Assembly (NCBI GenBank): GCA_946631895.1
Contig: CAMPAN010000002.1
Span: forward strand, 14,946 to 78,945
Direction: 5' to 3'
DNA length: 64,000 nt
From: an uncultured Clostridia bacterium
GTDB lineage: Bacteria > Bacillota > Clostridia > Christensenellales > CAG-138
Shown here: positions 1 through 64,000 of the stretch, one piece after another
Position numbering within the stretch: the first letter of the stretch is position 1
How the letters are laid out: every line of letters starts with the position of its first letter
Translations under genes and position numbers: made by a program
The notes under the pieces: model-generated
The model's input: only the letters and a program-made list of their open reading frames with translations
Told to the model about the DNA's origin: nothing
The model's database searches: none

Positions 1-1
1 A

Positions 2-985
2 TACTCAGATGATGAACTCTATGAGATTTTCCTGCGTAAAGCCAACGAATACGCAAAAACGGGAAAACGCATTCATCTTGCATTTTCGGACGAATTCGCG
101 CAATCATTGAAACACGGCTTCTCTGTTTTGCGGTTAAGGAAGGCAGACTCCTTCGGAAACGCCGGCGAAATCGAAGACTTATTAACCAAGTGCAGCTTGA
201 ACGCAGCCAAAAGGCTTGGCATGGATCTGGAGCGCGAATCGACAATCACGCTTGAGGCGTCTGATATTCCCGAGGAACTGCAAGGCAATACTAAGGATGA
301 CGAGGGGTTCCGTCCAACATACCGCCTGATCGACAGAGACGAGATCGAAAATGCAACCGATCCCTATTTGGGTATTGATATACATGGAGAAGATTTCGCC
401 GCTTTTTGCATCCAATCCATTCCTCGTATCGAAAACAAGTTTGGCCATGCTTCTGCATTTGTGATTTCACCGAAAGGGTATGCTGTTACATGTGCTCATG
501 CTGTAACATCAAAGGAAGACTTTAGACATGTTGCTGCAACAGATCTGATAGCCCGATTCACACACGCGGACGGAAGCAAAGAAAAATATCCCTATGAGAT
601 CATAAATATCAGGTCGGATGTGGATATGGCCTTGATTCGTATAAAAGCCGATCATGATCTTCCTTACCTGAAGCTTGCACCGGAGAGCCGACAGATCAAA
701 TTCGGTGAGGACTGTCATCTGTGCGGTTATCCGGACGGCAGAGAAGGCATCCTTCTACAGAAAGGATCAATCAATTCTCTTCCGGAAGAAGGCAAGGACG
801 GCGAGCTTGGTAGTATATATTTCTTCGACGGCGATGCTTTCCCCGGTGATTCGGGCGGTCCCATCATTGCCAAAAGCGACGGCTGTGTAATCGGCATTCT
901 ACGAGGTGCAAGAGGACCGAAGGATGGATCAATGCACAACTACATGAAACCGATCTGCTATTTCTGGAAAGAATTTCTGATATAG
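2..985 (+). CDS. 5'-truncated AAA+ (SpoVK/CbbX-type lid) :: trypsin-like serine protease fusion
   Basis: The frame of the listed 107..985 ORF (whose first codon is TTG) stays open to the window edge. From nt 2 it reads YSDDELYEIFLRKANEYAKTGK...FGNAGEIEDLL, like the C-terminal lid of SpoVK/CbbX AAA+ ATPases (compare YSTEELQRI...FGNGRFVRTL in the 34080..36089 protein). The C-terminal half has a chymotrypsin-fold triad: TCAHAV (His), DMALIRI (Asp) and GDSGGPI (Ser, nt 846-863). Confidence 0.7.
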   Translation, partial: YSDDELYEIFLRKANEYAKTGKRIHLAFSDEFAQSLKHGFSVLRLRKADSFGNAGEIEDLLTKCSLNAAKRLGMDLERESTITLEASDIPEELQGNTKDDEGFRPTYRLIDRDEIENATDPYLGIDIHGEDFAAFCIQSIPRIENKFGHASAFVISPKGYAVTCAHAVTSKEDFRHVAATDLIARFTHADGSKEKYPYEIINIRSDVDMALIRIKADHDLPYLKLAPESRQIKFGEDCHLCGYPDGREGILLQKGSINSLPEEGKDGELGSIYFFDGDAFPGDSGGPIIAKSDGCVIGILRGARGPKDGSMHNYMKPICYFWKEFLI

Positions 986-1047
986 TATCCGACAAATCCA
1001 TATCGTTGACGTTCTTTGTATGATAAGAAAATAACAGGAGATCAAAT

Positions 1048-1710
1048 ATGTCAGGGAAAGATTATGAGCTCGAACGGCTGCGTAGCGAAATGGACTCTGC
1101 TCAAAGGGACATTGACGCTGCGAAAGCACGGCTTGACCCAATCGTCGCAAGGAGGGACAGTATCAAAAGCCAAATCGAATCCGTGAAGTATCGAATCAGC
1201 GATATTAAACATTCAATCGAAGAAGAGTACCGTATGATGAAGATTTGTTATCAAAGCCGTGATAAATATGATGCGGAAAACCATCGCTATAGAGCGCAAT
1301 CATTCAAAGATAGCCTGCAACGCGAGTATGATATTAAAAAAGGCTATTACGATGAATTGGATCGCTTGAAAAGCGATTTCGATTCAGCCTTAACCGGACT
1401 GCGTTCTGCAAAAGAACGGAAACAACGCGCTCATGAAGCTTTCAGCGCTCGGTTGCAAATGGTAAAAAGTCAGAACGAAAGTGAGCGTGCAAAATGGAAA
1501 GAAAAGTCTTGCAAGATTTGCGGCACAACGATTCGTTATCATGTTGATTGGAGCAGAGTCCCTGATCTATGTAAATCATGTCAGGAAAAGGAAAAAGCCA
1601 AATGGCATGAGACCACCTGCAAAAAATGCGGCAGAACGATTCGTTATCATCAGGACTGGTCGCACATCCCATCAATCTGTAAAGATTGCAAAACAACCAA
1701 CAACCGATGA
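1048..1710 (+). CDS. Coiled-coil protein with two C-terminal zinc-ribbon repeats
   Basis: AGGAG RBS upstream. About 150 aa are charged and heptad-rich. These are followed by two tandem copies of CK(I/K)CG(T/R)TIRYH.DWS..P..CK.C (CxxC...CxxC). Confidence 0.7.
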   Translation: MSGKDYELERLRSEMDSAQRDIDAAKARLDPIVARRDSIKSQIESVKYRISDIKHSIEEEYRMMKICYQSRDKYDAENHRYRAQSFKDSLQREYDIKKGYYDELDRLKSDFDSALTGLRSAKERKQRAHEAFSARLQMVKSQNESERAKWKEKSCKICGTTIRYHVDWSRVPDLCKSCQEKEKAKWHETTCKKCGRTIRYHQDWSHIPSICKDCKTTNNR

Positions 1711-1725
1711 ACAGGAGGCATTCTA

Positions 1726-3096
1726 ATGAGCAGTTATGTTTCTACAGTCACCATTAACGATAAGGAATGGATGGAAATCCAGCGTAAGGTCAGCGATACT
1801 GAGATTTATCTGACTCGCAAACGTGAAGAAACTCTTCGGCTGCGTGACGAGATTCAAAGGCGTGAACGAGAGCTCAGGGAAATGCAGGAGCAGTCTAAAA
1901 GGACGGTGGATAGTGAAATTACCATGCTGCAAGGTAGTTTTGACAAATCCGTTCACGATCTTCCTGCAACGATACGAGTGTCTTTGCGTCAACAAGCACA
2001 GGCTACCGACGGTGAGCTTGCCGCATTGAAGAATGATATACGGGCTACCGCGGCAAAAACATCTATCGCTTCTGCGCGTATATCGAAGATCTCTCAAGGA
2101 GTAGCAGATATCCTCGGTACACTTGTAAAGCAGGAAAAGGACAGTGAAAAAGGCGCAAGAGTGTATTTGGACAATATTACCTCCCTTCTTGAACAGATTG
2201 AACGGCTGCACCCGGATTCCTTTGAACCGCGCGCATATATGGAGGTTATACAGATCGTAAACAGCGCGAAATCAAACATCGACGCGGGAAGATACCAGTC
2301 ATCCCTCATTAACGCACAAGCCGGCTTGCTCAAAGCGTCAGCTCTCCTGACCTGCCTTATTCTTGCAAATGCGTCGTTCAATGAAAGCATTTCCGGTACC
2401 GCTGAACTTGCAGATTCTTTGAAAGCAAGATTTGATCGGTTCGATTCCCGCATGGACGGCAGCATCGCATTTGAAATTGATGGCGAAAAATATGAGTTTG
2501 ACTATGACATCGACCATTGGTCTGAAGGTCGCTTTGCTCAATTGAGAAAGGCGTTTCAAACTGCATACGAACAGCTTCAAAATGCAAAGGAAAAACGTAT
2601 TTCTGCGGACAAAATCGACGCTTTGAAGAAAACCTTTGAAGAACTTGGAAAACGACTCGACCGTTGCGATGCATCTGCACGCGCTGAAATGCTGGGCAGT
2701 CACAGAGCGCAGGAAACCGCAGCTCGTCTTTGTGACAGAATGCCTGAAGACTGGCAGCTCGACAAGTTCGGTTTTGAAGAAGAGGACGATCGGAATCCAT
2801 ATCGAATGCTCATCTCCACGCCTTCCGGCGCGAAGATACCTATTGTCATTTCGTCGGGTGCTTCTGCGGAAAAGCCAAGCATCTTTCTTGAAGCATACGC
2901 CGGAGACGAAGCTCGTTCAGAGATTCTGAAAAAGAACATTTTAGCGACGATTCCCATGGAAGGATTACGAGTAGAGCAGACGAAACATCTTCCCGATTGT
3001 CAAAGCAATCCTAACGGCAATGCGTTCCTTCAAAATACATTGCCGAAGGCCATGGCATTAAACAAGCAGCGTCGGCAAAAGAGCTTCGGAATGTGA
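1726..3096 (+). CDS. Long coiled-coil protein (paralog of 3116..4552)
   Basis: CAGGAGG RBS. The N-terminal region is E/R/K/Q/L-rich and helical. It shares its N-terminus (TVTINDKEWMEIQRKV vs AVVPITTYNSMKQQADA), a central R(L/K)(H/F)P(D/E)..E motif and a C-terminal R(N/D)P..M block with the next gene. Confidence 0.65.
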   Translation: MSSYVSTVTINDKEWMEIQRKVSDTEIYLTRKREETLRLRDEIQRRERELREMQEQSKRTVDSEITMLQGSFDKSVHDLPATIRVSLRQQAQATDGELAALKNDIRATAAKTSIASARISKISQGVADILGTLVKQEKDSEKGARVYLDNITSLLEQIERLHPDSFEPRAYMEVIQIVNSAKSNIDAGRYQSSLINAQAGLLKASALLTCLILANASFNESISGTAELADSLKARFDRFDSRMDGSIAFEIDGEKYEFDYDIDHWSEGRFAQLRKAFQTAYEQLQNAKEKRISADKIDALKKTFEELGKRLDRCDASARAEMLGSHRAQETAARLCDRMPEDWQLDKFGFEEEDDRNPYRMLISTPSGAKIPIVISSGASAEKPSIFLEAYAGDEARSEILKKNILATIPMEGLRVEQTKHLPDCQSNPNGNAFLQNTLPKAMALNKQRRQKSFGM

Positions 3097-3115
3097 CTTT
3101 ATCATAAGAGGAAAG

Positions 3116-4552
3116 GTGGCGAATTGCTTGGCTGTTGTTCCGATAACTACATACAACTCCATGAAGCAACAAGCGGATGCGTCTTTCGGCAGAATGCGAA
3201 GCGCACAGGAAGAATTGCTTGCGGAAAAGCGCAAGCTGCTTCGGCTTACACAAGAAAGCGGAGGCATGTCAAAAGAAGATCTGCAGGCCATGCAAACGAA
3301 GTTCGATGCTGCAAACGAACAGATTCAAGAAGAACTTGATTCTCTTCGCGAAGAGTTTGGTCGTCAACTCGGAAAGCAGGCGCAAGAGTACAAACGAGCT
3401 CTTACGGAGATCAGAAGCCTCGCTGAGGGAAACAAACACGATCTTGACAGCTTAAATAACAGGATTTCTTCTCTTGAAACGTCAGTCAAATCGCAGTTTG
3501 ACGTGCTTGCCAAGCGGATGCAGAACAATCGAAAGCAGTCCTTGTACTACTATCAGCAACTTAAGGAAACGGTAGATCAAATCGAAAAACTGTTCCCCGA
3601 GAAGTATGAAGTGTTGTTCCCCGATCAATTGCAGCCCGGCAGTTATGTGCTGCGGAGCGCATTGGGTTCGGTGCTGGAGGATATAGGTCTCGGGCGGTAT
3701 GAAGCCGCTATCGGTCTTTCGCAAACCTACCTACCGGAAGCTATCAATACGCTCGGCTTGCTTGAGTTTTTCCATGCCGCTTTTCTCAAGGCTGAAAAGG
3801 ATACAAAAAAAGCACTGTCGGATTTGTTAGCCAGAGTCGAAAAGCTTGAAAAGCCGAAGAAAACAGTCCTCCACATTGGAAAAGACGTCGAGTATGAAGA
3901 TAATCATGGCATCGGATACTGGGCTCGGGAACTGTTCGGAGAAATCAGGCAACGCCTGTCCGATGCGAACGCAAGATTCGATATCTGTGCTGACGCACAT
4001 GATGAGAAGGGTTTGACGCTGATACATCAGGATATAGATGTGCTTAACGGGCAAATATCCGCATGTGAACAAATCGAAGAAAGCGAACGCAGACTGCATT
4101 ATGAATGCTGTGAGCGAGCCGCTCAGGTGATAGACATTCTTGACGCAAACGATGATAACGCATGGTACGTTGAAGAATATCATATCAACGAGGAAGATCT
4201 TCGAGATCCTGTCTATATGACTTTGGCAAGACCGGAAGGATACCGGGTGACGGTTGCCTGTTACCAAGAACGGGGAATAAGCCAAACCGAACCGAGCACT
4301 GTCCGCTGTGAACTTGAAGTGTTCGATAACGGTACCGAAAAGGCGGATGCAGGTCGATGTTGCACTATCTATCGAAACATAGCAACCATTTTAGCAACAC
4401 ACGGTATTGTTCTTGATTCGGAAATTGGAAACGAGACGCAATCCGCAAACAGTAAGTCCTTTATTCGCAACGCCATCGACCACGAAGGTCAAGCACGTAC
4501 CATGTGGTTAAGTGCTGCAAGGAAGGCAATAGGATTATTTGAGGAGGTATAG
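3116..4552 (+). CDS. Long coiled-coil protein (paralog of 1726..3096)
   Basis: GTG start next to GAGGAAAG. N-terminal similarity to the upstream paralog supports this start. Coiled-coil-like composition. The stop lies 2 nt before the Hsp70-like gene. Confidence 0.6.
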   Translation: MANCLAVVPITTYNSMKQQADASFGRMRSAQEELLAEKRKLLRLTQESGGMSKEDLQAMQTKFDAANEQIQEELDSLREEFGRQLGKQAQEYKRALTEIRSLAEGNKHDLDSLNNRISSLETSVKSQFDVLAKRMQNNRKQSLYYYQQLKETVDQIEKLFPEKYEVLFPDQLQPGSYVLRSALGSVLEDIGLGRYEAAIGLSQTYLPEAINTLGLLEFFHAAFLKAEKDTKKALSDLLARVEKLEKPKKTVLHIGKDVEYEDNHGIGYWARELFGEIRQRLSDANARFDICADAHDEKGLTLIHQDIDVLNGQISACEQIEESERRLHYECCERAAQVIDILDANDDNAWYVEEYHINEEDLRDPVYMTLARPEGYRVTVACYQERGISQTEPSTVRCELEVFDNGTEKADAGRCCTIYRNIATILATHGIVLDSEIGNETQSANSKSFIRNAIDHEGQARTMWLSAARKAIGLFEEV

Positions 4553-4554
4553 GT

Positions 4555-6261
4555 ATGGGGGAAAGTATCGGTATTGACTTCGGAACGACATATTCTTCTA
4601 TCACGCATCTTACGAATATTAAAAAAGATTCAAAAGGCAATATAGTATCCAGTGACATTGAAGCGATTAAGATCGGCACTAAAGAAACCTTGGATACTTT
4701 AGTCGTGGACAGTAATGGCGAGAGGTATTTCGGTACTGGTGCAAGACTATGGGCCGATTCAGATCCGGATGCTAAAACGTATAAAGGGTTTAAGATGCTC
4801 TTAACTGAAAAAAGAAAAGAGCTGCTTGATGAATACGGGTATCATACTGGCGAACCCAGTATAATCACGCAAGAGTACTTGAAATATCTAATCAACAGCT
4901 ATAAAAGCAGCACAAGCGGTAAAATCGACATTGACTCTCTCGTAATCGGTGTACCCGAAGTATGGTACAAGACCGGAATTGAAAATAGAAACATGCTTCA
5001 GGAAATGCTTGAAGAGCAAGTTGGTGAAGGGAAAGTCAAACTTGAGAGTGAACCTGTTTTGGCATGCTCGTTCTTTGCATACAAACACAAAGAAAAAACG
5101 GGAAAAGACTTTATTGGCAAGATCCTTTTGATTGATTACGGTGGAGGGACCTTGGATATTGCTTTATGTGACATTCAAAAAGACAAACCGATACAGATCA
5201 AGTATAAAACGGGAGAAGGCGCAAACGAACAAAACAAGCTGGGGGACGCTGGACTGGCCTTTTTAGAAGCAGTTGTCTACCGAGCTATTGATCCTCAAGG
5301 CGTAATGGATCCGCAAGCCATACAGAAGAATGCGGAGTTTTATGCTTTTGAGCATAGAATTGAGAACTTTTTGATTGAAAATGAAGCTGATGTCACAAAG
5401 CGACTAAAGGCGGGAACCAGTATTAAAAGTGAACTCAAAAAACCTCTTTGTCCACCGATTGAGTATAACAAGAAAAGATATGTGGTAACATACGAGATGC
5501 TTGTCAAAGCATATAATGAAACCATCTTTCCGGTATTGGCTAAATGTCTAAACAGGGTTAGTACAGAATTGAAAAATAGGGGAATCGACTATGAAAATCC
5601 CAATTCAGAGAGCTTTCAGATCGCAATGGTAGGAGGTTTTTGCAATTTCTATTTAACCCAAGCGCAGATCATGAAGCAAACAGAAGGATTTAAAGCCGGA
5701 TCTGAAAAAGACAGACGATATGCAGAGTTCAATTCTTTACTATCATACAAAGAGAATCGAAAGCATGCAATCGGTTATGGAGCTGCACTAATGGCAAATG
5801 GTATCTATACATCAGCTTCCGGAGCACCATACTCTTTAGCGATTGTAAGAGAAACAATCGATAAAACGACCGGAAAATCTGTTCCTGATAAGAGAGGGCA
5901 GAAGTATATCGTTTTCAGGGAATATGACGATATCGAATATGACACTCCGCAAATGGTAAAAGGACAAGACTTTGTAAAAGGAAAAGCTTATACATACGAA
6001 CCCTATTTTAGCATTGACAGTATTCCATGGATACAGTATGTATGTGATGGGTTGGGTGGATTCGGGCATCCTGTAGGGTTAGATGATCTTCCCACAAATG
6101 CCGCGATAAAGCTTGGCTTTGCCTTAGATAAAAACTATAATCTTACTTTGTATCTGTTCGTAAAAGGCGAGAGTTCGCCTAGAAAAAGAATTCTATCAAA
6201 GAATATTCAACAGTTATGCGGCGGGAGCATCGAACTTAGAGAGGAGGACGCAACAATATGA
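4555..6261 (+). CDS. Non-canonical Hsp70/actin-fold ATPase
   Basis: GGAGG RBS. All Hsp70 nucleotide-binding-domain signatures are present: IGIDFGTTYS (phosphate-1), VIGVPEVW, EPVLACSFFAY, LLIDYGGGTLDIALC (phosphate-2, aa 191-205), IAMVGGFCNF (adenosine motif) and AIGYGAALMA. I do not recognise the last ~150 aa as a DnaK substrate-binding domain. Confidence 0.85.
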   Translation: MGESIGIDFGTTYSSITHLTNIKKDSKGNIVSSDIEAIKIGTKETLDTLVVDSNGERYFGTGARLWADSDPDAKTYKGFKMLLTEKRKELLDEYGYHTGEPSIITQEYLKYLINSYKSSTSGKIDIDSLVIGVPEVWYKTGIENRNMLQEMLEEQVGEGKVKLESEPVLACSFFAYKHKEKTGKDFIGKILLIDYGGGTLDIALCDIQKDKPIQIKYKTGEGANEQNKLGDAGLAFLEAVVYRAIDPQGVMDPQAIQKNAEFYAFEHRIENFLIENEADVTKRLKAGTSIKSELKKPLCPPIEYNKKRYVVTYEMLVKAYNETIFPVLAKCLNRVSTELKNRGIDYENPNSESFQIAMVGGFCNFYLTQAQIMKQTEGFKAGSEKDRRYAEFNSLLSYKENRKHAIGYGAALMANGIYTSASGAPYSLAIVRETIDKTTGKSVPDKRGQKYIVFREYDDIEYDTPQMVKGQDFVKGKAYTYEPYFSIDSIPWIQYVCDGLGGFGHPVGLDDLPTNAAIKLGFALDKNYNLTLYLFVKGESSPRKRILSKNIQQLCGGSIELREEDATI

Positions 6262-7253
6262 TGAATCAGATGAATACTGGAAACATAAAATTGGAAAGCA
6301 TCAAAAAAGCCATTGCCTTAATTGAGAATACCCCGAAAAGCAGCATTAAAGCAGAAGATGTTTTTGAAGCGACATCCATATTGATTGACGATATTCTTGA
6401 ATATACGGAATCCAATGATGTCAATCAATATGAAATCGGTGATATAGACAGCTATGCACTAAATCTTGCAAAGGTTGCAAATGCTATTAGTTTATCCTTT
6501 GAAACCCATAAAGACGAATTGCCTGATGCAGACCGGTACTATGAAGAGCTTGTTAAGGAAAAGATTGAAGCAATCAGAAGTGCTAACGACATGCTCAAGA
6601 TTCTTCGACCAAAGATTGAAAACCTTACAAACAAGAAAGCCGAATTAAAGGGGCTTCAAGATGAGGTTAGTCAATTCAGAATGGAGATTTCTACACTTGA
6701 GAAAGAAGTAGCTAATCTTGATACAGTTGATGTTGAATCGCTTAGAAAAAGAGTTGCTGAGCTAACAGTAGAAAAAGAGAAGAAAGAAAAGGAAATCAGT
6801 ATCCTATATGATTCCATTGATGAGATCGAGACCGTTATTAACAACACAAAAAAAGGGATCATAACCACTGTTTCTGAAAAAAAGGCACTATTTCAAGACA
6901 AAGAAAGCAGTATCTCTAATGAAGTTCTGGGCTTTTTATCGTGGAAAGACACCTTTATACATGAACACAAAGACCGAATGAAGCAAATGGCGGAAGCACA
7001 AAATCAGTTGACAGCCATCCACAATGCATGGTCATCTGTAAGCCAAAGACCAGAGCTTCCTGAAATGCTGAAAAATACCGAAAAACGGAACGCTTACCAT
7101 CTTCCGGCTATAGAGGTATCAAACTTTGAGGATATCAAAAATTGGTTTGAGGAAACAAATACGGGGCTTCTTTCTTGTATTAGCGTCTATACCGAAATGT
7201 ACACAACGGTAATGACTGTATTGTTGGAGTCATCGAGTAATAAAAAGGAGTAA
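6258..7253 (+). CDS. Coiled-coil protein
   Basis: ATGA overlap with the Hsp70-like gene suggests translational coupling. The central ~130 aa are heptad-rich (KIENLTNKKAELKGLQDEVSQFRMEISTLEKEVANL...). Confidence 0.65.
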   Translation: MMNQMNTGNIKLESIKKAIALIENTPKSSIKAEDVFEATSILIDDILEYTESNDVNQYEIGDIDSYALNLAKVANAISLSFETHKDELPDADRYYEELVKEKIEAIRSANDMLKILRPKIENLTNKKAELKGLQDEVSQFRMEISTLEKEVANLDTVDVESLRKRVAELTVEKEKKEKEISILYDSIDEIETVINNTKKGIITTVSEKKALFQDKESSISNEVLGFLSWKDTFIHEHKDRMKQMAEAQNQLTAIHNAWSSVSQRPELPEMLKNTEKRNAYHLPAIEVSNFEDIKNWFEETNTGLLSCISVYTEMYTTVMTVLLESSSNKKE

Positions 7254-7258
7254 CACTT

Positions 7259-7792
7259 ATGAAATGTGTTTGTTGCCATTCAGAGTTTATAGTGACTGAC
7301 GATGGGCTTATCTGCGACTACTGCGGGTTTGAGAACTTTGGTACACTCAACGAAGCCGGGAAAGAAAGAGAATTGCAACGTGCAGAGAGGCATCGAAAAA
7401 GTATATTAGGGAAACTATCCGGCTTCTCTTTAAAAGCTGATTCCTTTATTTGGAATACAGAAACAAATAATTACAAAAAAACAGGATCAGTTGATTTGTT
7501 TGCTTCTGATTTAAATAAGGTCCAATGTGGTCAGTCGATTATTCGAAGCAACAAATGGATCGCGCATTTTGATGGCGAAACACTCCTGAATGTAAAGTAT
7601 GTCTTTGCCGGAAAAGAAAAGACTATCCCAGTAACAATTTCGCCAAAGCCAAGCGAAGGATGCTGGTATCCTTTCATCCATATAAATGACGATCTGCAAT
7701 TGGAAATCGGTCTGATTGTTGTTCCTGTAGGCGAAGCAAACAAAAGCAGAAAAGAATTGCTGGCCACGGTCGATCTTGATTTTACTGTATGA
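7259..7792 (+). CDS. N-terminal zinc-ribbon protein, unknown C-terminal domain
   Basis: AAGGAG RBS. The N-terminus CVCCHSEF..x9..ICDYCGFEN forms a CxxC...CxxCGF ribbon. The remainder looks beta-rich and has no motif I recognise. Confidence 0.6.
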   Translation: MKCVCCHSEFIVTDDGLICDYCGFENFGTLNEAGKERELQRAERHRKSILGKLSGFSLKADSFIWNTETNNYKKTGSVDLFASDLNKVQCGQSIIRSNKWIAHFDGETLLNVKYVFAGKEKTIPVTISPKPSEGCWYPFIHINDDLQLEIGLIVVPVGEANKSRKELLATVDLDFTV

Positions 7793-7847
7793 CTAAGACC
7801 TGGGGATTTGAGTCATAACACTTAATCCCCTATGGAGACAAAGCGAT

Positions 7848-8600
7848 ATGAAACAGTGTCCAAACTGTCAGGGACTAGAACTGTATGACGATGAGGAAAT
7901 AAGATGCCCTCATTGCGACTCTGTGCTCGTTCCATATGTCCGATCAAGACGAACTTCTTCTTCAGGCAATCCTACGCAAGAGGAGACTGTTCGTCCGACT
8001 ACTCCTCACAGTTCAGCAAGGAGAGCGCAGCAGCCGGAGTTTGAACAGCGAGTTGGCAGAAAACTCCAATACAGAGGTATTGTTGATAGCATCACCCCCT
8101 CTTCTCGCTTCATGCCCCGCTTTCTGAAATGGGCAAATGCGGTTTTTCGCGGTCAACCTTTTCAGTTGGGTAATCCTGTTCACGAGACGACTATACGAAT
8201 TGAAGAAATCAGTCAATCCAGATTGCCCGATAGAATGAGGAGCCTTGTCTATTATGGGGAGTTGAATGAGTTAGATGTCGGAGACGATGTAACAATATCG
8301 GCTTACAGAAAGAATAGCCGTCTGATTATAAAGCGAATCCGAATCAATGACATTGAGTCCGATGTGAAGCCGCACGGTCAGATCTCTGCGGCAGCAATGC
8401 GAATTGTATCTGTGATCGCGTTGTCCTGCATAGTATTCATAATCGCCGCAATCACATCTTTCTTTACATCGGGAGGTATTTGGAAGCTATTTGATTCCCT
8501 TGTGACAGGAACTCTCGGCATAGCATCCAGACTTTTGATTATCCTCGGGCCGATAGGTGCACTCGTTTTAATATACTGGCTGTTTTTTCGCAAAAGATAA
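7848..8600 (+). CDS. N-terminal zinc-ribbon protein with C-terminal transmembrane helices
   Basis: CPNCQG..x12..CPHCDS ribbon followed by a Ser/Pro/Arg-rich linker. There are two hydrophobic stretches near the C-terminus (IVSVIALSCIVFIIAAITSFF and LLIILGPIGALVLIYWLFF). Confidence 0.6.
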   Translation: MKQCPNCQGLELYDDEEIRCPHCDSVLVPYVRSRRTSSSGNPTQEETVRPTTPHSSARRAQQPEFEQRVGRKLQYRGIVDSITPSSRFMPRFLKWANAVFRGQPFQLGNPVHETTIRIEEISQSRLPDRMRSLVYYGELNELDVGDDVTISAYRKNSRLIIKRIRINDIESDVKPHGQISAAAMRIVSVIALSCIVFIIAAITSFFTSGGIWKLFDSLVTGTLGIASRLLIILGPIGALVLIYWLFFRKR

Positions 8601-8626
8601 TCATGGAAGATTGAAGGAGAACCATT

Positions 8627-9796
8627 ATGCGGTGTCTAAAATGTGGAGGACAATTAGATCATCATAAATGCTCAGTCTGCGGATTTGACACGGTCAAAGA
8701 CACGGTACATTTTTTATCGGCACAGCAGGCGAAAACCATGTCGCATTTGATTGCTTCGCTTTGGGACGATGAAATACACAAATCAGATGTTAAGCATGAA
8801 ATCATCGACGCCATCGACGAAGAGAGGCGGCAACTGGAGGAAAGGAAAAAAGCTCTATTACAAAGGAAAAAAGCTCTATTACAAAGAAGAAAACAAATTG
8901 AAATGGAGATAGAAGCTCTCCAAAACTCAATGCAGCAAGATCAATCATCTGCTAATTATTCATCCCATTTCATTCGAAAAGAGTTCGATGTAGAGTTGGC
9001 AATTATCGATTGGTTCAAAGATTCGACGGAGTATCCTGATGCAACTGAAATAGATCGTTTTTATCAATCATTATCATTTGCAGACGGTGCAGTCCCGTGG
9101 CGCTCCCGGTCCAGAATCAAGGAACTGGTATACCGCTATATCGAGATGAACATGGAAGTGAATACTCCGAAGGATGTTTCAAAGATTCTAAGATCTGATA
9201 ACAAGGAGCCTGTCACTTTTTTCATGCCGATCGACAGTTTCTTTTCTGATGTGAAACAGAGAACAATCGCTTGTGGAAAAGTGTTGCTCGGCGGCATCGC
9301 TGCCGGTAAACCGGTTGACATCATTCTTAAAGACGGAGATCGCTTAAAATCATTTATTACGCAGATTAATCACGGTCTTTATTCATATAATGGTCGTTCC
9401 TTTGCAGAAAAAGGAGATGTTGTAGGATTAACTCTACAAAATATCAAACAACTCAAATCGACAGAAGCACAGGCTATCGTGAATCCCAATGCCAATGCCT
9501 TGCACATGGAGTTTTCGGGTTCGTTGAATCTCTTGAAAAAAGAAGAGGGCGGTCGAAATCTTCCTGTATTTACAGGATATAAACCTTTTCTCCGAGGTCT
9601 TAACAAGGACACTCGAGGCCTTATTACCTTTGCAAAAAGGGATTCAAAACTTGATATGTTACGACCGGGCAATAAAGCTATTGTACATGTCGAATTGGAT
9701 GAACCGATCGCGATTGTTCCAGGAATGGTGTTTTCCGTTCATGAGGACGACTCGGTTACAATAGCAAAACTAACGGTAACATCGACAGAGGATTGA
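8627..9796 (+). CDS. Zinc ribbon - coiled coil - EF-Tu domain II/III homolog (no G domain)
   Basis: GAAGGAG RBS. The N-terminus is CLKCGG..x7..CSVCGFD. A coiled segment contains RKKALLQ twice. The C-terminal ~195 aa (nt ~9209-9796) align by eye with EF-Tu domains II-III. Examples: LLKKEEGGRNLPVFTGYKPFL...TRGLITF vs [32 protein letters not shown], and MLRPGNKAIVHVELDEPIAIVPGMVFSV vs [28 protein letters not shown]. No GHVDHGKT or other GTPase motifs are present. Confidence 0.8.
   Translation: MRCLKCGGQLDHHKCSVCGFDTVKDTVHFLSAQQAKTMSHLIASLWDDEIHKSDVKHEIIDAIDEERRQLEERKKALLQRKKALLQRRKQIEMEIEALQNSMQQDQSSANYSSHFIRKEFDVELAIIDWFKDSTEYPDATEIDRFYQSLSFADGAVPWRSRSRIKELVYRYIEMNMEVNTPKDVSKILRSDNKEPVTFFMPIDSFFSDVKQRTIACGKVLLGGIAAGKPVDIILKDGDRLKSFITQINHGLYSYNGRSFAEKGDVVGLTLQNIKQLKSTEAQAIVNPNANALHMEFSGSLNLLKKEEGGRNLPVFTGYKPFLRGLNKDTRGLITFAKRDSKLDMLRPGNKAIVHVELDEPIAIVPGMVFSVHEDDSVTIAKLTVTSTED
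8843..8884 (+). repeat. Perfect 21-bp in-frame tandem duplication (AGGAAAAAAGCTCTATTACAA x2)
   Basis: Read directly: 8843-8863 is identical to 8864-8884. It encodes RKKALLQ-RKKALLQ inside the coiled segment. Confidence 0.9.
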
Positions 9797-9828
9797 CCGA
9801 TGACAGTCCGATAAAATAGGAGGTTTCA

Positions 9829-12339
9829 ATGCCCAACTATACCACAAGATTGTATAATGAAATCGTTGATCATGCGGAGGAACTATATGATTTCTTCTCC
9901 GGAGATTACATGAATGGCTTTGAAAACCGCTTGTTGGATTGCGGGGCTGATCGTATCGAAATCGGCCCCATGCAATTCGTTCGTATTCTTCAATACAGAA
10001 AAACAACGAATATCCGTAACGATCTGAAAACAATTCAAACAGCTATTTCCGCATGCCTTGGTTACTGTGCGCGAAACATGGCTGCGTTTGGATATTATCT
10101 GATATCGAAAGACGATGAGTTCCGTGTTTTTCTATCTGTAGAAGGAATTCCCGCCGATGGAGTCATCCGGTTGTTATCCGGGATGATTCCCGAAATCTCT
10201 TTTCGTACAGGATTTATACCTCCATCCGATATGAAGCGGCTATCCTCTTGCTCGGGCATTATCAGCGGCGATATTCACTGTACTGAACCCATCGCAAATA
10301 TGCTTTTTCAAGCGTACAACGGCAGGAATGGTATTCTTGGGGTTCTTGCTGTTCCTATGGCTCGCTCGGAAGCATCTTCATATACAGATGCTCTGAATGT
10401 GCTGCTTCGTCAAACAGAGGACTTACTGAGCGATGATATGGCTTATTCGTTTCAGTCCAGAAAAACGAATAAACGTAGTTACCGTTTTATTCCGGAACTA
10501 AATGCCAAACTGAAAGAAATGACGGAATACTATCGCAGTTCCGGGGAAGACTATTGGAAAACCTGTTTGTGGTTTTCTACAGAGGATAGGCAATCTCTCA
10601 ACACTATTGGCAACGCAATCTCCGGTATTCTAAACAGTGCGAATGACAGTTCGGACAAAGCCAGAGTATTCTTTACTACTGAAACCCCATTTCAACAAGG
10701 CCGTTTATTTCTCCCTGCTCCTCTATTCGGCGATCATAGATTTGAATATGAGGATGCCTTGTTGAAGCCGTCGCTGATTTCGTATGTTTCAAATACGCAT
10801 TTATCCAGTATTCTTCAGTTTCCATCCTCGCAGATCAACGGTTTCGATGTCATTGAGCTTACAAAGACCGAGAACAGTATTCATCTTTTTGACTTGAACC
10901 ACCCATCTTATCAGGATAACGGAATTGCTTTAGGTAGAGTTGCGGACAGTGGAATCGGCTATGCCCTCCCGTTGCAAGACCTCATGGAACACGTCTTAGT
11001 AACCGGCTCCACCGGTGCCGGAAAGACGAATACAGTCTTTACCCTCGTTCAAGGAGTTCATGCCTTCCATATCCCAGTTTTGATAATCGAGCCATCAAAA
11101 AAAGAGTATTGGCTGCTTGGAAGCATGCTCCAGGATCTAAAGGTGTATTCATTTGGAAAGGATGCGGATCTTTTACAGATCAATCCTTTGATTCCCGAAG
11201 AAGGCGTACTCATCGGGAATCATATCGACAGTCTTCTCTATGCGTTCTCCGGCGCATTTGAGATGGAGGAACCAACCCGTTTGGCTCTTGACGGCTTACT
11301 GAAATACACTTACATGAAATCGGGATGGACTTCTGGTGATATAGCCATTTTCTCGCGTAAGCCATTCCCACAGATAAAGGATCTTCTTCGGTTTCTGCCG
11401 GAATACTGCGAACAGAACCTCCCCTATGGAGAAGAAGTGAGGAATAATATTTACGGTTCTCTCGTTAACCGGCTTTCTTCAATCAATTCAGGAGTATTGG
11501 GAGAATCGATGAATACAGCTCATCCCATCACGGGGAAGGATCTCTGTTCCGGAACCGTTCTCATTGAACTTGATGATCTTTCACTTGAAACAAAGCCTTT
11601 TATCGCCATGCTCGTGATGATAAAGGCCGATCAATATCTTCGTCAGAAAAATGCGTCTCACCGTCTCAATAATGTGATCGTTCTGGAAGAGGCTCATAAT
11701 GTTTTTGCAAATGTGGCAAAGGACAAGCGACAAGAACCCCGAGATAAAGCAAGCCACTATTTCAGCAATATGCTTTCACAAATCAGAGGATATGGGGCAG
11801 GCATTATCATTGCCGATCAAGGTGCATCTCAGATCAATGATATGGCGGTTTCAAATACAAAGGTTAAAATCATTCATGGAATTGTTGATCAGGATGACAT
11901 GGATAGAGTTGCTTTTGCGCTTAACCTGACAGATATTCAGAAAAGAGTATTCCCCTCCTTACAAACAGGAGATGCTATTATTGGGATCAGAGCATCGAGA
12001 AACGTCAATCGGGTGCGAATAAACCAAACCCGTATTACACCGATTCACAATATCGCTTGTCTGTTTTGCAAACGGAAGCAGTTCTGTGTAAACTTTAACA
12101 AAGAAAACAGCTCTCCCATTCCACGCGTTTCTCTGACTGCACAGCATATTTTACAGTATCGTTTTGATCCCATGTCTCTGTCAAACGAGCTTCACATCGT
12201 TGCCAAACATATGGAATGGCCGCAAGGCAAAGACTTATGTCTGCTTGGTTTGCTCCTTTCCGACCGCAGTGTTTTCCTCGGTGAGCGAGAAAAGAGGCGG
12301 ATCATTCAAAGATACTTGCAGACATGTTCGGAGGATTAA
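9829..12339 (+). CDS. HerA/FtsK-clade P-loop ATPase with long N-terminal region
   Basis: AGGAGG RBS. Walker A is VTGSTGAGKTNT (nt 11005-11028). It is followed by LIIEPSKKEYW, a Walker B / EEAH-type motif VIVLEEAHNVF, and IIIADQGASQI. No TM segment is evident. Confidence 0.75.
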   Translation: MPNYTTRLYNEIVDHAEELYDFFSGDYMNGFENRLLDCGADRIEIGPMQFVRILQYRKTTNIRNDLKTIQTAISACLGYCARNMAAFGYYLISKDDEFRVFLSVEGIPADGVIRLLSGMIPEISFRTGFIPPSDMKRLSSCSGIISGDIHCTEPIANMLFQAYNGRNGILGVLAVPMARSEASSYTDALNVLLRQTEDLLSDDMAYSFQSRKTNKRSYRFIPELNAKLKEMTEYYRSSGEDYWKTCLWFSTEDRQSLNTIGNAISGILNSANDSSDKARVFFTTETPFQQGRLFLPAPLFGDHRFEYEDALLKPSLISYVSNTHLSSILQFPSSQINGFDVIELTKTENSIHLFDLNHPSYQDNGIALGRVADSGIGYALPLQDLMEHVLVTGSTGAGKTNTVFTLVQGVHAFHIPVLIIEPSKKEYWLLGSMLQDLKVYSFGKDADLLQINPLIPEEGVLIGNHIDSLLYAFSGAFEMEEPTRLALDGLLKYTYMKSGWTSGDIAIFSRKPFPQIKDLLRFLPEYCEQNLPYGEEVRNNIYGSLVNRLSSINSGVLGESMNTAHPITGKDLCSGTVLIELDDLSLETKPFIAMLVMIKADQYLRQKNASHRLNNVIVLEEAHNVFANVAKDKRQEPRDKASHYFSNMLSQIRGYGAGIIIADQGASQINDMAVSNTKVKIIHGIVDQDDMDRVAFALNLTDIQKRVFPSLQTGDAIIGIRASRNVNRVRINQTRITPIHNIACLFCKRKQFCVNFNKENSSPIPRVSLTAQHILQYRFDPMSLSNELHIVAKHMEWPQGKDLCLLGLLLSDRSVFLGEREKRRIIQRYLQTCSED

Positions 12340-12340
12340 C

Positions 12341-13201
12341 ATGTTGGATACAAGCCTATTCAGAGAAACCGCTTCATCGGAGACTCGCGAACAAAACGGT
12401 ATCGCTTGTGTTGAAATAAACCGACCGCAGAGAGAAGTTGACGACAAAAAGGAGATTTCTTCTGTGGAGGTCGCTCAAAAGGCATATGATGAAACAATAA
12501 AAGAAATCAATATCGAATGCGAAGGTATTATTCCAAAGGAACAAAAAACACGAATCAATCTCGAAAGAGAAGTCCATAAGCCGATCATCATGACTTCCGA
12601 AGAATACAGCGAACGTTTCCCGGAAGCTGATCCGAATGTATTGGGGCATTATGAAGCAAACGGGCAAGTGTATATGAAAGACGGCTCTCCCGAAACGCTT
12701 TCGCACGTTGCAACGCATGAAGCCATGCATTTGACATCATTTAAGGAAAGTAATCAGAATACTTACCGATCCGGGCTGCGCGAAGCAACATATAACGAGA
12801 ACGGCATGCGAGAGGAGCATAATCGTGCCATAAACGAAGGAGCAACCGAGCTATATGCCCTTCGGGAAATGCAGCGTCGAAACGAAGGATCTTCCATCGA
12901 AGCAATCTCTGCATATCCGGAAGCGCAAAGGGCAGCATCGGAGCTACGGGACATGGTTGGAGAAGAAAGAATGCGTGAAGCATACTTCGGCGGCAACCTC
13001 GAACAATTGAAAGCGGAGGTAATCCGCTTGAATTATGGAGATGAAACAGCGTGGGATCGTTTCTCTAAAAATGTTGACATTCTTGAGTACGAGGGAGACG
13101 AACAAAAGATACGGAATGCTCAGATTGAGTTAACCTTGCAAAATGCTATAATGTATTCATTTAAAGAATCTGAAGCATGGACAAGAAGTGACAACTTATA
13201 A
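12341..13201 (+). CDS. Putative HExxH zinc metallopeptidase
   Basis: The ATG lies 1 nt after the HerA-like stop, with a GGAGGA RBS. The motif is HVATHEAMHLTSF (HExxH). The listed 12164 start would overlap the upstream gene by 176 nt. Confidence 0.55.
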   Translation: MLDTSLFRETASSETREQNGIACVEINRPQREVDDKKEISSVEVAQKAYDETIKEINIECEGIIPKEQKTRINLEREVHKPIIMTSEEYSERFPEADPNVLGHYEANGQVYMKDGSPETLSHVATHEAMHLTSFKESNQNTYRSGLREATYNENGMREEHNRAINEGATELYALREMQRRNEGSSIEAISAYPEAQRAASELRDMVGEERMREAYFGGNLEQLKAEVIRLNYGDETAWDRFSKNVDILEYEGDEQKIRNAQIELTLQNAIMYSFKESEAWTRSDNL

Positions 13202-13221
13202 TATGCACGGGGGAACCAGTT

Positions 13222-13716
13222 GTGATAATTGAATCGTTTATAAAAGAGATCGTATTCAATGCAATAGAGAACTGTAATTATGATCCAACCACCGTCTCGA
13301 ACGGTATCTGTTCTTATGCACAACGTCATGGTTTTCATGAACTGAAAACAAAATTCACGGACAGTGTTATCAAAAGAGTAATTGTCAACAGTTTAACTCC
13401 CATCATGAGTATGAAGCCGGACGCCATTACGCTTTATTTTTCAAATTATTCGCTGATTGAGAGGCTTTCTTTACTGAACAACCAATCTTTGATTATTGCC
13501 AACGCTAAACGCGCAGGAAAGTATGTCAATGACGATGAGATTTTAAAAATCGAAGAAGCATTTGATGACTGTATGAAAACGGTTTGCCAAGAACAAGGGC
13601 TCAGAGAATTGCTTGACATTCAGATATCAGAGATTATCCTCAACATCGACTATGCAAAAGGAGTATCATCTCATATGGGACAGAGATTGAATTCATTGGA
13701 AGGAGATTCTCATTGA
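13222..13716 (+). CDS. Hypothetical protein
   Basis: GTG start with a GGGGGA RBS. Its 4-nt overlap with the next gene suggests coupling. No motif recognised. Confidence 0.45.
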   Translation: MIIESFIKEIVFNAIENCNYDPTTVSNGICSYAQRHGFHELKTKFTDSVIKRVIVNSLTPIMSMKPDAITLYFSNYSLIERLSLLNNQSLIIANAKRAGKYVNDDEILKIEEAFDDCMKTVCQEQGLRELLDIQISEIILNIDYAKGVSSHMGQRLNSLEGDSH

Positions 13717-14330
13717 ATACAATCAGACTGCACGACATTTATATGCATACAACAGCGCTGGGACCGGGTACAAGAATCGCTGTTTGGCTGCAAGGATGCA
13801 AGCGCTGCTGTAAAGGCTGTATGTCACCGAAGTCAAGACCTTTGGATGGCGGACGTATGGTCGATTTGGATGCGCTTATTGAAGAGATTTGTTCCACACA
13901 TGATGTGGAGGGGGTAACAATCAGCGGCGGCGAACCTTTTTTACAAGTGCAGGCTCTCTATCGTCTGCTGTCTGCCATAAGGAACCGCACGGAACTCGGA
14001 ATAATTATTTATACCGGAAATACCCTGTCTGAACTGTACGAAATGCATAATCCCATGATAGATGAGATTATTACCCATCTGTCTGACCTGATTATAGATG
14101 GCGAATACATAGATGACTTGAATGACGGAACCGCACTGAAAGGATCCAGCAATCAAAACGCAATCTTCATTACCGACAGATATTTGCCCTATAAATGGCT
14201 GTATGAAGAGAAAAGAAGAGATATAGAAATCAAAATTGAGAATGGAAGTTCGCTGCTTATTGGAGTTCCGGACAAAAGCACACTTGAAATGTGGAGGCGT
14301 ATCTCGGACCAAATGAAAGGCGAGGAGTAG
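13713..14330 (+). CDS. NrdG-like radical-SAM activating enzyme (4Fe-4S single-cluster type)
   Basis: TTG start with a GGAAGGAG RBS. GPGTRIAVWLQGCKRCCKGCMSP gives CX3CX2C in the context typical of glycyl-radical-enzyme activases. GGEPFLQ follows. No NrdD or other glycyl-radical enzyme is visible in the window. Confidence 0.7.
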   Translation: MNTIRLHDIYMHTTALGPGTRIAVWLQGCKRCCKGCMSPKSRPLDGGRMVDLDALIEEICSTHDVEGVTISGGEPFLQVQALYRLLSAIRNRTELGIIIYTGNTLSELYEMHNPMIDEIITHLSDLIIDGEYIDDLNDGTALKGSSNQNAIFITDRYLPYKWLYEEKRRDIEIKIENGSSLLIGVPDKSTLEMWRRISDQMKGEE

Positions 14331-14632
14331 CAGATAAATGGTATTATATAAGGGGGACGACCGTGTTTGAAGTGATTGCAACCGCGGCTTCGGCGCGGAA
14401 CGTATATAATTCAACGAGATAATCAAGGAAAGTATATCTAAACCGTAACCGAAACCCAAGCTGTCCGGTTCTGACTCTGATAAAAACTGACGTTCCGTAT
14501 TCAAAGCCCGAAAAACGAAGTTCGGATCATCCGGTCCTGATTTCGTTCATTACGAAATGAATCTGAAAACAGACATGCTTCTTGATCCTATAAATCGGTT
14601 TTTGTTGCGTTAATATAGTAGAGGTAAATGAA

Positions 14633-15373
14633 ATGATCTTCGGAAATGAAGAAACATACATTCTTATAGGAAATGCTATGTGTCATGGAGATATGGACGC
14701 CTATAATCGCATTGGTGAAATTATAGTTAATGACACTATGCTTCTTGTTAATAGCTGGTTTCGAGATCTTCAATCAGCCGATAAAGAAGACATCGTGCAG
14801 GATGTAGCCGAAAAAATGCTTCGCGGTCTTCTCAAGTTTTATGAGGACTCGAATCATAATACTGAACAGCAAAGAAACGCATACTTGAAGACTGCTGTTT
14901 ATAACGCTTGTATGGATTTTTTCAGAAAAGCCAAACGATCTGTGCTGACAAACGCCATAAGTATTGATAAAGTACACGGTCATGTGTTTGAGGAAGACTT
15001 CTCAAAACGCTGTGCAGATAAAGACGCTTTTTTATCTGCATTGAAGGGAGTATTTCAAATTCATACTACACCCGATAAGATGATAGCGTTTGTATACAAT
15101 CGCTTATTGGGAACACTGACCGGAAAGAACGGTTCCCCAAAGAGCATCATAGCCCAATTCGACGGTATGCCGATACAGAACGTTTACGAACAAATGGTTT
15201 GCGACTTAAGTACAGTATCGGGAAATCGTATACCGGATGGAGTATTATCATCACTAAGGAACTCCGTTTATGGTGATTATTATAATCACCCATTTCATAT
15301 GACACCGCACCAGATAGCAGACAGCAGCAACTGGATTGTTGAGAAAACAAAGGAGAAGAAGAATGAGTACTAA
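14633..15373 (+). CDS. Sigma-70 family (ECF-like) sigma factor
   Basis: Region-2-like segment: KEDIVQDVAEKMLRGLLKFYE...NAYLKTAVYNACMDFFRKAKRS. The region-4 assignment is weak. Confidence 0.55.
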   Translation: MIFGNEETYILIGNAMCHGDMDAYNRIGEIIVNDTMLLVNSWFRDLQSADKEDIVQDVAEKMLRGLLKFYEDSNHNTEQQRNAYLKTAVYNACMDFFRKAKRSVLTNAISIDKVHGHVFEEDFSKRCADKDAFLSALKGVFQIHTTPDKMIAFVYNRLLGTLTGKNGSPKSIIAQFDGMPIQNVYEQMVCDLSTVSGNRIPDGVLSSLRNSVYGDYYNHPFHMTPHQIADSSNWIVEKTKEKKNEY

Positions 15374-16037
15374 GGTATCTGAAAACGAGCATATCCCTTT
15401 TGATGAGCTTTCTGCATTTGTGTTTGCGAAAAACACATCGAAAGACTTCCTGTCTGTGGCTGCACGGATAAACAAACATTTAATGGCATGTCCTTCATGC
15501 AAGAAGAATTACTATGCCTTAATGAATGTGAAAGATGAGATTGAAAAGGCTGCCAGATATGAAACCTTCGATGAAAGAATCGAGACACGTGTATTTGCTT
15601 TCTTATATTCAAAAAAGCACAGTTCGTCACTTCAAGCAATCGTAAAGGAAAGTCTTAGATTCAAGAAATGGGTATCTTTCAATATCAGAAGCATGAAAGA
15701 AATAGTGTCGGTGCAACAGCCGCGGCTTGCCCACCCTGTATTGGCATCTGTAATGAAATCCTCGACATCCGGCAGTCAAGCCGATGAAGTCAAGACGGAA
15801 ATAAAAACCAGTTTGTATGATCGGAATCGAAATAGGGTCAGTATTGGGCTGGATGGTACATTGTCGCTTTACTTTGATGCCTCAAGCCATCCGGCAGGAA
15901 AACGAGTCATTATCCTTCCCGATGATGTAACCAAAAGCCCTCAAATGGTTGAACTGACACGGTATGATGATTCTGTTGCGTATGTCCGTGTTGAAGGGAT
16001 TGCCCCTGGGGAATACACAGTTGTTATTGAAGAGTAA
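15363..16037 (+). CDS. Putative anti-sigma factor (zf-HC2 type)
   Basis: ATG with an AAGGAG RBS, overlapping the sigma-gene stop by 11 nt. HLMACPSC fits the Hx3Cx2C zinc anti-sigma motif. Confidence 0.5.
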   Translation: MSTKVSENEHIPFDELSAFVFAKNTSKDFLSVAARINKHLMACPSCKKNYYALMNVKDEIEKAARYETFDERIETRVFAFLYSKKHSSSLQAIVKESLRFKKWVSFNIRSMKEIVSVQQPRLAHPVLASVMKSSTSGSQADEVKTEIKTSLYDRNRNRVSIGLDGTLSLYFDASSHPAGKRVIILPDDVTKSPQMVELTRYDDSVAYVRVEGIAPGEYTVVIEE

Positions 16038-16073
16038 ATGCAATGGTTTTTAATAAAGCAGGTTTTATAGTGC

Positions 16074-16103
16074 TTGACATTTGAACCTGCTTTTAGTTAT
16101 CTT
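16074..16103 (+). promoter_or_regulatory. Possible sigma-70-type promoter for 16151 gene
   Basis: Perfect TTGACA (16074-16079), an 18-nt spacer, then TATCTT. It sits inside the loop of a hairpin (AAGCAGGTT 16056-16064 / AACCTGCTT 16084-16092 + TT) that could terminate the sigma/anti-sigma unit. Confidence 0.3.
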
Positions 16104-16150
16104 ATATAAATGAGATAAGTCTTTCGATATAAGAGCGGGGAGGATTTATT

Positions 16151-18967
16151 ATGAATTGTCCGAAATGCGGAGCCAAGCTGATTGACTATATCTGTGGTAA
16201 GTGCGGCTTTGATCTTAAGCGTGATACGATCAGCTGCTGGGGAGCAGGCAGCAAAATAAGCATAGATGCGTTGACAAGGTATATTCAAAAAAAGGATGCC
16301 GAAGCAAGCAAAGCCTCAAAAGACTCGCTTGATTACCCTCTGCTCATAAATCAAATGATAGTGGATCCTAAACCCGTGCGGCAATCTTTGGATAATTCGA
16401 TTGATACAAGCAAAAAGACAAAGCAGGACGAAGATGATTTATATGTCAGAATAGGAGAAAGAATCTCTAAAGAACTATCAAAAGAGGAATTAGAAGAATT
16501 CGACTCAATTAAAAATACAACAGAAGCAGGGAAATGGTTAGCAATACATGCGCCAAATTATATATCCATCGTAGAAGAAGAAAGAGCCAAGTTTCTTCAA
16601 GAAAAGGATGTCAGGCAAACTGCTGCACAACGACATGCTGCTGAAATGGCAGATCGATACGCAGCCAATGCTGTAATGGAACAAATCCATAGTATAGGCA
16701 GAGTAGATTCGTCTAAGGAGTGCGGTCAGCGCATTCAAGACGCACGTGATGCCTTTAAAAGGCTTACACCTTACCGACAGGAGATGGTGACAAATAGAAA
16801 TCTGTTGGTAGATGCAGAAGCAAGATACGCTTTCTTGTTACAAACCGAACAGAAGAAGAAAGAACGTCGTGCAAAAATAGAATACGTTCAAAAAGACAAA
16901 AATCGCAATACAAATAACGCCAAGCGCACAAGAAGGATCATTTACTTTGCATTTGCTGCATTGTTGCTATGTGTCGGCGTGTTTATATTATGCAAATCGG
17001 TGTTTTTTTCAGATATGGAAAAGCCACTGTCTTCGTCTTTCTTCGCATCCGCGAAACAAGGTGACGTGTTCACGCTTGGAAAATATGAGCAAGACAACAA
17101 TCATGACAACGGAGCAGAAGATATTGAATGGGTTGTCGTGGACGTGGACGCTGATAAAGGAGTTGTTCTTGCTATGAGCAAGTATGTTCTCGATTGCAAA
17201 CCTTATGCGGAAAACGAGTATATCAATACGGATTGGGAACATTGTTCGTTACGCGAATGGTTAAATGGAGAGTTCTATGAGTCGTCATTTTCAGATGATG
17301 ATAAACAGTGGATTCGAACAGTTTGTCATCAAAATAGAGATGGCATGGGATATGAAACGCCGGGAGGTTATAATACGGTGGATCATGTGTTTCTCCTCGA
17401 TCGTGCAGATCTCCGAACATTATGTGATGATGTTTCATACCAGCTTGGAGGGTTAAATGAAAGCTACAGCGATGTGAGACGGAAAGAGATTGACTCCTCG
17501 TTGCCATTACTTGCTGACTATTTAGGAGAATTATCATACATAAAAAACATAATAGATGTTAGACAGGAAGAGCTCCTTTCATCATCAAATATCTTAACTG
17601 ACGTAACTGATGACTGTTTTGTTGTAGACTTCTTTTCAACGTCATCTGTTTCTGAAAGGCTCAAAGCTACTTTTACACCATACGCAAAAGAGGCATATAT
17701 CCGACAGCAAATGATTTCAAAGGGCTCTGCGGAGACAGAAGAGAAGATTCGAGAGGATTACGCCGAACTTGAAAAAGAATATGGAGAATTAGCTGCGGAC
17801 TGGTGGCTGAGCAGTCCTGGGAAATGGTTGGATCAGACCATGATCGTTTCTTGGCCCGGTATAGCGACTAGCATGCCTTCTCGTGACACCTCAAGGGGTG
17901 TGCGCCCAGTTATAGCCATAGCTTCTATTACATCGGACAGAAATGAAGAGAATGCTCAGAACGAAGAACAAAACGAAAATGTATCTGATTTGCTTTCATT
18001 CCCCGAAGTAAGCGAATCTTCTAAAGATGATTATTCTTTTTCACACGATAACTACGTTGTACAGTGGGTAGAAGATGATCAGAAAGCCCTTTTCATTCTG
18101 AAAGATGGAAGTGTCAGAGTTGTTAGTTATGATACTGACTATTTATCATCCGTATCTGATTGGAAAAACATTAAGAAAGTCGCCATCGGTTCTGGCGTGG
18201 TCGTTGGTATAACAAACGATGGAAAGATTCAGTGTTATGCAGAACATGAGCTTTCTTATGACCTTTCTACATTGATGAGTTTGACACATATATGCGATGT
18301 TTGTATATGTGATGCAATCAATCCCCAAAATCCTGATTATAGCGGACTGATTATTTGTTTTTCAGATGAAGGAACAGTATATAGAGCATATGCGGGAGGA
18401 TATAATGCCTATTGGAATGACAGCTGTAAAGCAATATGTGCATCTGGAAACCAATTCTTCATTCTCCACGATGACGGAACTGTCAGCGGGAGAGATTGGG
18501 AAAGCAATCCGCTTGTAGAAGAATGGAACGATATCGTCCAAATTGCATGCGGCGATACTTTCGTCGCGGGTCTAAAAAGCGACGGAACGGTTGTTGTTGA
18601 CGGTAGTTGTGTATTTCCTGCTCTTACTGGGGTTACGGTGTTGAAAGGGGATGGGACATTTGGCAGAATAGACGAATTATTTGAGGTTTCAAACTGGAAA
18701 GATATCATCTCCATCTCTGCCGGGTCGCATCATTTGGTCGGTCTTAAGAGTGATGGAACCGTTGTTGCTGTCGGATTGAACTACTATGGTCAATGTGACA
18801 CTTTTGAAGAACGTCTTTGGACAGATATCGTTAGGATTGAGGCCAGCGGAAATATGACGGTCGGTTTTGCTTCTGATGGTAGTGTCGTGATAGCAGGCAA
18901 GAACATTGTTGATAACGTTATTGATCTTAAGGGGAAATGGAATTTCTATAGGTACTATTCAAGGTAA
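16151..18967 (+). CDS. Zinc ribbon - TM - DUF6273-like - RCC1-repeat surface protein
   Basis: The N-terminus is CPKCGAKLIDYICGKCGFD. A TM helix follows (IIYFAFAALLLCVGVFILC). Next is GKYEQDN...IEWVVVD...WEHCSLREWLNGEFY, which as I recall is typical of the Firmicute DUF6273 family. The C-terminus has repeated (V/L)(A/V)GLKSDGTVV and YYGQCD motifs typical of RCC1-like beta-propeller blades. Confidence 0.7.
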   Translation: MNCPKCGAKLIDYICGKCGFDLKRDTISCWGAGSKISIDALTRYIQKKDAEASKASKDSLDYPLLINQMIVDPKPVRQSLDNSIDTSKKTKQDEDDLYVRIGERISKELSKEELEEFDSIKNTTEAGKWLAIHAPNYISIVEEERAKFLQEKDVRQTAAQRHAAEMADRYAANAVMEQIHSIGRVDSSKECGQRIQDARDAFKRLTPYRQEMVTNRNLLVDAEARYAFLLQTEQKKKERRAKIEYVQKDKNRNTNNAKRTRRIIYFAFAALLLCVGVFILCKSVFFSDMEKPLSSSFFASAKQGDVFTLGKYEQDNNHDNGAEDIEWVVVDVDADKGVVLAMSKYVLDCKPYAENEYINTDWEHCSLREWLNGEFYESSFSDDDKQWIRTVCHQNRDGMGYETPGGYNTVDHVFLLDRADLRTLCDDVSYQLGGLNESYSDVRRKEIDSSLPLLADYLGELSYIKNIIDVRQEELLSSSNILTDVTDDCFVVDFFSTSSVSERLKATFTPYAKEAYIRQQMISKGSAETEEKIREDYAELEKEYGELAADWWLSSPGKWLDQTMIVSWPGIATSMPSRDTSRGVRPVIAIASITSDRNEENAQNEEQNENVSDLLSFPEVSESSKDDYSFSHDNYVVQWVEDDQKALFILKDGSVRVVSYDTDYLSSVSDWKNIKKVAIGSGVVVGITNDGKIQCYAEHELSYDLSTLMSLTHICDVCICDAINPQNPDYSGLIICFSDEGTVYRAYAGGYNAYWNDSCKAICASGNQFFILHDDGTVSGRDWESNPLVEEWNDIVQIACGDTFVAGLKSDGTVVVDGSCVFPALTGVTVLKGDGTFGRIDELFEVSNWKDIISISAGSHHLVGLKSDGTVVAVGLNYYGQCDTFEERLWTDIVRIEASGNMTVGFASDGSVVIAGKNIVDNVIDLKGKWNFYRYYSR

Positions 18968-19071
18968 TACTATATACGGAGAGGAATAGTATAATAGTTA
19001 AAACATAAAACATACGATAATTATGATTTTCACGCGTTATAACCTATAAACAAACAAGGAGGAAAACAACT

Positions 19072-19203
19072 ATGACATGGACATGCAGTTACTGCGGACA
19101 ACCCAACTTGATGAATTATACACATTGCTCAAGATGTGGACGTCCTCGCGGGAGCAAACATCATTTCCGCAGGCTCAAGATCAAACGATTCTACAAATTA
19201 TAA
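19072..19203 (+). CDS. Small (43 aa) RanBP2-type zinc-finger protein, not in supplied ORF track
   Basis: GGAGGAAAACAACT precedes the ATG. MTWTCSYCGQPNLMNYTHCSRCGRPRG matches W-x-C-x2-C-x3-N-x6-C-x2-C exactly. The tail is basic. Confidence 0.4.
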   Translation: MTWTCSYCGQPNLMNYTHCSRCGRPRGSKHHFRRLKIKRFYKL

Positions 19204-19320
19204 ACTGCACACACAGCATAACTTACCTGCTCATATATAGCATTAATAGCATGTCTCGTTTTTGTGCTTTATAGCAGATATGAGCAGGACTATTGTTTCA
19301 ATGTAAAAGAGGTGATCGGT

Positions 19321-20031
19321 ATGAATGCCGGCAAATGGGTCGTTATTCTTATTGGGTTGGTGCCTGAAGTATACTCTATTGGAAATGCAATAGCTGAGGG
19401 AAAGAGTGGTCGAAGTGGGAATTACGGAAGTACATTTTTGATTTCATTAGCTGCAGGTGCTATTACTGCGTTATTTTTCAAAATTGCTTTCTACGAAACT
19501 GAGTACAGCAGCATATCATTTTGGCTTATTCTAATCGTTCTTTTTGCTGTACCAAACATCTTGTTTTTATTCGCAAGGTTTCACGCCGATGCTAAAGCAA
19601 AGAGTGAAACGATTCGATTGAACAGCGAGGACGAAAAAAGAATCGGAGCGCATATTCCCCTGATTAAAGCGAGTCGAAAGTATTCGGCATTCAAGAGCTT
19701 TTTCGATCAATATCTTTCCAAAATCATTGAAATCAGTGTTTTTTCTGGATTGGTTGAAATAAAGCATAGCGAAAAAGGTATAATCCTGATTCCGGATTAT
19801 AATCAAGGAAAGATGGTGCTAGATAAATCCAGATTATCGGTACATTACTTTTTCGGAAAGGAAGCCGATGAACGGGATTGGACAGTATTTGAGATGGAAG
19901 CACTTGCAAGAATCGTTGATGAGGATGTACAAGCAACAAAATACTTCAAGCTGATGAAGTCTAGTAATGGGTTTCGCCTTTACAGCCGGATCGTTCCAAA
20001 CGAACGTGTTATTGCAAAAACACCGTATTGA
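19321..20031 (+). CDS. Membrane protein, paralog of 20085..21140
   Basis: ATG with an AGAGGTG RBS. About 3 TM helices precede a ~130-aa soluble domain ending ...FRLYSRIVPNERVIAKTPY. Confidence 0.6.
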   Translation: MNAGKWVVILIGLVPEVYSIGNAIAEGKSGRSGNYGSTFLISLAAGAITALFFKIAFYETEYSSISFWLILIVLFAVPNILFLFARFHADAKAKSETIRLNSEDEKRIGAHIPLIKASRKYSAFKSFFDQYLSKIIEISVFSGLVEIKHSEKGIILIPDYNQGKMVLDKSRLSVHYFFGKEADERDWTVFEMEALARIVDEDVQATKYFKLMKSSNGFRLYSRIVPNERVIAKTPY

Positions 20032-20084
20032 TGGTATCATAACCTTATTCGCGTTCGTCAAGAAAACATCAAAGGAATGGTGTA

Positions 20085-21140
20085 ATGAGCTCCGATAACA
20101 AAACAAGATTACGACAGAGTTTTATTGTAATATGTGCAATAGTTATTGCATTGTTATTCCCATTTGCTTGCTTGAATTCCCTTGTTTCCGTAAAGGCGGT
20201 CGTTGGAATCGTTTGCATCATTTCTTTTATTGCGCTATGGAGTTTTCATGCTATATTATCAAGAGATAATTTCGACGACCTCTCGGATCTGTTCTTATCG
20301 CTAGCTGAATCGCTATTATCAGAAGCGATAATTGCTTTTCTTTACAATCAGATATTGGGAAGATCATCCGTTCTTCTGGTATCATTGAGTGTCATAGCCG
20401 CTCCTGCAGTCGCTGTTTTGTTTATATGGTACTGCTTTGTTCATTATGATCAGATATGGACAGGTATTCTGAATATCCTCCTTATCTTTCCTTTGATATC
20501 AGCATACTATGCGAAGGAGCTGCAAAACGCAAACTGGTATCATTACGCCGTTAATATCCTTAGATTAGTATCAATCATTCTTATTGTGAGCATCATATTA
20601 AAGCGGAGAATGGAAAGGCAAAGAGAAAAGCAGGAACAGCAGAGGCAATTCCAGATACAGCAAGAAACGCTCCAATTGAAAACACAGCAAAAACAGGAAG
20701 CGTTCCGGTTGGAAGCGCAGCAGAGAGAAGAAGATGAAAACAGAATCAAAGCGCATATTCCGGCAATTGAAGCAAGCAAAAAGTATGCTGCATTCAAAGA
20801 TAGCTTTATTCAGAATCTTCCTCAGATAGTTTATGTCCAAGTCCGAGGTGAAGGAAGTGTTATCCTGAGCCTCTCAAGAACCGGAAAACTCTTTGTTCCA
20901 AATTACCAAACAGGACAAATGGAGATAGATACTTCTCACGGTTTTGATATCCGTCCTTTTTTCGGAACTGCTAATGACGAACGAGCTTGGACAATCTTTG
21001 AATTGGAAGCACTAGCAAGAATTATTGACAAAGATGTACAGGCGACAAACCATTTCTCACTGATCGAATCCCGAACCGGTTATCGTTTCTACAGTCGGAT
21101 CGTTCCGAACGAACGCGTCATTGCAAAAACACCGTATTGA
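20085..21140 (+). CDS. Membrane protein, paralog of 19321..20031
   Basis: About 5-6 TM helices, then a Q/E/R-rich coiled linker (QREKQEQQRQFQIQQETLQLKTQQKQEAFRLEAQQREEDE). The C-terminal domain is the same as in the upstream gene (RI.AHIP.I.AS.KY.AFK...DER.WT.FE.EALARI.D.DVQAT...YSRIVPNERVIAKTPY). Confidence 0.65.
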   Translation: MSSDNKTRLRQSFIVICAIVIALLFPFACLNSLVSVKAVVGIVCIISFIALWSFHAILSRDNFDDLSDLFLSLAESLLSEAIIAFLYNQILGRSSVLLVSLSVIAAPAVAVLFIWYCFVHYDQIWTGILNILLIFPLISAYYAKELQNANWYHYAVNILRLVSIILIVSIILKRRMERQREKQEQQRQFQIQQETLQLKTQQKQEAFRLEAQQREEDENRIKAHIPAIEASKKYAAFKDSFIQNLPQIVYVQVRGEGSVILSLSRTGKLFVPNYQTGQMEIDTSHGFDIRPFFGTANDERAWTIFELEALARIIDKDVQATNHFSLIESRTGYRFYSRIVPNERVIAKTPY

Positions 21141-21176
21141 TGAAATACCGCGAAATAAAAAGCGCTGGATTTATGT

Positions 21177-21599
21177 ATGCAGTACGTTCGGAAGAACGGC
21201 GGGACGGACAAATACCGACTGTTGTTTGAAATCCTTGTGTCTAAAGCCGATAACGAAAGGCAAGACCGTGCGAAATATCTTCAGGCAATAGAAAGAGCAA
21301 AGGGGCTCGGTGAGATAATCGAGGAACAAACGAGACTTCCCGAGGATCGGATGAGGCTTGCAAAAGTCTATGAATCTATAGCAGAATGTTTGTTAGCAGA
21401 TGAGACCCGAACGTCAAGCAGCCTTAATTCTGCGAAGAACTTGTTGAACAGTTGCGTTTCGCTATACACGAAAATACTGCGACTTGATGATATCCCTCCT
21501 GCCGAAGTCGGTTTGAAGCGTGTACATGCGCTTCTGTTCCGGATGCAAAAAACTGATGGGCGTATCGATGGTCGAGGAAGAATGCCAAAAAGAATTTGA
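21177..21599 (+). CDS. Hypothetical helical protein
   Basis: ORF only, with a weak RBS and no recognisable motif. Confidence 0.35.
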   Translation: MQYVRKNGGTDKYRLLFEILVSKADNERQDRAKYLQAIERAKGLGEIIEEQTRLPEDRMRLAKVYESIAECLLADETRTSSSLNSAKNLLNSCVSLYTKILRLDDIPPAEVGLKRVHALLFRMQKTDGRIDGRGRMPKRI

Positions 21600-21702
21600 T
21601 GAGATGATGACTTCTATAAGACAACAGCGTGATCGGCTGTACGACCTGTAATCAGACGTCACGCTTAATGTGTAATCATCATTTATGGGAGGAATTACAC
21701 CT

Positions 21703-22878
21703 ATGCAAACCGAAGAAGAACTGCTGACACAGTATACGCATTCAGCGGAGGAGTTTCCGGTCCTTGCCGAGCAGACGCACAAGGTGCTTCGCAACGGTAA
21801 AATCGTTAACGAGAGGATCAACATCAACGAAAACATCATGCACTATCTGCAGGATACTGCACAGCTGATATCGGTGATCGACGGCCGATTGGGCTCCGGC
21901 GTTCCGTATGACCATGTCATTTACTTGGACAAATCGGCAAGACCGGTTTCGTGGCTCGTCAATCTGTTCTGGAACGACTTTGCCGAAAAAGACAAAGCCG
22001 GTGTTCCTGTCAAGCGACCCCGACACTCCTATATCAATATCGACAGGGCGCCGTGGTTCAGATACGTCGGCGTCAATGTGGACGACGACGGCAGGCAAAA
22101 GGACAACGGCGAGCTTGCCACCTACATCGATTTCAGGAACAATATTCAGAATCTGTCGAAGAGACATCTCGCCGAAATCAGGGCGCTGTATATCCCCGGA
22201 GGGATCGAGGAGGAAAGCGATGACTGGGTGATGCGTCAACCGACCGTCCTTGATGCAAAGCGTGTGCTGATCGTGGATGAAGTCTCCAGAACAGGCTCGA
22301 CGCTGGATATCGCCAAGCATCTGTTCCGGCTTGCTATCCCGGATGCAGCCGTGATTGACGGCTCCTATTTTTGGAATCCGGGCGAATCGTCGCTCAAAAT
22401 CGGCGAGGAGTTTGCGCTGACGAGCCTGCCTGTTTGGTACGATCCGACCACCCTGACCGGTCGGGGAATCGGCGCTCCCGACCCGTATTACTATAGAAAG
22501 CAATATGAAAAATACTTGACGCAGGATAACGGTTCCCATCCTATAGATTTTCGGAAGCTGCGGACCCATGCCTTCTCCGCCTCGGTTTTCAGCGCACCGC
22601 TCTTGGATGACAACGGCGAAGTCATCGACTTGGCGGTCGAGGGCAAAACAAGAAAGCTGTGCAAGGATCTAAGGCGGTTATATGATGCGTATCAAACCGG
22701 GCGTATCTTTTTCACACCTCCTATGAAATGGTTCGGTTTCGATGATTTCAATGCGATGATTACGAATCAGGGCGTTATGCTTTTACCATTGGGCGCTTCG
22801 GAAAAGGAACGAGAAAGGATTCTGAAATCGCCGTTGTTCTATTTGAATTTTGTCACAAAGTTGAAGAGTATAAACTGA
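21703..22878 (+). CDS. Phosphoribosyltransferase (PRTase)-domain protein
   Basis: The second in-frame ATG has a GGGAGG RBS 10 nt upstream. The PRPP-loop-like motif is RVLIVDEVSRTGSTLDIA. Confidence 0.6.
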   Translation: MQTEEELLTQYTHSAEEFPVLAEQTHKVLRNGKIVNERININENIMHYLQDTAQLISVIDGRLGSGVPYDHVIYLDKSARPVSWLVNLFWNDFAEKDKAGVPVKRPRHSYINIDRAPWFRYVGVNVDDDGRQKDNGELATYIDFRNNIQNLSKRHLAEIRALYIPGGIEEESDDWVMRQPTVLDAKRVLIVDEVSRTGSTLDIAKHLFRLAIPDAAVIDGSYFWNPGESSLKIGEEFALTSLPVWYDPTTLTGRGIGAPDPYYYRKQYEKYLTQDNGSHPIDFRKLRTHAFSASVFSAPLLDDNGEVIDLAVEGKTRKLCKDLRRLYDAYQTGRIFFTPPMKWFGFDDFNAMITNQGVMLLPLGASEKERERILKSPLFYLNFVTKLKSIN

Positions 22879-23094
22879 ATAACTTTTACAGGAAACGGAT
22901 GTGGTTTTTCAATATAATACAGGCGCAAAACCGGTTATTTGCACCAAACCTTATGATATAACCCGTGTTAACTGGACACAAAGTGGACACAGTTTGTATT
23001 TTTCATATGGATTTAATGGATTGTTATGTCCATATGTAGTATCAAAATGAATTGAATATAACAAGATATTGTGGTTTATAACCAAAAAGAGCAA

Positions 23095-23117
23095 TTCGAT
23101 TCCGGGTGGCGCCTCCA
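23095..23117 (+). other. tRNA 3'-end fragment (T-loop, T-stem, acceptor, U73, CCA); att-like island boundary
   Basis: TTCGATT-CCGGG-TGGCGCC-T-CCA parses as T-loop, 3' T-stem, 3' acceptor strand, discriminator U and CCA, resembling bacterial tRNA-Cys ends. The complementary 5' T-stem and 5' acceptor (GGCGCCA) are absent from the preceding 80 nt, so this is not a gene. Confidence 0.45.
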
Positions 23118-23193
23118 AAACAATAGCACCCCAAAGCGGGTGCTTTTGTTTTGATGCCGGTACCCCCACAATCGAAGCGGCGCTTCAGCGCCG
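23109..23193 (+). repeat. Copy 1 of a degenerate ~85-bp direct repeat
   Basis: The unit is GCGCCTCC..AGCACCCC-loop-GGGTGCT..TTTGATGC..TAC.CCC.CAATCGAA.CGGCGC. By eye it is ~75% identical to 23255..23337. Confidence 0.45.
23125..23153 (+). terminator. Rho-independent terminator directly after the tRNA-end fragment
   Basis: AGCACCC (23125-23131) / GGGTGCT (23138-23144) stem followed by TTTTGTTTTG. Confidence 0.55.
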
Positions 23194-23254
23194 GTTCGAT
23201 GAGGGTCGATTGGGGGGCTTCAGAGCCGAATCGTGACCGAGCCGAAAGGCGCAA

Positions 23255-23337
23255 GCGCCTCCTCAATAAGCACCCCTTACGGGTGCTGTTCTGTTTGATG
23301 CTGATACTCCCTCAATCGAATCGGCGCGCCGGCGCTT
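23255..23337 (+). repeat. Copy 2 of the ~85-bp direct repeat (second hairpin 23269-23287)
   Basis: GCGCCTCCTCAATAAGCACCCCTTACGGGTGCTGTTCTGTTTGATGCTGATACTCCCTCAATCGAATCGGCGC. Confidence 0.45.
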
Positions 23338-23422
23338 CCCGGCAGCAGCAGACAGGAGTACCTCGAGAGCATCGTCAACCAGGTGCTGTTCGGATAAATG
23401 ACGGGATAGAACGCATAGAAGC

Positions 23423-23460
23423 AAAAAGCCGATTCGGTCAACATAGACCGATCGGCTTTT
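23423..23460 (-). terminator. Terminator of the histidine-kinase operon
   Basis: AAAAGCCGAT(T)CGG ... CCGATCGGCTTTT hairpin with a T-run on the minus strand, ~35 nt past the kinase stop. Confidence 0.5.
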
Positions 23461-23495
23461 CTGTTTATGAGGGATTCAGATCGTCCCGGTTTTGC

Positions 23496-24722
23496 TCACA
23501 ATACGACATGGATCCGCATCTCCCTGCCGTCCGGGCAGGAGGCGGAGATTTTGCCGCCGTGCGCTTCGGCGACCGCCTTTGCGATCGAAAGACCGACGCC
23601 GGTTCCGCCGGATTCGCGGCTTCTGGATTCATCCGGACGGTAGAAACGGTCGAACAGGCGTTTGCAGTCCGGCGGCGTGTCATAATTACAGGGATTCTGC
23701 ACACAGATATGGATATGACCGCCCTTCTTCTCCAAAGAGAATCGGACGACCGCTTTCGGGGTGGAATACCGGATCGCGTTGTCGATCAGGACGGACAGCA
23801 GTTCGACGATCGCCGTTCGTTCCCCGTGCAGCGTGACGTCCGCCGCGATCTCCGGCGCGATCGACTTTTCCTGCGTGCGGGCGTGGGATTGAAAGGATTC
23901 GACGATCTCCCACGCGGCATCGCTCAGGGAAAAGGTCTCCTTGTTCGGAAGCGGGTTCGCCTCGTCCAGACGGGACAGGGTGACAAGCTCCCCGACGATC
24001 TTACTGAGCCGCTTCGTCTGCGTGCGGATATTGTCGGTCCATTCATCGTCGCCGTGTTCCAGCGTTACGATATCGAGACTCGTGCCGATGGAGGTCAGCG
24101 GCGTTTTCAGTTCGTGGCTTGCGTCGGTGATGAAACGCTTCTGCTGTTCCAGATTCTGCACAAACGGCTTGATCGCCTTCTTTGACAGCAGAAAGACCAG
24201 CAGAAAGATCAGCAGCATGCCCGAAAACGCGATCAGAAGGGAGACCGTCAGAAGCGATCCCATGAATTTCTGCTCGCGGGATACGTTCAGAAAGATGATG
24301 ACTGTTCCGTTCTCCCCGGAATGCTTGAGATAGCGATAGCTGTCGAGGAACCCGCGATCCTGCCGCCTGTTTTGGGCACGCTGCGCATATGCGGCGGCGG
24401 TTTCCCTGTCCACCGAAGCGATATACTGCATCAGCGGGGTCTGTATGCGTCCGTCCGCGTCGGTGCGTACCGTGAAGAATCGGGTCATGTATCGGAATTC
24501 CTGATCCGGCTGATTCGGAAACTCCGGCGCAGGCGCATCGCTTTCCTTTGCCGGTTCGTTTCGTCCCGCTTCAAATCGCAGCAGGGAATCCAGCGTTTCG
24601 TCCGCCTGCCGGACGACCGTATAGTAGTTTGTCACATTGATCAGCGCCACGATCAGAACCGTGACCGCAAAAAAGGCAGCCATCGCGACCGCAATGATGC
24701 GCCAACGCAGTTTTTTCAGCAT
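23496..24722 (-). CDS. Sensor histidine kinase
   Basis: Two TM segments, H-box ASHELKTPLTSI, N-box LLSVLIDNAIRYS, and G-boxes DRFYR / GGTGVGLSIAKAVAEAHGG. Confidence 0.85.
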   Translation of the reverse strand: MLKKLRWRIIAVAMAAFFAVTVLIVALINVTNYYTVVRQADETLDSLLRFEAGRNEPAKESDAPAPEFPNQPDQEFRYMTRFFTVRTDADGRIQTPLMQYIASVDRETAAAYAQRAQNRRQDRGFLDSYRYLKHSGENGTVIIFLNVSREQKFMGSLLTVSLLIAFSGMLLIFLLVFLLSKKAIKPFVQNLEQQKRFITDASHELKTPLTSIGTSLDIVTLEHGDDEWTDNIRTQTKRLSKIVGELVTLSRLDEANPLPNKETFSLSDAAWEIVESFQSHARTQEKSIAPEIAADVTLHGERTAIVELLSVLIDNAIRYSTPKAVVRFSLEKKGGHIHICVQNPCNYDTPPDCKRLFDRFYRPDESRSRESGGTGVGLSIAKAVAEAHGGKISASCPDGREMRIHVVL

Positions 24723-25393
24723 GAGATTACCTCCAGCGCATAGCCCGCGCCGCGGATCGTCCGGATCTCAACGTTCGCCCCGAGCGTCTTGAGCTTCTTT
24801 CGCAAAAACCCGATGTGCGTCCAGACCACATCCACTTCGGAGTCCGTATCATAGCCCCAGATCCGATCCATCAGATGCTCGGTTGAAAACACAAATCCCG
24901 GATGCGCGCTGAACAGCTCCATCAGTTGGTATTCCTTATTGGTCAAACGGATCCGATTGCTTCCGACGGACAGCTCATAGCGGTTGCCGTCCAGGGAAAG
25001 ATTCCCGATTTGTCTTACGGAATCGGTATACGCTTTGCTGCGCCTCGAAAGCGCCTTGACCCGCGCGATCAGTTCGACGGAGGCAAACGGCTTCGGGAGA
25101 TAATCGTCCGCACCGGCGTTCAGCCCGGCGACGCGATCTTCGATCTCCGCCTTCGCCGTCAAAAGGAGGATGGGCGTCGTCATGCGCTGCTTCCGGATCC
25201 GGCGCAGCACCTCCAGCCCGTCCATACCCGGCATCATGATATCCAGAACAATGACGTCGTACGGAACGGAGGACGCATAATCCCATGCGTCGATTCCGTT
25301 GTGCACGATGTCCACGGTATATTTTTCCCGCTCCAGCAGCAGCTTAAGCGCCTTTGCCGTCGCAATTTCGTCTTCCGCAATCAATACCCGCAT
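24716..25393 (-). CDS. OmpR-family response regulator
   Basis: MRVLIAEDE...VIVLDIMMPGMDG...LTAK receiver domain. The C-terminal winged helix has LT.KEYQLMELF...RGAGY. It overlaps the kinase start. Confidence 0.9.
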   Translation of the reverse strand: MRVLIAEDEIATAKALKLLLEREKYTVDIVHNGIDAWDYASSVPYDVIVLDIMMPGMDGLEVLRRIRKQRMTTPILLLTAKAEIEDRVAGLNAGADDYLPKPFASVELIARVKALSRRSKAYTDSVRQIGNLSLDGNRYELSVGSNRIRLTNKEYQLMELFSAHPGFVFSTEHLMDRIWGYDTDSEVDVVWTHIGFLRKKLKTLGANVEIRTIRGAGYALEVISC

Positions 25394-25682
25394 CCCGTTC
25401 TTCCTCTCTTTGCAGACAAGGCTGTGCCAGAAGCCGCCTTATATCTGACAGTATATCACAGATCCTCTGTGCTTTGGAAACGATTTTTATCGAATTGTAT
25501 CGTGCATACAGAATAACGGCGGAACTTGAAACGTACCTGAAATAGAAAACAGCATTCTTTTCAAATACGACACAGTTTTGACCGGCGCATTTCAAGTACA
25601 GTTCAGGAACCGCGTTTATGATACCGTTGTATAAAAGACTTAGGATCGGCAAAAAAGCCGAATCACCAAAAGGAGAACGCGA

Positions 25683-27383
25683 ATGGCAGCATCCAAACGC
25701 AGAAAACGCGGGCGCAAGGCGCTCGTCACCGTACTGATTATTCTTGCCGTGCTGATCGTTGCAGGCGCGGTCACGGTCAAGCTCCTGCGCGACCGTGTGA
25801 CGGAAGCGTACGGACAAAAGAATACCACCGAGATCCTGACCGCAACCGTCAGCCGCGGCAGCATCAGCACGACCATCTCCGGCAGCGGCGTGCTGTCGCA
25901 GCAGGAGGCGACCTCCGTTTCCGTACCGAGCGGCGTCGCCGTACAGACCGTACGGTTTGAAGTCGGCGACACGGTCAAGGAAGGCGACAAGCTCGCAAGC
26001 GTACACATGCCTTCGGTCCTGACCGCGATCAATGCGCTGCAGGAAACGCTGGACGATCTTGACAAGGAGATCGCAACCGCGGCAAAGGAGACGGTCGACA
26101 CCTATATCCGCTCGTCCGTCAATGGTCGTGTGAAGCAGATCTACTGCGCGGAGGGAGATTCCGTTCTCTCGGTCATGTATGCGCACAATGCGCTTATGGT
26201 CCTTTCGCTGGACGGGTATCTTTCCTTTGAAATCCCCGCGGGAACGCTTGCGGCAGGGGACGCCCTGACCGTCGCGCTGTCCGACGGGACCGAATTTGCG
26301 GGGACCGTCGATTCGGTTGCAGACGACACGGCGACCGTTCTGATCACGGACGACAAGCCGCTCGTCGGCGACACGGCGACGGCTTTGGACGCGGAGGGCA
26401 ATGCGCTCGGCGCCGGCGAACTTACGATCCATCAGCCGCTTTCGATCACGGGCTATGCGGGAACCGTCAATCGCATCAATGTGCGGGAAAATCAGATCGT
26501 CAATGCAAAAGCGATCCTGATTATGCTGAAGGATACGGCGTTTACCGCAAATTATGAAACGCTGCTCACAGAACGCGCCTCGTGCGAAGAGGCGTATAAC
26601 GATCTTGTCCGGCTGTATAAGGTCGGCGCGATCTATGCGCCGGTCTCCGGCAAGATCTCGACGCTTTCGGAAACGGAGAGCGAAGAAAACGAGGAGGACG
26701 AATGGACGCTCATGGAGATCGTTCCGCAGGAAAACATGATCGTTTCGGCGTCCGTCGACGAATCGGACGTCCTTGCGGTTTCGGTCGGACAGGAGGCAAG
26801 CGTCGTGATCTCCTCCATCGGGGAGGACGCCTTTACCGGCACGGTCACCGCGATCGAGCAGACCGGGACCAGCAGCAACGGCGTAACGACCTATGCCGTC
26901 GAGGTGACGATGGACCGCACGGAGAAGATGTACCCGAACATGAGCGCGACGGTCTCGATCCGGATCGAGGGCGTGGACGACGCGCTGATCGTACCGGAAA
27001 AGGCGGTCACGAAGACGCGGGATTCGGCATATGTGTATACCTCCGTGGATGAAACGACGGGCGAGCTTTCCGGCATGGTCGAGGTCGAGACCGGGCTGTC
27101 CGGCGGCGGATATATCGAAATCACAAGCGGACTCAAGGAGGGCGACACTGTTTACTATAAGGAAACGGCGACGAACGACTTTGCAAACTTCATGAACGGA
27201 TTCGGCGGCAACATGGGCGGATTCGGCGGAAATTCCGGCAACAGACCGGGTTCGGGCAGCTCCGGCGGATTCGGAGGCAATTCGGGCGGCATGCCCAATC
27301 CCGGCGGCAGCGGCGGCAACAGACCTTCCGGCAGCGGAAACGGCAGCGGCAGCGGAAGAAGACGCGGAAACGGCGGTGACTGA
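25683..27383 (+). CDS. HlyD/MacA-family periplasmic adaptor with Gly/Asn/Ser-rich tail
   Basis: N-terminal anchor helix. Barrel-sandwich motifs (VRFEVGDTVKEGDKLASV, VSGKIS). The C-terminus is a low-complexity GFGGNMGGFGGNSGNRPGSGSSGGFGGNSGG... segment. Confidence 0.7.
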   Translation: MAASKRRKRGRKALVTVLIILAVLIVAGAVTVKLLRDRVTEAYGQKNTTEILTATVSRGSISTTISGSGVLSQQEATSVSVPSGVAVQTVRFEVGDTVKEGDKLASVHMPSVLTAINALQETLDDLDKEIATAAKETVDTYIRSSVNGRVKQIYCAEGDSVLSVMYAHNALMVLSLDGYLSFEIPAGTLAAGDALTVALSDGTEFAGTVDSVADDTATVLITDDKPLVGDTATALDAEGNALGAGELTIHQPLSITGYAGTVNRINVRENQIVNAKAILIMLKDTAFTANYETLLTERASCEEAYNDLVRLYKVGAIYAPVSGKISTLSETESEENEEDEWTLMEIVPQENMIVSASVDESDVLAVSVGQEASVVISSIGEDAFTGTVTAIEQTGTSSNGVTTYAVEVTMDRTEKMYPNMSATVSIRIEGVDDALIVPEKAVTKTRDSAYVYTSVDETTGELSGMVEVETGLSGGGYIEITSGLKEGDTVYYKETATNDFANFMNGFGGNMGGFGGNSGNRPGSGSSGGFGGNSGGMPNPGGSGGNRPSGSGNGSGSGRRRGNGGD

Positions 27384-27386
27384 TCC

Positions 27387-28058
27387 ATGATCGTTCTGAA
27401 GGAAATCTCAAAAACCTATCGCATCGGCGACGAGGTCGTGAAAGCGCTGGATCATGCGTCGCTGACGATCGAAGCCGGCGAATTTGTGAGCATCATCGGA
27501 CCGTCCGGCAGCGGCAAGTCCACGATGATGAACATCATCGGCTGTCTGGACGTCGCGGATTCCGGCGAATACCTCCTGGACGGAACGCCGATCGAGGATT
27601 ATACCGAAAACGAGCTGGCAAAGGTCAGAAGCCGCAAGATCGGGTTCGTATTCCAGAGCTTCAACCTGATCCCGCAGCTTACGGCGTACGAGAACGTCGA
27701 GCTCCCGCTGATTTATCAGCGTGTCAAGAAGGCGGAGCGCAAGCGCCGCGTGACCGAAGCGCTGGAGCGCGTGCAGCTGACGTACCGCATGCATCATCTG
27801 CCGAGCGAGCTTTCCGGCGGTCAGCAGCAGCGTGTGGCGATCGCGCGGGCGATCGCGGCGCAGCCCGCTTTGATCCTTGCGGACGAACCGACGGGCAACC
27901 TCGATTCGCACACGGGACAGGAGATCATGAACATCTTTCACGAGCTGCACGAAGCCGGGAACACGATCGTGCTGATCACGCACGATCCGAACGTCGCAAC
28001 GCAGGCAAGCCGCTCGATCTATATTCTGGACGGCAGGGTGACGGAGGTGGGCGCATGA
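27387..28058 (+). CDS. MacB/LolD-type ABC transporter ATP-binding protein
   Basis: Walker [10 protein letters not shown], signature [14 protein letters not shown], Walker [13 protein letters not shown]. Confidence 0.9.
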
Positions 28059-29245
28059 TTCAATCCGTTCGTATGGCATTGAAGTCGATCTCCGGCAACA
28101 AGATGCGCGCGTTTTTGACGATGCTCGGCATCATCATCGGCGTCATGGCGCTGGTCATTCTGGTAAGCCTGGTCAACGGCGCGACCGGCAACGTGCAGGA
28201 GCGGATCGCATCGCTCGGATCCGATATGATGACCGTCCGCATTTCGGACAACAAGGGCGACCCCGTTACGATCGACGACCTTTCCGACTGGATGAACGAC
28301 CCCAAGCTCGGCAGGATCGCGCCTGCCGCGAGCGAGAGCGTCATGGCAAAATCCGGCTCCGAGAACACGTCCGTGACCGTTTACGGCACCACCGCGCCGT
28401 ATGCGGACATTCAGAAGCTGACGGTTCTGGTCGGACGCTTTCTGAAAACGGTCGACGTCGACAACCATTCGTTCGTCTGCGTACTGAACGAAACGGCGGC
28501 AACCGAGATCTTCGGCTATGCCGACTGTGTCGGCGAGGACGTCTCGCTGAACGGCTACCGGTTCACGGTCGTGGGCGTACTGGAGGACAACGACGATTCC
28601 TTGACAAGCCCGTTTCGCAGCGGATCGCAGATCGCTTATATCCCCTATCCCTCGCTGATCCGGATCAGCACGTCCCAAACGGCGGAGATCACCTCCTTCT
28701 ATCTTTCCGCTGCGGACGGCGTGACGACCGACGACGCCAAGGCGCGCATGGAGGAGCTGCTTCTGGAACGGCTCGACAAGGACGACGACGCGTTTTCGAT
28801 CTCCTCGCAAAACGCGCTGGAAAACACGATGAATTCCGTCACGTCGGTCCTCGCGGTGTTATTGGGCGGGATCGCGGCGATCTCGCTGATCGTCGGCGGC
28901 ATCGGGATCATGAACATCATGCTCGTTACCGTGACGGAGCGCACCCGTGAGATCGGCATCCGCAAAGCGATCGGCGCAAGCCGCGGCGTCATTCTGCTGC
29001 AGTTTCTGGTCGAGGCGATCGTCATCTGCATGCTCGGCTGTGCGATCGGTATCCTGGGCTCATGGGGCGTTCTGATGCTCATCACCACGGTCGTGTCCGG
29101 CATCGACCTGACCTTCAAAATGTCCGGCGCGATCGTTCTGATCGCGGTCGGCTTCTGCTTCTTCATCGGCATCGTGTTCGGACTGTACCCCGCGAACAAG
29201 GCCGCGCGCATGGCGCCGATCGACGCGCTGCACTACGGCGGCTGA
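28055..29245 (+). CDS. FtsX/MacB-type ABC permease
   Basis: N-terminus ALKSISGNKMRAFLTMLGIIIGV, a large extracytoplasmic loop, and C-terminal RTREIGIRKAIGA...GLYPANKAARM. Confidence 0.85.
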   Translation: MIQSVRMALKSISGNKMRAFLTMLGIIIGVMALVILVSLVNGATGNVQERIASLGSDMMTVRISDNKGDPVTIDDLSDWMNDPKLGRIAPAASESVMAKSGSENTSVTVYGTTAPYADIQKLTVLVGRFLKTVDVDNHSFVCVLNETAATEIFGYADCVGEDVSLNGYRFTVVGVLEDNDDSLTSPFRSGSQIAYIPYPSLIRISTSQTAEITSFYLSAADGVTTDDAKARMEELLLERLDKDDDAFSISSQNALENTMNSVTSVLAVLLGGIAAISLIVGGIGIMNIMLVTVTERTREIGIRKAIGASRGVILLQFLVEAIVICMLGCAIGILGSWGVLMLITTVVSGIDLTFKMSGAIVLIAVGFCFFIGIVFGLYPANKAARMAPIDALHYGG

Positions 29246-29255
29246 GGAGGGAATT

Positions 29256-31988
29256 ATGAAAGCAAAGAAGATTCTGTATTCGATTTTACTGGTTCTGTTT
29301 TCCCTGATGCTTGCCGTTACGCTTGCGGTATATTTCCTGATTCCGGAAAGCGCGATCGCGCAAAGCGACGCCGCGACGGAACAGATGCAGAGCGGCAGAC
29401 CGTCCTTCTCCGGCGGAGACCTCCCGTCCATGCCCGACGGGTCCTCCGGCTTCTCAATGCCGGAGGGCGGGTTCAGCTTCCCGAGCGGCGAAACGCCGGA
29501 CTTTTCGGACGGAAGCTTCAGCTTCCCGAGCGGCGAAGCGCCGGACGGTTTTGACTTCAGCGGGAGCTTCCCGAGCGGCGAGGGCTTCCCGTCCCGACCC
29601 GACGGCGATTCCTCCGACGGCAGTACGCGTCCGTCCCGACCCGACAGCGGTTCCTCCGACGGAAGCGGCAGACGTCGTCCGGACAGCGGTTCTTCCGACG
29701 GCACGCAGACGACCGATACGGGTATTGCATCCGAGCTTGAAACGATCTTGCCGGCATGGCTCTTTAGCGCCGTGCTGTTTGTACGGCAATATTGGCTGTG
29801 GTTTTTGATCGGCTCGGCGACGGCGGTCGTGCTCTGCATCGTGCGGCTGATCTTCCTTGCGCGAAAAAGCAGGAAGCTGAAGGCGATGCGGGGCGACGAT
29901 TCTGACGACGATTCCACGCCGCGCAGAAAGATCGCCGTGTGGCCCGCGATCCTGTTTCTGATCGGCGCGCTTGTGCTGGTGGCGGTGCTGTTTCCCGCCG
30001 ATTCGACCAAATCGACCAATGAAGCGGTCGCTAAGGTCGAGGTGCTGTCCGGCGCGGTCGAACTGGGCTCCCTGACGGAAACGCTGATCGAATCGGGATT
30101 CCTTGCGGAGCAGGAAGCAGAAACGGTGACGCTGCCCGCCGCAGTCAAGCTGTCGGCGGTCTGCGTGCAGAACGGCGAGACCGTTACGGAGGGACAGATC
30201 GTCGCCAAGGTCGACAAAACGTCCGTGATGGTTGCGATCTCGGATGTTGAAGAAGCGATTTCCGATATCGACGCGCAGTTGCAGAAAGCACACGACGCCG
30301 TCGGAAAAACGACGCTCTCAGCAGCGGCGTCCGGAACGGTCAAGCAAGTCTATGCGAAGGTGGGCGACGACGCTTCCGACGTGATGGCGGAATACGGCAG
30401 TCTGCTTCTCCTCTCGCTGGACGGTCGGATGTCCGTGGAACTCCCCGCCGAAAACGGTCCTTCCGCAGACAGCGTACTGTATGTAATGCTTTCGGACGGC
30501 ACGGTCGTTCCCGGCGAGATCACCGATCGGTCGGAGGAGACCGTCACGGTTTCCGTACTCGATCAAAACTATCCGATCGGCGAGACGGTTTCCGTTTCGG
30601 ACGAAAGCGGCACGCTGTACGGCAGCGGTAAGCTCTCTGTGCACCGTCCTTTAAATGTGACGCAATATCTCGGCACCGTGACGCGCATCTACCGCGAGGA
30701 GGGCGCTGCGGTCGCCGCCGGCACGGTTCTCATCGGCTTGTCCGACGCTTCGGATACCGCAAATTACCGCACGCTTTTGGAACAGCGCGCCGAATACGAG
30801 ATCGAGCTGAAAACGCTGTTTGAGCTGTATCAGAATGAAGTGATCCTCGCGCCCGGAGACGGCGTCGTCTCCGGCATTTCGGAGGACGTTCCGTATCAAA
30901 CCGTTTCCGCGATCCTCGGCAGCGAACCGACTGTCCGCCGTCTTGCGACCTCGCCGATGGACGCTTCTCCTGCCGATTATGTGCACTATGTCGGGCAGGT
31001 AACGGGCAATGCGGGCGGTACGCTGTCCCTGAACATTGCCGCGGGTACCGTGTCGATCTCGGACTATACGAACGTTTCTTCCATTGCGAACGTTGAAATG
31101 AATATGCCTGGCACATATACGATTGCGTCCTCGGTGCCGGTTTACTCCTATACCGGATCGTGGGGCACGATCCCCGCGTCGTCGATCGCGGCGGGCGATC
31201 TGCTCGTCTTTGCGTTTGACGAAAACGGTACGCTGGTATGGGTGATCTGCTATCCCGGCGCGGCGCCGACGCCCACCCCAACACCGACGCCGACGCCGAC
31301 CCCGACGCCGGATCCTTCCGCAACGCCGGCGTCGAGCGCAGATCCGAGCGATGAGCCGTCTTCCCCGCAGCCCTCCGGGCAAGCTCCCAGACCGGGCGGC
31401 GGACACGGAGGAGGCGGGTTCAATATTCCCTCCGGCAGAGGCGGAGCTTCCTCGACCCCGGAACCGGCATACCGGATCGCCGAACAGACGCTGCTTTCGG
31501 TCACGCCGCAGCAAACAATGCTGCTGAACATCACGGTCGACGAACTGGACGTTCTGTCCGTCTCGGTCGGGCAAAGCGTATCAGTGTATCTCGACGCGCT
31601 TTCCGGCACGCATTTTGCGGGAACGGTCACGGAGATCGATTATGAAGGCGTCAACAGCGGCGGCAACACGAAATATACGGTTACGGTTGCGCTCGCACGA
31701 ACCGGTTCCATGCTGCCCGGCATGAACGGCACGGTCGTTATCTCCGGGGAAACGCACGTCAATACGCTGTTGATCCCCGTCGCGGCGCTGTATGAGACGG
31801 GCAATTCGGTCGTCGTTTATCGGGGATACGACCCGGAAACGGACGAACTTCTTGATCCCGTTCCGGTAACGACCGGCTTTTCCGACGGAACGAATGCGGA
31901 GATCCTTTCCGGACTCTCAGCAGGCGACGTCTTCTGGTACCGTTACGCGGATACTGTTTTTTACGCAACCGGCACGACCGAACAATAG
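29256..31988 (+). CDS. Second, enlarged HlyD-like adaptor with low-complexity inserts
   Basis: An anchor helix precedes repeats FSFPSGE(T/A)PD and SRPD..SSDGS. A second TM follows. Adaptor-like blocks are present (VQNGETVTEGQIVAKVD; C-terminal VSVGQSVSVYLDAL...GTVTEIDYEG...MNGTVVI). There is a (PT)n run encoded at ~31261-31310. Confidence 0.6.
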   Translation: MKAKKILYSILLVLFSLMLAVTLAVYFLIPESAIAQSDAATEQMQSGRPSFSGGDLPSMPDGSSGFSMPEGGFSFPSGETPDFSDGSFSFPSGEAPDGFDFSGSFPSGEGFPSRPDGDSSDGSTRPSRPDSGSSDGSGRRRPDSGSSDGTQTTDTGIASELETILPAWLFSAVLFVRQYWLWFLIGSATAVVLCIVRLIFLARKSRKLKAMRGDDSDDDSTPRRKIAVWPAILFLIGALVLVAVLFPADSTKSTNEAVAKVEVLSGAVELGSLTETLIESGFLAEQEAETVTLPAAVKLSAVCVQNGETVTEGQIVAKVDKTSVMVAISDVEEAISDIDAQLQKAHDAVGKTTLSAAASGTVKQVYAKVGDDASDVMAEYGSLLLLSLDGRMSVELPAENGPSADSVLYVMLSDGTVVPGEITDRSEETVTVSVLDQNYPIGETVSVSDESGTLYGSGKLSVHRPLNVTQYLGTVTRIYREEGAAVAAGTVLIGLSDASDTANYRTLLEQRAEYEIELKTLFELYQNEVILAPGDGVVSGISEDVPYQTVSAILGSEPTVRRLATSPMDASPADYVHYVGQVTGNAGGTLSLNIAAGTVSISDYTNVSSIANVEMNMPGTYTIASSVPVYSYTGSWGTIPASSIAAGDLLVFAFDENGTLVWVICYPGAAPTPTPTPTPTPTPTPDPSATPASSADPSDEPSSPQPSGQAPRPGGGHGGGGFNIPSGRGGASSTPEPAYRIAEQTLLSVTPQQTMLLNITVDELDVLSVSVGQSVSVYLDALSGTHFAGTVTEIDYEGVNSGGNTKYTVTVALARTGSMLPGMNGTVVISGETHVNTLLIPVAALYETGNSVVVYRGYDPETDELLDPVPVTTGFSDGTNAEILSGLSAGDVFWYRYADTVFYATGTTEQ

Positions 31989-32039
31989 CTTCCCGCGTAC
32001 GGGAAAACGTCGGATTTCACAGCATATCCGACGATATAA

Positions 32040-32076
32040 ACAGCTCCGGATGTCCCCTTCCCCCGGAGCTGTTTTC
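32040..32076 (+). terminator. Rho-independent terminator of the ABC/adaptor operon
   Basis: ACAGCTCCGG (32040-32049) / CCGGAGCTGT (32063-32072) stem followed by TTTCC. Confidence 0.6.
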
Positions 32077-32162
32077 CGTATCTGAAACATTTATCTGCAT
32101 TCATTCAGGGAATAAATGTAAAGCACACGGCAAACGCAATTTATCTGAAATAGCGTTTTTCA

Positions 32163-32191
32163 TTGTTTTTTGCAAATAAGTCCGATATAAT
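32163..32191 (+). promoter_or_regulatory. Candidate promoter of the WYL regulator gene
   Basis: TTGTTT, a 17-nt spacer, then a perfect TATAAT (32186-32191). The spacer contains CAAATAAGTCCG, similar to GCATAAGTCCG at 33338. Confidence 0.35.
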
Positions 32192-32266
32192 ATCCTTACA
32201 GTATGTTACGGCGAACGGCGATTGCAGGGCAGGAAACGTCCGTGCCGCCGGAAAGGATGTACATCC

Positions 32267-33277
32267 ATGGAAAAAGAGTCCGGATCGAAAAAAATCGCGC
32301 TGCTACGCATTCTGCAGATTTTGCAGGAGGAGACCGACGAAGCGCATCCGCTGACGCAGGAACAGATCGGGGAGATCCTGCGCGCAAAGTACGGCATCGT
32401 ACTGGAGCGCAAGGCGATCGCCGACAATCTGCGTCTGCTCGAGAAAGCGGGATACGACGTCGTATCGGAGCGAAGAAGAGGCAGTTATTTTGAACACGAA
32501 TTCGACTATACCGAGCTTCCCGTGCTGATCGACGCCGTGATGAACAGCCGGTATATCGCCAAAGGATACGCGGAAGATCTGGTCAAAAAGCTCAAAAGGC
32601 TGTCCAGTAAGCATTTTCACACTGCGGCAGGCCATATCGTGTCCGTCGGGGATAAGCACAGGACCGGCAATAAGGAAGTGTTTCTGAACCTGGAGCTGCT
32701 CGACGAGGCGATCGAAAACAAACGGCAGGTCGAGTTTTCCTATCGACAGCTGGGGTTCGGTCTGAAGCCGAAGAGCAGGTCCCGGCGCGTCAGTCCGTAC
32801 CGGCTGATCCTGTTTCAGGGGCAATACTACGTGCTGGGAAAAGAACACCGGAAATACGGTTACCAACCGGGCGTACGCGCCTTTCAGCTGGATCATATCA
32901 CAAAGGTCGCAATCCTCGAACAAAACACCGATTCGATCGAACCGGAAGATAAGGACAGTCTGAACGGCATCGAGATGCTGTCAATGTTTTACCCGGCTGC
33001 ACCGCTGCGCAAGGAGAAGCCCGAGCGGATCGAGCTGCTTTTGCGGGGGCCCGATGCGGTCGAGGCGTTTGTCGAGCAGTTCGGCGACTGTACCATGACC
33101 AGGCTGGACGATCCGAACCGATACATGGTAAAGGTCGAGGTCGAGGCGAATCCGACTGCGGTGGAGCAATGGGTGCTGCTGCATCTTTTCTACGCAAGGA
33201 TCCTTGCTCCGAGTTATCTGAAGGAATACTTCAATTATACATTACAGAGCGGGCTGATCCCGTTCCTGAAAGAATAA
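32267..33277 (+). CDS. HTH + WYL-domain transcriptional regulator
   Basis: N-terminal wHTH-like KIALLRILQILQEETDEAHPLTQEQIGEIL. The central WYL-like strand motif is VSPYRLILFQGQYYVLG. Confidence 0.65.
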   Translation: MEKESGSKKIALLRILQILQEETDEAHPLTQEQIGEILRAKYGIVLERKAIADNLRLLEKAGYDVVSERRRGSYFEHEFDYTELPVLIDAVMNSRYIAKGYAEDLVKKLKRLSSKHFHTAAGHIVSVGDKHRTGNKEVFLNLELLDEAIENKRQVEFSYRQLGFGLKPKSRSRRVSPYRLILFQGQYYVLGKEHRKYGYQPGVRAFQLDHITKVAILEQNTDSIEPEDKDSLNGIEMLSMFYPAAPLRKEKPERIELLLRGPDAVEAFVEQFGDCTMTRLDDPNRYMVKVEVEANPTAVEQWVLLHLFYARILAPSYLKEYFNYTLQSGLIPFLKE

Positions 33278-33329
33278 TCCGGGTCGAAAACAGGACGCGT
33301 CCTGACGGGCGCGTTCTTTTTATGTCCTT

Positions 33330-33416
33330 TTTTTCGTGCATAAGTCCGGAAACGGCGGTTTTTTGAAAATCGACCGGAAAAAACTCTGGATTTTCAAAAA
33401 ATCTGGTGTATATTCG
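33330..33416 (+). promoter_or_regulatory. Promoter/operator module, copy A (upstream of 33578)
   Basis: TCGTGCATAA ... TTTTTTGAAAATCGACCGGAAAAAAC ... TGGATT ... extended -10 TGTATATT (33407-33414). The architecture matches copies B and C. Confidence 0.45.
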
Positions 33417-33500
33417 ACAGGCAAAGGGAAAAAGGAGTGAAAAATGAGGATGTGGTATTTGTATGCGACCGTGCCGCATGCCGGGAATCGGGAAGGATGC

Positions 33501-33530
33501 GCGGATCCCGGACGGGACGATCCGCTTTTT
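33501..33530 (+). terminator. Leader hairpin + T-run (possible attenuator) between module A and 33578
   Basis: GCGGATC (33501-33507) / GATCCGC (33519-33525) followed by TTTTT. It lies within the ~160-nt leader. Confidence 0.35.
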
Positions 33531-33577
33531 CGGACAGGAGATCCGGTAAGATGTATTTGAAAGAGAGGGATTAAGAA

Positions 33578-34063
33578 ATGAAGAGGATATTTTTGGATAT
33601 GGACGGCGTGCTTTGCGAGTACCGCGCCGACGCAACGCTGGAGGACATGGAGCGCGACGGGTATTTTTTGGCGCTTCGTCCCAGAACGGACATGGTGGAC
33701 GCCGTGCGGAGTCTTGTCAAGAGTGGTAATTATGAGGTGTTCGTGCTGTCCGCCGTGCTTCCGCAGAAGGCGGAGGCGTCCGTGAACGAAAAGAACGACT
33801 GGCTCGACCGGTACCTTCCCGAGATCGATGCGGCGCACCGGCTGTTTCCGCTGTGCGGCACGAACAAGGCGGACGCGGTTCCGGATTTCTGCACGGACGA
33901 CATTCTGTTTGACGATCACTCCCCGAACCTCGAACGCTGGATCCAAAGCGGCGGCAGAGGCGTCAAGATCCTGAACGAGATCAACGGCGTTACGGGCAGC
34001 TTTCAAAAGGGTCCGCGCCTTCGGGTGAAAAGCCTCAACGACCTGCTGCTTGCGGTTACGTAA
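33578..34063 (+). CDS. HAD-superfamily 5'(3')-deoxyribonucleotidase-like (NT5C family)
   Basis: IFLDMDGVLCEY (DxDG nucleophile motif) and a late ILFDDHSPN motif. The size (~160 aa) is typical of the family. Confidence 0.6.
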   Translation: MKRIFLDMDGVLCEYRADATLEDMERDGYFLALRPRTDMVDAVRSLVKSGNYEVFVLSAVLPQKAEASVNEKNDWLDRYLPEIDAAHRLFPLCGTNKADAVPDFCTDDILFDDHSPNLERWIQSGGRGVKILNEINGVTGSFQKGPRLRVKSLNDLLLAVT

Positions 34064-34079
34064 AGAAAGGAGACGAAAG

Positions 34080-36089
34080 ATGCAGTTTTTCAGATATGAA
34101 GGATTTTTCCCGGAGGACGCCGAACAGCAGTACAGCGCCCGCAGTATGCGTGATCTTCTCAAAAAGCAGGCGATGAAGATCGACGCGTTTCTGCAGCCGA
34201 TCCGCCGCGAGGCGTTTCTTTGCGTCGGGGGTGTCGACGAGGACGGCGTCACGGTCGTTGCGCTTCTCAAAACGGGCGACGACGTGCAGCGGCTGATCGG
34301 GACGTATCTCGAAATGCTTGAATTCCCCGTTGAGAACGAACGCCTGGAGGAGATCACGCTGCACGTGGCTAAGGGCTTGCTCCAGAACGCGGCGCGCAGC
34401 GGATTCATCGAGGACGACGAGGACGTCCTCGAGCGGTTCGAGCTGCACCGGCTGAACGCCCGCTTCGGCAAGGGCATTCAGTTTTCCGAAAAGATGATCG
34501 AGCCGCGGATGAAGGACGCGATCTATCGGGAGGCGCAGCGGTATCTGTCCAACGAGACGCTGCTGCCTGAGCTCGACCGCATCTATGCGGGAAAGAGCGA
34601 CTCCCCGGCGACCGGACATCCCGTGCATTATCTCATCCGGACCGATTCCGCCGCGACCCGCAGGGGGCTCTGCGAGCTTCTGACGGAAGCGCTGTATGCA
34701 AATAAGCGCATTGCAAGCAGACGCTATTGCGCGATCGGTCTGAAGCCCGACGGCGATGTCTATCCGCCCGCGTACGATTCGCTGTACAAAAGCTGCATCG
34801 GCGGCGCGCTGGTCGTGCAGTTTGCCGGCAACGAGAATCCGGAGGACGAATACGCGTCCGAAAACCGGGAGATGCTCACGCTGCTTGCCAAGGAGATGAA
34901 GCGCTACCGGAACGAGGTGCTGACGATCTTCTGCCTCGAACGCGCATGCAATACGTCCAGGGCGATCCTTTATGAAAACCTCGGCACGGTCAGCATGATC
35001 GAGCTTGCGGAGGAGCTGGTCGACGCGTCGCGCGCGACGGAGCATCTCATAATGCTGGCGGCGGAAAACAACGTCAAGGCGGACGACGCCCTGCTTTCGA
35101 AAATCAAACCGGACAAGGGCTATCTTGCGCCGGAACTAAGCGAACTGTTTTCGGAATGGTACAACGCGCTTTTGAAAACCGACGTCTATCCGCAGTACCG
35201 CGAAATCGCGAGCGCCAAGGTCGAGGCGGTGAAGGAAGCGCCGAGGGGCTCGGCGTATGACGAGCTCACGGAGATGATCGGGCTTTCGGAAGCGAAACGC
35301 ATCATCAAAACGGCGATCGATTACCGAAAAGCGCAGAAGCTGTTTTCGGAAAAGGGCATGAAGGCGGAGCAGCTGTCCATGCACATGGTCTTTACGGGCA
35401 ACCCCGGCACGGCAAAGACGACGGTCGCGCGGCTCTTTGCGCGGATCATGCGGGAAAACGATCTGCTTGCGAAAGGTCACATCATCGAACTCGGGCGCGG
35501 GGATCTGGTCGGCAAATACGTCGGCTGGACCGCGCCGACGATCCAGAAGAGATTTCGCGAGGCAAAGGGCGGCGTGCTCTTCATCGACGAAGCGTATTCG
35601 CTCGTGGACGACCGGTCCGGCTCCTACGGGGACGAGGCGATCAACACGATCGTGCAGGAGATGGAGAATCACCGCGACGAGGTGGTCGTTATCTTTGCGG
35701 GATACCCCGACAAGATGGAGTGGTTTCTCAATAAAAACCCCGGTCTGCGCTCCCGCATCGCGTTTCACGTGCCGTTTGCGGATTACAGCACCGAGGAGCT
35801 TCAAAGGATCACGGCGCTGATCGCAAAAAAGAAGGGACTGACGCTGACCGACGGGGCGAAGGAAAAGCTCGAAGCCGTCTTCGACGCCGCGCGCACGGAA
35901 CCCGATTTCGGCAACGGCAGGTTCGTCCGCACCTTGATGGAGAAGGCGAAGATGGCGCAGGCGGCGCGTCTGCTTTCCGCGGGCTACGACGCGGTGAACG
36001 AATCGGATATTGCGACGATCACGGAAGCGGATATCATACAGATCGCGCCGAAGCCGAAAGCGGCGCCGAAGCGTGCGATCGGGTTCTGA
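34080..36089 (+). CDS. SpoVK/CbbX-type AAA+ ATPase with ~400-aa N-terminal extension
   Basis: ATG with an AAGGAG RBS. Walker A is FTGNPGTAKTTVARL and Walker B is GGVLFIDEAYSL. Also present: VIFAGYPDKM, NPGLRSRI (sensor-2 region) and FGNGRFVR. Confidence 0.8.
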   Translation: MQFFRYEGFFPEDAEQQYSARSMRDLLKKQAMKIDAFLQPIRREAFLCVGGVDEDGVTVVALLKTGDDVQRLIGTYLEMLEFPVENERLEEITLHVAKGLLQNAARSGFIEDDEDVLERFELHRLNARFGKGIQFSEKMIEPRMKDAIYREAQRYLSNETLLPELDRIYAGKSDSPATGHPVHYLIRTDSAATRRGLCELLTEALYANKRIASRRYCAIGLKPDGDVYPPAYDSLYKSCIGGALVVQFAGNENPEDEYASENREMLTLLAKEMKRYRNEVLTIFCLERACNTSRAILYENLGTVSMIELAEELVDASRATEHLIMLAAENNVKADDALLSKIKPDKGYLAPELSELFSEWYNALLKTDVYPQYREIASAKVEAVKEAPRGSAYDELTEMIGLSEAKRIIKTAIDYRKAQKLFSEKGMKAEQLSMHMVFTGNPGTAKTTVARLFARIMRENDLLAKGHIIELGRGDLVGKYVGWTAPTIQKRFREAKGGVLFIDEAYSLVDDRSGSYGDEAINTIVQEMENHRDEVVVIFAGYPDKMEWFLNKNPGLRSRIAFHVPFADYSTEELQRITALIAKKKGLTLTDGAKEKLEAVFDAARTEPDFGNGRFVRTLMEKAKMAQAARLLSAGYDAVNESDIATITEADIIQIAPKPKAAPKRAIGF

Positions 36090-36152
36090 TCCGCATGCAA
36101 ACAGCGGTATCAAGGTCCATCGGCAGACCGGTTCCGACCCCATTATGTCCGA

Positions 36153-36229
36153 ATTTTCGTACATAAAAAGTTTTCGCAAAAATCGATGAAAAAAAGTATG
36201 GATTTATGGTTTTTCAGTGTGTATACTGA
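36153..36229 (+). promoter_or_regulatory. Promoter/operator module, copy B (upstream of 36263)
   Basis: TCGTACATAA (36157-36166) ... TTTTCGCAAAAATCGATGAAAAAAAG ... TGGATT ... TGTATACT (36220-36227). Confidence 0.45.
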
Positions 36230-36262
36230 CGTCACTATCAAAATAAAGGAGATGGAAAAAGA

Positions 36263-37021
36263 ATGAAGAATGTTGAAAAAGTGAAGAATGAATTTGGGTT
36301 TGATTTTTCCGTATGCCAAAAAATGAGAGAGATAAGCCCCGCCGCGTACATCGCGTGGATGTTTGATCGCACCGAAAGCGACGGCACCCTTGTCGTTCCC
36401 GACTGGCCCGAGGACGGCAGCAGGAAGCCGGACAGCTTTTGCTTCTGCGAGATGCAGTGGACGGAAGCAGACCGTGACCGTGTGATCGCGGACGTCGAAG
36501 CGCTGATCGACATGCTTTCCGAGATCGCAAAAACGTATCGCGGTCTCAGCGCCGAAGACCGGAAAAAATGCGAGGATTTCCTCAGCGGGGATCTCCGTGC
36601 GGTCTGGGAAAAGTACCTCCGCCCGCTCAATCCTGACGTCTTTGACAGGGAGGTCATCCTCGATCTCTCCGAACGTCTTGAATGCATTCGGGAACGGGAG
36701 AAGCTGGAGCGCAAGGCAGGGCTCGGAACGCCTCTCACCGAAGCGGAGGAAGACAGTCTTCGCATCGTGGAAGACGTCACGCTTGAACCCGGCGAGCGCG
36801 AGGTCATCGACGCGTACAACCGCTTCGTGGAGGATCGTGCAGCTGAGCGCGTCGGCAAGGGACCCTTTGCGTGTCCGTTCGTGATCGCTGCATGGCGTCT
36901 CTGGCGTCTGATGACGTTCGGCGCCGAATTTATGATTCCCTACGAAGCCATGCGCCTTGCGCACACGATGACGCTCCATACCTTTGCAAAGAGCGCCGAC
37001 CGGTTCGAGCCCGTCAACTGA
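36263..37021 (+). CDS. Unknown-family protein, tandem paralog 1 of 4
   Basis: AAGGAG RBS. Blocks shared with the next three genes: SP.AYI.WMF.RTE..GTL.VP.W, W(T)EADRDR, LSEIAK.Y..LS and LS..L...W..YLRP. Confidence 0.6.
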   Translation: MKNVEKVKNEFGFDFSVCQKMREISPAAYIAWMFDRTESDGTLVVPDWPEDGSRKPDSFCFCEMQWTEADRDRVIADVEALIDMLSEIAKTYRGLSAEDRKKCEDFLSGDLRAVWEKYLRPLNPDVFDREVILDLSERLECIREREKLERKAGLGTPLTEAEEDSLRIVEDVTLEPGEREVIDAYNRFVEDRAAERVGKGPFACPFVIAAWRLWRLMTFGAEFMIPYEAMRLAHTMTLHTFAKSADRFEPVN

Positions 37022-37065
37022 CGGGCTCCGGACTATCGAAAAAATCATAGAAAGGAACCACGGAA

Positions 37066-37824
37066 ATGAATCACAGCACGAATGAGAAAAAGAATACAAA
37101 CTGGTTTGACGGTTCCGCGTACGACGGCGTCTGCAGCATGACGCCCGAAACCTATATCGACCGGATGTTTGCCCGCACCGAAAGCGGCGGCACGCTGATC
37201 GTTCCCGATTGGTCCGACGAGGGACCGCATCATTTCGAGCGCTGGCTTGTCTGCCGGATGTGTTGGACGGAAGACGAACGCGACGGCGCAAAGACGCTTT
37301 ATCAGACGATCTCGGACGCGCTTTCCGAAATCGCAAAGGTATATAAACGTCTGTCCGACGACGAGGGGGAGAATGCGAAGGTGCTTTCTCCCGCGCTCCT
37401 GGAGGATTGGCGCCGGTACGTCGCCGCGCCGGACATGCGCGATTTCGACGTTCGCCGGATCCGCGACATCCGCGAGCGTGCCGAGATCATCGAACGGTAT
37501 CAGCAGACGAAGATGCATAAGAAGCTCGGCTTGCCGCTCACGAAAGCCGGAGAAGCGTTCATGAGCGAGAACGCGGACGTCCGTCTGGAACCCGGCGAAT
37601 TTGACCTTCTCGACGCATACGAGACGCGTACGGAAGCCATTGCCTTTGAGCGCGTCGGCGAGGGTCCGATGGCGGAAACGCTGCTTCGCTGCACAAAGGA
37701 GCTCTGCCGCATGACGGCGCAGCACGCGCCGGATCTCTGCATCCGCTACGGCAGAATACGCCTTGCGCAGGCGCTGACCCTGCACACGATCGCCGCGTCT
37801 GTCGACCGGGTCGCGCTCGCCTGA
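37066..37824 (+). CDS. Unknown-family protein, tandem paralog 2 of 4
   Basis: Same conserved blocks (MTPETYIDRMFARTESGGTLIVPDW; WTEDERD; LSEIAKVYKRLSDDEGENAKVLSPALLEDWRRYV). Confidence 0.6.
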   Translation: MNHSTNEKKNTNWFDGSAYDGVCSMTPETYIDRMFARTESGGTLIVPDWSDEGPHHFERWLVCRMCWTEDERDGAKTLYQTISDALSEIAKVYKRLSDDEGENAKVLSPALLEDWRRYVAAPDMRDFDVRRIRDIRERAEIIERYQQTKMHKKLGLPLTKAGEAFMSENADVRLEPGEFDLLDAYETRTEAIAFERVGEGPMAETLLRCTKELCRMTAQHAPDLCIRYGRIRLAQALTLHTIAASVDRVALA

Positions 37825-37847
37825 TCTTTCTGAAGGAGGAAACCGTT

Positions 37848-38597
37848 ATGGAAAAACCCGCAAAAAAAACCCGTTCCGAAGCGATCCGCGCGCTCGGCGA
37901 TATGACGCCTTCCGCGTACATTGCCCGGATGTATGAACAGACCGACGGCGAGAACATGCTCGTCGTCCCGATGTGGGGCGCAAACGCATACAGCCATCCC
38001 GTGCCGCGCCTTTGCTTCCGCAACCGGATGCGCTGGACCGAGGCGGACCGCGACCGCATGATGGTCGTCTGCAACGTGCAGTTCGGCGCGCTGAAGGAGC
38101 TCAGTAAGCTGCGCGGCCGGCTTTCCGATTCCGAGGAGGAGAACGCAAAGATCCTCTCTCCCGATCTGCTGGACGTCTGGCGCGCCTATCTCCGTCCGTT
38201 CGACTGCTCCGCGTTCGATCGGGAACGGATCAAAGACATCGCCGCACGCACGGGGATCGTGCAGGAGATCGAGGATATCCGGCTTAGAACGGAACTCGGA
38301 CACAGAATAAACGATCTCGATTTCGATTTTCTGCGCGAAAACGAAGACGTCTCCGTCGAGCCGGACGAGGCGGCGTACTATGCTGCGTATGAAAACGCAC
38401 GCAAAGCGCAGGCGGAAGCGCGCGTGGGCAAAAGCCCGCTTGCGTCAGAGCTTGTGGCGTGCGCGAAAAACCTGTACCGCCTGCTTTGCGAAGGCGCGAA
38501 GGAAGACGCCGTCCGGTATGAAGCGATCCGCTTTGCCCAGACGATGGTGCTGCATTCCTGTTCCGAGACGTTTTCATCGACAGAACGCGCGGCATAA
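37848..38597 (+). CDS. Unknown-family protein, tandem paralog 3 of 4
   Basis: Same blocks (MTPSAYIARMYEQTDGENMLVVPMW; WTEADRDR; LSDSEEENAKILSPDLLDVWRAYLRP). Confidence 0.6.
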   Translation: MEKPAKKTRSEAIRALGDMTPSAYIARMYEQTDGENMLVVPMWGANAYSHPVPRLCFRNRMRWTEADRDRMMVVCNVQFGALKELSKLRGRLSDSEEENAKILSPDLLDVWRAYLRPFDCSAFDRERIKDIAARTGIVQEIEDIRLRTELGHRINDLDFDFLRENEDVSVEPDEAAYYAAYENARKAQAEARVGKSPLASELVACAKNLYRLLCEGAKEDAVRYEAIRFAQTMVLHSCSETFSSTERAA

Positions 38598-38636
38598 AGC
38601 GGCGGCCGCGCTTCTGCCGCAGCATCTTACGTACGA

Positions 38637-38713
38637 AAAATCGTACATAAATCGGTTTTCGCGAAATTGCCGGAAAAAACCATTACATTCGGGAATCGAA
38701 CGTTGTATACTTG
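38637..38713 (+). promoter_or_regulatory. Promoter/operator module, copy C (upstream of 38747)
   Basis: TCGTACATAA (38641-38650) ... TTTTCGCGAAATTGCCGGAAAAAAC ... TTACAT, 17 nt, then TGTATACT (38704-38711). The 63-nt spacing matches copy B. Confidence 0.45.
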
Positions 38714-38746
38714 CCGTACGAAAATCAAAAAAAGGAGATGAGTTGC

Positions 38747-39592
38747 ATGATAGGCTATGAAAGAGACGAAGATGTCATTCTGGACAATGAGTTTATCAAT
38801 GTTCGAACCCCTGCGGAGTATATCGAATTGATGTTTGAACGTACAAGGAAAGACGGTCTTTTGATCGAGCCGTTTTTCGGTGAAAAAGGCAGACTTCCCG
38901 GAACGGAATCCGGTGACAGATTTACCAAGGATCTCCGGTTTCAGCTCAGATGCATCATGAACTGGTCTCAAGCAGACTGTGCCCGTGTAAAAACGGAGTT
39001 TGAAGCACTCTATTGTGCACTTTCCGAGATCGCGAAACGATCCGACGGCACGACCGGTCTGGAGGAAGGGATCGAAAAACGGCTTTCTCCCGATCTTCTG
39101 AAGGTCTGGAACACCTATCTTCGCAGATTCCGGACGGAGTCCTTTGATCTCGGCAGGATCCTGGATATCGAAAACCGGTACGCTGCTTACAGGGAGACTG
39201 CGCTCGATGCATATGAAACAGCAAAGGACCTGCCCCTCGATCAATACATTGAACGGATGACGGAAGTGCTATCGGACGATCCCATGAGCGAGGAAGAAGA
39301 GAATGACCTGTTTGCATACGGAAAAATGCTTCGGGAGCAGGCGGCGCAGCGTCTGGGGAAAACACACATGGCATATGAGCTTGTGACACGTTCACAGCGT
39401 CTTTGTACCTATCTGTCTCTCCGGGCTCCCGAGCGTATCATTCAATATGAAGCACGTCGTGTTGCACAGGCGTTTGCCGTTTGTTCCTGTGCCGGGAAAT
39501 TTGAGGTGAGGCGGATCAATCCCGTTGCCGGGGAGGTTTTCACCTTTTCGGGCGTAGGAACGCTGAAGTACTTTCCGATACCGCCGGTATAA
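38747..39592 (+). CDS. Unknown-family protein, tandem paralog 4 of 4 (most divergent)
   Basis: The second ATG is 9 nt after GGAG. Blocks: RTPAEYIELMFERTRKDGLLIEP; WSQADCAR; LSEIAKRSDG; LSPDLLKVWNTYLRRF. Confidence 0.55.
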   Translation: MIGYERDEDVILDNEFINVRTPAEYIELMFERTRKDGLLIEPFFGEKGRLPGTESGDRFTKDLRFQLRCIMNWSQADCARVKTEFEALYCALSEIAKRSDGTTGLEEGIEKRLSPDLLKVWNTYLRRFRTESFDLGRILDIENRYAAYRETALDAYETAKDLPLDQYIERMTEVLSDDPMSEEEENDLFAYGKMLREQAAQRLGKTHMAYELVTRSQRLCTYLSLRAPERIIQYEARRVAQAFAVCSCAGKFEVRRINPVAGEVFTFSGVGTLKYFPIPPV

Positions 39593-39612
39593 CCAATCGA
39601 AAGGAGATCCAT

Positions 39613-41712
39613 ATGGAGAAAGAACTGTCTGTCAACAGAAACAACGCGGCGCAGAAGGTCCGCGACCGCTGCAAAGCGGCGCTCGAGGAGCGGTACGGCA
39701 GCCGCCCGGACGAACGGATCATCGAACGGCTGATCGAGGAGGATCGCGAGATCGAATTTGCGGAGGACGGCGAGAACCGGTGGCGGATGCTTCTGTCTGC
39801 GGCGAACGTTGCTGACGCGTGCCGCGCGCACGGCGTCCCGGTCTTTGCGCGGGGAAACCTCGGCGCTTCCTTCTTCGCGTATCTGCTCGGCGTTTCGGAA
39901 TGCAATCCGCTGCCGCCGCACACCGTTTGCCCAGTCTGCAAGACCGTGGAATTTGTCGATCCGAACGAGTTCCCGTCCGGCTTTGATCTGATGCGCTGCG
40001 GCGCCGCGCAGAAGACGTGCCCGACCTGCGGCGCGTCGCTTCTCGGCGACGGCTGCAACGTCCCCGCCGCGTCGCTGTTTGAGACCTGCAGGGGACCGCT
40101 GATCCCGGAGCTGGACGTGCCGGCGGAGGCGCTGCCGCTGATCCGCGAACGGACCGGCATGCCGCTGCATACGCTTCCGCTCACCATGCGCCCGAACAAA
40201 GCGCTGTCTGTGCTTTGGCGGATGCATGACGCATTAAAAGAGCCGTCAAAGCCCTTTGTTCCGGACGAGCAGGATGTGCGCCTTTTTGTCGGCGAGGGGA
40301 TGAACGGGTCTTTCGGGATCGGAAAGAGCCTGTTTCCGAAGGAGCTTCCGCCCACCGCGACGCCGGAAACCTTTTCCGAGCTTCTGACGCTCTATGGTCT
40401 TGTGTACGGCACGGGCACGATGGAGTTGAACAAGGAAAGGCTGTCCGATCCGGAGCATCCGCTTTCCGGCGTGATCGCATTCCGCGAGGATCTGCAGGAC
40501 CGGTTCGTGTCGCACGGCATGCCGTACCCGGCGGCGTACTTCCTTGCGGAGTTCATCGGAAAGGGAAAGGCGAAGAAGCATCCGGATTCCGACGCGCTTC
40601 GGTCGCTCTCTGAGCACGGTTATACGGCGAAAGCGGTCGAAGAACTGAAAACGATCGGGCGACTGTTCCCGAAGGCGCACGCGGTCAACCATCTGCTGCT
40701 GATGCTGCGCCTGCAGCGCGCGCGGGAGACGCATCCGGTCGAGTATTTCGCCGCGCAGCTGACGGTCCGTGCCCCAAAGGAGCCGGACGGCGCGTGCTTT
40801 ACGACGGAGCGCAAGCAGCTTGCCGATGCGATCGATTCCTGCGGCGACCCGGACGAAAAGGCGTATCTCGAAGCCGTGCTCGGCGCGCGTGACCGCGAGA
40901 TCGAATTCCTGCCCGCCGTTTCAGGACTGTCCGATCCCGCCGCGTTCCTGCCGGGCAAGGGCACGATCCGTCTGCCGCTGCGGCTATCCGGCGCGATCCG
41001 GATCGAGCGTCCGTTTTTCCGCCAGATCGCAGAGTTTACATGTCTGCGCCCGGACCCGGAGGAGCGGCAGACGCCGGCGTTTCCGATGGACGCGCTGTTT
41101 GAGACGCTGTCCGAAGGGCTGCATCTGATCGGCGGCAGACCCGGCATGGGTAAATCGACGCTGCTTCAGCACCTTGCCGCCGAGCTTGCCCGAAGCGGAA
41201 CGCCCGTGTATTACTACTCGCAGGAGCGCCTGAACGTGCGCTGCGCAAGGCGTTTGATGGCGCTGCTTCCGGAGGAGCTTGAGAACGTGCCGGTTTATCT
41301 TGCGGACAGTACTGCGGACCCGGACCTCTTTGCGCTGCTTCGCGCGGCGCGGCGCGAGATTTCAACCGGCGTGCTGATTCTCGACGGGCTGGAGCTCATG
41401 GTCGAAAACCGCAGCCCGTACCCGGCGGCAAATCCTTACAGCGAGGTTCATCTCCGCGAAGCCGCCGCCGCGACGGCGCTTGCGGAATTTGCAAAGCAGT
41501 GTCATCTGCCGGTCCTTGCCGCCGTGCCGCTCTCGCGCGACACCGAGCACCGCACGGACCACCGCCCCAAGCTTTCGGACGTGCGCTATCACCGCCGCTT
41601 TGTCGACGAAGCGGACACGGTCGTGCTGCTCTGGCGGGACAGTTATTACAGCGACGGCGGAGACCCTGCCATGAAATACCGGATCGTAAAGCGCAAAGAT
41701 TCACACGCCTGA
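39613..41712 (+). CDS. Degenerate PolC-type PHP-domain segment fused to DnaB-C/RecA-like ATPase
   Basis: The N-terminal ~430 aa align by eye with the PolC PHP region. Matches: ARGNLGASFFAYLLGVSECNPLPPHTVCPVCKTVEF...SGFDL...CPTCG..LLGDGCNVP vs [44 protein letters not shown].CG....DGHDIP; FIGKGKAKK vs VRKGKG; and LFPKAHAVNHLLLM vs MFPKAHAAAY. The C-terminus has IGGRPGMGKSTLL (Walker A), LILDGLELM, and the DnaB-like RPKLSDVRYHRRFVDEADTVVLLWRDSYY. Confidence 0.7.
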   Translation: MEKELSVNRNNAAQKVRDRCKAALEERYGSRPDERIIERLIEEDREIEFAEDGENRWRMLLSAANVADACRAHGVPVFARGNLGASFFAYLLGVSECNPLPPHTVCPVCKTVEFVDPNEFPSGFDLMRCGAAQKTCPTCGASLLGDGCNVPAASLFETCRGPLIPELDVPAEALPLIRERTGMPLHTLPLTMRPNKALSVLWRMHDALKEPSKPFVPDEQDVRLFVGEGMNGSFGIGKSLFPKELPPTATPETFSELLTLYGLVYGTGTMELNKERLSDPEHPLSGVIAFREDLQDRFVSHGMPYPAAYFLAEFIGKGKAKKHPDSDALRSLSEHGYTAKAVEELKTIGRLFPKAHAVNHLLLMLRLQRARETHPVEYFAAQLTVRAPKEPDGACFTTERKQLADAIDSCGDPDEKAYLEAVLGARDREIEFLPAVSGLSDPAAFLPGKGTIRLPLRLSGAIRIERPFFRQIAEFTCLRPDPEERQTPAFPMDALFETLSEGLHLIGGRPGMGKSTLLQHLAAELARSGTPVYYYSQERLNVRCARRLMALLPEELENVPVYLADSTADPDLFALLRAARREISTGVLILDGLELMVENRSPYPAANPYSEVHLREAAAATALAEFAKQCHLPVLAAVPLSRDTEHRTDHRPKLSDVRYHRRFVDEADTVVLLWRDSYYSDGGDPAMKYRIVKRKDSHA

Positions 41713-41737
41713 GGATCTGTAAATCCTTCGAAAACAG

Positions 41738-41772
41738 CATCCGCCCCCTTGCATGAAGGGGGCGGATGTTTT
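41738..41772. terminator. Strong bidirectional hairpin terminator between convergent operons
   Basis: 13-bp stem CATCCGCCCCCTT / AAGGGGGCGGATG with loop GCATG. It is flanked by A-run/T-run (AAAACAG ... TTTTCG). Confidence 0.7.
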
Positions 41773-41800
41773 CGTATGTTTTGCCTGCGGAGAACAGCGA

Positions 41801-43396
41801 TCAAAGACTGAAATCCGCGGCGTTGTCTCGCTGATAGGAACACCAGTTGCCGTTTTCGATCAGCTCTTCTCCGGCGAGCAGAACAAGCAGATCGTCGGTT
41901 TCGCCGCTTCGTTCGATGCGCGTTTGCATTGCGGCATAGAACTGCGCCATTTTCCGATGATCGGATGCCGTCCGCGACAGGGACAGCCGTCCGTAGTAGT
42001 TCGAGATGAACAGCGTTGCCGCCGAGATACCGCCGAGCAGGAGCTTTGACAGCATACGGTAGAGACCGGCGTTTGCGATGTGCAGAGACGCCGCAAACAG
42101 ATCCCCCCATATGAGCTCGAACAGGAGCACAAGGAAATACAGCACGATGCTGACGGACAGCGCGACGCCGACGATCCGTTCGCTGAACGACTTTGCACGC
42201 TCGGATTTTTTGCCGGCGCGGAGATGGTACGCAAGCTGATCCTCGATCCACAGCTTTTTGATGCTGTGCGCCGGATACGGTCTGCCGCCGATCGAAACCG
42301 CTCTGAGCGCAGCGACGATCCATGCGTCGTCCGCCTGCGCCGACCACGGAAGCAGCGCAAACGCGCGGATCTCTCTCCCGGCGTACCGTAAATACGCCTG
42401 CACGCGAAGCGTTTCCGCCAGCGTCCGGTATTCGAGATACCGACGGTGACAGGCGATCCGCCTTCCGCGGCGCTGTACGAGCCACGCGGCGGCGAACATC
42501 AGACCGCAGACGAGGATCATCCAGTGCAGCTCGGCTTCGTCGTAGAGTAAAAAGGCGATCGTGATGACCGTGCTGATGATCGCAAGCGCCGCAAGGATGC
42601 TGCGATACTGTTTCGCAAAACGCAGGCTCAGCGCATCCGATGCGGCATACAGCGCTTCCGTGCGGTCGAGCGTTTCGTCCGGTTCCCGGTCCGCCGGAAG
42701 CAGCGGGGCGGGGGAGGGGGAGGCTTTTTCGGCAAGACGGTTGAATTCGTCGGTGCGCCGGAGCATCTCATGATACGCTGCGCGATCGCCGAAAAAGCGC
42801 GTTTCGCCGGCGCATACCGCCGCATCGTCACCCTCGCGCGGCGTTGCAATCTGCAGAACGGCGGTGCTGCCGGACAGCGGGATCCCGTCCTTCGGATCAT
42901 ATGCGTGTTCGAGCGCGAACCGCACCGTTTCGGCGGTTCCGCAGGTGTTTCCGGGAAGCGGCTTTCCGTCCCAGAGCGCAAGCAGAATGTGTGCGTGCGC
43001 CGCGACGCAGATGCCCGCCTGCCGGTAGGCAAAATCCCGATCCGGCAATTCCGGAACGCGTTCCGTCGCGGGGACGACAAAGCAATCCCGCGCGGCGCCG
43101 CAAAACCGGTAAAGCGCGTCCTTTCCGCCGTCCGAGAAATCGTGCTCATATTCCGCCTGCTCCATCGGCAGCGCGGCGATCAGCGGGATCGAAAGCGCTT
43201 GCGCCGCTTCGGCGCAAAGCAGATCCGCGCCCTCCGCAAGGGAATTCAGCATCACGATCTCCGAATGCGGACATTGCGCGCGCAGATCGGAAAGCGCGGA
43301 AACCACGGCGCCGTACAGCACGCCGTAATCCTCGCTTCGGATATTCCGATGTCCCGTGACCCCGACGACGATCGGGATCGTTGCCTGTGCCGCCAT
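41801..43396 (-). CDS. SLOG-superfamily (LOG/DprA/YpsA-like) domain fused to multi-pass membrane module
   Basis: The N-terminus IVVGVTGHR...NSLAEGADLLCAEAAQALSIPLIAALP...ILLALWDG...GNTCGTAETV resembles the Rossmannoid SLOG pattern (GxGxR ... GAD ... GGT.E). The C-terminal half has about 4 hydrophobic helices in two pairs (ILAALAIISTVITIAFLLY / MILVCGLMFAAAWLV; IVGVALSVSIVLYFLVLLF / LLLGGISAATLFISNYY). The start lies 4 nt after the upstream stop. Confidence 0.55.
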   Translation of the reverse strand: MAAQATIPIVVGVTGHRNIRSEDYGVLYGAVVSALSDLRAQCPHSEIVMLNSLAEGADLLCAEAAQALSIPLIAALPMEQAEYEHDFSDGGKDALYRFCGAARDCFVVPATERVPELPDRDFAYRQAGICVAAHAHILLALWDGKPLPGNTCGTAETVRFALEHAYDPKDGIPLSGSTAVLQIATPREGDDAAVCAGETRFFGDRAAYHEMLRRTDEFNRLAEKASPSPAPLLPADREPDETLDRTEALYAASDALSLRFAKQYRSILAALAIISTVITIAFLLYDEAELHWMILVCGLMFAAAWLVQRRGRRIACHRRYLEYRTLAETLRVQAYLRYAGREIRAFALLPWSAQADDAWIVAALRAVSIGGRPYPAHSIKKLWIEDQLAYHLRAGKKSERAKSFSERIVGVALSVSIVLYFLVLLFELIWGDLFAASLHIANAGLYRMLSKLLLGGISAATLFISNYYGRLSLSRTASDHRKMAQFYAAMQTRIERSGETDDLLVLLAGEELIENGNWCSYQRDNAADFSL

Positions 43397-43400
43397 ACGC

Positions 43401-45431
43401 TCAGTTCAGCTTATAGATCCGGAGTCCGTCGAACTTGCGGATCAGCTTCAGCATGCTGTTGAACGGTTTCCAGTCCTTGCTCTGGACTTCTTCGGGCAGT
43501 CCGAGATAATGCCGCGCGATCTCGAGCTCGCCGAAATCGCCGTTCATGCAGAGCTTGTGCTGCCGCATCTGCTCGCGCAGCGCGAAGCGGTTTTTGCCCT
43601 CCGCCGCCGGAACCGTTTCGTACAGATTCCCGGCGGTCCAGCCCATTGCGCGATGCTCTCTGACCCAGCGGGCATGCTCCATCGGCGCAAACGTTGCGAT
43701 CTGATCGGTCGAGAACGAGCGAAGCATCTCAAAGTCGACGGGGCGGTCCGTATAGAAGCAGCCGATCGCGTTCAGGTATTTCGAAAAGCTCTTGACCTGA
43801 TTGATATTGCTCAGCTTGTATTCCAGCGACATGCCGTCAAATTCGCGTTCCAGCGTTTCAGCCGTGATCCGTTCCTCTTCGCCTTCGTGCCGGTAGCGAC
43901 CGTTCAGCGCGACCGCAAAGTCGTACATGTGCAGGAAGCTGCTGCCGGACAGATAGGTATGCTTGCTCTTCCGATCCGCGGTGCGCATGAATGTGGTGAC
44001 AAACAGCGGATAGGCGGTCAGATCGACGATCTTCTCGATGTCCGTGCGGAAGCGCTGCTCCTTCTCCGCCATATCGCTGTATGCCTTGAGCCGCGGCGGC
44101 GCTTCCTCGCTTCCGCTCCGTTCCCATGCGCGATACTCGGCTTCGTATGCGCCGATCTTTTCAGATTCCTCGGCGTCGAAGCAGTAGAGCGCGTGGATCA
44201 TGCCGCGTGCGAAATCGAACTCCGCATCCATCGGATGCAGCTCGGTGCGGGAATTTCTGCCGTATGCGGTGCGGTCCCAGCACTGCAGCTCGTCGCAGAG
44301 CATCAGAAGATACGCAAGCGGATGCAGCTCCGCCTTCAACGGCGCCTTGCGCTTGTCCTTGGATTTATAGAACGCGATCGCAAACTTGAACATGCTGTTG
44401 TGCAGCATGATCGCCGTCAGCGCGTCCAGATGCGCTTCGGTTAGCGCGTCGGCGCCGCGTTCCTCGACAAGCTCCTGATAGAGCCGCGTCGCGCTGAAAT
44501 AAGCATGATCCATGAAGTATCCGAATTCGTTCGGATCGGTCGGCTTCCGTCTGATCGTATCGCAAAGGTATTCCTCGCTGACGCTGTACGCCGCGCCGAG
44601 CCGCTTTTCGATGCCGTACGCCAGAAGCTCTTCCACGGAGCCGAATTCACGCCCGAACAGCTTTGCAAAATGCGCTTTTCCCGCCTCGCCGAGATCGGAC
44701 AGGCAGCCGAGATCGCGATAGGCAAGGAACATGCTGCCAGGTCCGCGCTTTTTGCGGTCCAGTTCAAAGTACGCAAGCACCTGTTCAAAGGGGATCTCGA
44801 AGGGATAGCCGATGTCGTGGAACAGCGAGGTCAGCCCCCAGTATTCCAGGAAGAACGCCGCGGCGCGATGTTCCTCTTTGCCGGGGACAAAGCCGTAGAA
44901 CGTCTGGAACGTCCTGCGAAAGCCCTCGTTCGTTTCATAGATCGCAAGCCCGAGCGCAAAGACGTAGACCGAATGCGAATAGTGATCGCGGTGCTTCATG
45001 AGGAGCGAGCTCGCGTTCGACTCAAATTCCGAAAGCAGTTCGATCATCTTGCTGGACTTTCCGTACTTGCCCATGAACATCTCGAGGAAGCTGTAATAGA
45101 CGGTATACGCGTCCTCGGCGACGCCGGAGTCGATGAAGCTCTCCAGCTCGCGTTCGAGACACAGCCGGTCGATGTCCATCTGCATGTTGTACGGAATCTG
45201 TCCCGCTTTGTAGCTCGTGCCGAGATACTGTCCCGTCTTCGCTTCCTCGTTTGCTTTTTCGGGCGAGAAGCGCAGCCCCTCGCAGCGCTCGTGCAGAAAC
45301 CGCAGCGCCGCGGATTTCAGATCGCTTCCTGCGCGTCCCGCGCCGTACATCGCCGGTTCAAACGGACCGACGTCTGTCTGAAAGCGTTCCCTGTTCGTTT
45401 TTCTCATCTGTTCCAATGCGGTGTATGCCAT
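43401..45431 (-). CDS. HD-domain phosphohydrolase with C-terminal RyR-like domain
   Basis: GGAGGA RBS. HD motifs: HRDHYSHSVYV, LFHDIGYPFE, IMLHN and LMLCDELQCWDR. The C-terminal MEHARWVREHRAMGWTAG fits the bacterial RyR-domain pattern (H..W......GW.YG). Confidence 0.65.
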   Translation of the reverse strand: MAYTALEQMRKTNRERFQTDVGPFEPAMYGAGRAGSDLKSAALRFLHERCEGLRFSPEKANEEAKTGQYLGTSYKAGQIPYNMQMDIDRLCLERELESFIDSGVAEDAYTVYYSFLEMFMGKYGKSSKMIELLSEFESNASSLLMKHRDHYSHSVYVFALGLAIYETNEGFRRTFQTFYGFVPGKEEHRAAAFFLEYWGLTSLFHDIGYPFEIPFEQVLAYFELDRKKRGPGSMFLAYRDLGCLSDLGEAGKAHFAKLFGREFGSVEELLAYGIEKRLGAAYSVSEEYLCDTIRRKPTDPNEFGYFMDHAYFSATRLYQELVEERGADALTEAHLDALTAIMLHNSMFKFAIAFYKSKDKRKAPLKAELHPLAYLLMLCDELQCWDRTAYGRNSRTELHPMDAEFDFARGMIHALYCFDAEESEKIGAYEAEYRAWERSGSEEAPPRLKAYSDMAEKEQRFRTDIEKIVDLTAYPLFVTTFMRTADRKSKHTYLSGSSFLHMYDFAVALNGRYRHEGEEERITAETLEREFDGMSLEYKLSNINQVKSFSKYLNAIGCFYTDRPVDFEMLRSFSTDQIATFAPMEHARWVREHRAMGWTAGNLYETVPAAEGKNRFALREQMRQHKLCMNGDFGELEIARHYLGLPEEVQSKDWKPFNSMLKLIRKFDGLRIYKLN

Positions 45432-45470
45432 TCTTTTTATCCTCCGATCACGATTGATTTCATGAATATG

Positions 45471-48251
45471 TTATTCCACAACCAGTTCAAAGCCGTAACG
45501 GTCGCCGAGCGTACGGATCGCGCCGTCGAGTGCGTGCGAAAGACGCAGACGCCTGAGATTCGGCAGCTTCAGCAGCGGCGAAAGATCGTTGATTTTCGAC
45601 TCGTCAAGCTCCAGCTCCTCAAGACTGCCGAGATTCTGAATGCCCTCGACGGAGTTCACGCTGCCGTTCTGCCGCAGCCTGAGCTGCTTCATTCCCTGCA
45701 GCGTAAAGGCGGGAGAGACGTCGCCGAGAGATCCGCAGAATTCCACGGTCAGCTCCTCAAGCGATTCAAGGTACTGAATGTCGTCGAGCGACTGAAGCGG
45801 CTGCGCATACAGCCTGAGCCGCCTTAGCCCCGTCAGGTTTTTCAAGGCGGACAGATCGGTAAGCCGCGTGCCGGTTTCGACCGGGATGCGCTCGTCCGAA
45901 TCGTTTCTGCAAAGGTACAGCGTCGCCGAACCGCCGTCCCATTCCTCTTCCGTATGGAACTCGTTCTCGTCGAACAGATAATCACCCGCGATACAGAACG
46001 AGCGTACCCGCGCAAGCACGGAGCGCGGCAGCGCGTCAAGCTCGTCGAGCGACAGCAGCGTGAAATCGCTGTCGTCCGGATGCCACGACGTATTCGGATA
46101 CCGGATCTCATAGGTCTCGAAATTGCCCGCTGCGACCAGTTCCTGCGCCTGCTCCCGAAGCTCCGGACGGACGACAAGCTCCTTGCCCCTCAGATGAGAC
46201 AGCGCGCTGATGTCGCGAAGCCCTTCCAGTCCGCTGACGTCAAAGCTGTAGGTATAAGCAGGATCCAACCCCTCGAAGCAGGAAAGATCGGTCATTTCGG
46301 GGAAGCCCTCCAGATAGTATTCCTCCGAAGTGAATGCGGAAAAATCGGGCAGCGTATTCAAGCCGACCAGGTAGCAGGTTTTCAGACGCATTCCGTTGAG
46401 CGCCGACCAGTCGGTCAGGTGCGGGCAGTCTTCCAGATATAAAAACCCGTACGAACAATCCTCGGCTTTCCCGAACCGTTTGATCTTTTCAAGCCCGTCG
46501 AGCGATTGCAAAAGTTTACAGTTTTCTGCAATAAAGTATTCAAAATCCGCATCGTCGCTTAACGTCGTAAGGTCGCGGACGTCGCATTCTTCCAGATCGA
46601 GCTCCGTATTGACGTGCGATGCCATGGAAAGATCGGTGTGAATCGCAGCCCTTACATGCAGAACTTCAATGGGCGTATTCTCCAAATACCGAAGCGCCGG
46701 CGCGGGATCCTTTCCGTTCATGTTCAGATAGATCCAGTAATAGGATTCGATCGCGCCGAAGCCGGAATAATCCGTAACGCCGGAATCCACAAAAATGAAA
46801 CAGATGTTCTGCTTGGTCGGCAGCTCCTTCAAAAAATCCAGATCGGTGTTCTGCGCGGCAAGGTTGCTGAGATAGTAAAGATGCGGCAGCTTGCCGAGGG
46901 CGGAAAGATCGCGGACCGTCACACGATCCGGATACCCGCGCATGCAGAAGATCTCGAGCGCGGTGCAGCCTTCGATCGCGGAAATATCCGCAAGGTCGTT
47001 GACGTCCTGCAAATCGATGGATTTCAGATTTTTCAGGTTTTCGACGCCGTCCAGCCGTCTCAGATTCAGGAAGAACAGGGACAGCGATTCAAGCGCGGTA
47101 CAATCCGAGAGAAATTGCAGGTTGTCGATATCGACGCGCTCGAGGAGCAGCTTCGTAAGCGCAGCGCATTGTCCGAGCCCGGAAAGATCGACGGGCGGAA
47201 GCGTTTGGTTTTCATTTCGGATCGTCAGCCCGGAAAGCATCGGCGGATGGAAGCCGGAAAGATCCGCAGCCCCGTTCAGGTCCAGTTGAAGATCGACGGA
47301 AGACAGCGCCGGACAGTCGGACAGCGGCGAAAAATCGATCGGATCGCCCGTAAACCCGAAATGACCGATCCCGCTCTGACGAACGCCCTCAAGATCGGAA
47401 ACGGAACAGTCGAACACCTCCAGATTGCCGAGGTTCTTTAGGTCGGACAAATCGGGAAGCTGCCCGTCCGCGCGCACGACCGTCAGCATCGAGAGATTCG
47501 TCATCAGGCGCAGGAAGCCGAGATCGTTCCAATGCGCCGTTTCGATCTCGTGTCCGTCCTCGTTGCTGTACCAGTGCGCGCCGTTTTCGTCGTACCCGCG
47601 CGTTGCGTAATAATCCGCACCGACGCGCGCCAAGCCCTGTTCTTCGACCCGGCTTTCGTCGCCGAAGGTATAATGCATCTGATCGCCGAGGATGACCAGC
47701 TCATAGATCCGTTCGATATCCTCCGGCGGAATGCCGTCCGGAATGACCGGCGGGGCGGTCGGCGCAGGGGTCGTTTCGACGTCGACCTCCTGCGCGCCCT
47801 TATTCGCGAGCACGCGCCAGAGTACGATCCCGACGACGGCGGCAAGCACGACCGCCGCCGCGGCGATGATCCATTTCCGCAGCTTCGAGGCGATCGCGAC
47901 GGGCGCTTTCAGCGCGCCGGCAATGCGGTCGACCAGCTCCTCCGCCGTATAGCGGTCGGCGAAGATCGAGTTCCGCGCCATCAATGCGTTTTCGATCAGC
48001 GCGGGCGGCGTCGAACCGTCCAGATTGACCGGAATGACGTCGCAGTTCTGCGCGTCGAGCTGCAGGAACCGGTCAACCTCCGGCGAGGCTTCTTCGAGGT
48101 TCTTCGACAGGAAGAACAGAACGGCATCGTTTTTCTTCGGCGAGTGCTCCGGATCGACGGCGAAGCCTTTGCCTTTCAGCGCGTCGAGGATCGGTCGGAC
48201 GATCGGTTCGTCCGCCGCCGGAAACAGCGGGTACAGCGTGCGTCTTGCCAT
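45471..48251 (-). CDS. TIR-like N-domain - TM - leucine-rich-repeat (internalin-type) protein
   Basis: I placed the start at MARRTLYP (AAGGAG 8 nt upstream). This is where identity with the paralog begins. The N-terminal ~125 aa look flavodoxin/TIR-like (divergent). TM is WIIAAAAVVLAAVVGIVLW, followed by a Pro/Thr linker. More than 25 LRR units follow, of type L..L.DLS.L..L.NL..L.L. Confidence 0.7.
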   Translation of the reverse strand: MARRTLYPLFPAADEPIVRPILDALKGKGFAVDPEHSPKKNDAVLFFLSKNLEEASPEVDRFLQLDAQNCDVIPVNLDGSTPPALIENALMARNSIFADRYTAEELVDRIAGALKAPVAIASKLRKWIIAAAAVVLAAVVGIVLWRVLANKGAQEVDVETTPAPTAPPVIPDGIPPEDIERIYELVILGDQMHYTFGDESRVEEQGLARVGADYYATRGYDENGAHWYSNEDGHEIETAHWNDLGFLRLMTNLSMLTVVRADGQLPDLSDLKNLGNLEVFDCSVSDLEGVRQSGIGHFGFTGDPIDFSPLSDCPALSSVDLQLDLNGAADLSGFHPPMLSGLTIRNENQTLPPVDLSGLGQCAALTKLLLERVDIDNLQFLSDCTALESLSLFFLNLRRLDGVENLKNLKSIDLQDVNDLADISAIEGCTALEIFCMRGYPDRVTVRDLSALGKLPHLYYLSNLAAQNTDLDFLKELPTKQNICFIFVDSGVTDYSGFGAIESYYWIYLNMNGKDPAPALRYLENTPIEVLHVRAAIHTDLSMASHVNTELDLEECDVRDLTTLSDDADFEYFIAENCKLLQSLDGLEKIKRFGKAEDCSYGFLYLEDCPHLTDWSALNGMRLKTCYLVGLNTLPDFSAFTSEEYYLEGFPEMTDLSCFEGLDPAYTYSFDVSGLEGLRDISALSHLRGKELVVRPELREQAQELVAAGNFETYEIRYPNTSWHPDDSDFTLLSLDELDALPRSVLARVRSFCIAGDYLFDENEFHTEEEWDGGSATLYLCRNDSDERIPVETGTRLTDLSALKNLTGLRRLRLYAQPLQSLDDIQYLESLEELTVEFCGSLGDVSPAFTLQGMKQLRLRQNGSVNSVEGIQNLGSLEELELDESKINDLSPLLKLPNLRRLRLSHALDGAIRTLGDRYGFELVVE
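47811..48251 (-). repeat. ~440-bp near-identical repeat, copy 1 (5' end of 45471..48251)
   Basis: Read directly: it aligns at a constant offset of 3906 nt with 51717..52157 and has only a few mismatches near the distal end. The encoded aa 1-~147 are identical. Confidence 0.85.
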
Positions 48252-48290
48252 GAGCGGCTCCTTTCTGTTCATTCGGATGCTTTTTTCGGA

Positions 48291-51200
48291 TCAGTTTTCG
48301 ATTTCAAGCCGGAAGGGGTATTCCTCGCCGAGCGAGGCGATCGCCTGCGGCATGTTGTGCGACACGCACGCCGTTCTCAGATTTTTGAGCGTCAGCAGCG
48401 GCGAGACGTCGGTGAGCTGCGGTGTCCACGAAACCTTGATGTATTCGAGCTCGGGATGCTGTTCGACGAACTGCCGGAACGTTTCGTTCGTGAAATTGCA
48501 GCCGCCCGCATGGATCTCATAGATCTTCACGTTCTTCAACGCGTCCATCCAGAGCGAGCAGTGCGTATTGAACACGTTGATATTCCAGAACGCCTTAAAA
48601 TGCGACAGCACCGCGAATTGGTCGGCGGTGAGGCTCTTCGGCAAATTGTCGATCGAGAGGTTAAAGCCGCGATGCTCTGTATCGGCATAGGATGTGTCGA
48701 TGCCGCTTAGCGGCGACAGATCGGTAATCTGCGTGTTGGCAATGGAGAGATCGGAAAGCCGCGGCAGCCTTTCGATGCCTGCAACGGAGGTGATCGGAAG
48801 CCCCCGCACACTGATGCTTTCGAGCATCGGCAGGTCGAACAGCACGGAAACATCGGTGATCTTCGGGCAGGTATGGATCTGAACTTCTTCCAGATGCGAA
48901 AGCGTCTCGATACCGTCCGGCGATACGATCGGGTTGCAGTGAATCCGGAACCGTTTCAGGTTCGGCAGCCGATGCAGGAACGAGAGATCGGTCAGCGTGC
49001 CTTGCCCGATCGGGGTGCGATTGCCGTCGTCGCGGACCAGCCATCCCCGCGTGCCGTCGGAGCTCCAGTCCTCATCCCACCACTGACCGTCGCCGTTGTA
49101 GAGCCAGTCGCCCGCGATGCAAAGGCTTTGCACCTTTGCAAGTACGGAATCGGGCAGGGCGAGGAAATCCTGCACCTTGACGCCGTCCACGGTGAATTTG
49201 ATCTCACAGTCGTCCGGAAGTGCGCCGAGCGGTGAGAAATCGGTCACGCGGGTCCATTGCAGATCAAAGAACCGGAGCTTCGAAAGCGCCTGCACGCCCT
49301 CCATCGAATCCACCTGCGTTCCCCAGATTTTCAACTCTTCAAGCTCCGGCAGATTCTGCACGCCCTCGATTGAAGTATACGGCGCGTTGGTCAGCTGAAG
49401 CTTTCTGAGGCCCTGCACCGTGAAGGCGGCGGATACGTCCGTAAGGCTTCGGCAGTCCTCCGCGCAAAGCTCCTCCAGATCGGAAAGATACTGAATCCCC
49501 TCCAGCGATTCCAGCGCCTGATTGGTGATGTTCAACCGCTTTAATCCGGTCAGCGCGGAAAGCCCGGAAAGATCCGTCATTGTTCCCGTGGGGATCACTT
49601 CCTGCTCGCCTGTCGCACGGTTGATCAGGGTATAGGTCGGCGGGTTGGTGCTCCAATCAGATTCCCATTCGTATTCGTCCCAGTTGAAGAGCCGGTCGCC
49701 GAGGAGATTCACATCCTGCACGTAGGCAAGCAGCGCGCCCGGCAGCGTATCGATTTCCTCCAGACTGTAGAGCTTGACGTTCGGCTCATACGGACGCCAC
49801 CATTCGTTTGTGTATTCGATATCGACATTGCTGAAATGACTGCTGTCCTCCAGAAGCTGCGCCTGCTGTCCGAGGTGCGCGGGCACGGAAAGCCGGTTGC
49901 CTTTCAGCCCGTTCAGCGGAGAGAGGTCGGTAACGCCGTCCAGGTCGAACAGTTCGATGTCGTACCGCTTGCTCGGATCGAGATTCCGAAGCGGGGACAG
50001 ATCGTCAAGACCGATGATGGATTCCAGACGGATAAACCGGACGGAAAGGTCTTTGAAGGTGGGAATCGAAAACAGTTTCTCGAGATGCAACGAGGAAAGC
50101 GACAGACCCTCAAGCGCGGACCAGTCGGAAAGGCGCGGACAGTCTTCGATCATCAGATCGACGTAGTTGCCTTCCTTGATGCGATTCAGATTCTGAATGC
50201 CGTCCAGCGAGGTCAGGAAATCGGATTCGGTGATTTTCACATTGGTAACGTCGTACGCGGGAAGCCCTTCGAGCGAAGAAACGCCGTGCAGGGTCAGTTC
50301 GTTTCTGACGGTCGGGAACCGGGAATAATCCACGGGAATATTGCTTCCGCGATTGCCGCCGTTGCGATTCCAGAACTCAAAACGGTTGACGACCGCGTCC
50401 TTCACATACGGAAGCGCGCTGCCGTTGCGATCGGTGATGTTCAAAAAGTCATAATATGTGATCGCGGCAAGACCGGACCAGTCGTCGACCTCGGAGACGC
50501 CGAAACAGAAATAATTCTTGTTGACGATGTCGGCAAGATAATCCACGTTGTTCGGACCTGCGCCGTATAACTCCATGGTTCTGAGACGCGGCAGCCTGAC
50601 GACCGGCGACACGTCATTGAGAGCAAACGACTCGGATATATGGATGCGGGACAAGCTCGTGCAGCTTTCAAGCGCGGAAATGTCGGTCAGGTTCCGAAGC
50701 CCGTTACACTCGATATCGGAAAGCGAGGTATGGTCTTCCAGACCGTGCAGCGAGCGGATCGAATTCATCCACTCGAGCCGCAGCCTTGTGAGCTTCGTTG
50801 CGCCGGTCAGGAAGGAAAGATCCGGCGTACGGAAATCCTGTCCCTCGAATTCCGTCAGTCCGGCGCAGCTCGAAAGCGCGTTGAGGTCGGTCAGTTCAAA
50901 GCAACTGTCGATGTTGATCCTGTTAAGCCGGGTATGGTTTTCCAAGCCGGAAAGTGATGTCAGCGCATGCAGTTCGTTGAGATAAAGCTCGGTCACCGCC
51001 GTCGCGTTTGCAAGGCAGGAAAGATCCTGAAGCCCCAGATCGTTGAGCATGACCCGCTTCAGCTTGACGCAGGCATGAAGTCCGGAAGCATCGCGGATCC
51101 CCTGACTGCCGCTGCCCGTCAGGCGCAGTTCCTCGAGCGCAGGCGGTCCGAAGGCGGAGAGGTCCGCCGGAAGCTCGCCGTACAGTTCGATATAGGCGCC

Positions 51201-52157
51201 TTTCAGCTTCTGACAGCTGTTCAGCGGCGAGAAATCCATCGCTTCGTTCTCATATTGGAAATGACCGATGTTTGCGCCTGCAAGACCGTTGAGATCGGAA
51301 AGATTACAGTCCGCGATATGTACGTAATCCAGCTTTTTCAGCCCGGACAGATCTGGCAGCGTTCCCTCGACGCAGATGACGTCCAGAAACTGCAGATTGG
51401 TCATGTAGCGCAGGAAATTGAGGTCCTCCCATCTGTACAGGGAAATCTCCTCGGCAGTCTCGTTATCCAGCCAGTGCGTGCCGGAATCGTCCCGGATGCG
51501 GTTCGCATAGTGTTCCGCATCGACCTTGGCAAAGTTCGCCTTTCGGACCCATTCTTCGTTGCCGTAAAGGACTTCCATCCGATCGCCGATGATAAACAGC
51601 TGATGTATGCGCGCAAGATCCTCGGGAGAGATTCCGGACGCCGTCGGAACGGTCGGCGCGGCGGTTGGGGCGGGCGTCGTTTCGACAGCCGTCTCTTCGG
51701 CTTTTCTGCTGCCGAGCACACGCCAGAGCACGATCCCGACCACGGCGGCAAGCACGACCGCCGCCGCGGCGATGATCCATTTCCGCAGCTTCGAGGCGAT
51801 CGCGACGGGCGCTTTCAGCGCGCCGGCAATGCGGTCGACCAGCTCCTCCGCCGTATAGCGGTCGGCGAAGATCGAGTTCCGCGCCATCAATGCGTTTTCG
51901 ATCAGCGCGGGCGGCGTCGAACCGTCCAGATTGACCGGAATGACGTCGCAGTTCTGCGCGTCGAGCTGCAGGAACCGGTCAACCTCCGGCGAGGCTTCTT
52001 CGAGGTTCTTCGACAGGAAGAACAGAACGGCATCGTTTTTCTTCGGCGAGTGCTCCGGATCGACGGCGAAGCCTTTGCCTTTCAGCGCGTCGAGGATCGG
52101 TCGGACGATCGGTTCGTCCGCCGCCGGAAACAGCGGGTACAGCGTGCGTCTTGCCAT
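48291..52157 (-). CDS. TIR-like N-domain - TM - very long leucine-rich-repeat protein
   Basis: The N-terminal 147 aa are the same as in the downstream paralog. They are followed by ~1100 aa of LRR units (e.g. LTDLSGLSALTGLKRLNITNQALESLEGIQYLSDLEEL). Confidence 0.7.
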   Translation of the reverse strand: MARRTLYPLFPAADEPIVRPILDALKGKGFAVDPEHSPKKNDAVLFFLSKNLEEASPEVDRFLQLDAQNCDVIPVNLDGSTPPALIENALMARNSIFADRYTAEELVDRIAGALKAPVAIASKLRKWIIAAAAVVLAAVVGIVLWRVLGSRKAEETAVETTPAPTAAPTVPTASGISPEDLARIHQLFIIGDRMEVLYGNEEWVRKANFAKVDAEHYANRIRDDSGTHWLDNETAEEISLYRWEDLNFLRYMTNLQFLDVICVEGTLPDLSGLKKLDYVHIADCNLSDLNGLAGANIGHFQYENEAMDFSPLNSCQKLKGAYIELYGELPADLSAFGPPALEELRLTGSGSQGIRDASGLHACVKLKRVMLNDLGLQDLSCLANATAVTELYLNELHALTSLSGLENHTRLNRINIDSCFELTDLNALSSCAGLTEFEGQDFRTPDLSFLTGATKLTRLRLEWMNSIRSLHGLEDHTSLSDIECNGLRNLTDISALESCTSLSRIHISESFALNDVSPVVRLPRLRTMELYGAGPNNVDYLADIVNKNYFCFGVSEVDDWSGLAAITYYDFLNITDRNGSALPYVKDAVVNRFEFWNRNGGNRGSNIPVDYSRFPTVRNELTLHGVSSLEGLPAYDVTNVKITESDFLTSLDGIQNLNRIKEGNYVDLMIEDCPRLSDWSALEGLSLSSLHLEKLFSIPTFKDLSVRFIRLESIIGLDDLSPLRNLDPSKRYDIELFDLDGVTDLSPLNGLKGNRLSVPAHLGQQAQLLEDSSHFSNVDIEYTNEWWRPYEPNVKLYSLEEIDTLPGALLAYVQDVNLLGDRLFNWDEYEWESDWSTNPPTYTLINRATGEQEVIPTGTMTDLSGLSALTGLKRLNITNQALESLEGIQYLSDLEELCAEDCRSLTDVSAAFTVQGLRKLQLTNAPYTSIEGVQNLPELEELKIWGTQVDSMEGVQALSKLRFFDLQWTRVTDFSPLGALPDDCEIKFTVDGVKVQDFLALPDSVLAKVQSLCIAGDWLYNGDGQWWDEDWSSDGTRGWLVRDDGNRTPIGQGTLTDLSFLHRLPNLKRFRIHCNPIVSPDGIETLSHLEEVQIHTCPKITDVSVLFDLPMLESISVRGLPITSVAGIERLPRLSDLSIANTQITDLSPLSGIDTSYADTEHRGFNLSIDNLPKSLTADQFAVLSHFKAFWNINVFNTHCSLWMDALKNVKIYEIHAGGCNFTNETFRQFVEQHPELEYIKVSWTPQLTDVSPLLTLKNLRTACVSHNMPQAIASLGEEYPFRLEIEN
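51717..52157 (-). repeat. ~440-bp near-identical repeat, copy 2 (5' end of 48291..52157)
   Basis: See copy 1. Confidence 0.85.
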
Positions 52158-52182
52158 GGAATGCGTTCTCCTTTTCTCGGTT

Positions 52183-53334
52183 TTATGGGACCAGAACGAC
52201 TGTGAATTGTTTGTCCCCGCTCCATTTCAGGGGCAGCATGTCCGCGCTGACCGTAACGGTGCGAAGCGACGGAAGCGATGCAAGGACGGTCAGATCGCGT
52301 ACGTTCGTGTGTTCTATGTGCAGCGTCGCAAGGTTTGTCAGTCCGTTCAGCGCCGAAAGGTCGGAAATCGCGCTGCCGGAAAGATACAGCTCCTCGAGAA
52401 GAACGAGACCGTTCAGCGGCGAAAGGTCCTTTACGGGTTGACCGATCAGCGCAAGCCGTTCGAGAAATACCATCGTGCCGATCACGGACAGGTCGGAAAC
52501 CTGACCGGTAACGACCTTCGCCCCGTTGACGCGGATGGTTCTGTCCTCGTCAATGCGGACGTCATCCGTCTTTTCGAGGGTCATGTGCCCGCAAAAATAC
52601 AGCTCTTTGACCGCTGCAAGCTCCGGGCGCAGAATGTCGCCTTGCTTTTTGCCGAGGATGCCGCGAACGGCGTTCTCCTGCTGGGAATCGGGGAACCTGA
52701 CCGGAAACAGCTCCGGGTCGATCGTCGGCGTCGGGGAAGGATCGGAAGTCGGCGTCGGGGAGGGCGTCGGAGAGGACGAAACGTGCGGCGTCGGCGTCGG
52801 TTTGTTCGGCGGATCAAAGAATCCGTCGGCGGCGGCGACGAGTCCGATCACCGAACCCGCAAGCAGCAGCGCCGTGGCGGCAAGTCCGATCCATTCTCCC
52901 CGAACGGAATCGGTCCATCTGCGATAGAACGAACGCTTCAGCGCTTTCCACGAAAGGATCTCCGCAGCCTCCGCCTTTGCCTGCGGATTCGGAAGCAGCA
53001 GCTTTTTCCAAGCGTCGTTCGGCGCAGTCGATTCCAGCGGAACGAGCAGGATCGGCTTTTTGAGCGCCGCTGCGGTCTTGATTTCGGAAAAGCAGTTCGG
53101 CGAAGCAAGCGCGGTCTCCGATACAAAGAACAGAACGGCGGCGCATCCACGCATATGCAGTTCGATGTTCTTCGGCCAGTCGCTGCCGGCGGGAATGCCC
53201 TCGTCGTACCAGAGCCGGAGCTTCCGGTCGTTCAGTACGGAAATGATCTCCAGCACCCGGTCCGAATCGCGATGCGAATAGCTGATGAATACATAGGGGC
53301 GCTTGCCCTCGTACGGCTTGAAATACACGCTCAT
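52183..53334 (-). CDS. Canonical TIR domain - TM - PT linker - LRR protein
   Basis: YVFISYSHRDSDRV...LRLWYDEGIPAGSDW...VLFFVSETALASPNCFSEIKTA matches bacterial TIR_2-type motifs, including the conserved Glu region. TM is WIGLAATALLLAGSVIGLVAAA, followed by a PTPTPHVSSSPTPSPTPTSDPSPTPT linker and about 7 LRR units. The start has an ATGA overlap with the upstream gene. Confidence 0.8.
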   Translation of the reverse strand: MSVYFKPYEGKRPYVFISYSHRDSDRVLEIISVLNDRKLRLWYDEGIPAGSDWPKNIELHMRGCAAVLFFVSETALASPNCFSEIKTAAALKKPILLVPLESTAPNDAWKKLLLPNPQAKAEAAEILSWKALKRSFYRRWTDSVRGEWIGLAATALLLAGSVIGLVAAADGFFDPPNKPTPTPHVSSSPTPSPTPTSDPSPTPTIDPELFPVRFPDSQQENAVRGILGKKQGDILRPELAAVKELYFCGHMTLEKTDDVRIDEDRTIRVNGAKVVTGQVSDLSVIGTMVFLERLALIGQPVKDLSPLNGLVLLEELYLSGSAISDLSALNGLTNLATLHIEHTNVRDLTVLASLPSLRTVTVSADMLPLKWSGDKQFTVVLVP

Positions 53335-54173
53335 TCGGAATCACCTCCGAACAGCTCGACGGTATAATCCGCAAGCTCCGGATACCGGGACGCATTCTTT
53401 GCCGCTGTCTGTGAAAGCACGACCGTTTCAAGATTGGGAAGCAGCGAAAGATCGGAAAGCGTACCCGGAAGCTCGTCTCCGGAAAACCGCAGCGCAGTGA
53501 TCTCCCGCAGCCGCTCCTCCGTAAGCGGACCGCCGCCGAGCGCGCTGCGCACCGTTTCACGCACGGTTTCATCCGAGAAAACGACGGTATCCGTCTCAGC
53601 CGGCGGAGAGGGGATCACCCTGCGCAGCAGCCAAAAGAGAACGCCGCATGCCGACAGAAGGATCGCCGCTGCGATCAGCGCGGCTGCAAGTCGCTTTATC
53701 GGGCTGCGTTTGTCACGGATCGGAACGCCGATCAGGTCCTGCGAAAAGCCGTCCGCATGCAGAAGCGCGTGTTCCGCGTCGGACGCCTGCGCGCCGCGGG
53801 GGAGCCGGATTTCGGCGGCGTCTGCATGCAGCCCGATGGACAGCCCGCTGTCTCCGCCGTCCGTATTGAGACAGACGATCTTCTGTCCGCTGCGCTGGCA
53901 CGCCAGAAGGCGGCTTTTGGCTGCCGGATCGTTCCGGAACGCCTCGTCCAGATAGACTGCCGTCAGCGTCGCCGCGAGCATGCGTTCGTTCATCAACGCG
54001 CGCACGTTCCGGTCCGTTCCGGATTCCGTATCAAAAAAAACGCGTACGCCGCGCGCCTGCAAACGGCGCAGCAAGGCAGACGCCTTTTTGCCGCTCGCTT
54101 TCGAGAAGCAAAGGTGCAGGTACGGTTCGTTTCCGGTGTAGGGGGCGTATGCTTTGATCGGATCCTTCATCAT
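53331..54173 (-). CDS. Divergent TIR-like domain - TM - short LRR protein
   Basis: I placed the start at MMKDP (GAAAGG RBS). The listed TTG extension is unsupported. The N-domain has a similar beta-alpha pattern (YLHLCFS...GVRVFFD...TAVYLDE). TM is LAAALIAAAILLSACGVLFWLL. The tail LSDLSLLPNLETVVLS is LRR-like. Confidence 0.5.
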   Translation of the reverse strand: MMKDPIKAYAPYTGNEPYLHLCFSKASGKKASALLRRLQARGVRVFFDTESGTDRNVRALMNERMLAATLTAVYLDEAFRNDPAAKSRLLACQRSGQKIVCLNTDGGDSGLSIGLHADAAEIRLPRGAQASDAEHALLHADGFSQDLIGVPIRDKRSPIKRLAAALIAAAILLSACGVLFWLLRRVIPSPPAETDTVVFSDETVRETVRSALGGGPLTEERLREITALRFSGDELPGTLSDLSLLPNLETVVLSQTAAKNASRYPELADYTVELFGGDSE

Positions 54174-54236
54174 CGGCAAACCTTTCGGTGTTTGACAGAA
54201 ACGGTATTCGTACAAAAATCATACCGTGATAAATAT

Positions 54237-54264
54237 ATTATATCATCCTGACGCAAAAAAGCAA
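54237..54264 (-). promoter_or_regulatory. Candidate promoter of the TIR-LRR/HD/SLOG operon
   Basis: On the minus strand: TTGCTT (54264-54259), a 16-nt spacer, then TATAAT (54242-54237). It lies ~65 nt upstream of the first ATG. Confidence 0.4.
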
Positions 54265-54537
54265 GGAATAACGGGGAATCTGCGAAAATGCCGCGGGGCT
54301 TCCGACGGCGGTCCTTCCCGGGATCCGCAGAATCCTTTGCCGCGCGGAATCGGCGGTTTTTTTATTCCCGCAGATCTGTACGGAAGCGGCGTTCCGGAGA
54401 AAGCCTGTCCGCCCGTGCGGGTACTTTCTGCGGACGGTCTCAAAATGCACGGAATCCGAAAAAAGTTTTTCGGGTTTTAATTTCGTTTTAGGAAGCGCCT
54501 GTATGATAAAGCCATCAAGGAAAGCGAGGATACGCAT

Positions 54538-55242
54538 ATGGAAAGCGTACAGGCACCGATCACCGTGATGCAGCGGGTCGAGTGGAAATACATTTTAAGC
54601 GCGGAGCAGACGGATTTCTTCTGCGCGCGATTGAAGGGACACATGGAGCCGGACGCGTACGGGCTCACGACGATCCAGTCGCTCTATTACGATACGCCGG
54701 ACAGACGGCTTGTCCGGACCTCGATCGAAAAGCCGGAATTCAAGGAAAAGATCCGGCTGCGCGCCTACGGACGTGCGACGAACGAAACGCCGGTGTTCCT
54801 GGAGCTCAAGCGCAAGGCGTTTGGGATCGTCTACAAGCGCCGCGTGCAGGCGACGGTCCCGGAGGTGACGCGGTTTTTTGCGGGAGAGCCGGTCCTCGAC
54901 GAAGACGGGCAGATCGATCGCGAGATCACCTATTTCCGCGATTATTACAGAACGCTCGAGCCCGCGTGCATGATCCTCTATGACCGCACCGCGTACTACG
55001 AGCCGGACGGAGACCTCAGACTCACGATCGACCGCAATCCGCGCTATCGGCTCGATGCGCTGTCCTTCGATCACGCGCCGGTCGGGATCCCGCTGCTTGC
55101 GCCGGGCGACACGATCCTTGAAATCAAGGTGCAGGACACGATCCCGCTGTGGCTGGTCCGCATCCTCTCCGAGGGAAAGATCCGCCGCGGAAGCCTCAGC
55201 AAGTACGGCGAAGCATACCGGCGCTCGACGCCGATCCGCTGA
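54538..55242 (+). CDS. VTC-domain (polyphosphate-polymerase-like, CYTH fold) protein
   Basis: RVEWKYIL, IRLRAY, FLELKRKAFGIVYKRR, REITYF..YY..LEP, LRLTIDRN and ILEIKVQDTIPLWL fit the bacterial VTC-domain family as I remember it. Confidence 0.65.
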   Translation: MESVQAPITVMQRVEWKYILSAEQTDFFCARLKGHMEPDAYGLTTIQSLYYDTPDRRLVRTSIEKPEFKEKIRLRAYGRATNETPVFLELKRKAFGIVYKRRVQATVPEVTRFFAGEPVLDEDGQIDREITYFRDYYRTLEPACMILYDRTAYYEPDGDLRLTIDRNPRYRLDALSFDHAPVGIPLLAPGDTILEIKVQDTIPLWLVRILSEGKIRRGSLSKYGEAYRRSTPIR

Positions 55243-55254
55243 AAGGAGTTATCT

Positions 55255-55926
55255 ATGTTTGATTCGATCTATTCTTCCTCCGTAACCGCCGCGGAATTCT
55301 TTTGGATGGCGGGCGTCGCCGTTCTCTCCGGCATTCTCTTTGCATGGATCATGTCGCGGCGGGTGCGCTCCACGAAGCGCTTCTTCATCGTCGCGTCGCT
55401 CATCCCGTTCGTGGTCGGCGCGGTGATCACCTTTGTGAACGGCAACATCGGCGCGGGCGTTGCGATCGGCGGCGCGTTCAGCCTGATTCGTTTCCGCTCG
55501 GCGCAGGGCACGGCGGACGAGATCGCCGCGATCCTGATCGCCATGGGCGCAGGCATTGCCTTCGGCATGGGCTATCTTGCCTACGGCGTGATCATCCTTC
55601 TCGTGCTTGCGCTTCTGTATTTTCTCTTTGCGTCGCTGCACCTGTTCGACAGCAAGCCGCTGCGCGAGGAACGGCTTTTGAAGGTGACGGTGCCGGAATC
55701 GCTGGAATACACCGATATGTTCGACGAGCCGTTTGCGCGGTATCTGAAAAGTGTTGAGCGTCTCGGCGTGAAAACGACCGGCATGGGCTCCATGTTCCGG
55801 CTCTCGTTCCTCGTTTCTCTGAAGGATCCGAAGGAGGAAAAGGCGTTCATCGACGAGCTGCGTACCCGGAACGGAAACCTCGAGATCGCGCTGCTGCCGT
55901 ACAGCGAGCAGCAGGCGCAGCTATAA
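55255..55926 (+). CDS. DUF4956-like membrane protein (usual VTC partner)
   Basis: AAAGGAG RBS. Three to four TM helices and a soluble tail. Its position immediately after a VTC gene is the arrangement I recall for DUF4956. Confidence 0.55.
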   Translation: MFDSIYSSSVTAAEFFWMAGVAVLSGILFAWIMSRRVRSTKRFFIVASLIPFVVGAVITFVNGNIGAGVAIGGAFSLIRFRSAQGTADEIAAILIAMGAGIAFGMGYLAYGVIILLVLALLYFLFASLHLFDSKPLREERLLKVTVPESLEYTDMFDEPFARYLKSVERLGVKTTGMGSMFRLSFLVSLKDPKEEKAFIDELRTRNGNLEIALLPYSEQQAQL

Positions 55927-56043
55927 GTTCAGTCTGGTGAAAACTCATTTTCAACAGACCGGTTGATCTTACGGCATCCTGCGGAAAAAAAGCTTTGCAA
56001 ACCGAAAGACTGATTGTATACTGTTTGCAGAAAGGAAAGAACC

Positions 56044-58158
56044 ATGAAACGCACATTTGCTATTCTACTCATATTCGCGCTTCTCTGCACCGCCTGCGGT
56101 GTGCAGACGAACGCCGGTTCCTCTTCGATCGCCGTCGTGCCGGCTTCCGAAACGTCGATCCCCGTGACGGCGGCGGCGACGGCAGCGACGGTCGACGTCG
56201 AAACGCTGGGCGATCCGACCGACAGCTCCAGGGAAGCGACGGACGATTTCACGATCACATCCGATGCCGGCGCAATTACGCCGGTCGGTTCGGTCTATAC
56301 GATCACGGCGGCGGGCGAATACACGCTGTCCGGTCTGCTCTCGGACGGACAGATCGCGGTGGACGTCGGCGACGATGACGAGGTGAAGCTGCTGCTCGAC
56401 AACGCTTCGATCTCCTGCTCGACCGGCGCGCCGATCCTGATTCAAAACGCGGCGGAAGTTACGCTGAAAGCGGAAAAGGACACCTACAACACCGTGACCG
56501 ATCTCCGGACCGGCAACGCGGAGGGCGTCGAGGAGGACGCGGCGATCTATGCCGCCTCGGATCTGAAGCTTACGGGCAGCGGCACGCTGATCGTCGAGAC
56601 CGCGTTTGACAACGGTGTGAAATCGAAGGACGATCTTTCCGTCAAAAATCTGACGCTGAAGGTCACGGCGGCGGGCAACGCCCTGAAAGGCAACGATTCC
56701 GTGACGATCAAGTCCGGCAGTCTCATTCTGATCTCCACCGCGTCCGACGGCGTCAAGACCGAAAATTCGGACGTCTCGTCGAAGGGCAAGCAGCGCGGGA
56801 CCGTGTCGATCACGGGCGGGCAGGTCGATATCTATGCAGCCTGCGACGGGATCTCCGCAGCATACAACATCGAGATCTCCGAGGAGGAAAGCTGCACCGT
56901 CAACATCTATACCGCGTCGTACGCGGACGTCGGGACGGCTGCGGCGGGCGCGGAAACGTATCTGATCGTGCCGACCTCGCTGTACAGCGACGGCTGCGAC
57001 TACTATGCGTATCTCTACAACGACGACGATGCCGCGGGCGTCTATGCGCAGTGCACCTATGAAACGATGGTCTACAGCGGACGCACCGGGTATTACGGGC
57101 TCGTGTTCCGCATCCCGGACGGATATCGGAACATCCTGTTCGAGATCGTGGAGCGCGGCACCACGCCGGACGGCAAAAACTACAAAGCGAGCACGACCGG
57201 CGAGACGGTCAACACCGCAATGAACGGATATCTGATGACCTCCGTTTCCGGCGGAACGATCTCGGGCGACTGGGTCAGCATCACAAGCGGAAGCAATTCG
57301 TCCAAAACGACGTATTCCTCCAAGGGCATGAAGGCTGAAAACGAGATCATCATCGACGCCGGAACGGTCACGGTCTGCGCGGGCGACGACGGTCTGCACG
57401 CGAACAGCGGCACGGCGCTGGGAAACGGCGCGGCGGGGCTCGGCAATATCACCGTGAACGGCGGCGCTGTGACGGTGACGGCGGCGGACGACGGCATGCA
57501 CGCGGACAATGCGCTGACCGTGAACGCGGGAACGGTGCACATCGTCGAATCGCATGAGGGGCTCGAGGCGAACGTGATCACGCTGAACGGCGGCACGACC
57601 CTTGTCTATGCCGACGACGACGGGCTGAACGCCTGCAAGGGCGCGGCAACGCCGATGGTGACGATCAACGGCGGGCATGCCGAGATCCGCACGCCCTCCG
57701 GCGATACGGATGCGATCGACTCGAACGGCAGCTTTCTGATGACCGGCGGCACGGTACTGGTGCTCGGCGGCGCACAGATGGGCGGCATGGCGGGCTCGGT
57801 CGACACGGACGGCACGGTCACCGTGACCGGCGGCACGATCGTCGCGCTGGGCGGCATCTGTCAGATCCCCTCGGACGGCTCGGTCAACACCTACGTGTCG
57901 AACGGCACAAGCTTCTCCGCGGGCGCATACCGCATCACGGACGCAGGCGGGAACACGATCTTCTCGTTTACACTGTCCGAATCCTATTCCTCCTGCTGGA
58001 TCGCGTCGGACGCATTCGCGCTGAACGGCTCGTACACGGTGGAGAAGGACGGCTCGACCCTGCTCTCCTGGACGCAGTCGTCCGCGACCGAGGGCGACGC
58101 GGGTAATTACGGCGGATTCGGCGGCTTCGGCGGATTCGGCGGGCACGGAAGAAGATAA
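56044..58158 (+). CDS. Secreted/lipoprotein beta-helix repeat protein (Cthe_2159/DUF4353-like)
   Basis: ATG with a GAAAGGAAAG RBS. Signal peptide MKRTFAILLIFALLCTAC-G. Repeated DDG(L/M)(H/N)A and DAIDSNG motifs are spaced regularly. The C-terminal tail is GGFGGFGGFGGHGRR. Confidence 0.55.
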   Translation: MKRTFAILLIFALLCTACGVQTNAGSSSIAVVPASETSIPVTAAATAATVDVETLGDPTDSSREATDDFTITSDAGAITPVGSVYTITAAGEYTLSGLLSDGQIAVDVGDDDEVKLLLDNASISCSTGAPILIQNAAEVTLKAEKDTYNTVTDLRTGNAEGVEEDAAIYAASDLKLTGSGTLIVETAFDNGVKSKDDLSVKNLTLKVTAAGNALKGNDSVTIKSGSLILISTASDGVKTENSDVSSKGKQRGTVSITGGQVDIYAACDGISAAYNIEISEEESCTVNIYTASYADVGTAAAGAETYLIVPTSLYSDGCDYYAYLYNDDDAAGVYAQCTYETMVYSGRTGYYGLVFRIPDGYRNILFEIVERGTTPDGKNYKASTTGETVNTAMNGYLMTSVSGGTISGDWVSITSGSNSSKTTYSSKGMKAENEIIIDAGTVTVCAGDDGLHANSGTALGNGAAGLGNITVNGGAVTVTAADDGMHADNALTVNAGTVHIVESHEGLEANVITLNGGTTLVYADDDGLNACKGAATPMVTINGGHAEIRTPSGDTDAIDSNGSFLMTGGTVLVLGGAQMGGMAGSVDTDGTVTVTGGTIVALGGICQIPSDGSVNTYVSNGTSFSAGAYRITDAGGNTIFSFTLSESYSSCWIASDAFALNGSYTVEKDGSTLLSWTQSSATEGDAGNYGGFGGFGGFGGHGRR

Positions 58159-58170
58159 TCCCGTACGGAA

Positions 58171-58203
58171 AAACAGCACCGGAAACTCCGGTGCTGTTTT
58201 GGT
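58171..58203. terminator. Bidirectional terminator between convergent genes
   Basis: AAACAGCACCGG / CCGGTGCTGTTT stem with loop AAACT, then TTGG. Confidence 0.65.
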
Positions 58204-58209
58204 TTGCCG

Positions 58210-59466
58210 TTATTCCGGGAATGTCGCTTCCACGGTCAGGGACTGCCCGTCCGAGACCGCGCGGATCTTTCCCTTATGCGATTCGACGACCGCCTTTGCG
58301 ATCGCAAGCCCGAGCCCGAATCCGCCGGTCTCGGAATTGCGCGAGGCGTCGGCGCGGTAGAACCGGTCGAACAGGCGGTCCTGATCGCCCTTTTCCATGT
58401 TCTCCGCGGTGTTCGTCACGGAAAGCAGGGTCTGCCTGCCGGTCTTTCTGAGCGACAGCGCAACGGTCCCGCCGTCCGGCGAATACTTCATGGCGTTGTC
58501 CAGGAGGATCGAGACGAGCTTGCGGATCGACTTTTCGTCGCCGTGCAGGGAAAGCATGGGCTGAACGTCCGCGGCAAACGTCTTGCTTTGCGCTTTGGCA
58601 ACCGCCTGAAACGGCTGCGCAGCGTCCGAAACGACGTCGGACAGCGGAAAATCCAGCATCTGCGGCTTCGCGCTCTCCTCCTCCATGCGCGACAGATAGA
58701 TCAGGTCGTTGGTCAGCGAGGAAAGCCGGTCCGTCTGCGTGCGGATGTCCGCGATCCATTCGCTGTCCGGAAGGTCCGCTTCGAGCACGTCCGTGTCCGC
58801 GCGGATGATCGTGATCGGCGTCTTCAGTTCGTGTCCCGCGTCGGTGATGAACTGCTTCTGCTTTTCGTAGCTTTGGGCGATCGGACGCACGATCCGCGCC
58901 GAAAGGAGCAGCAGCAGCAGAAATACCATGACGAAGCCCGCCGCGGAAATGCCGACGCTCGTCCAAAGGAACGTGCGGAACGTCGAAAGCTCGCGCTCGC
59001 GGTTCAGAAAGATCCACCGCGTTCCGTCGTCCTGCGGCGTGCCGAGGTACCGGTAATCGCCCGAAAAGCCGGATGCGCGTCCGCTCTTTGCCGCGGCTTT
59101 CGCCATCTCCTCCGCCGTCTGCTCGTCCACGGTCACGACGTTTTTGAGATCGGAGCTAATGACCTTGCCGGACGCCGACAGCGTCACCGAAAAGTAGCGC
59201 GACTGATAGGGTCGCTCGCCGGAAAACTCGCGGCGCCGTCCGTGTCCCGTTCCGCTCCCGCGCGGGTCCTGTGCGGTCTTGCCGCCGAACGTAAAGCCGC
59301 CGGAGCCGTTCTCCCCGATCTCCGCAAGCGTGGAAAGCGTTTCGTCCGCTTCGGTCACGAGCGTGCGGTAATTCAAAATATTGATGAGCCCGATGAGAAG
59401 TCCCAGTACGATGAACAGCGACAGCATCGCCGCCAGTACAAATTTTCGCTGCAGTTTCCGGATCAT
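58210..59466 (-). CDS. Sensor histidine kinase (paralog of 23496..24722)
   Basis: H-box AGHELKTPITII, N-box LVSILLDNAMKYS, DRFYRAD and GGFGLGLAIAKAVVESHKG. The N-terminus is similar to that of the other kinase. Confidence 0.85.
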   Translation of the reverse strand: MIRKLQRKFVLAAMLSLFIVLGLLIGLINILNYRTLVTEADETLSTLAEIGENGSGGFTFGGKTAQDPRGSGTGHGRRREFSGERPYQSRYFSVTLSASGKVISSDLKNVVTVDEQTAEEMAKAAAKSGRASGFSGDYRYLGTPQDDGTRWIFLNRERELSTFRTFLWTSVGISAAGFVMVFLLLLLLSARIVRPIAQSYEKQKQFITDAGHELKTPITIIRADTDVLEADLPDSEWIADIRTQTDRLSSLTNDLIYLSRMEEESAKPQMLDFPLSDVVSDAAQPFQAVAKAQSKTFAADVQPMLSLHGDEKSIRKLVSILLDNAMKYSPDGGTVALSLRKTGRQTLLSVTNTAENMEKGDQDRLFDRFYRADASRNSETGGFGLGLAIAKAVVESHKGKIRAVSDGQSLTVEATFPE

Positions 59467-60137
59467 TCCGACACCTCCAGATAGTAGCCGACGCCGCGCT
59501 GCGCCTTGATTTTCACATTCGCGCCGACGGCTTCCAGTTTCTTGCGAAGATAGGAGATATAGACCCAGACCACGTTCTGCTCCGCTTCGCTCTCAAATCC
59601 CCAGATGCGGTCCATGAACGCGTCGGTCGACAGAAGCCGCTTCGGGTTCCGCATCAGCATTTCCAGCATCTGAAACTCCTTGCCCGCAAGCTTGAACTGC
59701 CCGTCCGGACCGACGAGGTCGTACGTCGCGACGTCCAGCGTGAGATTTCCGACGGACAGCTTTGTGTCGGTCTGCACCGCGGTCTGCCGCGTCATCACGC
59801 GGATGCGCGCCAGAAGCTCCTTGGTGTCGAACGGCTTCGTGAGATAATCGTTTGCGCCGGAATCCAGCCCGAAGACCTTGTCGTCGATCTCGGACCGCGC
59901 GGTCAGCATCAGCACCGGCGTCCTGTTTCCGGCTTCACGCATGCGTTTCAATACCGTGAACCCGTCGACCTTGGGCATCATGACGTCGAGGATCACACCG
60001 TCGTAGTTCTCGGTCGCCAGATAATCCAGCGCGTCCGCGCCGTTATAGACCGCGTCGACGGAATAATTGTTCTTTTTGAGGATCGCGCAGACCGCACGGG
60101 ACAGCGATCTCTCGTCCTCCGCAAATAATAGGCGCAT
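59463..60137 (-). CDS. OmpR-family response regulator
   Basis: Start at MRLLFAEDE (GGGAGG RBS). GVILDVMMPKVDG, LTAR, and a winged helix with LAGKEFQMLEML...RGVGY. Confidence 0.9.
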   Translation of the reverse strand: MRLLFAEDERSLSRAVCAILKKNNYSVDAVYNGADALDYLATENYDGVILDVMMPKVDGFTVLKRMREAGNRTPVLMLTARSEIDDKVFGLDSGANDYLTKPFDTKELLARIRVMTRQTAVQTDTKLSVGNLTLDVATYDLVGPDGQFKLAGKEFQMLEMLMRNPKRLLSTDAFMDRIWGFESEAEQNVVWVYISYLRKKLEAVGANVKIKAQRGVGYYLEVSE

Positions 60138-60271
60138 ACCGATCCTCCCGAACACGTTTTTTCAATCATATCATATATTTCCGAAAAAAACATCAAAAAC
60201 TTTTCCCCGATTTAGGTTCGTTTAGGGTTGACGCCGTAAGATAAAGGCAACAAAAAGAGAGGTGAAGAACG

Positions 60272-61237
60272 ATGAAGATTCCCAGATACGGGTTTGCGGT
60301 CCTGTTCGGACTTGCGCTCCTGCTGTTTACCGGATATCTCCTTGCCGATACATTTCTGATTAAACGCGTATACTCGGTCGCGGCGGAACCCGCGTCGCAG
60401 ACTGCCGCGGCACAGACCGCGGCGGAATCGGACGAGATCGTGATCGTTGCGTCGGAAGAAGAAGCGGCAGCGGAACCGGTCGATTCCTCCCCGGCGGCGG
60501 AGCCGGTCACGACCGACACGACCTATTCGGACGAAAACATCTCCGTTCAGCTTTCGACGTACCGGCTTTATGAAACGACGGTCTACGTTGCGGACGTGCA
60601 GCTCTCCTCGGCGGACTACCTGAAAACCGCGTTTGCCGAGAACAGCTACGGACGCAACATCACCGCAAAGACTTCGGCGACAGCGTCCGCGGTCAACGCG
60701 ATCCTTGCGGTCAACGGTGACTACTACGGCGCGCAGCGCAGCGGGTACGTGATCCGTAACGGCGTGCTGTACCGCAATACATCGGGCGGCGGCGAGGACC
60801 TTGTGATCTATGCGGACGGCTCGTTCGGCATCATCGACGAAGACGAGATCACGGCGGAAGAGCTGCTCGCGTCCGGCGCATGGAACGTGCTTTCCTTCGG
60901 TCCGGCGCTTGTGGAAGACGGCGGGATCTCGGTTTCCGAAAACGACGAAGTCGGCAGAGCGATGGCAAGCAATCCGCGCACGGCGATCGGCGTGATCGAC
61001 GATCTGCATTATGTCTTCGTCGTGGCGGACGGCCGCACGAGCGACAGCGACGGGCTGTCCCTCTATGAGCTTGCGGCGTTTCTGCAGTCGATCGGATGTC
61101 AGACCGCCTACAATCTCGACGGCGGCGGATCGTCCTCGATGGTGTTCCTGGGGACGCTGATCAACAACCCCGCAAACGGAAGAAAATCCAGCGAAAGGAG
61201 CGTGAGCGACATTGTCTACATCGGTTACGGCGCGTAA
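60272..61237 (+). CDS. Phosphodiester glycosidase (NAGPA/DUF2233) family protein
   Basis: N-terminal anchor, then AVNGDYYG, RTAIGVIDD..YVFVVADGR and NLDGGGSS. Confidence 0.7.
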   Translation: MKIPRYGFAVLFGLALLLFTGYLLADTFLIKRVYSVAAEPASQTAAAQTAAESDEIVIVASEEEAAAEPVDSSPAAEPVTTDTTYSDENISVQLSTYRLYETTVYVADVQLSSADYLKTAFAENSYGRNITAKTSATASAVNAILAVNGDYYGAQRSGYVIRNGVLYRNTSGGGEDLVIYADGSFGIIDEDEITAEELLASGAWNVLSFGPALVEDGGISVSENDEVGRAMASNPRTAIGVIDDLHYVFVVADGRTSDSDGLSLYELAAFLQSIGCQTAYNLDGGGSSSMVFLGTLINNPANGRKSSERSVSDIVYIGYGA

Positions 61238-61652
61238 ACTGCATCCGCAGCACAAGCTGCTTCTGATCGACCTTTTTGCATCGCTGTTCTGCGTCCTGTT
61301 CGGCGCGGTCTATGAATGCTTCAGTCACGGCGTCTATTCCTACGGCATGCTCTATGCCTTCGTGTTTCCGCTCGTGCTCGGCGTGCTGCCGCTGCTGCTC
61401 ATCGCAGTGCTGCGCGTGCCGTACCCGAACCGCTTTGTCCGCAGCATGCTGCACGCGGGGATCGCCACGCTGACCGTCGGCAGTCTCGTTTCCGGCGCGC
61501 TCGAGATCTACGGCACGACGAACCCGCTGACGCTCGTCTACTGGATTCTCGGCGGTCTGCTCGTTGCGCTCGGCGCGGCAGGGTATATCGTGACAGCTTT
61601 TGCGGAGCGGCGAAACAAATCAGATTCCCCGAAAGAGGCACATACATACTGA
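61212..61652 (+). CDS. Small multi-pass membrane protein (start uncertain)
   Basis: Four hydrophobic helices. The listed start is TTG and overlaps the upstream gene. No motif recognised. Confidence 0.4.
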   Translation: MSTSVTARKLHPQHKLLLIDLFASLFCVLFGAVYECFSHGVYSYGMLYAFVFPLVLGVLPLLLIAVLRVPYPNRFVRSMLHAGIATLTVGSLVSGALEIYGTTNPLTLVYWILGGLLVALGAAGYIVTAFAERRNKSDSPKEAHTY

Positions 61653-61678
61653 ACCCTGCGTTCTGCAGAACCGGCAAG

Positions 61679-61714
61679 AACCGCTGTCCGGGCATTTCCG
61701 GGCGGCGGTTTTCT
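61679..61714 (+). terminator. Imperfect hairpin + T-run
   Basis: AACCGCTGTCCGG ... CCGGGCGGCGGTT (two mismatches) followed by TTCT. Confidence 0.35.
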
Positions 61715-61875
61715 GCGAAAACCGGACAGGAAGCGCAAATCGAAATTCTGCCGTCAAAATCCGTCCGAGAGGGTTGCGGACCGGGGTCATCTTATTGTAA
61801 AATAATAAAAAGCATCTGCGCACGACTGCGCGGATCCCGACTGTCATTTCATCAAGAAGGGGGACGTAACGACCC

Positions 61876-62724
61876 ATGTACCGAATCCTCAGCAAAAAAC
61901 AACTGAACCCGACCGTGACGCAGATGGAGATCGAAGCGCCGCTCGTGGCGAACAAAGCGCTGCCCGGGCAGTTCATCATCCTGCGCGTCGACGGGGAGGG
62001 CGAACGAATCCCCCTGACCGTCGCGGGCGTGGACAAGGCGCGCGGCGCGGTGAAGATCATCTTCCAGATCGTCGGCGCGACGACCGAGCTTCTGAACCAT
62101 AAGAACGAAGGCGAATCCATTCAGGATTTCGTGGGTCCGCTGGGCGTGCCGACGCACACCGAAGGGATCAAAAAGGTCTGCATCGTGGGCGGCGGTGTGG
62201 GCTGCGCGATCGCCATGCCGGTGGCGCAGGCGTTCCATGAAAAGGGCGCGGAGGTGACAAGCATCATCGGCTTCCGCAGCAAGGATCTTCTGATCCTCGA
62301 GGACGAGTTCCGGGCGTGCTCGGACCGGCTGATCGTCATGACCGACGACGGAAGCTACGCGCGGCACGGCAACGTCACCGTTCCGCTGAAGGAAATGCTC
62401 GAGGCGGGCGAGAAATTCGACCTGATCGTCACGATCGGTCCGCTCATCATGATGAAGTTCGTCACGCTCACCGCAAAGCCGTTCGGCGTGCCGGTCACGG
62501 TCTCGATGAATCCGATCATGATCGACGGCACGGGCATGTGCGGCGGCTGCAGATTGACGCTCGTACAGGACGGCAAGCGCGTCACGAAGTTCGCGTGCGT
62601 CGACGGACCGGATTTCAACGGCTACGAGGTCGATTTCGACGAGGCGATGAGCCGCGGCAGAATGTACTTTGATTTTGAACGGCACGCGCACGAAGAGACC
62701 TGCAATCTCTTCAGGAACGCATAA
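61876..62724 (+). CDS. NfnA-like / dihydroorotate-dehydrogenase-electron-transfer-like FAD/NAD(P)-binding subunit
   Basis: MYRILSKKQLNPTVTQMEIEAPLVANKALPGQFIILRVDGEGERIPLTVAG and a C-terminal MCGGCRL cluster motif. This is the usual partner of the small glutamate-synthase-type subunit. Confidence 0.8.
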   Translation: MYRILSKKQLNPTVTQMEIEAPLVANKALPGQFIILRVDGEGERIPLTVAGVDKARGAVKIIFQIVGATTELLNHKNEGESIQDFVGPLGVPTHTEGIKKVCIVGGGVGCAIAMPVAQAFHEKGAEVTSIIGFRSKDLLILEDEFRACSDRLIVMTDDGSYARHGNVTVPLKEMLEAGEKFDLIVTIGPLIMMKFVTLTAKPFGVPVTVSMNPIMIDGTGMCGGCRLTLVQDGKRVTKFACVDGPDFNGYEVDFDEAMSRGRMYFDFERHAHEETCNLFRNA

Positions 62725-62737
62725 GGAGGGACGCATC

Positions 62738-64000
62738 ATGGCTCTGAATCCGAAAAAGCACGAAATGCCGACGCAGGCGCCCGAGGTGCGCGCAAGAAAC
62801 TTCAACGAGGTCGCGCTTGGCTATACCGCCGGGATCGCGGTCGAGGAAGCAAAGCGCTGTCTGAACTGCAAAAACCGTCCGTGCGTTGCAGGCTGTCCCG
62901 TCAACGTCAACATTCCGGACTTTATCACAAAGATCAAGACGGGCGATTTTGAAGGCGCGTATCGGATCATCAATGAAACGTCGTCCCTGCCCGCCGTCTG
63001 CGGCAGAGTCTGCCCGCAGGAAACGCAGTGCGAAAGCAAGTGCTCGATGGGCGTCAAATTCGAGCCGGTCGGCATCGGCAGGCTGGAGCGCTTCGTTGCC
63101 GACTGGCATAACGCCAATGCGACGGAAAAGGCTGTTCCGCCCGCGCCGAACGGGCACAGGGTCGCGATCGTGGGCTCCGGTCCCTCGGGACTGACCTGCG
63201 CGGGCGATCTCGCCAAGAAAGGCTATAAGGTCTCCGTCTTTGAAGCGCTGCACACCGCGGGCGGCGTGCTCGTCTACGGCATTCCGGAATTCCGTCTGCC
63301 CAAGGCGATCGTTGCAAAGGAGGTCGAAACGCTCCGTGACCTCGGCGTGGACGTGCAGACAAACGTCGTCATCGGCAAGACCCTGACGGTCGACGAGCTG
63401 TTTGAGATGGGTTATGAAGCAGTCTTCATCGGTTCCGGCGCGGGGCTGCCGAACTTCATGAACATCCCGGGCGAATCCCTGAAAGGCGTGTATTCCGCAA
63501 ACGAGTTTCTGACGCGCTCGAACCTCATGAAGGCGTATCTAGACAAACCGGTCACGCCGATCATGAAGGGCGGACACGTTGCGGTCGTCGGCGGCGGCAA
63601 CGTCGCGATGGACGCGGCGCGCACGGCGCTGCGGCTCGGCGCGGAGCATGTGTATATCGTCTACCGCCGCTCGATGGACGAGCTTCCGGCGCGTCGCGAG
63701 GAGGTCGAGCACGCGATGGAGGAGGGGATCGACTTCCGGCTTCTCAACAACCCGGTCGAGATCCTCGGTTACAGCAATCCCGACAATCCGCGCGATCCGA
63801 AGAACGGCTTTGTCACCGGCATGCGCTGCATCCGCATGGAGCTCGGCGAGCCGGACGCAAAGGGCAGACGCCGCCCCGTTCCGATCGAGGGCAGCGAATT
63901 TACGCTCGACGTGGACACCGTCATCATGGCGATCGGCACAAGCCCGAACCCGCTCATCAAGAATACGACCGCAGGACTTGAGGTCAATTCGCACGGCGGC
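62738..64000 (+). CDS. NADPH-dependent glutamate synthase small-subunit-like oxidoreductase (GltD/NfnB type), 3'-truncated
   Basis: Absent from the ORF track because no stop falls in the window. AGGAGG RBS. CLNCKNRPCVAGCPV and CGRVCPQETQCESKC Fe-S motifs, followed by VAIVGSGPSGLTCAGDLAKKGY and VAVVGGGNVAMDAAR dinucleotide folds. Confidence 0.85.
   Translation, partial: MALNPKKHEMPTQAPEVRARNFNEVALGYTAGIAVEEAKRCLNCKNRPCVAGCPVNVNIPDFITKIKTGDFEGAYRIINETSSLPAVCGRVCPQETQCESKCSMGVKFEPVGIGRLERFVADWHNANATEKAVPPAPNGHRVAIVGSGPSGLTCAGDLAKKGYKVSVFEALHTAGGVLVYGIPEFRLPKAIVAKEVETLRDLGVDVQTNVVIGKTLTVDELFEMGYEAVFIGSGAGLPNFMNIPGESLKGVYSANEFLTRSNLMKAYLDKPVTPIMKGGHVAVVGGGNVAMDAARTALRLGAEHVYIVYRRSMDELPARREEVEHAMEEGIDFRLLNNPVEILGYSNPDNPRDPKNGFVTGMRCIRMELGEPDAKGRRRPVPIEGSEFTLDVDTVIMAIGTSPNPLIKNTTAGLEVNSHGG

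Follow-up and report, generated by a model that had tools for sequence, protein, structure and literature searches.

A conserved operon of Clostridia, probably a new ATP-driven weapon or immune system, joins an Hsp70 module, a HerA-zincin module and a radical-SAM activase

Pairs of a HerA ATPase and an effector are an established anti-phage architecture. Here we describe a conserved, so far undescribed operon of 14 genes from gut and rumen Clostridia in which a HerA motor occurs together with an Hsp70 and an AAA+ protease. Because these ATPases are joined to a toxin-like protein and its predicted antidote, the operon probably represents a weapon or immune system of a new kind, driven by ATP. 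The window analysed is a stretch of 64,000 nucleotides from an uncultured Clostridia bacterium. The operon is a composite of three parts, an Hsp70 module (A), a HerA-zincin module (B) and a radical-SAM activase (C), and not one indivisible system.

Thirteen plus-strand open reading frames (g1 to g13) occupy positions 2 to 14330 of the window, with successive intergenic distances of 62, 15, 19, 2, -4, 5, 55, 26, 32, 1, 20 and -4 nt, and a gap of 302 nt follows g13. The measured junctions of -4 to 62 nt agree with the closely packed, co-directional genes described in the earlier note, and the junctions it singled out (ATGA at 6258-6261, TTGA at 13713-13716, a 2-nt gap at 4552/4555 and a 1-nt gap at 12339/12341) are exact. 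The catalytic motifs of the operon proteins are all intact. The whole operon measures about 19.7 kb, of which the window covers the 3′ four-fifths; outside it, to the left, lie the initial ~1,480 codons of gene 1 and an XRE-type regulator. A weak terminator-like hairpin (14524-14547, plus strand) lies within the 302-nt gap as a consensus match, and such sites are no more numerous than shuffling would predict. GC content is 0.38-0.47 over positions 1 to 21.7 kb versus 0.55-0.62 past 23.2 kb, and the AT-rich island that carries the genes extends for at least 27 kb. The GC profile thus bears out the AT-richer island of the earlier note; the tRNA-end fragment said to bound it was detected neither by ARAGORN nor by Rfam (gathering or E<=1 thresholds) nor by a T-loop pattern search for a tRNA or tRNA fragment. 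Directly 5′ of the operon, loci L001, L002 and L130 carry an XRE regulator and/or an integrase, with an integrase in L130. The island was probably acquired horizontally, and the operon on it joins three separable units.

The Hsp70 module has a patchy distribution, being matched in 195 of 185,579 species genomes, and among the 80 matches listed all hosts are Clostridia. In the 87 loci compared, drawn from the 195 matching genomes, the core of Hsp70, coiled-coil protein and zinc-ribbon protein is present in 76-87. Neighbouring genes co-occur across genomes, and gene order is retained in at least 10 independent contigs at 31-43% Hsp70 identity, a recurrence that exceeds chance. The 13 genes had been taken for one unit, a view that does not survive the comparison: the g8-HerA-g11-g12 block occurs without Hsp70 in at least 16 loci, and most occurrences of the Hsp70 core lack HerA. 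Type-B loci, which make up most of the Hsp70-core loci, lack g11 and g12, and therefore the Hsp70 unit has a function independent of this toxin. Their small membrane protein is a 4-TM protein of ~160 aa, versus g8 in type-A loci, and their N-domain and AAA genes are homologous to parts of g1 (hhalign 98.5%).

Module A consists of a giant AAA+/trypsin-like protein, a coiled-coil pair, a lid-less Hsp70, a further coiled-coil protein and a zinc-ribbon protein. Truncated by the window edge, g1 (2-985; all genes given here are on the plus strand) comprises the last 327 codons of a 1801-1807-aa protein whose full gene is found in L001 (1008/1026-6431). At full length it has a long N-terminal region, two AAA+ domains of the EccA/CbbX/SpoVK type and a C-terminal trypsin-like serine protease, with the His in CAH and the Ser in GDSGG. 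Pfam matches to AAA_lid_6 and Trypsin_2 (1e-22) uphold its first assignment as an AAA+::trypsin-like protease, and the top PDB matches are EccA1 (1e-39), CbbX (3e-37) and HtrA (9e-8). The accessory gene g2 (1048-1710), confined to the closest relatives, encodes a coiled coil and the C-terminal double zinc ribbon reported earlier, for which the Pfam DZR_2 match is weak and two CxxC..CxxC pairs are read directly from the translation; homologues were recovered only in L001, L002 and L008, and L129 has a 224-aa gene at the equivalent position. The coiled-coil proteins g3 (1726-3096) and g4 (3116-4552, with an alternative ATG start at 3161), of ~450 aa, are paralogous as proposed, g3 being alignable over its full length with g4 and with 18 relatives, and the pair occurs in all type-A loci. 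Profile searches of the PDB returned only apolipoprotein-like helical matches for the pair. In the AF2 model of g4 (pLDDT 86.4), a helix of 105 residues is predicted along with helical hairpins and, at the C-terminus, a small sheet domain; Foldseek gave no fold match for this model (best E 0.16 in PDB and 5e-3 in BFVD).

The Hsp70, g5 (4555-6261), retains the catalytic residues (DFGT, K80, E166 and DYGGGT), and its profile matches DnaK in the PDB at 2e-14. The best Foldseek match of its AF2 model (pLDDT 84.8, pTM 0.85) is DnaK without SBDalpha (E 1e-20), and since the model aligns over ~600 columns with lid-truncated DnaK and BiP, g5 consists of the NBD and SBDbeta without the alpha-helical lid. 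Of the original description the nucleotide-binding domain stands, and the supposed ‘non-DnaK’ C-terminus is SBDbeta by this alignment. Two universal Hsp70 partners follow. The coiled-coil protein g6 (6258-7253; 83 of 87 loci, 273-1066 aa) is translationally coupled to Hsp70 by the ATGA overlap, and g7 (7259-7792; 76 of 87 loci) combines a beta-rich domain with an N-terminal zinc ribbon that can be read from the translation. In line with the first reading, no match was obtained to DnaJ, GrpE or any phage structural or replication family.

Module B is an autonomous set of four genes: g8, HerA, an HExxH zincin and a partner of ~165 aa. It opens with g8 (7848-8600), a zinc-ribbon protein with the two transmembrane segments anticipated in the earlier note (at about 178 and 218), which lies directly 5′ of HerA in 22 metagenome loci whether Hsp70 is present or not. 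The accessory g9 (8627-9796), limited to the closest relatives and absent in L003-L007 and L130, encodes a zinc ribbon, a coiled coil and EF-Tu domains II/III. The latter assignment is confirmed by NCBIfam EF-Tu (3e-22, residues 194-384) and Pfam GTP_EFTU_D3 (7e-12), with the GTPase domain missing; the zinc ribbons reported for g7, g8 and g9 are likewise present. The HerA/FtsK-superfamily ATPase g10 (9829-12339, 836 aa, Pfam DUF87) has an uncharacterised N-terminal region of ~360 aa, Walker A GSTGAGKT and Walker B VIVLEEAH, and matches PADLOC HerA (9e-13), NCBIfam CedD (9e-20) and PDB HerA 4d2i (8.5e-6), as expected from its initial classification.

The next gene, g11 (12341-13201), encodes a zincin-like metallopeptidase and predicted toxin. 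Named an HExxH peptidase at the outset, it has that motif invariant in 53 relatives, and alignments show NEGxTE and one Tyr to be invariant as well. The family is rare (95 clusters among 1.84 billion representatives) and matches none in Pfam, PDB or PADLOC. Its zincin domain forms the C-terminus of the PAAR protein P0187 and of proteins of 560-1616 aa, of which the 1616-aa protein carries a signal peptide and those of 560-950 aa adjoin HerA. The PAAR and long toxin-like proteins are each followed by an ORF of ~160 aa, L111 has tandem toxin cassettes, and relatives of g11 have disordered or acidic N-termini. Because the domain also ends PAAR and long toxin-like proteins, g11 resembles a toxin with an antidote. 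A small partner gene always lies directly 3′ of g11; it is g12 here (13222-13716, 164 aa), which is recognisable in 25 of 41 loci and replaced in more distant ones by an unlabelled ORF of 161-168 aa. From its position g12 is the predicted antidote or immunity partner, and the lack of a predicted transmembrane segment or signal peptide in g12 implies a cytoplasmic target.

Unit C is g13 (13713-14330), a PflA/NrdG-like radical-SAM activase. Fer4_12 (5e-28) and the motifs CX3CX2C and GGEP support the NrdG-like identity given earlier; the TTG start is needed because the CX3CX2C cluster would otherwise be left out. TIGR02491 is matched at 4e-27, under the family cut-off, and PFL-activase in the PDB at 1.5e-7. 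Fourteen type-A loci contain a homologue, others lie close to several HerA-only modules, and no operon protein contains a glycyl-radical motif. Beyond the operon, a sigma-like gene (14633-15373; weak Sigma70_r2 and type III-E sigma matches) overlaps a gene whose translation has an H-x3-C-x2-C anti-sigma-type motif (15336-16037). This pair is possibly an output linked to the operon, and sigma genes also lie 3′ of it in L002, L003 and L008. A surface protein with a DUF5663-type zinc ribbon, coiled coil, one transmembrane segment at about residue 260, DUF6273 and RCC1 by Pfam (16151-18967) is possibly linked too, and similar zinc-ribbon/TM/repeat proteins flank many loci. A CGF[DE] zinc-ribbon knuckle is common to g7, g9 and g16.

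The PADLOC check gave no system match, consistent with the earlier statement that the set was not recognised as any named defence system. PHROG returned only generic HerA and radical-SAM matches, searches of phage, plasmid and IMG/VR collections yielded no relative, and no paper in the literature searched matches it. A defence-island setting is weak: with PADLOC models at 1e-10, a handful of 123 flanking ORFs match, each family in at most two, and known defence genes are sparse. Pfam labels of flanking ORFs are mixed, with restriction-modification, WYL or YpsA genes in some flanks and RiPP/bacteriocin genes in several (a CteB-like radical-SAM enzyme with a 40-aa ORF; a C39-ABC exporter).

We tentatively favour, at a probability of roughly 0.4, a system for regulated deployment of a toxin inside the cell as abortive-infection-type defence. 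We infer every functional step, the antidote role of g12 and the inward direction of the toxin from the observed gene order, domain identities, motifs, modularity, co-occurrence and toxin-like architectures of g11 relatives. Unit A would provide sensing and licensing. The effector would be unit B, with g8 as the membrane tether of HerA, the zincin toxin and its small cytosolic antidote, and unit C would add a glycyl-radical-activase-like radical-SAM enzyme. In the resting state g12, docking on HerA-g8 or both would keep g11 harmless. The open, lid-less Hsp70 and the coiled-coil scaffold would capture a trigger, possibly a polypeptide that is foreign or aberrant, or else a signal sent by a zinc-ribbon-tagged sensor protein; the AAA+ rings would unfold a bound inhibitor or pro-region and pass it to the fused protease, and HerA would use ATP to release or activate the zincin. 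Cleavage of an essential cytoplasmic target would then halt a cell infected by phages or other mobile elements, and the decoy-like EF-Tu domains of g9 at this locus may hint at the translation apparatus as sensor or target. A conflict role is strengthened by the toxin-like domain contexts of g11 and the small partner gene always next to it. The intact motifs, the synteny, the autonomous HerA module, the AT-rich island, the XRE regulator or integrase 5′ of some loci, the restriction-modification, WYL or YpsA genes of some flanks and the lack of relatives in phage and plasmid collections also favour this reading. Of the proposal of an uncharacterised NTP-dependent conflict system, the conserved, unmatched multi-NTPase operon stands, the single unit does not, and the defence-island setting is weak; g9 is the one supporting case for the suggestion that inactive fragments of cellular machinery were recruited as effectors. 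Type-B loci without a toxin, RiPP/bacteriocin flanks and sparse defence genes count against defence, in which the radical-SAM enzyme also has no explained role and the g3/g4 pair offers no functional clue.

A close rival that fits the parts about as well, which we rate as possible although less probable, is toxin export for inter-bacterial antagonism. HerA and an oligomer of g8 would form a type-VII-like translocon, resembling a split EssC, that exports g11, with g12 protecting the producer as immunity protein. Both the EccA-like AAA+ protein and the lid-less Hsp70 would then be secretion chaperones or unfoldases, and the protease a processing enzyme. The C-terminal placement of the g11 domain in PAAR, signal-peptide and HerA-adjoining proteins with a small ORF next, the L111 cassettes, the dedicated TM partner always 5′ of HerA and the adjoining RiPP or bacteriocin genes are consistent with export, as is the ESX-1 chaperone EccA1 as closest solved relative of the g1 AAA+ region, and the disordered or acidic N-termini would suit threading through a ring. 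However, no WXG100, EssB, EsaA, YukD or other secretion-core family was matched, the operon has a single small membrane protein, a trafficking domain is not recognisable in g11 of the window, the loci compared show no orphan g12 arrays, and type-B loci lack any toxin-immunity pair. In L131 the equivalent position is occupied by a VirD4/TraG-type coupling ATPase in place of the HerA module, which fits export and would also fit maintenance or transfer of a mobile island, with g11/g12 as addiction module and HerA as a DNA-pumping, VirD4-type ATPase. This island function also draws on the CedD DNA translocase as best NCBIfam match of HerA (with weak matches to VirB4, TraD and TrbC), on the integrase of L130, and on a single MobL relaxase and a single T4SS coupling protein in a set of 110 HerA-module neighbours. 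We nevertheless regard the island reading as very improbable, given an operon without relaxase, VirB4/ConE set, cell-wall hydrolase or multi-TM channel genes, 72,556 plasmids without relatives save one distant cyanobacterial Hsp70, and an Hsp70 unit left unaccounted for.

The operon might instead be no weapon and serve as a dedicated chaperone or quality-control machine for membrane and surface proteins that carry a zinc-ribbon tag, with accessory Sec systems as a loose analogue. Its clients would be g8 and zinc-ribbon-TM-repeat proteins such as that at 16151-18967, with g11/g12 as an add-on addiction pair. The universal core of Hsp70, g6, zinc-ribbon g7, small membrane protein and AAA+ proteins argues for this, as do the CGF[DE] knuckle in g7, g9 and g16 and, more tentatively, the recurrence beside the loci of zinc-ribbon/TM proteins with MORN, Sel1, YARHG, LRR, RCC1 or DUF6273 ectodomains. 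The patchy distribution and the foreign-composition island beside an integrase or XRE regulator speak against it, and an AAA+-fused protease and toxin-like zincin would be unexpected in a biogenesis pathway; we therefore consider it unlikely.

Regulated toxin deployment inside the cell also accords with comparison to described systems. The HerA protein g10 matches anti-phage HerA models in both PADLOC and NCBIfam, and the trypsin-AAA+ fusion of g1 is comparable to the protease-effector defence modules of PMC12642450.

The thirteen co-directional open reading frames that the earlier note placed on the + strand (g1 to g13, numbered in order) do fill positions 2 to 14330 of the window, and the four junctions quoted in that note are all exact. 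The spacings from g1 to g13 are 62, 15, 19, 2, -4, 5, 55, 26, 32, 1, 20 and -4 nt, followed by a gap of 302 nt. Terminator-like sites are not enriched over shuffled sequence, and the sole + strand site within an intergenic gap lies at 14524, after gene 13. The first gene (2-985, + strand) is cut by the window edge; on L001, the 108-kb source contig, its product is 1801-1807 aa long and a small XRE-like HTH gene lies in front of it. Sequence that starts at least 5.4 kb to the left of the window and runs to about 21.7 kb has a GC content of 0.38-0.47, against 0.55-0.62 past 23.2 kb. The island carrying the operon is thus foreign in composition and spans 27 kb or more, with its right-hand boundary somewhere in 21.7-23.2 kb. 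No repeat or att site was identified at this boundary, and the tRNA fragment proposed to delimit the island was not recovered, since ARAGORN, Rfam (at gathering thresholds and at E<=1) and a T-loop pattern search returned nothing relevant. Between the AT-rich island and a high-GC two-component system (23496-25393, - strand) is a 397-aa ORF of intermediate GC (0.50-0.55) at 21685-22878, without family match. Two adjacent paralogous 3-4-TM proteins (19264-20031 and 20085-21140), likewise without family match, have near-identical C-terminal halves and both end ...RIVPNERVIAKTPY.

The array is genuine and conserved. When one genome per species was scanned, 195 carriers of the Hsp70 encoded by g5 were identified, and all 80 loci listed from these carriers are from Clostridia (Lachnospiraceae, Oscillospiraceae, Blautia and Ruminococcus), including three cultured isolates. 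Cultured carriers include Pseudoflavonifractor sp. 60, with an apparently fragmented locus of the window-like kind, and Blautia intestinihominis CLA-AA-H95 and Hominifimenecus microfluidus CLA-AA-H215, with the type-B arrangement described below. The window-like arrangement, termed type A, has the shared order AAA (with or without trypsin), g3, g4, Hsp70, g6, g7, g8, HerA, g11, g12 and radical-SAM activase, and this order is kept at 31-43% Hsp70 identity in the related loci L002, L004-7, L010, L129 and L130, which bears out the co-occurrence of neighbors across genomes that the earlier note had left to be checked. Local profile searches of 87 loci detected the Hsp70 in 87, g6 in 83, a g1-like AAA protein in 82 and g7 in 76, with g3/g4 in 14, the radical-SAM activase in 14, HerA in 9, and g8, g11 and g12 in 8 each; g2 and g9 are confined to the closest relatives. 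The majority of loci are of type B, in which g11 and g12 are missing, g1 is split into an N-domain protein 5′ of the Hsp70 and separate AAA+ genes 3′ of it (hhalign 98.5% for both), and a 4-TM protein of ~160 aa sits at the position of g8 in type A. An example is L044 (8126-17971), with about 60 other loci alike: a ~590-aa homologue of the g1 N-terminus, Hsp70, g6, g7, the 4-TM ~160-aa protein, proteins of ~390 and ~230 aa, and two AAA+ genes. The ~390-aa and ~230-aa proteins belong to no known family, AAA being the sole Pfam match in type B, and g12 gave no hhalign match to type-B proteins at >=60% probability.

A metagenome scan with a g11 profile returned 41 loci in which the block g8-HerA-g11-(~165 aa) recurs. 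HerA is present in 31 of the 41, directly 5′ of g11 where the upstream sequence suffices, except in L109 and in a small number of loci where one or two ORFs intervene; the Hsp70 is present in 7, and at least 16 with ample flanking sequence lack it. The HerA block is an autonomous module, and in L003 and L012 four other genes take its place. From the module counts, the autonomous block and these variants it follows that the operon is a composite of an Hsp70 unit, a HerA unit and a radical-SAM enzyme, so that the earlier framing as a single system gives way to three separable parts. HerA-only modules neighbor radical-SAM enzymes, Ser/Thr kinases, PP2C, vWA, ClpB-like ATPases and other Hsp70s, a company reminiscent of regulated conflict systems. 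In L131 (14034-16262) a VirD4/TraG-type coupling ATPase (T4SS-DNA_transf, TraG-D_C) occupies the HerA-module position directly 3′ of the radical-SAM gene.

The Hsp70 assignment of g5 rests on both sequence profiles and modeling. A profile of 30 sequences matched the DnaK nucleotide-binding domain (NBD) in the PDB at 2e-14, and DFGT, K80, E166 and DYGGGT are invariant across these 30 relatives, giving the actin-like NBD with phosphate-1 and phosphate-2 motifs and catalytic Lys and Glu by which the family is recognized. Detectable relatives number 465, and the window's g5 itself does not reach Pfam HSP70 at E 0.01. In the AF2 model (pLDDT 84.8, pTM 0.85) about 600 columns align with lid-truncated DnaK and BiP, residues ~420-563 are all-beta, and the best Foldseek match is DnaK lacking SBDalpha (E 1e-20). 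The C-terminus, previously read as non-DnaK, is thus predicted to be the substrate-binding sandwich (SBDbeta) of Hsp70 without its lid, as g5 stops after the beta domain and the alpha-helical lid is absent. With canonical DnaK g5 shares the catalytic Lys, Glu, Asp and Thr of the NBD, and its SBDbeta opens with APYxLGI, the equivalent of TPLSLGI in DnaK, at an overall identity of 15-18%. Unlike the DnaK-DnaJ-GrpE machine, it has no lid and its operon has no J-domain or GrpE gene, as the earlier note had observed and as the lack of a Pfam match to either confirms.

Full-length g1 has two AAA+ domains, with EccA1 (the ESX-1 chaperone, 1e-39) and CbbX (3e-37) as best solved relatives, and an HtrA-like protease domain, of which the window retains AAA_lid_6 and the trypsin-like domain with its His and Ser motifs; the ~1000 N-terminal residues had no match in a search against solved structures. 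The protease is optional because the L006 counterpart of g1 (649 aa) is without it. Tandem AAA-trypsin genes (1923 and 524 aa) head the type-A operon of L129 (1-6439). Gene g2 encodes a coiled coil with two CxxC..CxxC ribbons, and g6 encodes a coiled-coil protein whose ATGA overlap couples it to g5 and which gave no hhalign match to g3/g4 at >=60% probability. The products of g7, g8 and g9 each start with a zinc ribbon; a single-sequence homologue search with g7 returned 2 proteins, and g9 goes on to EF-Tu domains II and III (NCBIfam 3e-22) but lacks the G domain. The g3 and g4 proteins can be aligned over their full length, both mutually and with 18 relatives. A profile search with the pair returned 18 proteins, its candidate list being saturated by coiled-coil words. 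In the AF2 model of g4 (pLDDT 86.4) a helix of 105 residues and helical hairpins are accompanied by a small sheet domain at the C-terminus, and the best Foldseek scores of the model are E 0.16 in the PDB and 5e-3 in BFVD, with none below E 1e-3. Matches from a PDB profile search were discarded as a guide to the fold, being compositional apolipoprotein-like helices only. Judged from this confident model, the g3/g4 pair would be a new protein family, with no fold match in either library.

Gene g10 encodes a HerA-clade ATPase (DUF87 3.8e-7, PADLOC HerA 9e-13, PDB HerA 8.5e-6) with intact Walker A (GSTGAGKT, residues 393-400) and Walker B motifs and weak resemblance to VirB4, TraD and TrbC; its ~360-aa N-terminal region is unmatched. 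The g8 protein has two TM segments at its end. The third member of the block, g11, has HExxH, NEGxTE and a Tyr invariant across 53 relatives and no family match in Pfam, NCBIfam, PADLOC, PHROG or the PDB (deep and shallow profiles for PDB and Pfam). In the window it is a stand-alone protein of 286 aa with a variable N-terminus and no Pfam trafficking domain. Of 1.84 billion representative proteins searched, 95 clusters match. In one of these proteins, P0187, a PAAR domain precedes the g11 domain, and in others of 560-1616 aa the g11 domain is C-terminal, behind regions made of coiled coil or of strongly acidic repeats or, in one protein, bearing a signal peptide, none of them matching a Pfam trafficking domain. 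Most of these long relatives adjoin HerA and are followed by a ~160-aa ORF. The signal peptide opens a relative of 1616 aa in L128 (3660-8510). Distant relatives with extremely acidic D/E/P-rich N-terminal repeats are found in L121 (6378-8642), L124 (1678-4533) and L123 (5967-8408), and such tails could be nucleic-acid mimics for the HerA pore. In L111 (7557-10596) tandem g11-like zincin genes (339 and 465 aa) lie 3′ of HerA with a small ORF behind each, an arrangement that resembles a toxin-cassette array.

Polymorphic toxins, including the zincin domains Tox-MPTase1-5, have been catalogued previously (PMC3482391), and the g11 relatives appear to have the architecture of such toxin domains with cognate antidotes. 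The predicted toxin domain is C-terminal behind differing N-terminal regions (PAAR in P0187, a signal peptide in L128, and those of the 560-950-aa proteins), and the ~160-aa ORF always lies 3′ of g11, diverges along with the predicted toxin and matches no known Imm family. In the window this partner is g12 (164 aa), which has no family match in Pfam or by PDB profile. It is soluble and without a signal peptide, and a cytoplasmic target is therefore indicated for g11.

The last gene, g13, encodes a PflA/NrdG-like activase with CX3CX2C (CKRCCKGC) and GGEP motifs (Fer4_12 5e-28, PflA 1.5e-7; the NrdG model is matched at 4e-27, yet under its cut-off). A TTG start at 13713 was assigned because the CX3CX2C cluster needs it and because the length then equals that of the homologues. 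No glycyl-radical motif (RVxG[FWY]-type loop) occurs in 19 window proteins, all operon proteins included, and no Gly_radical or PFL-like substrate protein was matched nearby by Pfam; a recurring activase-like enzyme without a glycyl-radical substrate is a question for biochemistry.

Some features of the surroundings speak for mobility or defence, as does the foreign composition. An XRE regulator and/or an integrase lies directly upstream in L001, L002 and L130, and restriction-modification genes, WYL and YpsA occur in some flanks. A clean defence-island setting is not supported: among 123 flanking ORFs no PADLOC family has more than two matches at 1e-10, and two matches to pVip may be SPASM-type radical-SAM RiPP maturases, with CteB as best solved relative. 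The Pfam labels of the flanks are mostly those of ZnR/TM repeat proteins (Sel1, MORN, YARHG, LRR, DUF6273), sigma factors and RiPP/bacteriocin genes. A SPASM-type enzyme, best related among solved structures to the sactipeptide maturase CteB (1e-15) and next to SkfB, adjoins type-A operons in L004 (1800-3119, - strand), L005, L006 (3444-4794) and L007; in L006 a 40-aa ORF follows it in what looks like a RiPP cassette, and in L003 a C39-peptidase ABC exporter lies downstream. A phage or plasmid origin was considered and rejected: tblastn with g5 found none in 50,697 phages and, among plasmids, one distant cyanobacterial Hsp70, the Hsp70 and g11 profiles had no relatives in IMG/VR, and PHROGs matched only HerA and NrdG-like proteins.

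Downstream of the operon the window carries, at 14633-16037, a sigma-like gene (weak Sigma70_r2; weak match to the type III-E CRISPR-associated RpoE-like sigma) and, overlapping it, a gene with an H-x3-C-x2-C (HLMACPSC) zinc anti-sigma-type motif. Sigma genes also lie 3′ of the operon in L002, L003 and L008, and such a sigma/anti-sigma-type pair could be a protease-controlled transcriptional output. Next is a 938-aa protein (16151-18967) with a DUF5663-type zinc ribbon, a coiled coil, one TM segment, DUF6273 and RCC1 repeats; the CGFD knuckle of its ribbon resembles those of g9 and g7. DUF6273 has been described as a target of DGRs in phage receptor-binding proteins. ZnR/TM proteins with MORN, Sel1, YARHG, LRR or RCC1 ectodomains flank many of the related loci.

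We propose, with a probability of about 0.4, that the operon is a regulated toxin-deployment system acting inside the producing cell. The anatomy, the motif integrity, the modularity and the toxin-like reuse of g11 are observed, and the functional steps we infer are these. The zincin g11 would be the effector, restrained by g12 and/or by the membrane HerA-g8 pair; together with g6, g7 and the g3/g4 scaffold, the lid-less Hsp70 would bind a trigger; the inhibitor would be removed by the EccA-like AAA+ rings and the fused protease; and ATP use by HerA would then activate or release the toxin. The PAAR fusion, the signal-peptide fusion and the tandem cassettes among the g11 relatives, together with the similarity of g1 to EccA and the replacement of the HerA block by VirD4 in L131, are also what would be expected if g11 were exported via a HerA-g8 translocon with the AAA+ protein and the Hsp70 as secretion chaperones. 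No secretion-core family was detected, however, and we consider export, the closest rival, somewhat less likely. Less likely again is a chaperone or quality-control machine whose clients are the ZnR-tagged membrane proteins, and a role in maintenance or transfer of the island seems least probable of all.

A broader proposal is one that we regard as doubtful at present. The Hsp70 core (the lid-less Hsp70, its coiled-coil/ZnR partners and the EccA-like AAA+ protein) may represent a new class of chaperone-based machine in anaerobic Firmicutes, with the Hsp70 serving an immune or weapon system as its primary sensor or licensing ATPase, its open SBDbeta binding foreign or tagged polypeptides and its outputs interchangeable; here these would be a membrane-anchored HerA motor, the zincin toxin/antidote pair and a radical-SAM activase making the response oxygen-sensitive. 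If true, this would be the first bacterial conflict machine centered on an Hsp70 paralogue rather than on a STAND, AAA+ or SMC ATPase, and the catalogue would gain both a zincin toxin family not seen before and a HerA module of four genes. Clostridia that abound in gut and rumen (Lachnospiraceae, Oscillospiraceae, Blautia, Ruminococcus) are the hosts, whose phage defence and antagonism are little known and under-sampled by E. coli-centered screens, and the modularity offers small testable units in the g11/g12 toxicity pair and the four-gene g8-HerA-g11-g12 block. In sum, the conflict-system interpretation of the earlier note is plausible and partly supported, and its parts list was largely right; its framing as a single system, its defence-island context and its tRNA boundary are not supported.

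Comparison with named defence systems using PADLOC (10 operon proteins) gave only generic matches, namely the trypsin domain (RT-Protease_XI, LmuA), coiled-coil noise (JetC, LmuB) and the ATPase half of HerA, and the signature proteins of no single PADLOC-DB v2 system were matched together. Nor is the gene set described in the openly available full-text papers searched. Pairs of HerA and an effector are an established anti-phage architecture, and like SIR2-HerA and DUF4297-HerA the operon places a HerA-clade ATPase gene beside a predicted toxic effector. Anti-phage HerA models (PADLOC, NCBIfam) and solved HerA chains cover the ATPase half of g10, the matches to the models being partial and far under family cut-offs. 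Pfam and PADLOC found no SIR2 or DUF4297 effector adjoining g10; instead the effector is of a new zincin family, two more genes (g8 and g12) are obligatory, and g10 carries its additional N-terminal region. The presence of the HExxH protease g11 in the same locus as EF-Tu II/III of g9 recalls the Lit protease/EF-Tu/Gol abortive-infection system; g11 does not match peptidase U49, and g9 is accessory and absent from most loci. With the Tox-MPTase zincins g11 shares a small HExxH zincin domain used as a putative C-terminal toxin domain (the PAAR fusion) with a partner gene downstream, yet it falls outside the Pfam Tox-MPTase families and U49 (no match at E 0.01).

Resemblance to type VII secretion (ESX/T7SSb and LXG-type pairs) lies in the EccA/CbbX-type AAA+ protein, the TM-anchored FtsK/HerA-superfamily motor, the serine protease, and the predicted toxin gene followed by an immunity-like gene. 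However, the motor is a single-domain HerA rather than the triple-domain EccC/EssC, the protease is trypsin-like and fused to AAA+ whereas MycP is a subtilisin, and the Hsp70 and the coiled-coil pair are extra here. No Pfam or NCBIfam match to WXG100, EssA, EssB, EsaA, EccB/D/E or tandem-FtsK EccC/EssC was found in the operon or the pooled flanks, and of a conjugation (T4SS) set the relaxase, VirB4, VirD4, channel and hydrolase genes are absent from the operon. Type III-A CoCoNuTs combine Hsp70-like NBD/SBD proteins, extensive coiled coils and zinc ribbons with inserts of SpoVK-type AAA+ or HerA/VirB4-like ATPases (PMC11090510), a combination that the operon echoes in its Hsp70-like protein, coiled coils, zinc ribbons and SpoVK/HerA-type ATPases. 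The defining McrB GTPase (CnuB) and McrC/DUF2357 (CnuC) are absent from the 13 gene products by Pfam, as are vWA, HEPN and nuclease domains, and g5 keeps the catalytic motifs that are degenerate in the CoCoNuT Hsp70 (PMC11090510). The NTP-dependent 'ternary' and GTPase-centered systems of Kaur et al. 2020 (PMC7159879) deploy chaperone NTPases, protease cascades, modular effectors and DGR-type lectin sensors; there Hsp70 occurs in some systems, accompanied by GAP1-N2/DO-GTPases, tubulin, GrpE and DnaJ, and HerA is mentioned in the reference list only. The operon differs from these in having no MoxR, vWA, STAND, GTPase, tubulin or EAD domain, but the logic is the same, and defence modules described recently offer precedents for both protease-licensed effectors and lid-less DnaK fusions (PMC12642450). 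The operon turned up in none of the libraries searched and would fall among the multi-NTPase, protease-and-toxin conflict systems.

Follow-up and report, generated by a model that had tools for sequence, protein, structure and literature searches.

EF-Tu is a hub of phage-host conflict, met as such in Lit/Gol, type IV Thoeris, Qbeta replicase and Avs7. According to Kaur, Burroughs, Iyer and Aravind (eLife 2020; PMC7159879), EF-Tu domains are found among the variable modules of conflict systems, and have been observed fused to the System 4 caspase. Avs7 recruits host EF-Tu through domains II-III, an interaction which enhances capsid sensing (Nature 2026; PMC13581612). The same domains are bound by the Gol peptide of the T4 capsid, which licenses Lit to cleave EF-Tu between Gly59 and Ile60, in the G domain.

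The gene described here codes for a protein with EF-Tu domains II and III and no G domain, and resides in a 64,000-nt stretch of DNA (the window), to which all coordinates refer. The locus resembles the systems of Kaur et al. in that an inactive fragment of a host protein is one of many alternative modules, accompanied by chaperone-type NTPases, proteases and superstructure-forming repeats, and in its patchy distribution. In contrast to System 4, EACC1, the caspase partner and the MoxR-vWA or GTPase core are missing, and no caspase or cyclase domain was identified by Pfam in the protein or its neighbours. The constant part is made here by a Zn-ribbon head, within an Hsp70/HerA/AAA-trypsin operon of Clostridia. 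Avs7 and Lit/Gol exploit the II-III surface of EF-Tu in phage sensing, as in the bait reading proposed below, but use the full-length EF-Tu of the cell in trans, whereas a diverged II-III copy is encoded here inside the system. The neighbouring HExxH protein, unlike Lit (peptidase U49), has no match to the Lit family. Because the Lit cleavage site falls in the absent G domain, Lit-type substrate mimicry, a version of one of the roles put forward in a preliminary description of this DNA, is not applicable.

The gene and its operon

The gene is an intact ORF of 389 codons. It has its own ribosome-binding site, GAAGGAGA, recognized by direct reading of the sequence 6 nt before the ATG, and is separated from the flanking genes by gaps of 26 and 32 nt. 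No promoter-like or terminator-like sites flank the gene on the + strand, the sole + strand match in the interval 7200-10200 being a weak terminator-like site at 7420, within the gene for the 177-aa Zn-ribbon protein. The EF-Tu-like gene is also intact in the independent assemblies L001 and L091. A 297-aa "short form" (P0002) was rejected as an artefact of a scaffold N-gap, located at the 21-nt repeat of the gene in L002. The genes of the region are the following:

1-985 (+): 3' end of a gene cut by the left edge of the window; its product, 1801 aa long in L002, is a large multi-AAA+ protein ending in a trypsin-like protease
1048-1710 (+): coiled-coil protein ending in a double Zn ribbon
1726-4552 (+): pair of uncharacterised paralogues (456 and 478 aa), which match each other
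4555-6261 (+): Hsp70-like ATPase made of an actin-fold NBD and a beta-sandwich SBD, lacking the helical lid (AF2 pLDDT 85, pTM 0.86)
6258-7253 (+): coiled-coil protein, 331 aa
7259-7792 (+): core small Zn-ribbon protein, 177 aa, of the type accompanying the Hsp70-like gene in most related loci
7848-8600 (+): 250-aa Zn-ribbon protein, transmembrane helices at the C-terminus
8613-8620 (+): ribosome-binding site GAAGGAGA
8627-9796 (+): G-domain-less EF-Tu-derived protein, intact ORF, 389 aa
9829-12339 (+): HerA/FtsK-superfamily ATPase, 836 aa, Walker A GSTGAGKTN
12341-13201 (+): putative HExxH (HEAMH) metalloprotease, 286 aa, no Pfam or PADLOC family match
13222-14330 (+): 164-aa protein and NrdG-like radical-SAM activase
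14633-16037 (+): sigma-70/ECF-like protein and following 233-aa protein
16151-18967 (+): protein with Zn-ribbon head of the type found in the EF-Tu-like protein, TM segment, DUF6273 and RCC1 repeats, 938 aa

The preliminary description had rightly pointed to an Hsp70-like gene, a trypsin domain and a HEAMH-motif protein among the neighbours. The trypsin-like domain carries the His, Asp and Ser motifs (AHAV, DMALI and GDSGGP), and the phosphate-binding motifs DFGTTYS and DYGGGTLD are conserved in the Hsp70-like gene. The best Foldseek matches of the latter are DnaK, BiP and Hsc70 (E=4e-20, about 600 columns). The Hsp70-like gene has at least 465 homologues, and its association with a small Zn-ribbon gene occurs widely in Clostridia, 80 species-level loci having been found.

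The operon lies on an island with a GC content of 40-47%, in a genome with 55-62% GC, and the island is, judging from its foreign base composition, horizontally acquired. PADLOC-DB v2 returned no system match for the protein or the operon core; hits were limited to the coiled coil of the protein, matching LmuB, and to generic HerA or trypsin matches of the neighbours. A known anti-phage system was rejected, as nothing specific was returned by PADLOC. No description of the Hsp70/Zn-ribbon operon was found in the searchable literature.

Domain organization

The protein is soluble, non-enzymatic and modular. It is made by a Zn-ribbon-plus-helix head, a coiled-coil stalk, a three-helix module and two EF-Tu-derived barrels, encoded as follows:

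8627-8692 (+): Zn-ribbon head, residues 1-22; C3/C6/C15/C18, motif M+C.KCG...C..CGFD (AF2 model)
8702-8761 (+): second element of the shared head, a helix after the ribbon (residues 26-45; AF2 model)
8786-8947 (+): long single helix, residues 54-107 (AF2 model)
8841-8893 (+): RKKALLQ heptads, encoded by 2.5 tandem copies of a 21-nt repeat (TRF)
8990-9163 (+): three-helix module, residues 122-179 (AF2 pLDDT 81-90, except one loop block at about 59)
9212-9496 (+): homologue of EF-Tu domain II with degenerate residues in the pocket, residues 196-290 (phmmer, profile comparison, AF2)
9500-9787 (+): EF-Tu domain III homologue, residues 292-387 (Pfam GTP_EFTU_D3 E=7e-12, profile comparison, AF2, Foldseek)

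The architecture anticipated in the preliminary description, in which a Zn ribbon, a coiled coil and an unassigned region precede EF-Tu domains II and III with no G domain, was borne out by the AF2 model and by profiles. The head motif is common to the RCC1 protein encoded at 16151 and to other members of the family described below, and residues 1-43 match L003, whose operon has no EF-Tu-like gene, by tblastn (E about 8e-7). The helix spanning residues 54-107 probably is a coiled-coil stalk in the model, and the RKKALLQ heptad repeat falls inside it. By alignment, this helix is missing from the orthologue P0214, and the three-helix module is conserved. The module corresponds to the region left unassigned by the earlier work.

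Homology to EF-Tu domains II and III

The homology is to EF-Tu domains II and III specifically, and not to a generic translation-factor barrel, as denoted by phmmer, hhalign and NCBIfam comparisons. All of the 59 matches obtained by phmmer against the PDB are EF-Tu (best E=8.7e-20), and in the best alignment residues 196-375 are paired to EF-Tu residues 210-383. Among translation factors, EF-Tu models alone match the 389-aa protein in NCBIfam, with scores (75-79 bits) below the curated family cut-offs (449-522). Profile-profile comparison by hhalign gave a match to EF-Tu with Prob 99.8% and E=2e-29 over residues 197-377. Pfam D2 was found in relatives only, being undetected in the window copy at E<=1.

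In the AF2 model of the whole protein (pLDDT 81.6) residues 196-290 and 292-387 form two beta domains, both barrels having a pLDDT of roughly 90. The comparison of the predicted structure with EF-Tu, which had been recommended earlier, gave a clear outcome, as the best 50 Foldseek matches in the PDB are all EF-Tu (E about 1e-18).

The identity of the II-III module to any EF-Tu is 29-34%. The three peptide blocks originally taken as evidence of homology are present, GKVLLGGIAAGKPVDII at residues 217-233, KEEGGRNLPVFTGYKPF at residues 305-321 and MLRPGNKAIVHVELDEPIAIVPGMVFSV at residues 344-371. The window copy retains EF-Tu structural motifs (F229, GD.VG, EGG...P.F..Y.P, MPG). Sequence and fold homology to EF-Tu (TIGR00485) is therefore shared over about 180 residues. 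In contrast to EF-Tu, the G domain is absent, residues contacting the tRNA are replaced, and the N-terminal half is made by the Zn ribbon, the coiled coil and the helical module.

Absence of the GTPase domain

No Pfam match to GTP_EFTU, the G domain with its G1-G5 motifs, was found in the protein at E<=1. Searches of the window in all frames by tblastn with three EF-Tu sequences (E<=10) revealed domains II-III only, and no G-domain remnant. The gene is therefore not a decayed tuf gene; nor is it a decayed selB gene, and the ORF is intact, as the preliminary description had maintained.

A remnant of the G domain within the unassigned region was also considered, as permissive hhalign runs extend colinearly into EF-Tu residues 116-200. 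This candidate was rejected. Region 112-192 scored 12.0 against the G-domain profile, to be compared to 11.5+-2.2 for 200 column shuffles, 75 of which equalled or exceeded the score of the region. The last ~25 residues before domain II alone are sometimes included in EF-Tu alignments.

Residues contacting the tRNA

Contact residues are numbered as in T. aquaticus EF-Tu. Eleven tRNA-contact positions are replaced in the window copy (E226D, D227S, I231D, T239C, E271N, N285V, R300E, H331N, Q341F, T350R, G391D), and the GRG motif is changed to KQR. Of these positions, R300, a 5'-phosphate contact, and Q341 and T350, which are T-stem contacts, are lost family-wide, as seen by aligning 12 members to 20 EF-Tu sequences. 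The domain-II pocket for the aminoacyl group and A76 is retained by other family members (E226 in 10/11, F229 and E271 in 11/11). The pocket is retained in P0214 and lost in the window copy, and since these slot-A orthologues differ in this respect, the conserved surface is undefined. Conservation of the pocket for the aa-tRNA 3' end, which the preliminary description had indicated as a point to check, is thus negative for the window copy, in which the pocket is degenerate.

The loss of these residues argues against aa-tRNA binding. Binding of aa-tRNA by EF-Tu requires the GTP-form G domain, as seen in the 1TTT ternary complex. The earlier idea of a dominant-negative aa-tRNA binder is disfavoured, given eleven contacts replaced in the window copy and three lost throughout the family.

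A family of G-less EF-Tu II-III proteins

When 1.84 billion representatives were searched exhaustively, EF-Tu II-III proteins with no G domain, the type of architecture that the preliminary description had suggested to look for, turned out to form a rare family. G-less proteins outscored canonical EF-Tu in this search; almost solely EF-Tu was returned by a word-index search with the family profile. By alignment and shared residues, these proteins make up a small, monophyletic family from gut and rumen Clostridia. Relative to 20 EF-Tu sequences, members share N286 (12/12), G237 (12/12) and R330 (10/12), in addition to the loss of R300, Q341 and T350. The window protein features the family residues N286, R330, G237, A281, D358 and F335, lacks R300 and Q341, and has no G domain. 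The CxxC...CxxCGFD head, present in the window protein, was found in 8 of 12 aligned members, and is missing in P0218, P0220, P0222 and P0227. No description of G-less EF-Tu paralogues was found in the searchable literature.

Fusion partners of G-less II-III proteins include Zn ribbons, L7/L12-CTD, MORN repeats, TIR domains and membrane anchors. The L7/L12 C-terminal domain is fused in P0217, P0219, P0230 and P0238, and P0292 consists of a TIR domain followed by two II-III units. In three samples, P0227 is the first gene of a tight set in which a stand-alone CARF gene comes two genes further downstream, with sigma-like and Csx20-like genes nearby. Some G-less II-III proteins (P0223, P0225, P0228, P0230, P0252) are predicted to be extracellular, which points to a binding fold of general use more than to mimicry of EF-Tu.

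Family members were not found in GenBank phages, where only matches of about 30% to tuf were obtained, and only giant-virus GTPases match in BFVD. A phage origin was rejected, as the operon has no relatives in IMG/VR, the family no member in GenBank phages, and the Hsp70-like gene was not found in phages.

Distribution and exchangeable Zn-ribbon cargo

The EF-Tu-like gene resides in the same Hsp70-like/HerA-like/AAA-trypsin/HExxH/radical-SAM operon in three lineages, represented by the window, by P0214 (L083=L095=L097) and by P0224 (L089), and occupies two different slots. Seven syntenic loci have no EF-Tu-like gene, and L092 features a frameshifted remnant with an internal stop, beside two new small Zn-ribbon genes. 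This is therefore a facultative, quickly turning-over cargo gene. Among 13,617 ORFs from 82 loci plus the window, hmmsearch identified the gene in the window's own lineage only, and the possibility that it is a core component of the Hsp70 locus was rejected.

Proteins with N-terminal Zn ribbons are encoded at 75 scanned loci, almost all of which were retrieved through the Hsp70-like gene, and 139 of 149 are encoded on the Hsp70 strand. The cargo of 64 long Zn-ribbon proteins includes RCC1 (14), Sel1 (7), DUF285 (6), DUF6273 (6), LRR (5) and MORN (3) modules, and the head motif of the window protein matches the heads of DUF6273/RCC1 proteins. About half of the Zn-ribbon cargo proteins span the membrane, their repeats being probably extracellular, an arrangement as compatible with a role at the cell surface as with immunity. 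The lidless Hsp70, the small Zn-ribbon proteins and the exchangeable Zn-ribbon cargo mark a large uncharacterised system of gut and rumen Clostridia.

Possible functions

This rare, undescribed family has the appearance of a module by which conflict or defence systems recognize their targets, and not that of a translation factor. Our leading reading, which is put forward tentatively, is that the protein may be a tethered protein-recognition module, a bait or sensor, of the Hsp70/HerA/protease island, perhaps for foreign proteins docking on EF-Tu domains II-III. The Zn-ribbon head would dock the protein onto the core machine, as might also occur in the same-headed sister proteins, judging from their co-occurrence. 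The II-III barrels would be the target-recognition end, taking the role of RCC1, Sel1, LRR or MORN repeats in the sister Zn-ribbon proteins. The likeliest ligand would be a protein of an invading element which naturally docks on EF-Tu II-III, such as a phage capsid protein, and occupancy of the tethered bait would be read out by ATPases and proteases. A decoy role had been proposed in the preliminary description. As a bait, the idea fits the variable cargo slot, the TIR fusion, the CARF set and the docking precedent set by the capsid peptide and Avs7, but at 29-34% identity to EF-Tu faithful mimicry of the host factor is doubtful.

The integrated decoy domains of plant NLR receptors reproduce a host target domain within the immune protein itself, where they serve as bait. 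The architecture of P0292, in which II-III units follow a TIR domain, is formally the same. Unlike plant NLRs, the proteins described here are bacterial, the window protein itself lacks NTPase and effector domains, and the bait role is a proposal. The broader view that EF-Tu II-III has been captured repeatedly as a bait, by which immune proteins would recognize phage proteins adapted to docking on EF-Tu (Gol-type capsid proteins, for example), as a prokaryotic "integrated decoy", and that the Hsp70 island constitutes a novel defence system of several components, its Zn-ribbon sensors being exchangeable, is rather unlikely. Occurrence of the family in TIR fusions, in a CARF-gene set and as cargo of the Hsp70 operon would suggest that II-III is a general virus-recognition point.

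Unlikely too, the protein might be a non-immune accessory, acting as client of, or adaptor for, a specialised Hsp70/HerA machine with a cell-biological role, for instance in the handling of envelope or surface proteins, in regulated proteolysis leading to a sigma/anti-sigma switch, or in the differentiation of spore-forming Clostridia, the EF-Tu barrels being just a convenient binding fold. If so, a translation-factor fold has been exapted as a generic binding module, in predicted extracellular versions as well. The core genes match no known defence system, relatives were not found in viral collections, and the operon includes a sigma-like gene and the gene following it; TM segments in about half of the Zn-ribbon cargo, repeats typical of surface proteins, and the wide diffusion in Clostridia of the Hsp70-like gene with its small Zn-ribbon partner point the same way. 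Such a role is at odds with the foreign base composition of the island, with the patchy presence, variable slots and one pseudogenised lineage, all typical of conflict genes, with family members fused to TIR or located near CARF and Csx20-like genes, and with the concentration of two proteases and two ATPases in a single operon.

Quite improbable is a translation-directed effector, in which the II-III module, once released or activated, for example by the operon proteases or ATPases, binds ribosomes, aa-tRNA, EF-Ts or the L7/L12 stalk, and causes an abortive-infection-like slowdown. EF-Tu is a known target of abortive infection (Lit, type IV Thoeris), the L7/L12 C-terminal domain, a recruiter of translational GTPases, occurs as a fusion partner in several members, and relatives retain the domain-II pocket. 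In the window copy, however, hardly any of the residues of the pocket or of the backbone contacts are left; R300, Q341 and T350 have disappeared from the whole family, as has the G domain on which aa-tRNA binding depends, and some relatives are predicted to be extracellular.

The bait reading also differs from that of a decoy which soaks up toxins or phage enzymes (CdiA-CT, Tse6, Doc-type kinases, ADP-ribosyltransferases) and protects the EF-Tu pool with no signalling. EF-Tu complexes with CdiA-CT/CdiI and Tse6 are among the matches (5i4q, 7vmc, 4zv4), and this role is nonetheless very improbable. EF-Tu abundance is quoted as 6-10% of the E. coli proteome, and a stoichiometric decoy made by an accessory operon is therefore implausible. 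In addition, identity to EF-Tu is only about 32%, Val377 aligns with the Doc target Thr382 (E. coli numbering, mapped onto the alignment), and the Zn ribbon and coiled-coil tether suggest assembly into a machine.

Hardly credible is a relic devoid of function, left by the capture of a tuf fragment and on its way to loss: domain II of the window copy is more degenerate than in any other member, with Pfam D2 undetected and GRG changed to KQR, a related operon (L092) carries a pseudogenised copy, and the gene is dispensable in seven syntenic loci, but at least three assemblies feature the 389-codon ORF intact and with a good ribosome-binding site, an orthologue at 42-44% identity retains full length and the three-helix module, both barrels fold confidently in the AF2 model, and family-specific residues are conserved across 12 members.

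The EF-Tu-like protein

The ORF at 8627-9796 (+) is intact and encodes a protein of 389 aa. A ribosome-binding site (GAAGGAGA) is located 6 nt 5' of its start, and spacers of 26 and 32 nt separate the ORF from the upstream and downstream genes, respectively. No promoter-like or terminator-like sites were found flanking the gene on the + strand, which argues for transcription within the operon.

The C-terminal half of the protein is specifically EF-Tu-like. All 59 phmmer matches among PDB sequences are EF-Tu; the top match (E=8.7e-20) pairs residues 196-375 with EF-Tu 210-383. Among NCBIfam translation factor models, those of EF-Tu alone match, at 75-79 bits, far under their cut-offs of 449-522. 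Profile-profile comparison aligns residues 197-377 with a profile of 20 EF-Tu sequences (probability 99.8%, E=2e-29). Pfam GTP_EFTU_D3 is recognized (E=7e-12), and no Pfam matches to D2 or the G domain are reported for the window copy. The AlphaFold2 model (mean pLDDT 81.6) is organized as follows.

Layout of the EF-Tu-like protein in the AlphaFold2 model (residues)
1-22, zinc ribbon
26-45, helix
54-107, single long helix
109-118, disordered linker
122-179, three helices
196-290, beta domain, corresponding to domain II
292-387, beta domain, corresponding to domain III

Likewise, EF-Tu structures take all of the 50 top places when the model is compared with the PDB by Foldseek (E about 1e-18). 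As phmmer, NCBIfam, profile and Foldseek matches point to EF-Tu only, and the domain III match and the modelled layout agree, the preliminary description of the ORF as EF-Tu domains II and III (hereafter, II-III) is confirmed.

The same description held that the gene is not a tuf pseudogene. This is borne out: when the window was searched by tblastn with three EF-Tu sequences (E<=10), none of its frames showed any resemblance to the G domain. The region left unassigned upstream of domain II runs colinearly with the EF-Tu G domain in a forced alignment. Residues 112-192 alone score 12.0 against a G-domain profile, versus 11.5+-2.2 for 200 column shuffles, 75 of which reach the observed score; an origin of the region from the final third of the G domain is thus unsupported. 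This stretch forms a small helical module, conserved in the orthologous protein P0214. A 297-aa short form found in databases is an artefact, caused by a gap in a scaffold where the gene has a 21-nt tandem repeat encoding RKKALLQ heptads.

Residues that in the Thermus ternary complex (1TTT structure) contact the tRNA at its aminoacyl group, A76, 5' phosphate and T stem were mapped onto the protein by sequence alignment. The domain II pocket is mostly kept family-wide (E226 in 10/11, F229 and E271 in 11/11 proteins); R300 is lost, as are Q341, changed to an aromatic residue, and T350, changed to Arg. The window copy has lost the pocket as well (E226D, D227S, I231D, T239C, E271N, N285V), and its GRG motif is changed to KQR. 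P0214, which shares the same slot, keeps the pocket, and the pocket is therefore not what the operon requires. The EF-Tu G domain contributes to the tRNA-binding cleft. Judged from the aligned residues, tRNA binding seems unlikely; the role of dominant-negative aa-tRNA binder, suggested earlier, is disfavoured because of the family-wide losses, the decayed pocket of the window copy, the contrast with P0214 and the missing G domain.

A rare family of II-III proteins

Apart from near-identical copies, a word-indexed search of 5.8 billion proteins retrieved only ordinary EF-Tu, 26-34% identical. An exhaustive search of 1.84 billion representatives gave 1110 matches, among which one distinct set of proteins scores above the level of canonical EF-Tu. 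Proteins carrying II-III without the G domain are rare, and the window protein belongs to this small family.

Members of the II-III family
P0214, P0215, P0221: zinc-ribbon head (zinc ribbon and following helix), II-III
P0216: zinc ribbon, helical domain, II-III
P0217, P0219: zinc ribbon, L7/L12 C-terminal domain, II-III; P0219 also with a SEC-C motif
P0224: zinc ribbon, MORN repeats, coiled coil, II-III
P0218, P0220, P0227: short forms without head
P0292: N-terminal TIR, two tandem II-III units, no G domain
P0223, P0225, P0228, P0252: membrane-anchored, predicted extracellular
P0230, P0238: predicted secreted, N-terminal signal, repeated L12-CTD and II-III units; PASTA in P0230 only

Members of the zinc-ribbon clade share derived residues, including N286, R330, G237, A281, D358 and F335, which are missing from the 20 EF-Tu sequences; in the same alignment the clade lacks R300, Q341 and T350. 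The shared residues argue for a single origin of the clade.

The C-terminal domain of ribosomal L7/L12, a recruiter of translational GTPases, is repeatedly fused to II-III units (P0217, P0219, P0230, P0238). The pair is duplicated behind the N-terminal signal in P0230 and P0238, the P0230 signal being of lipoprotein type. P0283 is, as P0223, P0225, P0228 and P0252, membrane-anchored and probably extracellular; some of these proteins have extra copies of domain III, and P0252 features a zinc ribbon, a TM segment and a II-III-III array. The membrane-anchored proteins bring to mind the moonlighting that has been reported for EF-Tu on the cell surface.

The Hsp70/HerA/protease island

GC content is 40-47% in the initial 22 kb of the window and 55-62% in the remainder, with a sharp jump near 22 kb. 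Because of this difference the operon is placed on an acquired island, the left end of which falls outside the window. No tRNA genes were detected in the window by ARAGORN.

Components of the operon
1, multi-AAA protein of roughly 1800 aa, intact C-terminal trypsin domain
2, coiled-coil protein with double zinc ribbon
3, paralogous pair of uncharacterised proteins
4, Hsp70-like gene
5, coiled-coil protein
6, small zinc-ribbon protein
7, zinc-ribbon protein with TM helices
8, EF-Tu-like gene, 8627-9796 (+)
9, HerA/FtsK-like ATPase
10, HEAMH-motif protein
11, 164-aa protein
12, NrdG-like radical-SAM activase
13, sigma-like protein and partner
14, zinc-ribbon head, TM segment, DUF6273, RCC1 repeats

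The Hsp70-like protein (model pLDDT 85, pTM 0.86) aligns with DnaK, BiP and Hsc70 across about 600 columns, and is predicted to be a true Hsp70, with NBD and beta-sandwich SBD, and without helical lid. The sigma-like protein (14633-15373) weakly matches in NCBIfam (E=6e-5) the RpoE-like sigma factor of type III-E CRISPR.

More than 465 homologues of the Hsp70-like gene were found, and neighbourhoods were sampled at 80 loci from different Clostridial species. N-terminal zinc-ribbon proteins are encoded at 75 of the scanned loci, on the Hsp70 strand in 139/149 cases. Typically, one protein of about 165 aa is accompanied by a varying number of longer ones. The latter (n=64) carry as cargo RCC1 (14), Sel1 (7), DUF285 (6), DUF6273 (6), LRR (5) and MORN (3) domains, and about half have TM segments. 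The head motif M+C.KCG...C..CGFD and the following helix are common to the EF-Tu-like protein and the DUF6273/RCC1 proteins. DUF5663/DUF6273 proteins accompany EF-Tu-like genes in four contexts (window 16151-18967; loci L085, L088, L102). DUF6273 comes up in publications on those phage receptor-binding proteins that diversity-generating retroelements target.

A facultative gene in a variable slot

The other 80 species loci have no EF-Tu-like ORF at 10 kb or less from the Hsp70-like gene. Additional loci with the extended operon were gathered by genome, metagenome and per-protein look-ups. The slot between the zinc-ribbon-TM and HerA-like genes hosts the EF-Tu-like gene in the window and P0214 (L083=L095=L097) lineages. 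In L089 the gene, of different N-terminal architecture (P0224), resides 3' of the radical-SAM gene. It is absent from L003, L094, L093, L096, L005, L098 and L099, and in most of these loci a spacer of about 50 nt separates the flanking genes. L092 (8711-9943) retains the 3' remnant of a P0214-like gene (E=1e-14), distributed over three frames and interrupted by a stop. Downstream of it are two small zinc-ribbon genes that are new to the locus, one Sel1-like and one DUF5663-like, which marks the slot as a hot spot of cargo exchange. Between the window and L095, identity is 42% for the EF-Tu-like protein (residues 107-389 only), versus 65% for the HerA-like and 67% for the radical-SAM proteins; by these figures the gene is among the faster-evolving components. 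The EF-Tu-like gene is facultative cargo with fast turnover.

Relatives have partners of defence type, TIR (P0292) and CARF. P0227 heads a tight gene set in three samples (L103 3514-7127; L104, L105), in the order EF-Tu-like gene, 141-aa gene, stand-alone CARF gene (PADLOC E=1.3e-51, TM1812 family), sigma-70-like gene. A Csx20-like gene and an HTH/M78 pair are found nearby; the contigs available, 6-12 kb long, carry no Hsp70. The set resembles an accessory cluster of type III CRISPR or one for cOA signalling, with no cas genes visible on the contig. A sigma-like gene thus occurs both here and in the window operon. DUF6273-type genes adjoin those of P0215, P0220 and P0221.

Possible roles

The observed architecture is solid, and the analysis shows that the II-III part derives from EF-Tu and that the G domain and the tRNA determinants have been lost. 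The zinc-ribbon head would tether the protein to the core machine, and the II-III barrels would serve for recognition, as counterparts of the repeat domains in the sister proteins. Most specifically, the ligand may be a foreign protein naturally docking on EF-Tu II-III, as both the Gol peptide of the T4 capsid and Avs7, which binds host EF-Tu and thereby sharpens capsid sensing (PMC13581612), use these domains. We hold this layered explanation tentatively, as having somewhat less than an even chance; identity to EF-Tu of about a third, and the lack of matches of the core operon genes to known defence systems, count against it, as do the extracellular II-III relatives and the cargo proteins that span the membrane, which would suit generic binding or a role at the cell surface just as well. 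It is less probable, and on the whole unlikely, that the Hsp70/HerA machine has a non-immune role. A translation-directed effector is rather improbable, and a stoichiometric decoy highly so; a functionless relic is the least credible. The function of the protein is directly testable.

Inactive host fragments are already known as exchangeable modules of an NTPase/protease conflict system, and one conflict system has EF-Tu domains listed with its variable modules (Kaur et al., eLife 2020, PMC7159879). No description was found in the searchable literature of the zinc-ribbon/II-III family, of its L12-CTD, MORN and TIR relatives, or of the Hsp70/HerA/AAA-trypsin operon in which the gene resides.

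Other features

A distant homologue of the HerA-like ATPase (25% identity) is encoded by Lactococcus cremoris plasmid pB26B (34541-50343), in an operon with a WYL protein, two dynamin-family proteins, two hypothetical proteins, a DUF87 ATPase and an HNH endonuclease. The 478-aa paralogue of the window weakly matches the dynamin-like LeoBC in PADLOC. Two paralogous membrane proteins of 255 and 351 aa (19264-21140) have in common a conserved C-terminal domain, the last residues of which are NERVIAKTPY, and have homologues 3' of the operon also in L092, L095 and L097. A 699-aa ORF (39613-41712) combines a PolC-type exonuclease-like N-terminus and a DnaB-helicase-like C-terminus. The part of the window of host composition encodes a SpoVK/CbbX/EccA-type AAA protein extended N-terminally by 400 aa (34050-36089) and, on the minus strand, two very large internalin-like LRR proteins (45471-52157).

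Follow-up and report, generated by a model that had tools for sequence, protein, structure and literature searches.

Predicted non-catalytic derivatives of EF-Tu and PolC in two NTPase-rich gene clusters of an uncultured Clostridia bacterium

Do bacterial accessory loci retain pieces of the essential translation and replication machinery whose catalytic parts are missing, and if so, as what? This question is raised by a stretch of 64,000 nucleotides (the window) from an uncultured Clostridia bacterium (assembly GCA_946631895.1, contig CAMPAN010000002.1). A preliminary description of this DNA had proposed that two unrelated loci each encode such a fragment, namely domains II and III (D2/D3) of EF-Tu without the GTPase and a PHP segment of PolC without the polymerase. 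Both homologies, that of the protein P0001 to EF-Tu and that of P0002 to PolC, hold by sequence, profile and fold, and neither failed under profile or structure comparison. Judged from their sequences, the two proteins genuinely derive from EF-Tu and PolC and lack the catalytic capacity of the parent, and each belongs to a small, undescribed protein family. Both are intact, conserved in other samples and located in accessory, NTPase-rich clusters (Table 1). Each module is only ~25–35% identical to any parent, the host's own PolC included, which argues for old recruited modules and not for recent copies.

Table 1 Features of the two gene clusters (positions in the window)
Feature	Position	Strand	Basis
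C-terminus of 1807-aa protein (G000:C2:10507-15930), first gene of the island operon	2..985	+	Pfam, PADLOC
Hsp70/actin-fold-like protein, begins IGIDFGTTYS	4555..6261	+	motif; weak DnaK NBD match E 0.025
Two zinc-ribbon-tagged proteins (177 aa and 250 aa), directly upstream of P0001	7259..8600	+	translations
P0001: zinc ribbon, coiled coil and EF-Tu domains II/III, no G domain, 389 aa	8627..9796	+	phmmer, Pfam, AF2/Foldseek
P0001 N-terminal zinc ribbon, CxxC..CxxCGF	8627..8695	+	translation
P0001 long helix, probably coiled coil, residues 52-105	8780..8941	+	AF2 model secondary structure
P0001 EF-Tu domain II-like beta-barrel, degenerate, residues ~196-290	9212..9496	+	phmmer alignment, Foldseek
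P0001 EF-Tu domain III, residues 293-386	9503..9784	+	Pfam PF03143 7e-12
HerA/FtsK-type ATPase, immediately downstream of P0001	9829..12339	+	Pfam DUF87/FtsK; PADLOC HerA 9e-13
Small radical-SAM activase-like protein (Fer4_12), distal end of conserved operon	13713..14330	+	Pfam 5e-28
WYL-domain regulator, upstream of the P0002 locus	32222..33277	+	Pfam WYL 7e-12; PADLOC WYL 2.5e-22
AAA+ ATPase (AAA + AAA_lid_6; SpoVK/CbbX type), ~400-aa N-terminus without assignable fold	34050..36089	+	Pfam
Four tandem paralogues (252, 252, 249 and 293 aa)	36263..39592	+	no Pfam or PADLOC match
P0002: reduced PolC polymerase core and DnaB-C/RecA-fold ATPase, 699 aa	39613..41712	+	Pfam, phmmer, structure alignment
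P0002 PolC-derived core, residues 6-454 = Geobacillus PolC 823-1378 minus ~125 residues	39628..40974	+	VIA-align; BLAST vs own PolC
P0002 PolC-type four-cysteine zinc finger C106, C109, C136, C139, invariant in family	39928..40029	+	family alignment
P0002 E166-L167-D168 replacing catalytic D-x-D	40108..40116	+	alignment
P0002 DnaB-C/RecA-fold ATPase, residues 490-699	41080..41709	+	Pfam 3.6e-22; Z 22

The presence of EF-Tu domains II/III in P0001 was borne out by phmmer, the Pfam D3 model and Foldseek alike. The match spans residues ~196–386, with a phmmer E value of 9e-20 against the PDB (residues 196–375) and a Pfam GTP_EFTU_D3 hit above the cut-off, and the best Foldseek matches of the AF2 model (pLDDT 82) are EF-Tu structures (E 1e-19). 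The Pfam D2 model stays below threshold on P0001; the phmmer alignment and the fold include this domain, and Pfam D2 is present in relatives of the same clade. Residues 1–195 consist of the CxxC..CxxC zinc ribbon and long helices. A G domain is missing: the open reading frame contains no G-domain motif and gives no Pfam GTP_EFTU match, and a PF00009 scan of the own genome misses the gene. P0001 is only ~31–33% identical to any EF-Tu and about half of the invariant D2/D3 positions of EF-Tu are replaced. Together with the low identity to the parent this is more in keeping with a binding module repurposed long ago than with a close mimic.

P0001 belongs to a monophyletic clade of G-domain-less D2/D3 proteins, defined here as clade A, which comprises 11 representatives, is separate from true EF-Tu (SH-aLRT 95, stem 0.51) and is recognized by a VNxGA-type D2/D3 signature, which in most cases follows an N-terminal CxxC..CxxCGF zinc ribbon. 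The P0001-type zinc-ribbon N-terminus was also found in the members P0123, P0124, P0128, P0130 and P0133. Near-identical copies of P0001 exist in independent assemblies (P0030, L052, L053), and P0123 is a 42%-identical orthologue in the same slot of a syntenic operon. Clade A retains the D2 motif EDVF..GRGT, and its D3 motifs, among them T-stem contacts of the ternary complex, are systematically replaced. In P0001 the D2 motif reads DSFF..KQRT whereas the rest of the clade keeps it, and with this motif lost the ligand of P0001 may differ from that of the clade. Several G-less EF-Tu relatives carry a bL12 C-terminal domain, a co-fusion with D2/D3 that recurs in several architectures. No relative was found on viral contigs. 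Some G-less relatives possess lipoprotein-like N-termini and PASTA domains, sequence features which hint at functions other than intracellular conflict.

The position of P0001 is fixed in an operon of ~13 genes, which lies in a low-GC island (window positions 1–~22900) and recurs in two other metagenome contigs; the genes of the syntenic operon of P0123 are 30–74% identical to those of the island. The giant protein encoded by the first gene combines ~1000 aa without assigned domain, two AAA+ modules (AAA_lid_6) and a trypsin-like protease. Orthologues in L050 are known for this giant (48% identity), the Hsp70-like protein (43%), the HerA/FtsK ATPase (65%, at the same position) and the radical-SAM activase-like protein (68%). 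The operon contains coiled-coil proteins as well, and the zinc-ribbon tag of P0001 is common to the genes at 7259, 7848 and 16151.

For the second locus, the homology to PolC stood but the assignment to PHP did not. The aligned region starts at residue 823 of Geobacillus PolC, past the PHP domain, and comprises palm, zinc finger and fingers; a match to PF02811 is missing, and P0002 as a PHP segment is therefore ruled out. The polymerase, said to be absent, is present as a core but internally deleted. VIA-align superimposes 430 residues on Geobacillus PolC 823–1378 (Z 29.5–32, rmsd 3.3 Å), and phmmer detects PolC with an E value of 9e-32. According to BLAST, ~185 residues of the own PolC behind the first palm segment (1066–1250) are replaced by ~65 aa in P0002; in PolC the deleted block holds the thumb, the rest of the palm and the third catalytic Asp. 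Furthermore, the catalytic PDIDL reads PELDV (DxD to ExD), and P0002 does not possess all three catalytic palm carboxylates (DxD plus the third Asp). The zinc finger, an RGxxGxS-like motif and FPKAHA are kept. The fusion to a DnaB-C domain was confirmed by Pfam and by structural similarity to DnaB/G40P, and the Walker motifs of this ATPase are intact. A DnaB N-terminal domain is missing in P0002 (PF00772 not matched), and a true DnaB is encoded elsewhere in the assembly (C34).

The P0002 family is rare and patchy, with 8 clusters among 5.8 billion. The seven further clusters are 38–82% identical to P0002 and have the same architecture with 690–723 aa. D168 and, in the ATPase, the Walker A residues G507, G508, P510, G513, K514 and T516 as well as D591 are invariant; the first position of the former DxD is Glu in seven of the eight fused members. 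This shared architecture, together with the invariant zinc finger, D168 and Walker residues, indicates that P0002 is not a pseudogene. A search of 50,697 phage and 72,556 plasmid records yielded no fused homologue, and matches on viral contigs are weak.

Both proteins keep parts of the binding surfaces of their parents. Released or activated, they might act as dominant-negative effectors, P0001 against EF-Tu (EF-Ts, aminoacyl-tRNA, ribosome) and P0002 against PolC (primer ends, replisome), so that growth stalls in an abortive infection. The EDVF..GRGT motif retained by clade A and the three motifs kept in P0002 agree with this, as does the fusion of D2/D3 in relatives to the bL12 C-terminal domain, which binds translational GTPases. 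In addition, Lit and type IV Thoeris are known to target EF-Tu (PMC13581612). However, such an activity appears rather unlikely in view of the distance to the parents, the replaced D3 motifs of clade A and the lost D2 pocket motif of P0001; moreover, EF-Tu is extremely abundant, which makes stoichiometric competition by P0001 implausible.

The NTPase and paralogue neighbours of both genes are as previously described. The WYL gene lies upstream of the P0002 locus on the same strand; in defence operons of the BrxR/CapW type, a WYL regulator controls the genes next to it. The AAA+ ATPase of this locus is 43% identical to an AAA+ protein in L010, and its only paralogue in the assembly is the AAA+::trypsin giant opening the island operon (39% identity, E 8e-39), so that the two loci can be called unrelated only with this qualification. 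The paralogue array has no match in Pfam, PADLOC or the protein atlas; the only outside relative found (L018:4440-5501) is joined to an N-terminal part resembling a WYL protein, and its locus also encodes a PolC-type polymerase. Three arrangements link polymerase and DnaB_C: the two are fused in the P0002 family, with DnaB_C at the C-terminus, and in L017, with DnaB_C at the N-terminus, and they are encoded by adjacent genes in L008. A DUF2779 protein and a metallophosphoesterase are among the neighbours of L017, two of the polymerase neighbourhoods contain RNase_T-type exonucleases, and P0002 is flanked on one side by an ABC-exporter cluster.

In L017, L018 and L008, relatives that have both an intact DxD and a PHP domain adjoin DnaB_C or are fused with it. 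They may simply be accessory polymerases, with P0002 as a derived offshoot in repair or replication. More generally, P0002 and its relatives could form a WYL-controlled accessory module for DNA replication, repair or damage tolerance, with the dead core as an ImuB-like scaffold, and the P0001 operon could serve protein quality control, secretion or a mobile element. WYL regulators control DNA-damage regulons in some bacteria, the neighbours of L017 and the exonucleases point in the same direction, and the Hsp70-like protein, the AAA+ protease and the HerA/FtsK ATPase would suit the proposed tasks of the island. Nevertheless, a non-immune role of this kind seems improbable to us: no active polymerase, nuclease, integrase or relaxase is encoded at the P0002 locus, which borders on an exporter cluster, and both the missing fused homologues in phage and plasmid records and the rarity of the family, typical for accessory conflict genes, speak against it.

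A repeated use of such fragments by this organism had also been suggested. A third one, a PolC core of 440 aa (par440, G000:C2:2273-3595), was indeed found on the same contig ~11 kb upstream of the window, and Pfam scans of the own 63%-complete assembly with the EF-Tu D2, D3 and G domains, DnaB_C and Pol III alpha revealed none beyond it; the suggestion thus rests on three genes of one contig of a 63%-complete MAG. With this number, two or three unrelated leftovers might have met by chance on an accessory-rich contig, their domains being reused as generic beta-barrel or helical scaffolds unlinked to the partners of the parents. The loss of about half of the EF-Tu invariant positions and the extracellular appearance of some G-less proteins are in line with this. 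Such a coincidence is nonetheless very unlikely, since fusions of D2/D3 with another translation module, the bL12 C-terminal domain, recur, as does the coupling of the PolC core to a replication-type ATPase, and parent-specific motifs are kept.

The best explanation, to which we give an even chance, is that P0001 and P0002 are not decayed recent copies but old, selectively maintained 'orphaned' binding modules, recruited into different NTPase-centred clusters that are probably phage or mobile-element conflict systems. The zinc ribbon of P0001 would dock the protein on the complex of the operon, and the D2/D3 barrels would form the head that recognises a ligand. Candidates for this ligand are a translation component or a protein of the phage capsid type, the latter in line with known contacts of EF-Tu D2/D3; once bound, it would be signalled to the ATPase and protease parts of the operon. 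P0002 may be a non-polymerising head for DNA, a primer end or a nucleotide, which rides on a DnaB-type hexameric motor and cooperates with the upstream AAA+ ATPase and the paralogue array, probably under the WYL regulator. The low-GC island, the HerA and IetA-like ATPases, the WYL regulator and the literature on EF-Tu and retrons support a conflict system. The binding-module reading is weakened by the lost D2 motif, by paralogues and an AAA+ N-terminus without assignable fold and by the comparison with PADLOC, in which no component of either locus matches a validated defence system beyond generic similarity. The matches in PADLOC-DB v2 are generic (HerA 9e-13, IetA-like AAA+ of the giant 3e-13, WYL and coiled-coil noise), and the D2/D3 region of P0001, the core of P0002, the paralogue array and par440 have none.

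A bolder possibility, which we consider unlikely, is that EF-Tu D2/D3, the bL12 C-terminal domain and the PolC core are 'integrated baits', non-catalytic pieces of those host machines which phages target most, built into multi-NTPase immune complexes and tripped by a phage protein that normally grabs the host factor. If true, they would parallel, in prokaryotes, the integrated decoys of plant NLRs, and the EF-Tu D2/D3 clade would be an encoded version of the host EF-Tu borrowed by Avs7. System-encoded, zinc-ribbon-tagged and sometimes bL12-joined D2/D3 proteins make it testable whether bacteria hard-wire host-factor surfaces into immune complexes. Even if neither protein has an immune role, both families represent conserved, hitherto undescribed offshoots of two bacterial proteins that are among the best studied.

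Among known systems, EF-Tu is also used by Lit/Gol and by Q-beta replicase. The capsid-sensing Avs7 incorporates host EF-Tu D2/D3 as a structural part, which contacts the sensor, and the T4 capsid binds EF-Tu (PMC13581612); D2/D3 is thus an established protein-binding surface in phage conflicts. P0001 shares the fold and a recognisable sequence with EF-Tu (E 1e-19 to 9e-20), but it lacks the G domain, and its D2/D3 is fused to a zinc ribbon and a coiled coil. In contrast to the EF-Tu borrowed by Avs7, the system itself supplies the gene for this D2/D3, and STAND NTPase, Lit protease and Thoeris parts are missing in the operon. Virus-encoded bL12-domain proteins likewise carry a single translation domain within larger, otherwise unrelated mobile-element proteins, and EF-Tu D2/D3 fusions are not described among them (Mizuno et al. 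2019, PMC6375957). The bL12 domain connects them to several G-less EF-Tu relatives but not to P0001 itself, which has none.

With PolC/Pol III alpha, P0002 shares the N-terminal part of the palm, the four-Cys zinc finger, the FPKAHA fingers and the C-terminal segment, whereas the N-terminal, OB, PHP and exonuclease domains are missing and a C-terminal DnaB-C ATPase is added. DnaB, G40P and T7 gp4 have this RecA-fold ATPase with Walker A/B and DnaB-type motifs in common with P0002, which differs by the missing DnaB N-terminal domain. In the ImuA-ImuB-DnaE2 mutasome the inactive Y-family polymerase ImuB serves as a scaffold, in a cassette that includes the active DnaE2. P0002 likewise unites a dead polymerase homologue with a RecA-fold protein; however, it is of the C-family and its locus has no active polymerase. 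To our knowledge, the P0002 family would be the first case of a C-family polymerase core kept without catalysis as the partner of a helicase-type motor. DnaB_C-only proteins accompany polymerase-fold reverse transcriptases in candidate (type XI-like) retrons (PMC13712802). There, as in the locus described here, DnaB_C stands with a polymerase-fold protein in an accessory locus, but the partner in P0002 is a dead C-family polymerase core and not a reverse transcriptase.

The island protein P0001 aligns over residues ~196–375 with domains II and III (D2/D3) of EF-Tu from many species (phmmer against the PDB, best E value 9e-20), and its residues 293–386 match the Pfam family GTP_EFTU_D3 above the cut-off (7e-12). 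In the AF2 model (pLDDT 82) the C-terminal half is rich in beta structure, and the top Foldseek matches of this half are all EF-Tu (E 1e-19). Residues 1–195 comprise a zinc ribbon (CxxC..CxxCGF), a helix of about 55 residues and three further helices. Neither a G-domain motif nor a match to PF00009 was found in P0001, so that the preliminary description of EF-Tu domains II/III without the GTPase is correct. A set of 94 true EF-Tu sequences defines 63 D2/D3 positions with an invariance of ≥95%; of these, 29 are retained in P0001 and 32 in the clade of G-domain-less relatives to which it belongs (clade A). The losses hit the motifs VERGQ, [12 protein letters not shown], DVTG and FAIREGG; in D2, clade A retains the motif EDVF..GRGT, where P0001 has DSFF..KQRT. 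Several of the replaced D3 positions are presumably those which contact the T stem of the tRNA in the EF-Tu/tRNA complex.

A word-indexed search for relatives of P0001 returned only near-identical copies and true EF-Tu at about 31% identity. In a HMMER search of 1.84 billion representatives, P0123 (42–44% identity to P0001, E 8e-54) and P0124–P0134 score far above true EF-Tu, and 10/10 scanned members of this group possess D2 and D3 without a G domain according to Pfam. The relatives differ N-terminal of D2/D3: some carry a zinc ribbon only, P0126 a zinc ribbon and a bL12 C-terminal domain, P0128 both of these plus SEC-C, and P0133 a zinc ribbon and MORN repeats. A quick IQ-TREE maximum-likelihood tree of D2/D3 places P0001 and ten relatives in a clade apart from true EF-Tu (SH-aLRT 95, stem length 0.51) and contains a second deep G-less clade with 15 representatives. 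Outside clade A, P0154 and P0155 consist of zinc ribbon, D2 and D3, P0139 of PASTA, two D2D3 units and two bL12 domains behind a lipoprotein-like N-terminus, and P0147 of two bL12 domains and two D2D3 units. P0139, P0147 and P0151 combine G-less D2/D3 repeats with bL12 C-terminal, PASTA or SdrD_B domains, and their lipoprotein- or signal-like N-termini suggest that some of these modules are extracellular. True EF-Tu dominates the matches of the clade-A profile to genomes at class level (E 1e-60) and is almost all that a profile search of a 5.8-billion protein set returned; a profile scan of viral contigs gave no match to the clade.

P0123 is present on two metagenome contigs, L050 and L051, on which the entire operon is syntenic with the window, and the EF-Tu-like gene is therefore a fixed component of the operon, among the faster-evolving ones. 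In the comparison with window 1–14330, identities range from 30 to 43% for the 177-aa zinc-ribbon, 331-aa, EF-Tu-like and Hsp70-like proteins and from 63 to 74% for the double-zinc-ribbon, HerA, radical-SAM and 250-aa zinc-ribbon proteins; an unrelated 293-aa gene takes the place of one window gene in L050. The giant first gene product is composed of ~1000 unassigned residues, two SpoVK/CbbX-type AAA+ modules with AAA_lid_6 and a C-terminal trypsin-like protease domain. A 568-aa operon protein begins with IGIDFGTTYS and matches the DnaK NBD weakly (E 0.025). A zinc ribbon of one kind opens the genes at 7259, 7848, 8627 and 16151; the last encodes a zinc ribbon, DUF6273 and RCC1 repeats, with an N-terminal tag as in P0001. 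Ahead of it lie a sigma-70 region-2-like protein and a CxxC-motif protein, a possible sigma/anti-sigma pair. None of the PADLOC models identifies the operon as a known system.

Coordinates of the features and identity of the operon proteins to their counterparts in L050/L051
Feature	Position	Strand	Length (aa)	Identity (%)
AAA+::trypsin giant	G000:C2:10507-15930 (window 2-985 + L054)		1807	48
Double-zinc-ribbon (DZR) coiled-coil protein				74
Two coiled-coil paralogues				63, 60
Hsp70-like protein				43
331-aa protein			331	31
Zinc-ribbon protein			177	30
Zinc-ribbon protein			250	63
EF-Tu-like protein P0001 (vs P0123)	window 8627-9796	+	389	42
HerA/FtsK				65
164-aa protein			164	48
Radical-SAM activase				68
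Gene replaced in L050	window 12341-13201
Possible sigma/anti-sigma pair	window 14633-16037
Zinc ribbon/DUF6273/RCC1 protein	window 16151-18967		938
AAA+ of the WYL locus	window 34050-36089	+
Four paralogues	window 36263-39592	+
PolC core::DnaB_C fusion P0002	window 39613-41712	+	699
PolC-core paralogue par440	G000:C2:2273-3595 (= L007:2273-3595)	−	440
WYL/DnaB_C/DnaE-like locus	L010:4751-19526
Palm-fragment protein	L017:5026-6159		~377
Palm-fragment protein	L018:7045-8178		~377
Palm-fragment protein	L019:1472-2608		~377
Palm-fragment protein	L020:3417-4553		~377

The source MAG (1.73 Mb, 158 contigs) is 63% complete. GC content is ~0.40–0.45 at window 1–~22,000, 0.52 at 22,001–24,000 and 0.53–0.63 beyond, which puts P0001 in a compositionally foreign island and P0002, the second fragment, in host-like DNA. 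Upstream, the 15 kb adjoining the window are intermediate (0.39–0.59), and no tRNA gene was found within the window.

In P0002, Pfam detects DnaB_C (3.6e-22) and, below threshold, DNA_pol3_alpha at residues 15–101; phmmer against the PDB returns DnaB and, in two blocks, two PolC proteins, one of them from Geobacillus (E 9e-32). Residues 6–454 of the AF2 model (pLDDT 85) superpose on Geobacillus PolC 823–1378 (Z 29.5–32, 430 residues aligned, rmsd 3.3 Å) and residues 490–699 on DnaB, G40P and T7 gp4 (Z ~22). Compared with the PolC of the MAG itself (C3, 1546 aa), residues 53–169 correspond to 954–1065 and 234–456 to 1251–1482, and PolC 1066–1250 is swapped for ~65 residues. PolC homology and the DnaB_C fusion thus stand as first described; the assignment as a PHP segment is ruled out since the structural alignment starts beyond the PHP domain, and the superposition together with the alignment to the host's PolC identifies the piece as polymerase core. 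P0002 retains the four-Cys zinc finger, FPKAHA and an RGxxGxS-like motif (ARGNLGAS), and its catalytic PDIDL reads PELDV. In C-family polymerases, the deleted block would be the thumb and the remainder of the palm, with the third catalytic Asp.

The fused architecture occurs in seven further clusters (38–82% identity, 639–723 aa). Invariant in the family are the zinc-finger cysteines, D168, the Walker A residues G507/G508/P510/G513/K514/T516 and D591, which argues against a pseudogene; Glu occupies the first DxD position in 7/8 clusters. Four GTDB matches (L009, L010, L012, L013) have no zinc finger of the PolC type and resemble ordinary DnaE-type polymerases; they were left out of the family. 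One of them, L010 from a Clostridia MAG, carries WYL, a DnaB_C-only gene, a 1339-aa DnaE-like polymerase, an ADP-ribosylglycohydrolase, HerA/FtsK and a SpoVK-type AAA+ 43% identical to the AAA+ of the window's WYL locus. In phage and plasmid collections no fused homologue was found, tblastn giving only genuine PolC or DnaB, and viral contigs gave only two weak matches to P0002.

Short zinc-finger-bearing PolC-type polymerases with intact PDIDLN exist in GTDB genomes in three forms: DnaB_C+PHP+Pol with N-terminal fusion (L017, 1055 aa), PHP+Pol (L018, 736 aa) and a 787-aa polymerase followed by a separate DnaB_C gene (L008). Together with the P0002 family, L017 and L008 show the polymerase/DnaB_C pairing in three gene arrangements. 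L018 is also the one place outside the window where a relative of the four paralogues was found, fused to a WYL-protein-like N-terminus; an HMM of the four found no relatives beyond it, and paralogue 1 had no usable match in the protein atlas. Another truncated polymerase-derived family, limited in its match to the first ~90–130 palm residues of Pol III alpha, is encoded in Acutalibacteraceae, Roseburia and Agathobacter genomes.

It had been proposed that the organism uses such fragments repeatedly. A scan of its incomplete genome with PF03143, PF03144, PF00009, PF07733 and PF03796 recovered the true PolC, DnaE and DnaB (tuf is missing from the assembly) and added a third fragment, par440, with none beyond these three. 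This stand-alone paralogue ~11 kb upstream of the window is colinear with PolC 914–1387 of the MAG (31% identity); neither of its DxD aspartates is preserved. Its neighbours in what looks like a minus-strand operon are a BspA-type LRR_5 protein and a DUF3232 protein; in L018 an LRR_5 protein is likewise paired with PolC-like genes. Recent duplication of host genes is ruled out, identity to the host's PolC being only 26–31%. Partial paralogues of long proteins were also sought by BLAST of all MAG proteins against each other, which yielded mostly ABC transporters and similar families and added only par440 and an AAA+ link: the only paralogue in the assembly of the WYL-locus AAA+ is the island giant (39% identity). 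In view of this paralogue, the two loci, described as unrelated, are not fully independent. One 102-kb contig carries all three fragments within ~55 kb, a clustering which is suggestive but was singled out after the fact, with n=3, and may be mere coincidence.

Judged by sequence, P0001 and P0002 are old (~25–35% identity to their parents), conserved and predicted non-catalytic derivatives that were taken up into NTPase-rich accessory clusters. They may act as dominant negatives or have a role in repair or replication. The reading we prefer, at about an even chance, is that they would serve conflict systems as modules for recognition or as scaffolds, for which precedents exist. The T4 capsid binds EF-Tu, host EF-Tu D2/D3 is a structural part of capsid sensing in Avs7, and EF-Tu is cleaved by Lit and type IV Thoeris (PMC13581612). 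Larger phage proteins contain embedded bL12 domains (PMC6375957), and in candidate retrons RTs are accompanied by DnaB_C-only proteins (PMC13712802). No description of fusions with G-less EF-Tu D2/D3 or of PolC-core::DnaB_C fusions was found in the literature covered, which is not exhaustive. The AAA+ of the giant is similar to the IetA models of PADLOC (3e-13), and the protein shows a domain logic like that of IetA/IetS, but fused into one chain.
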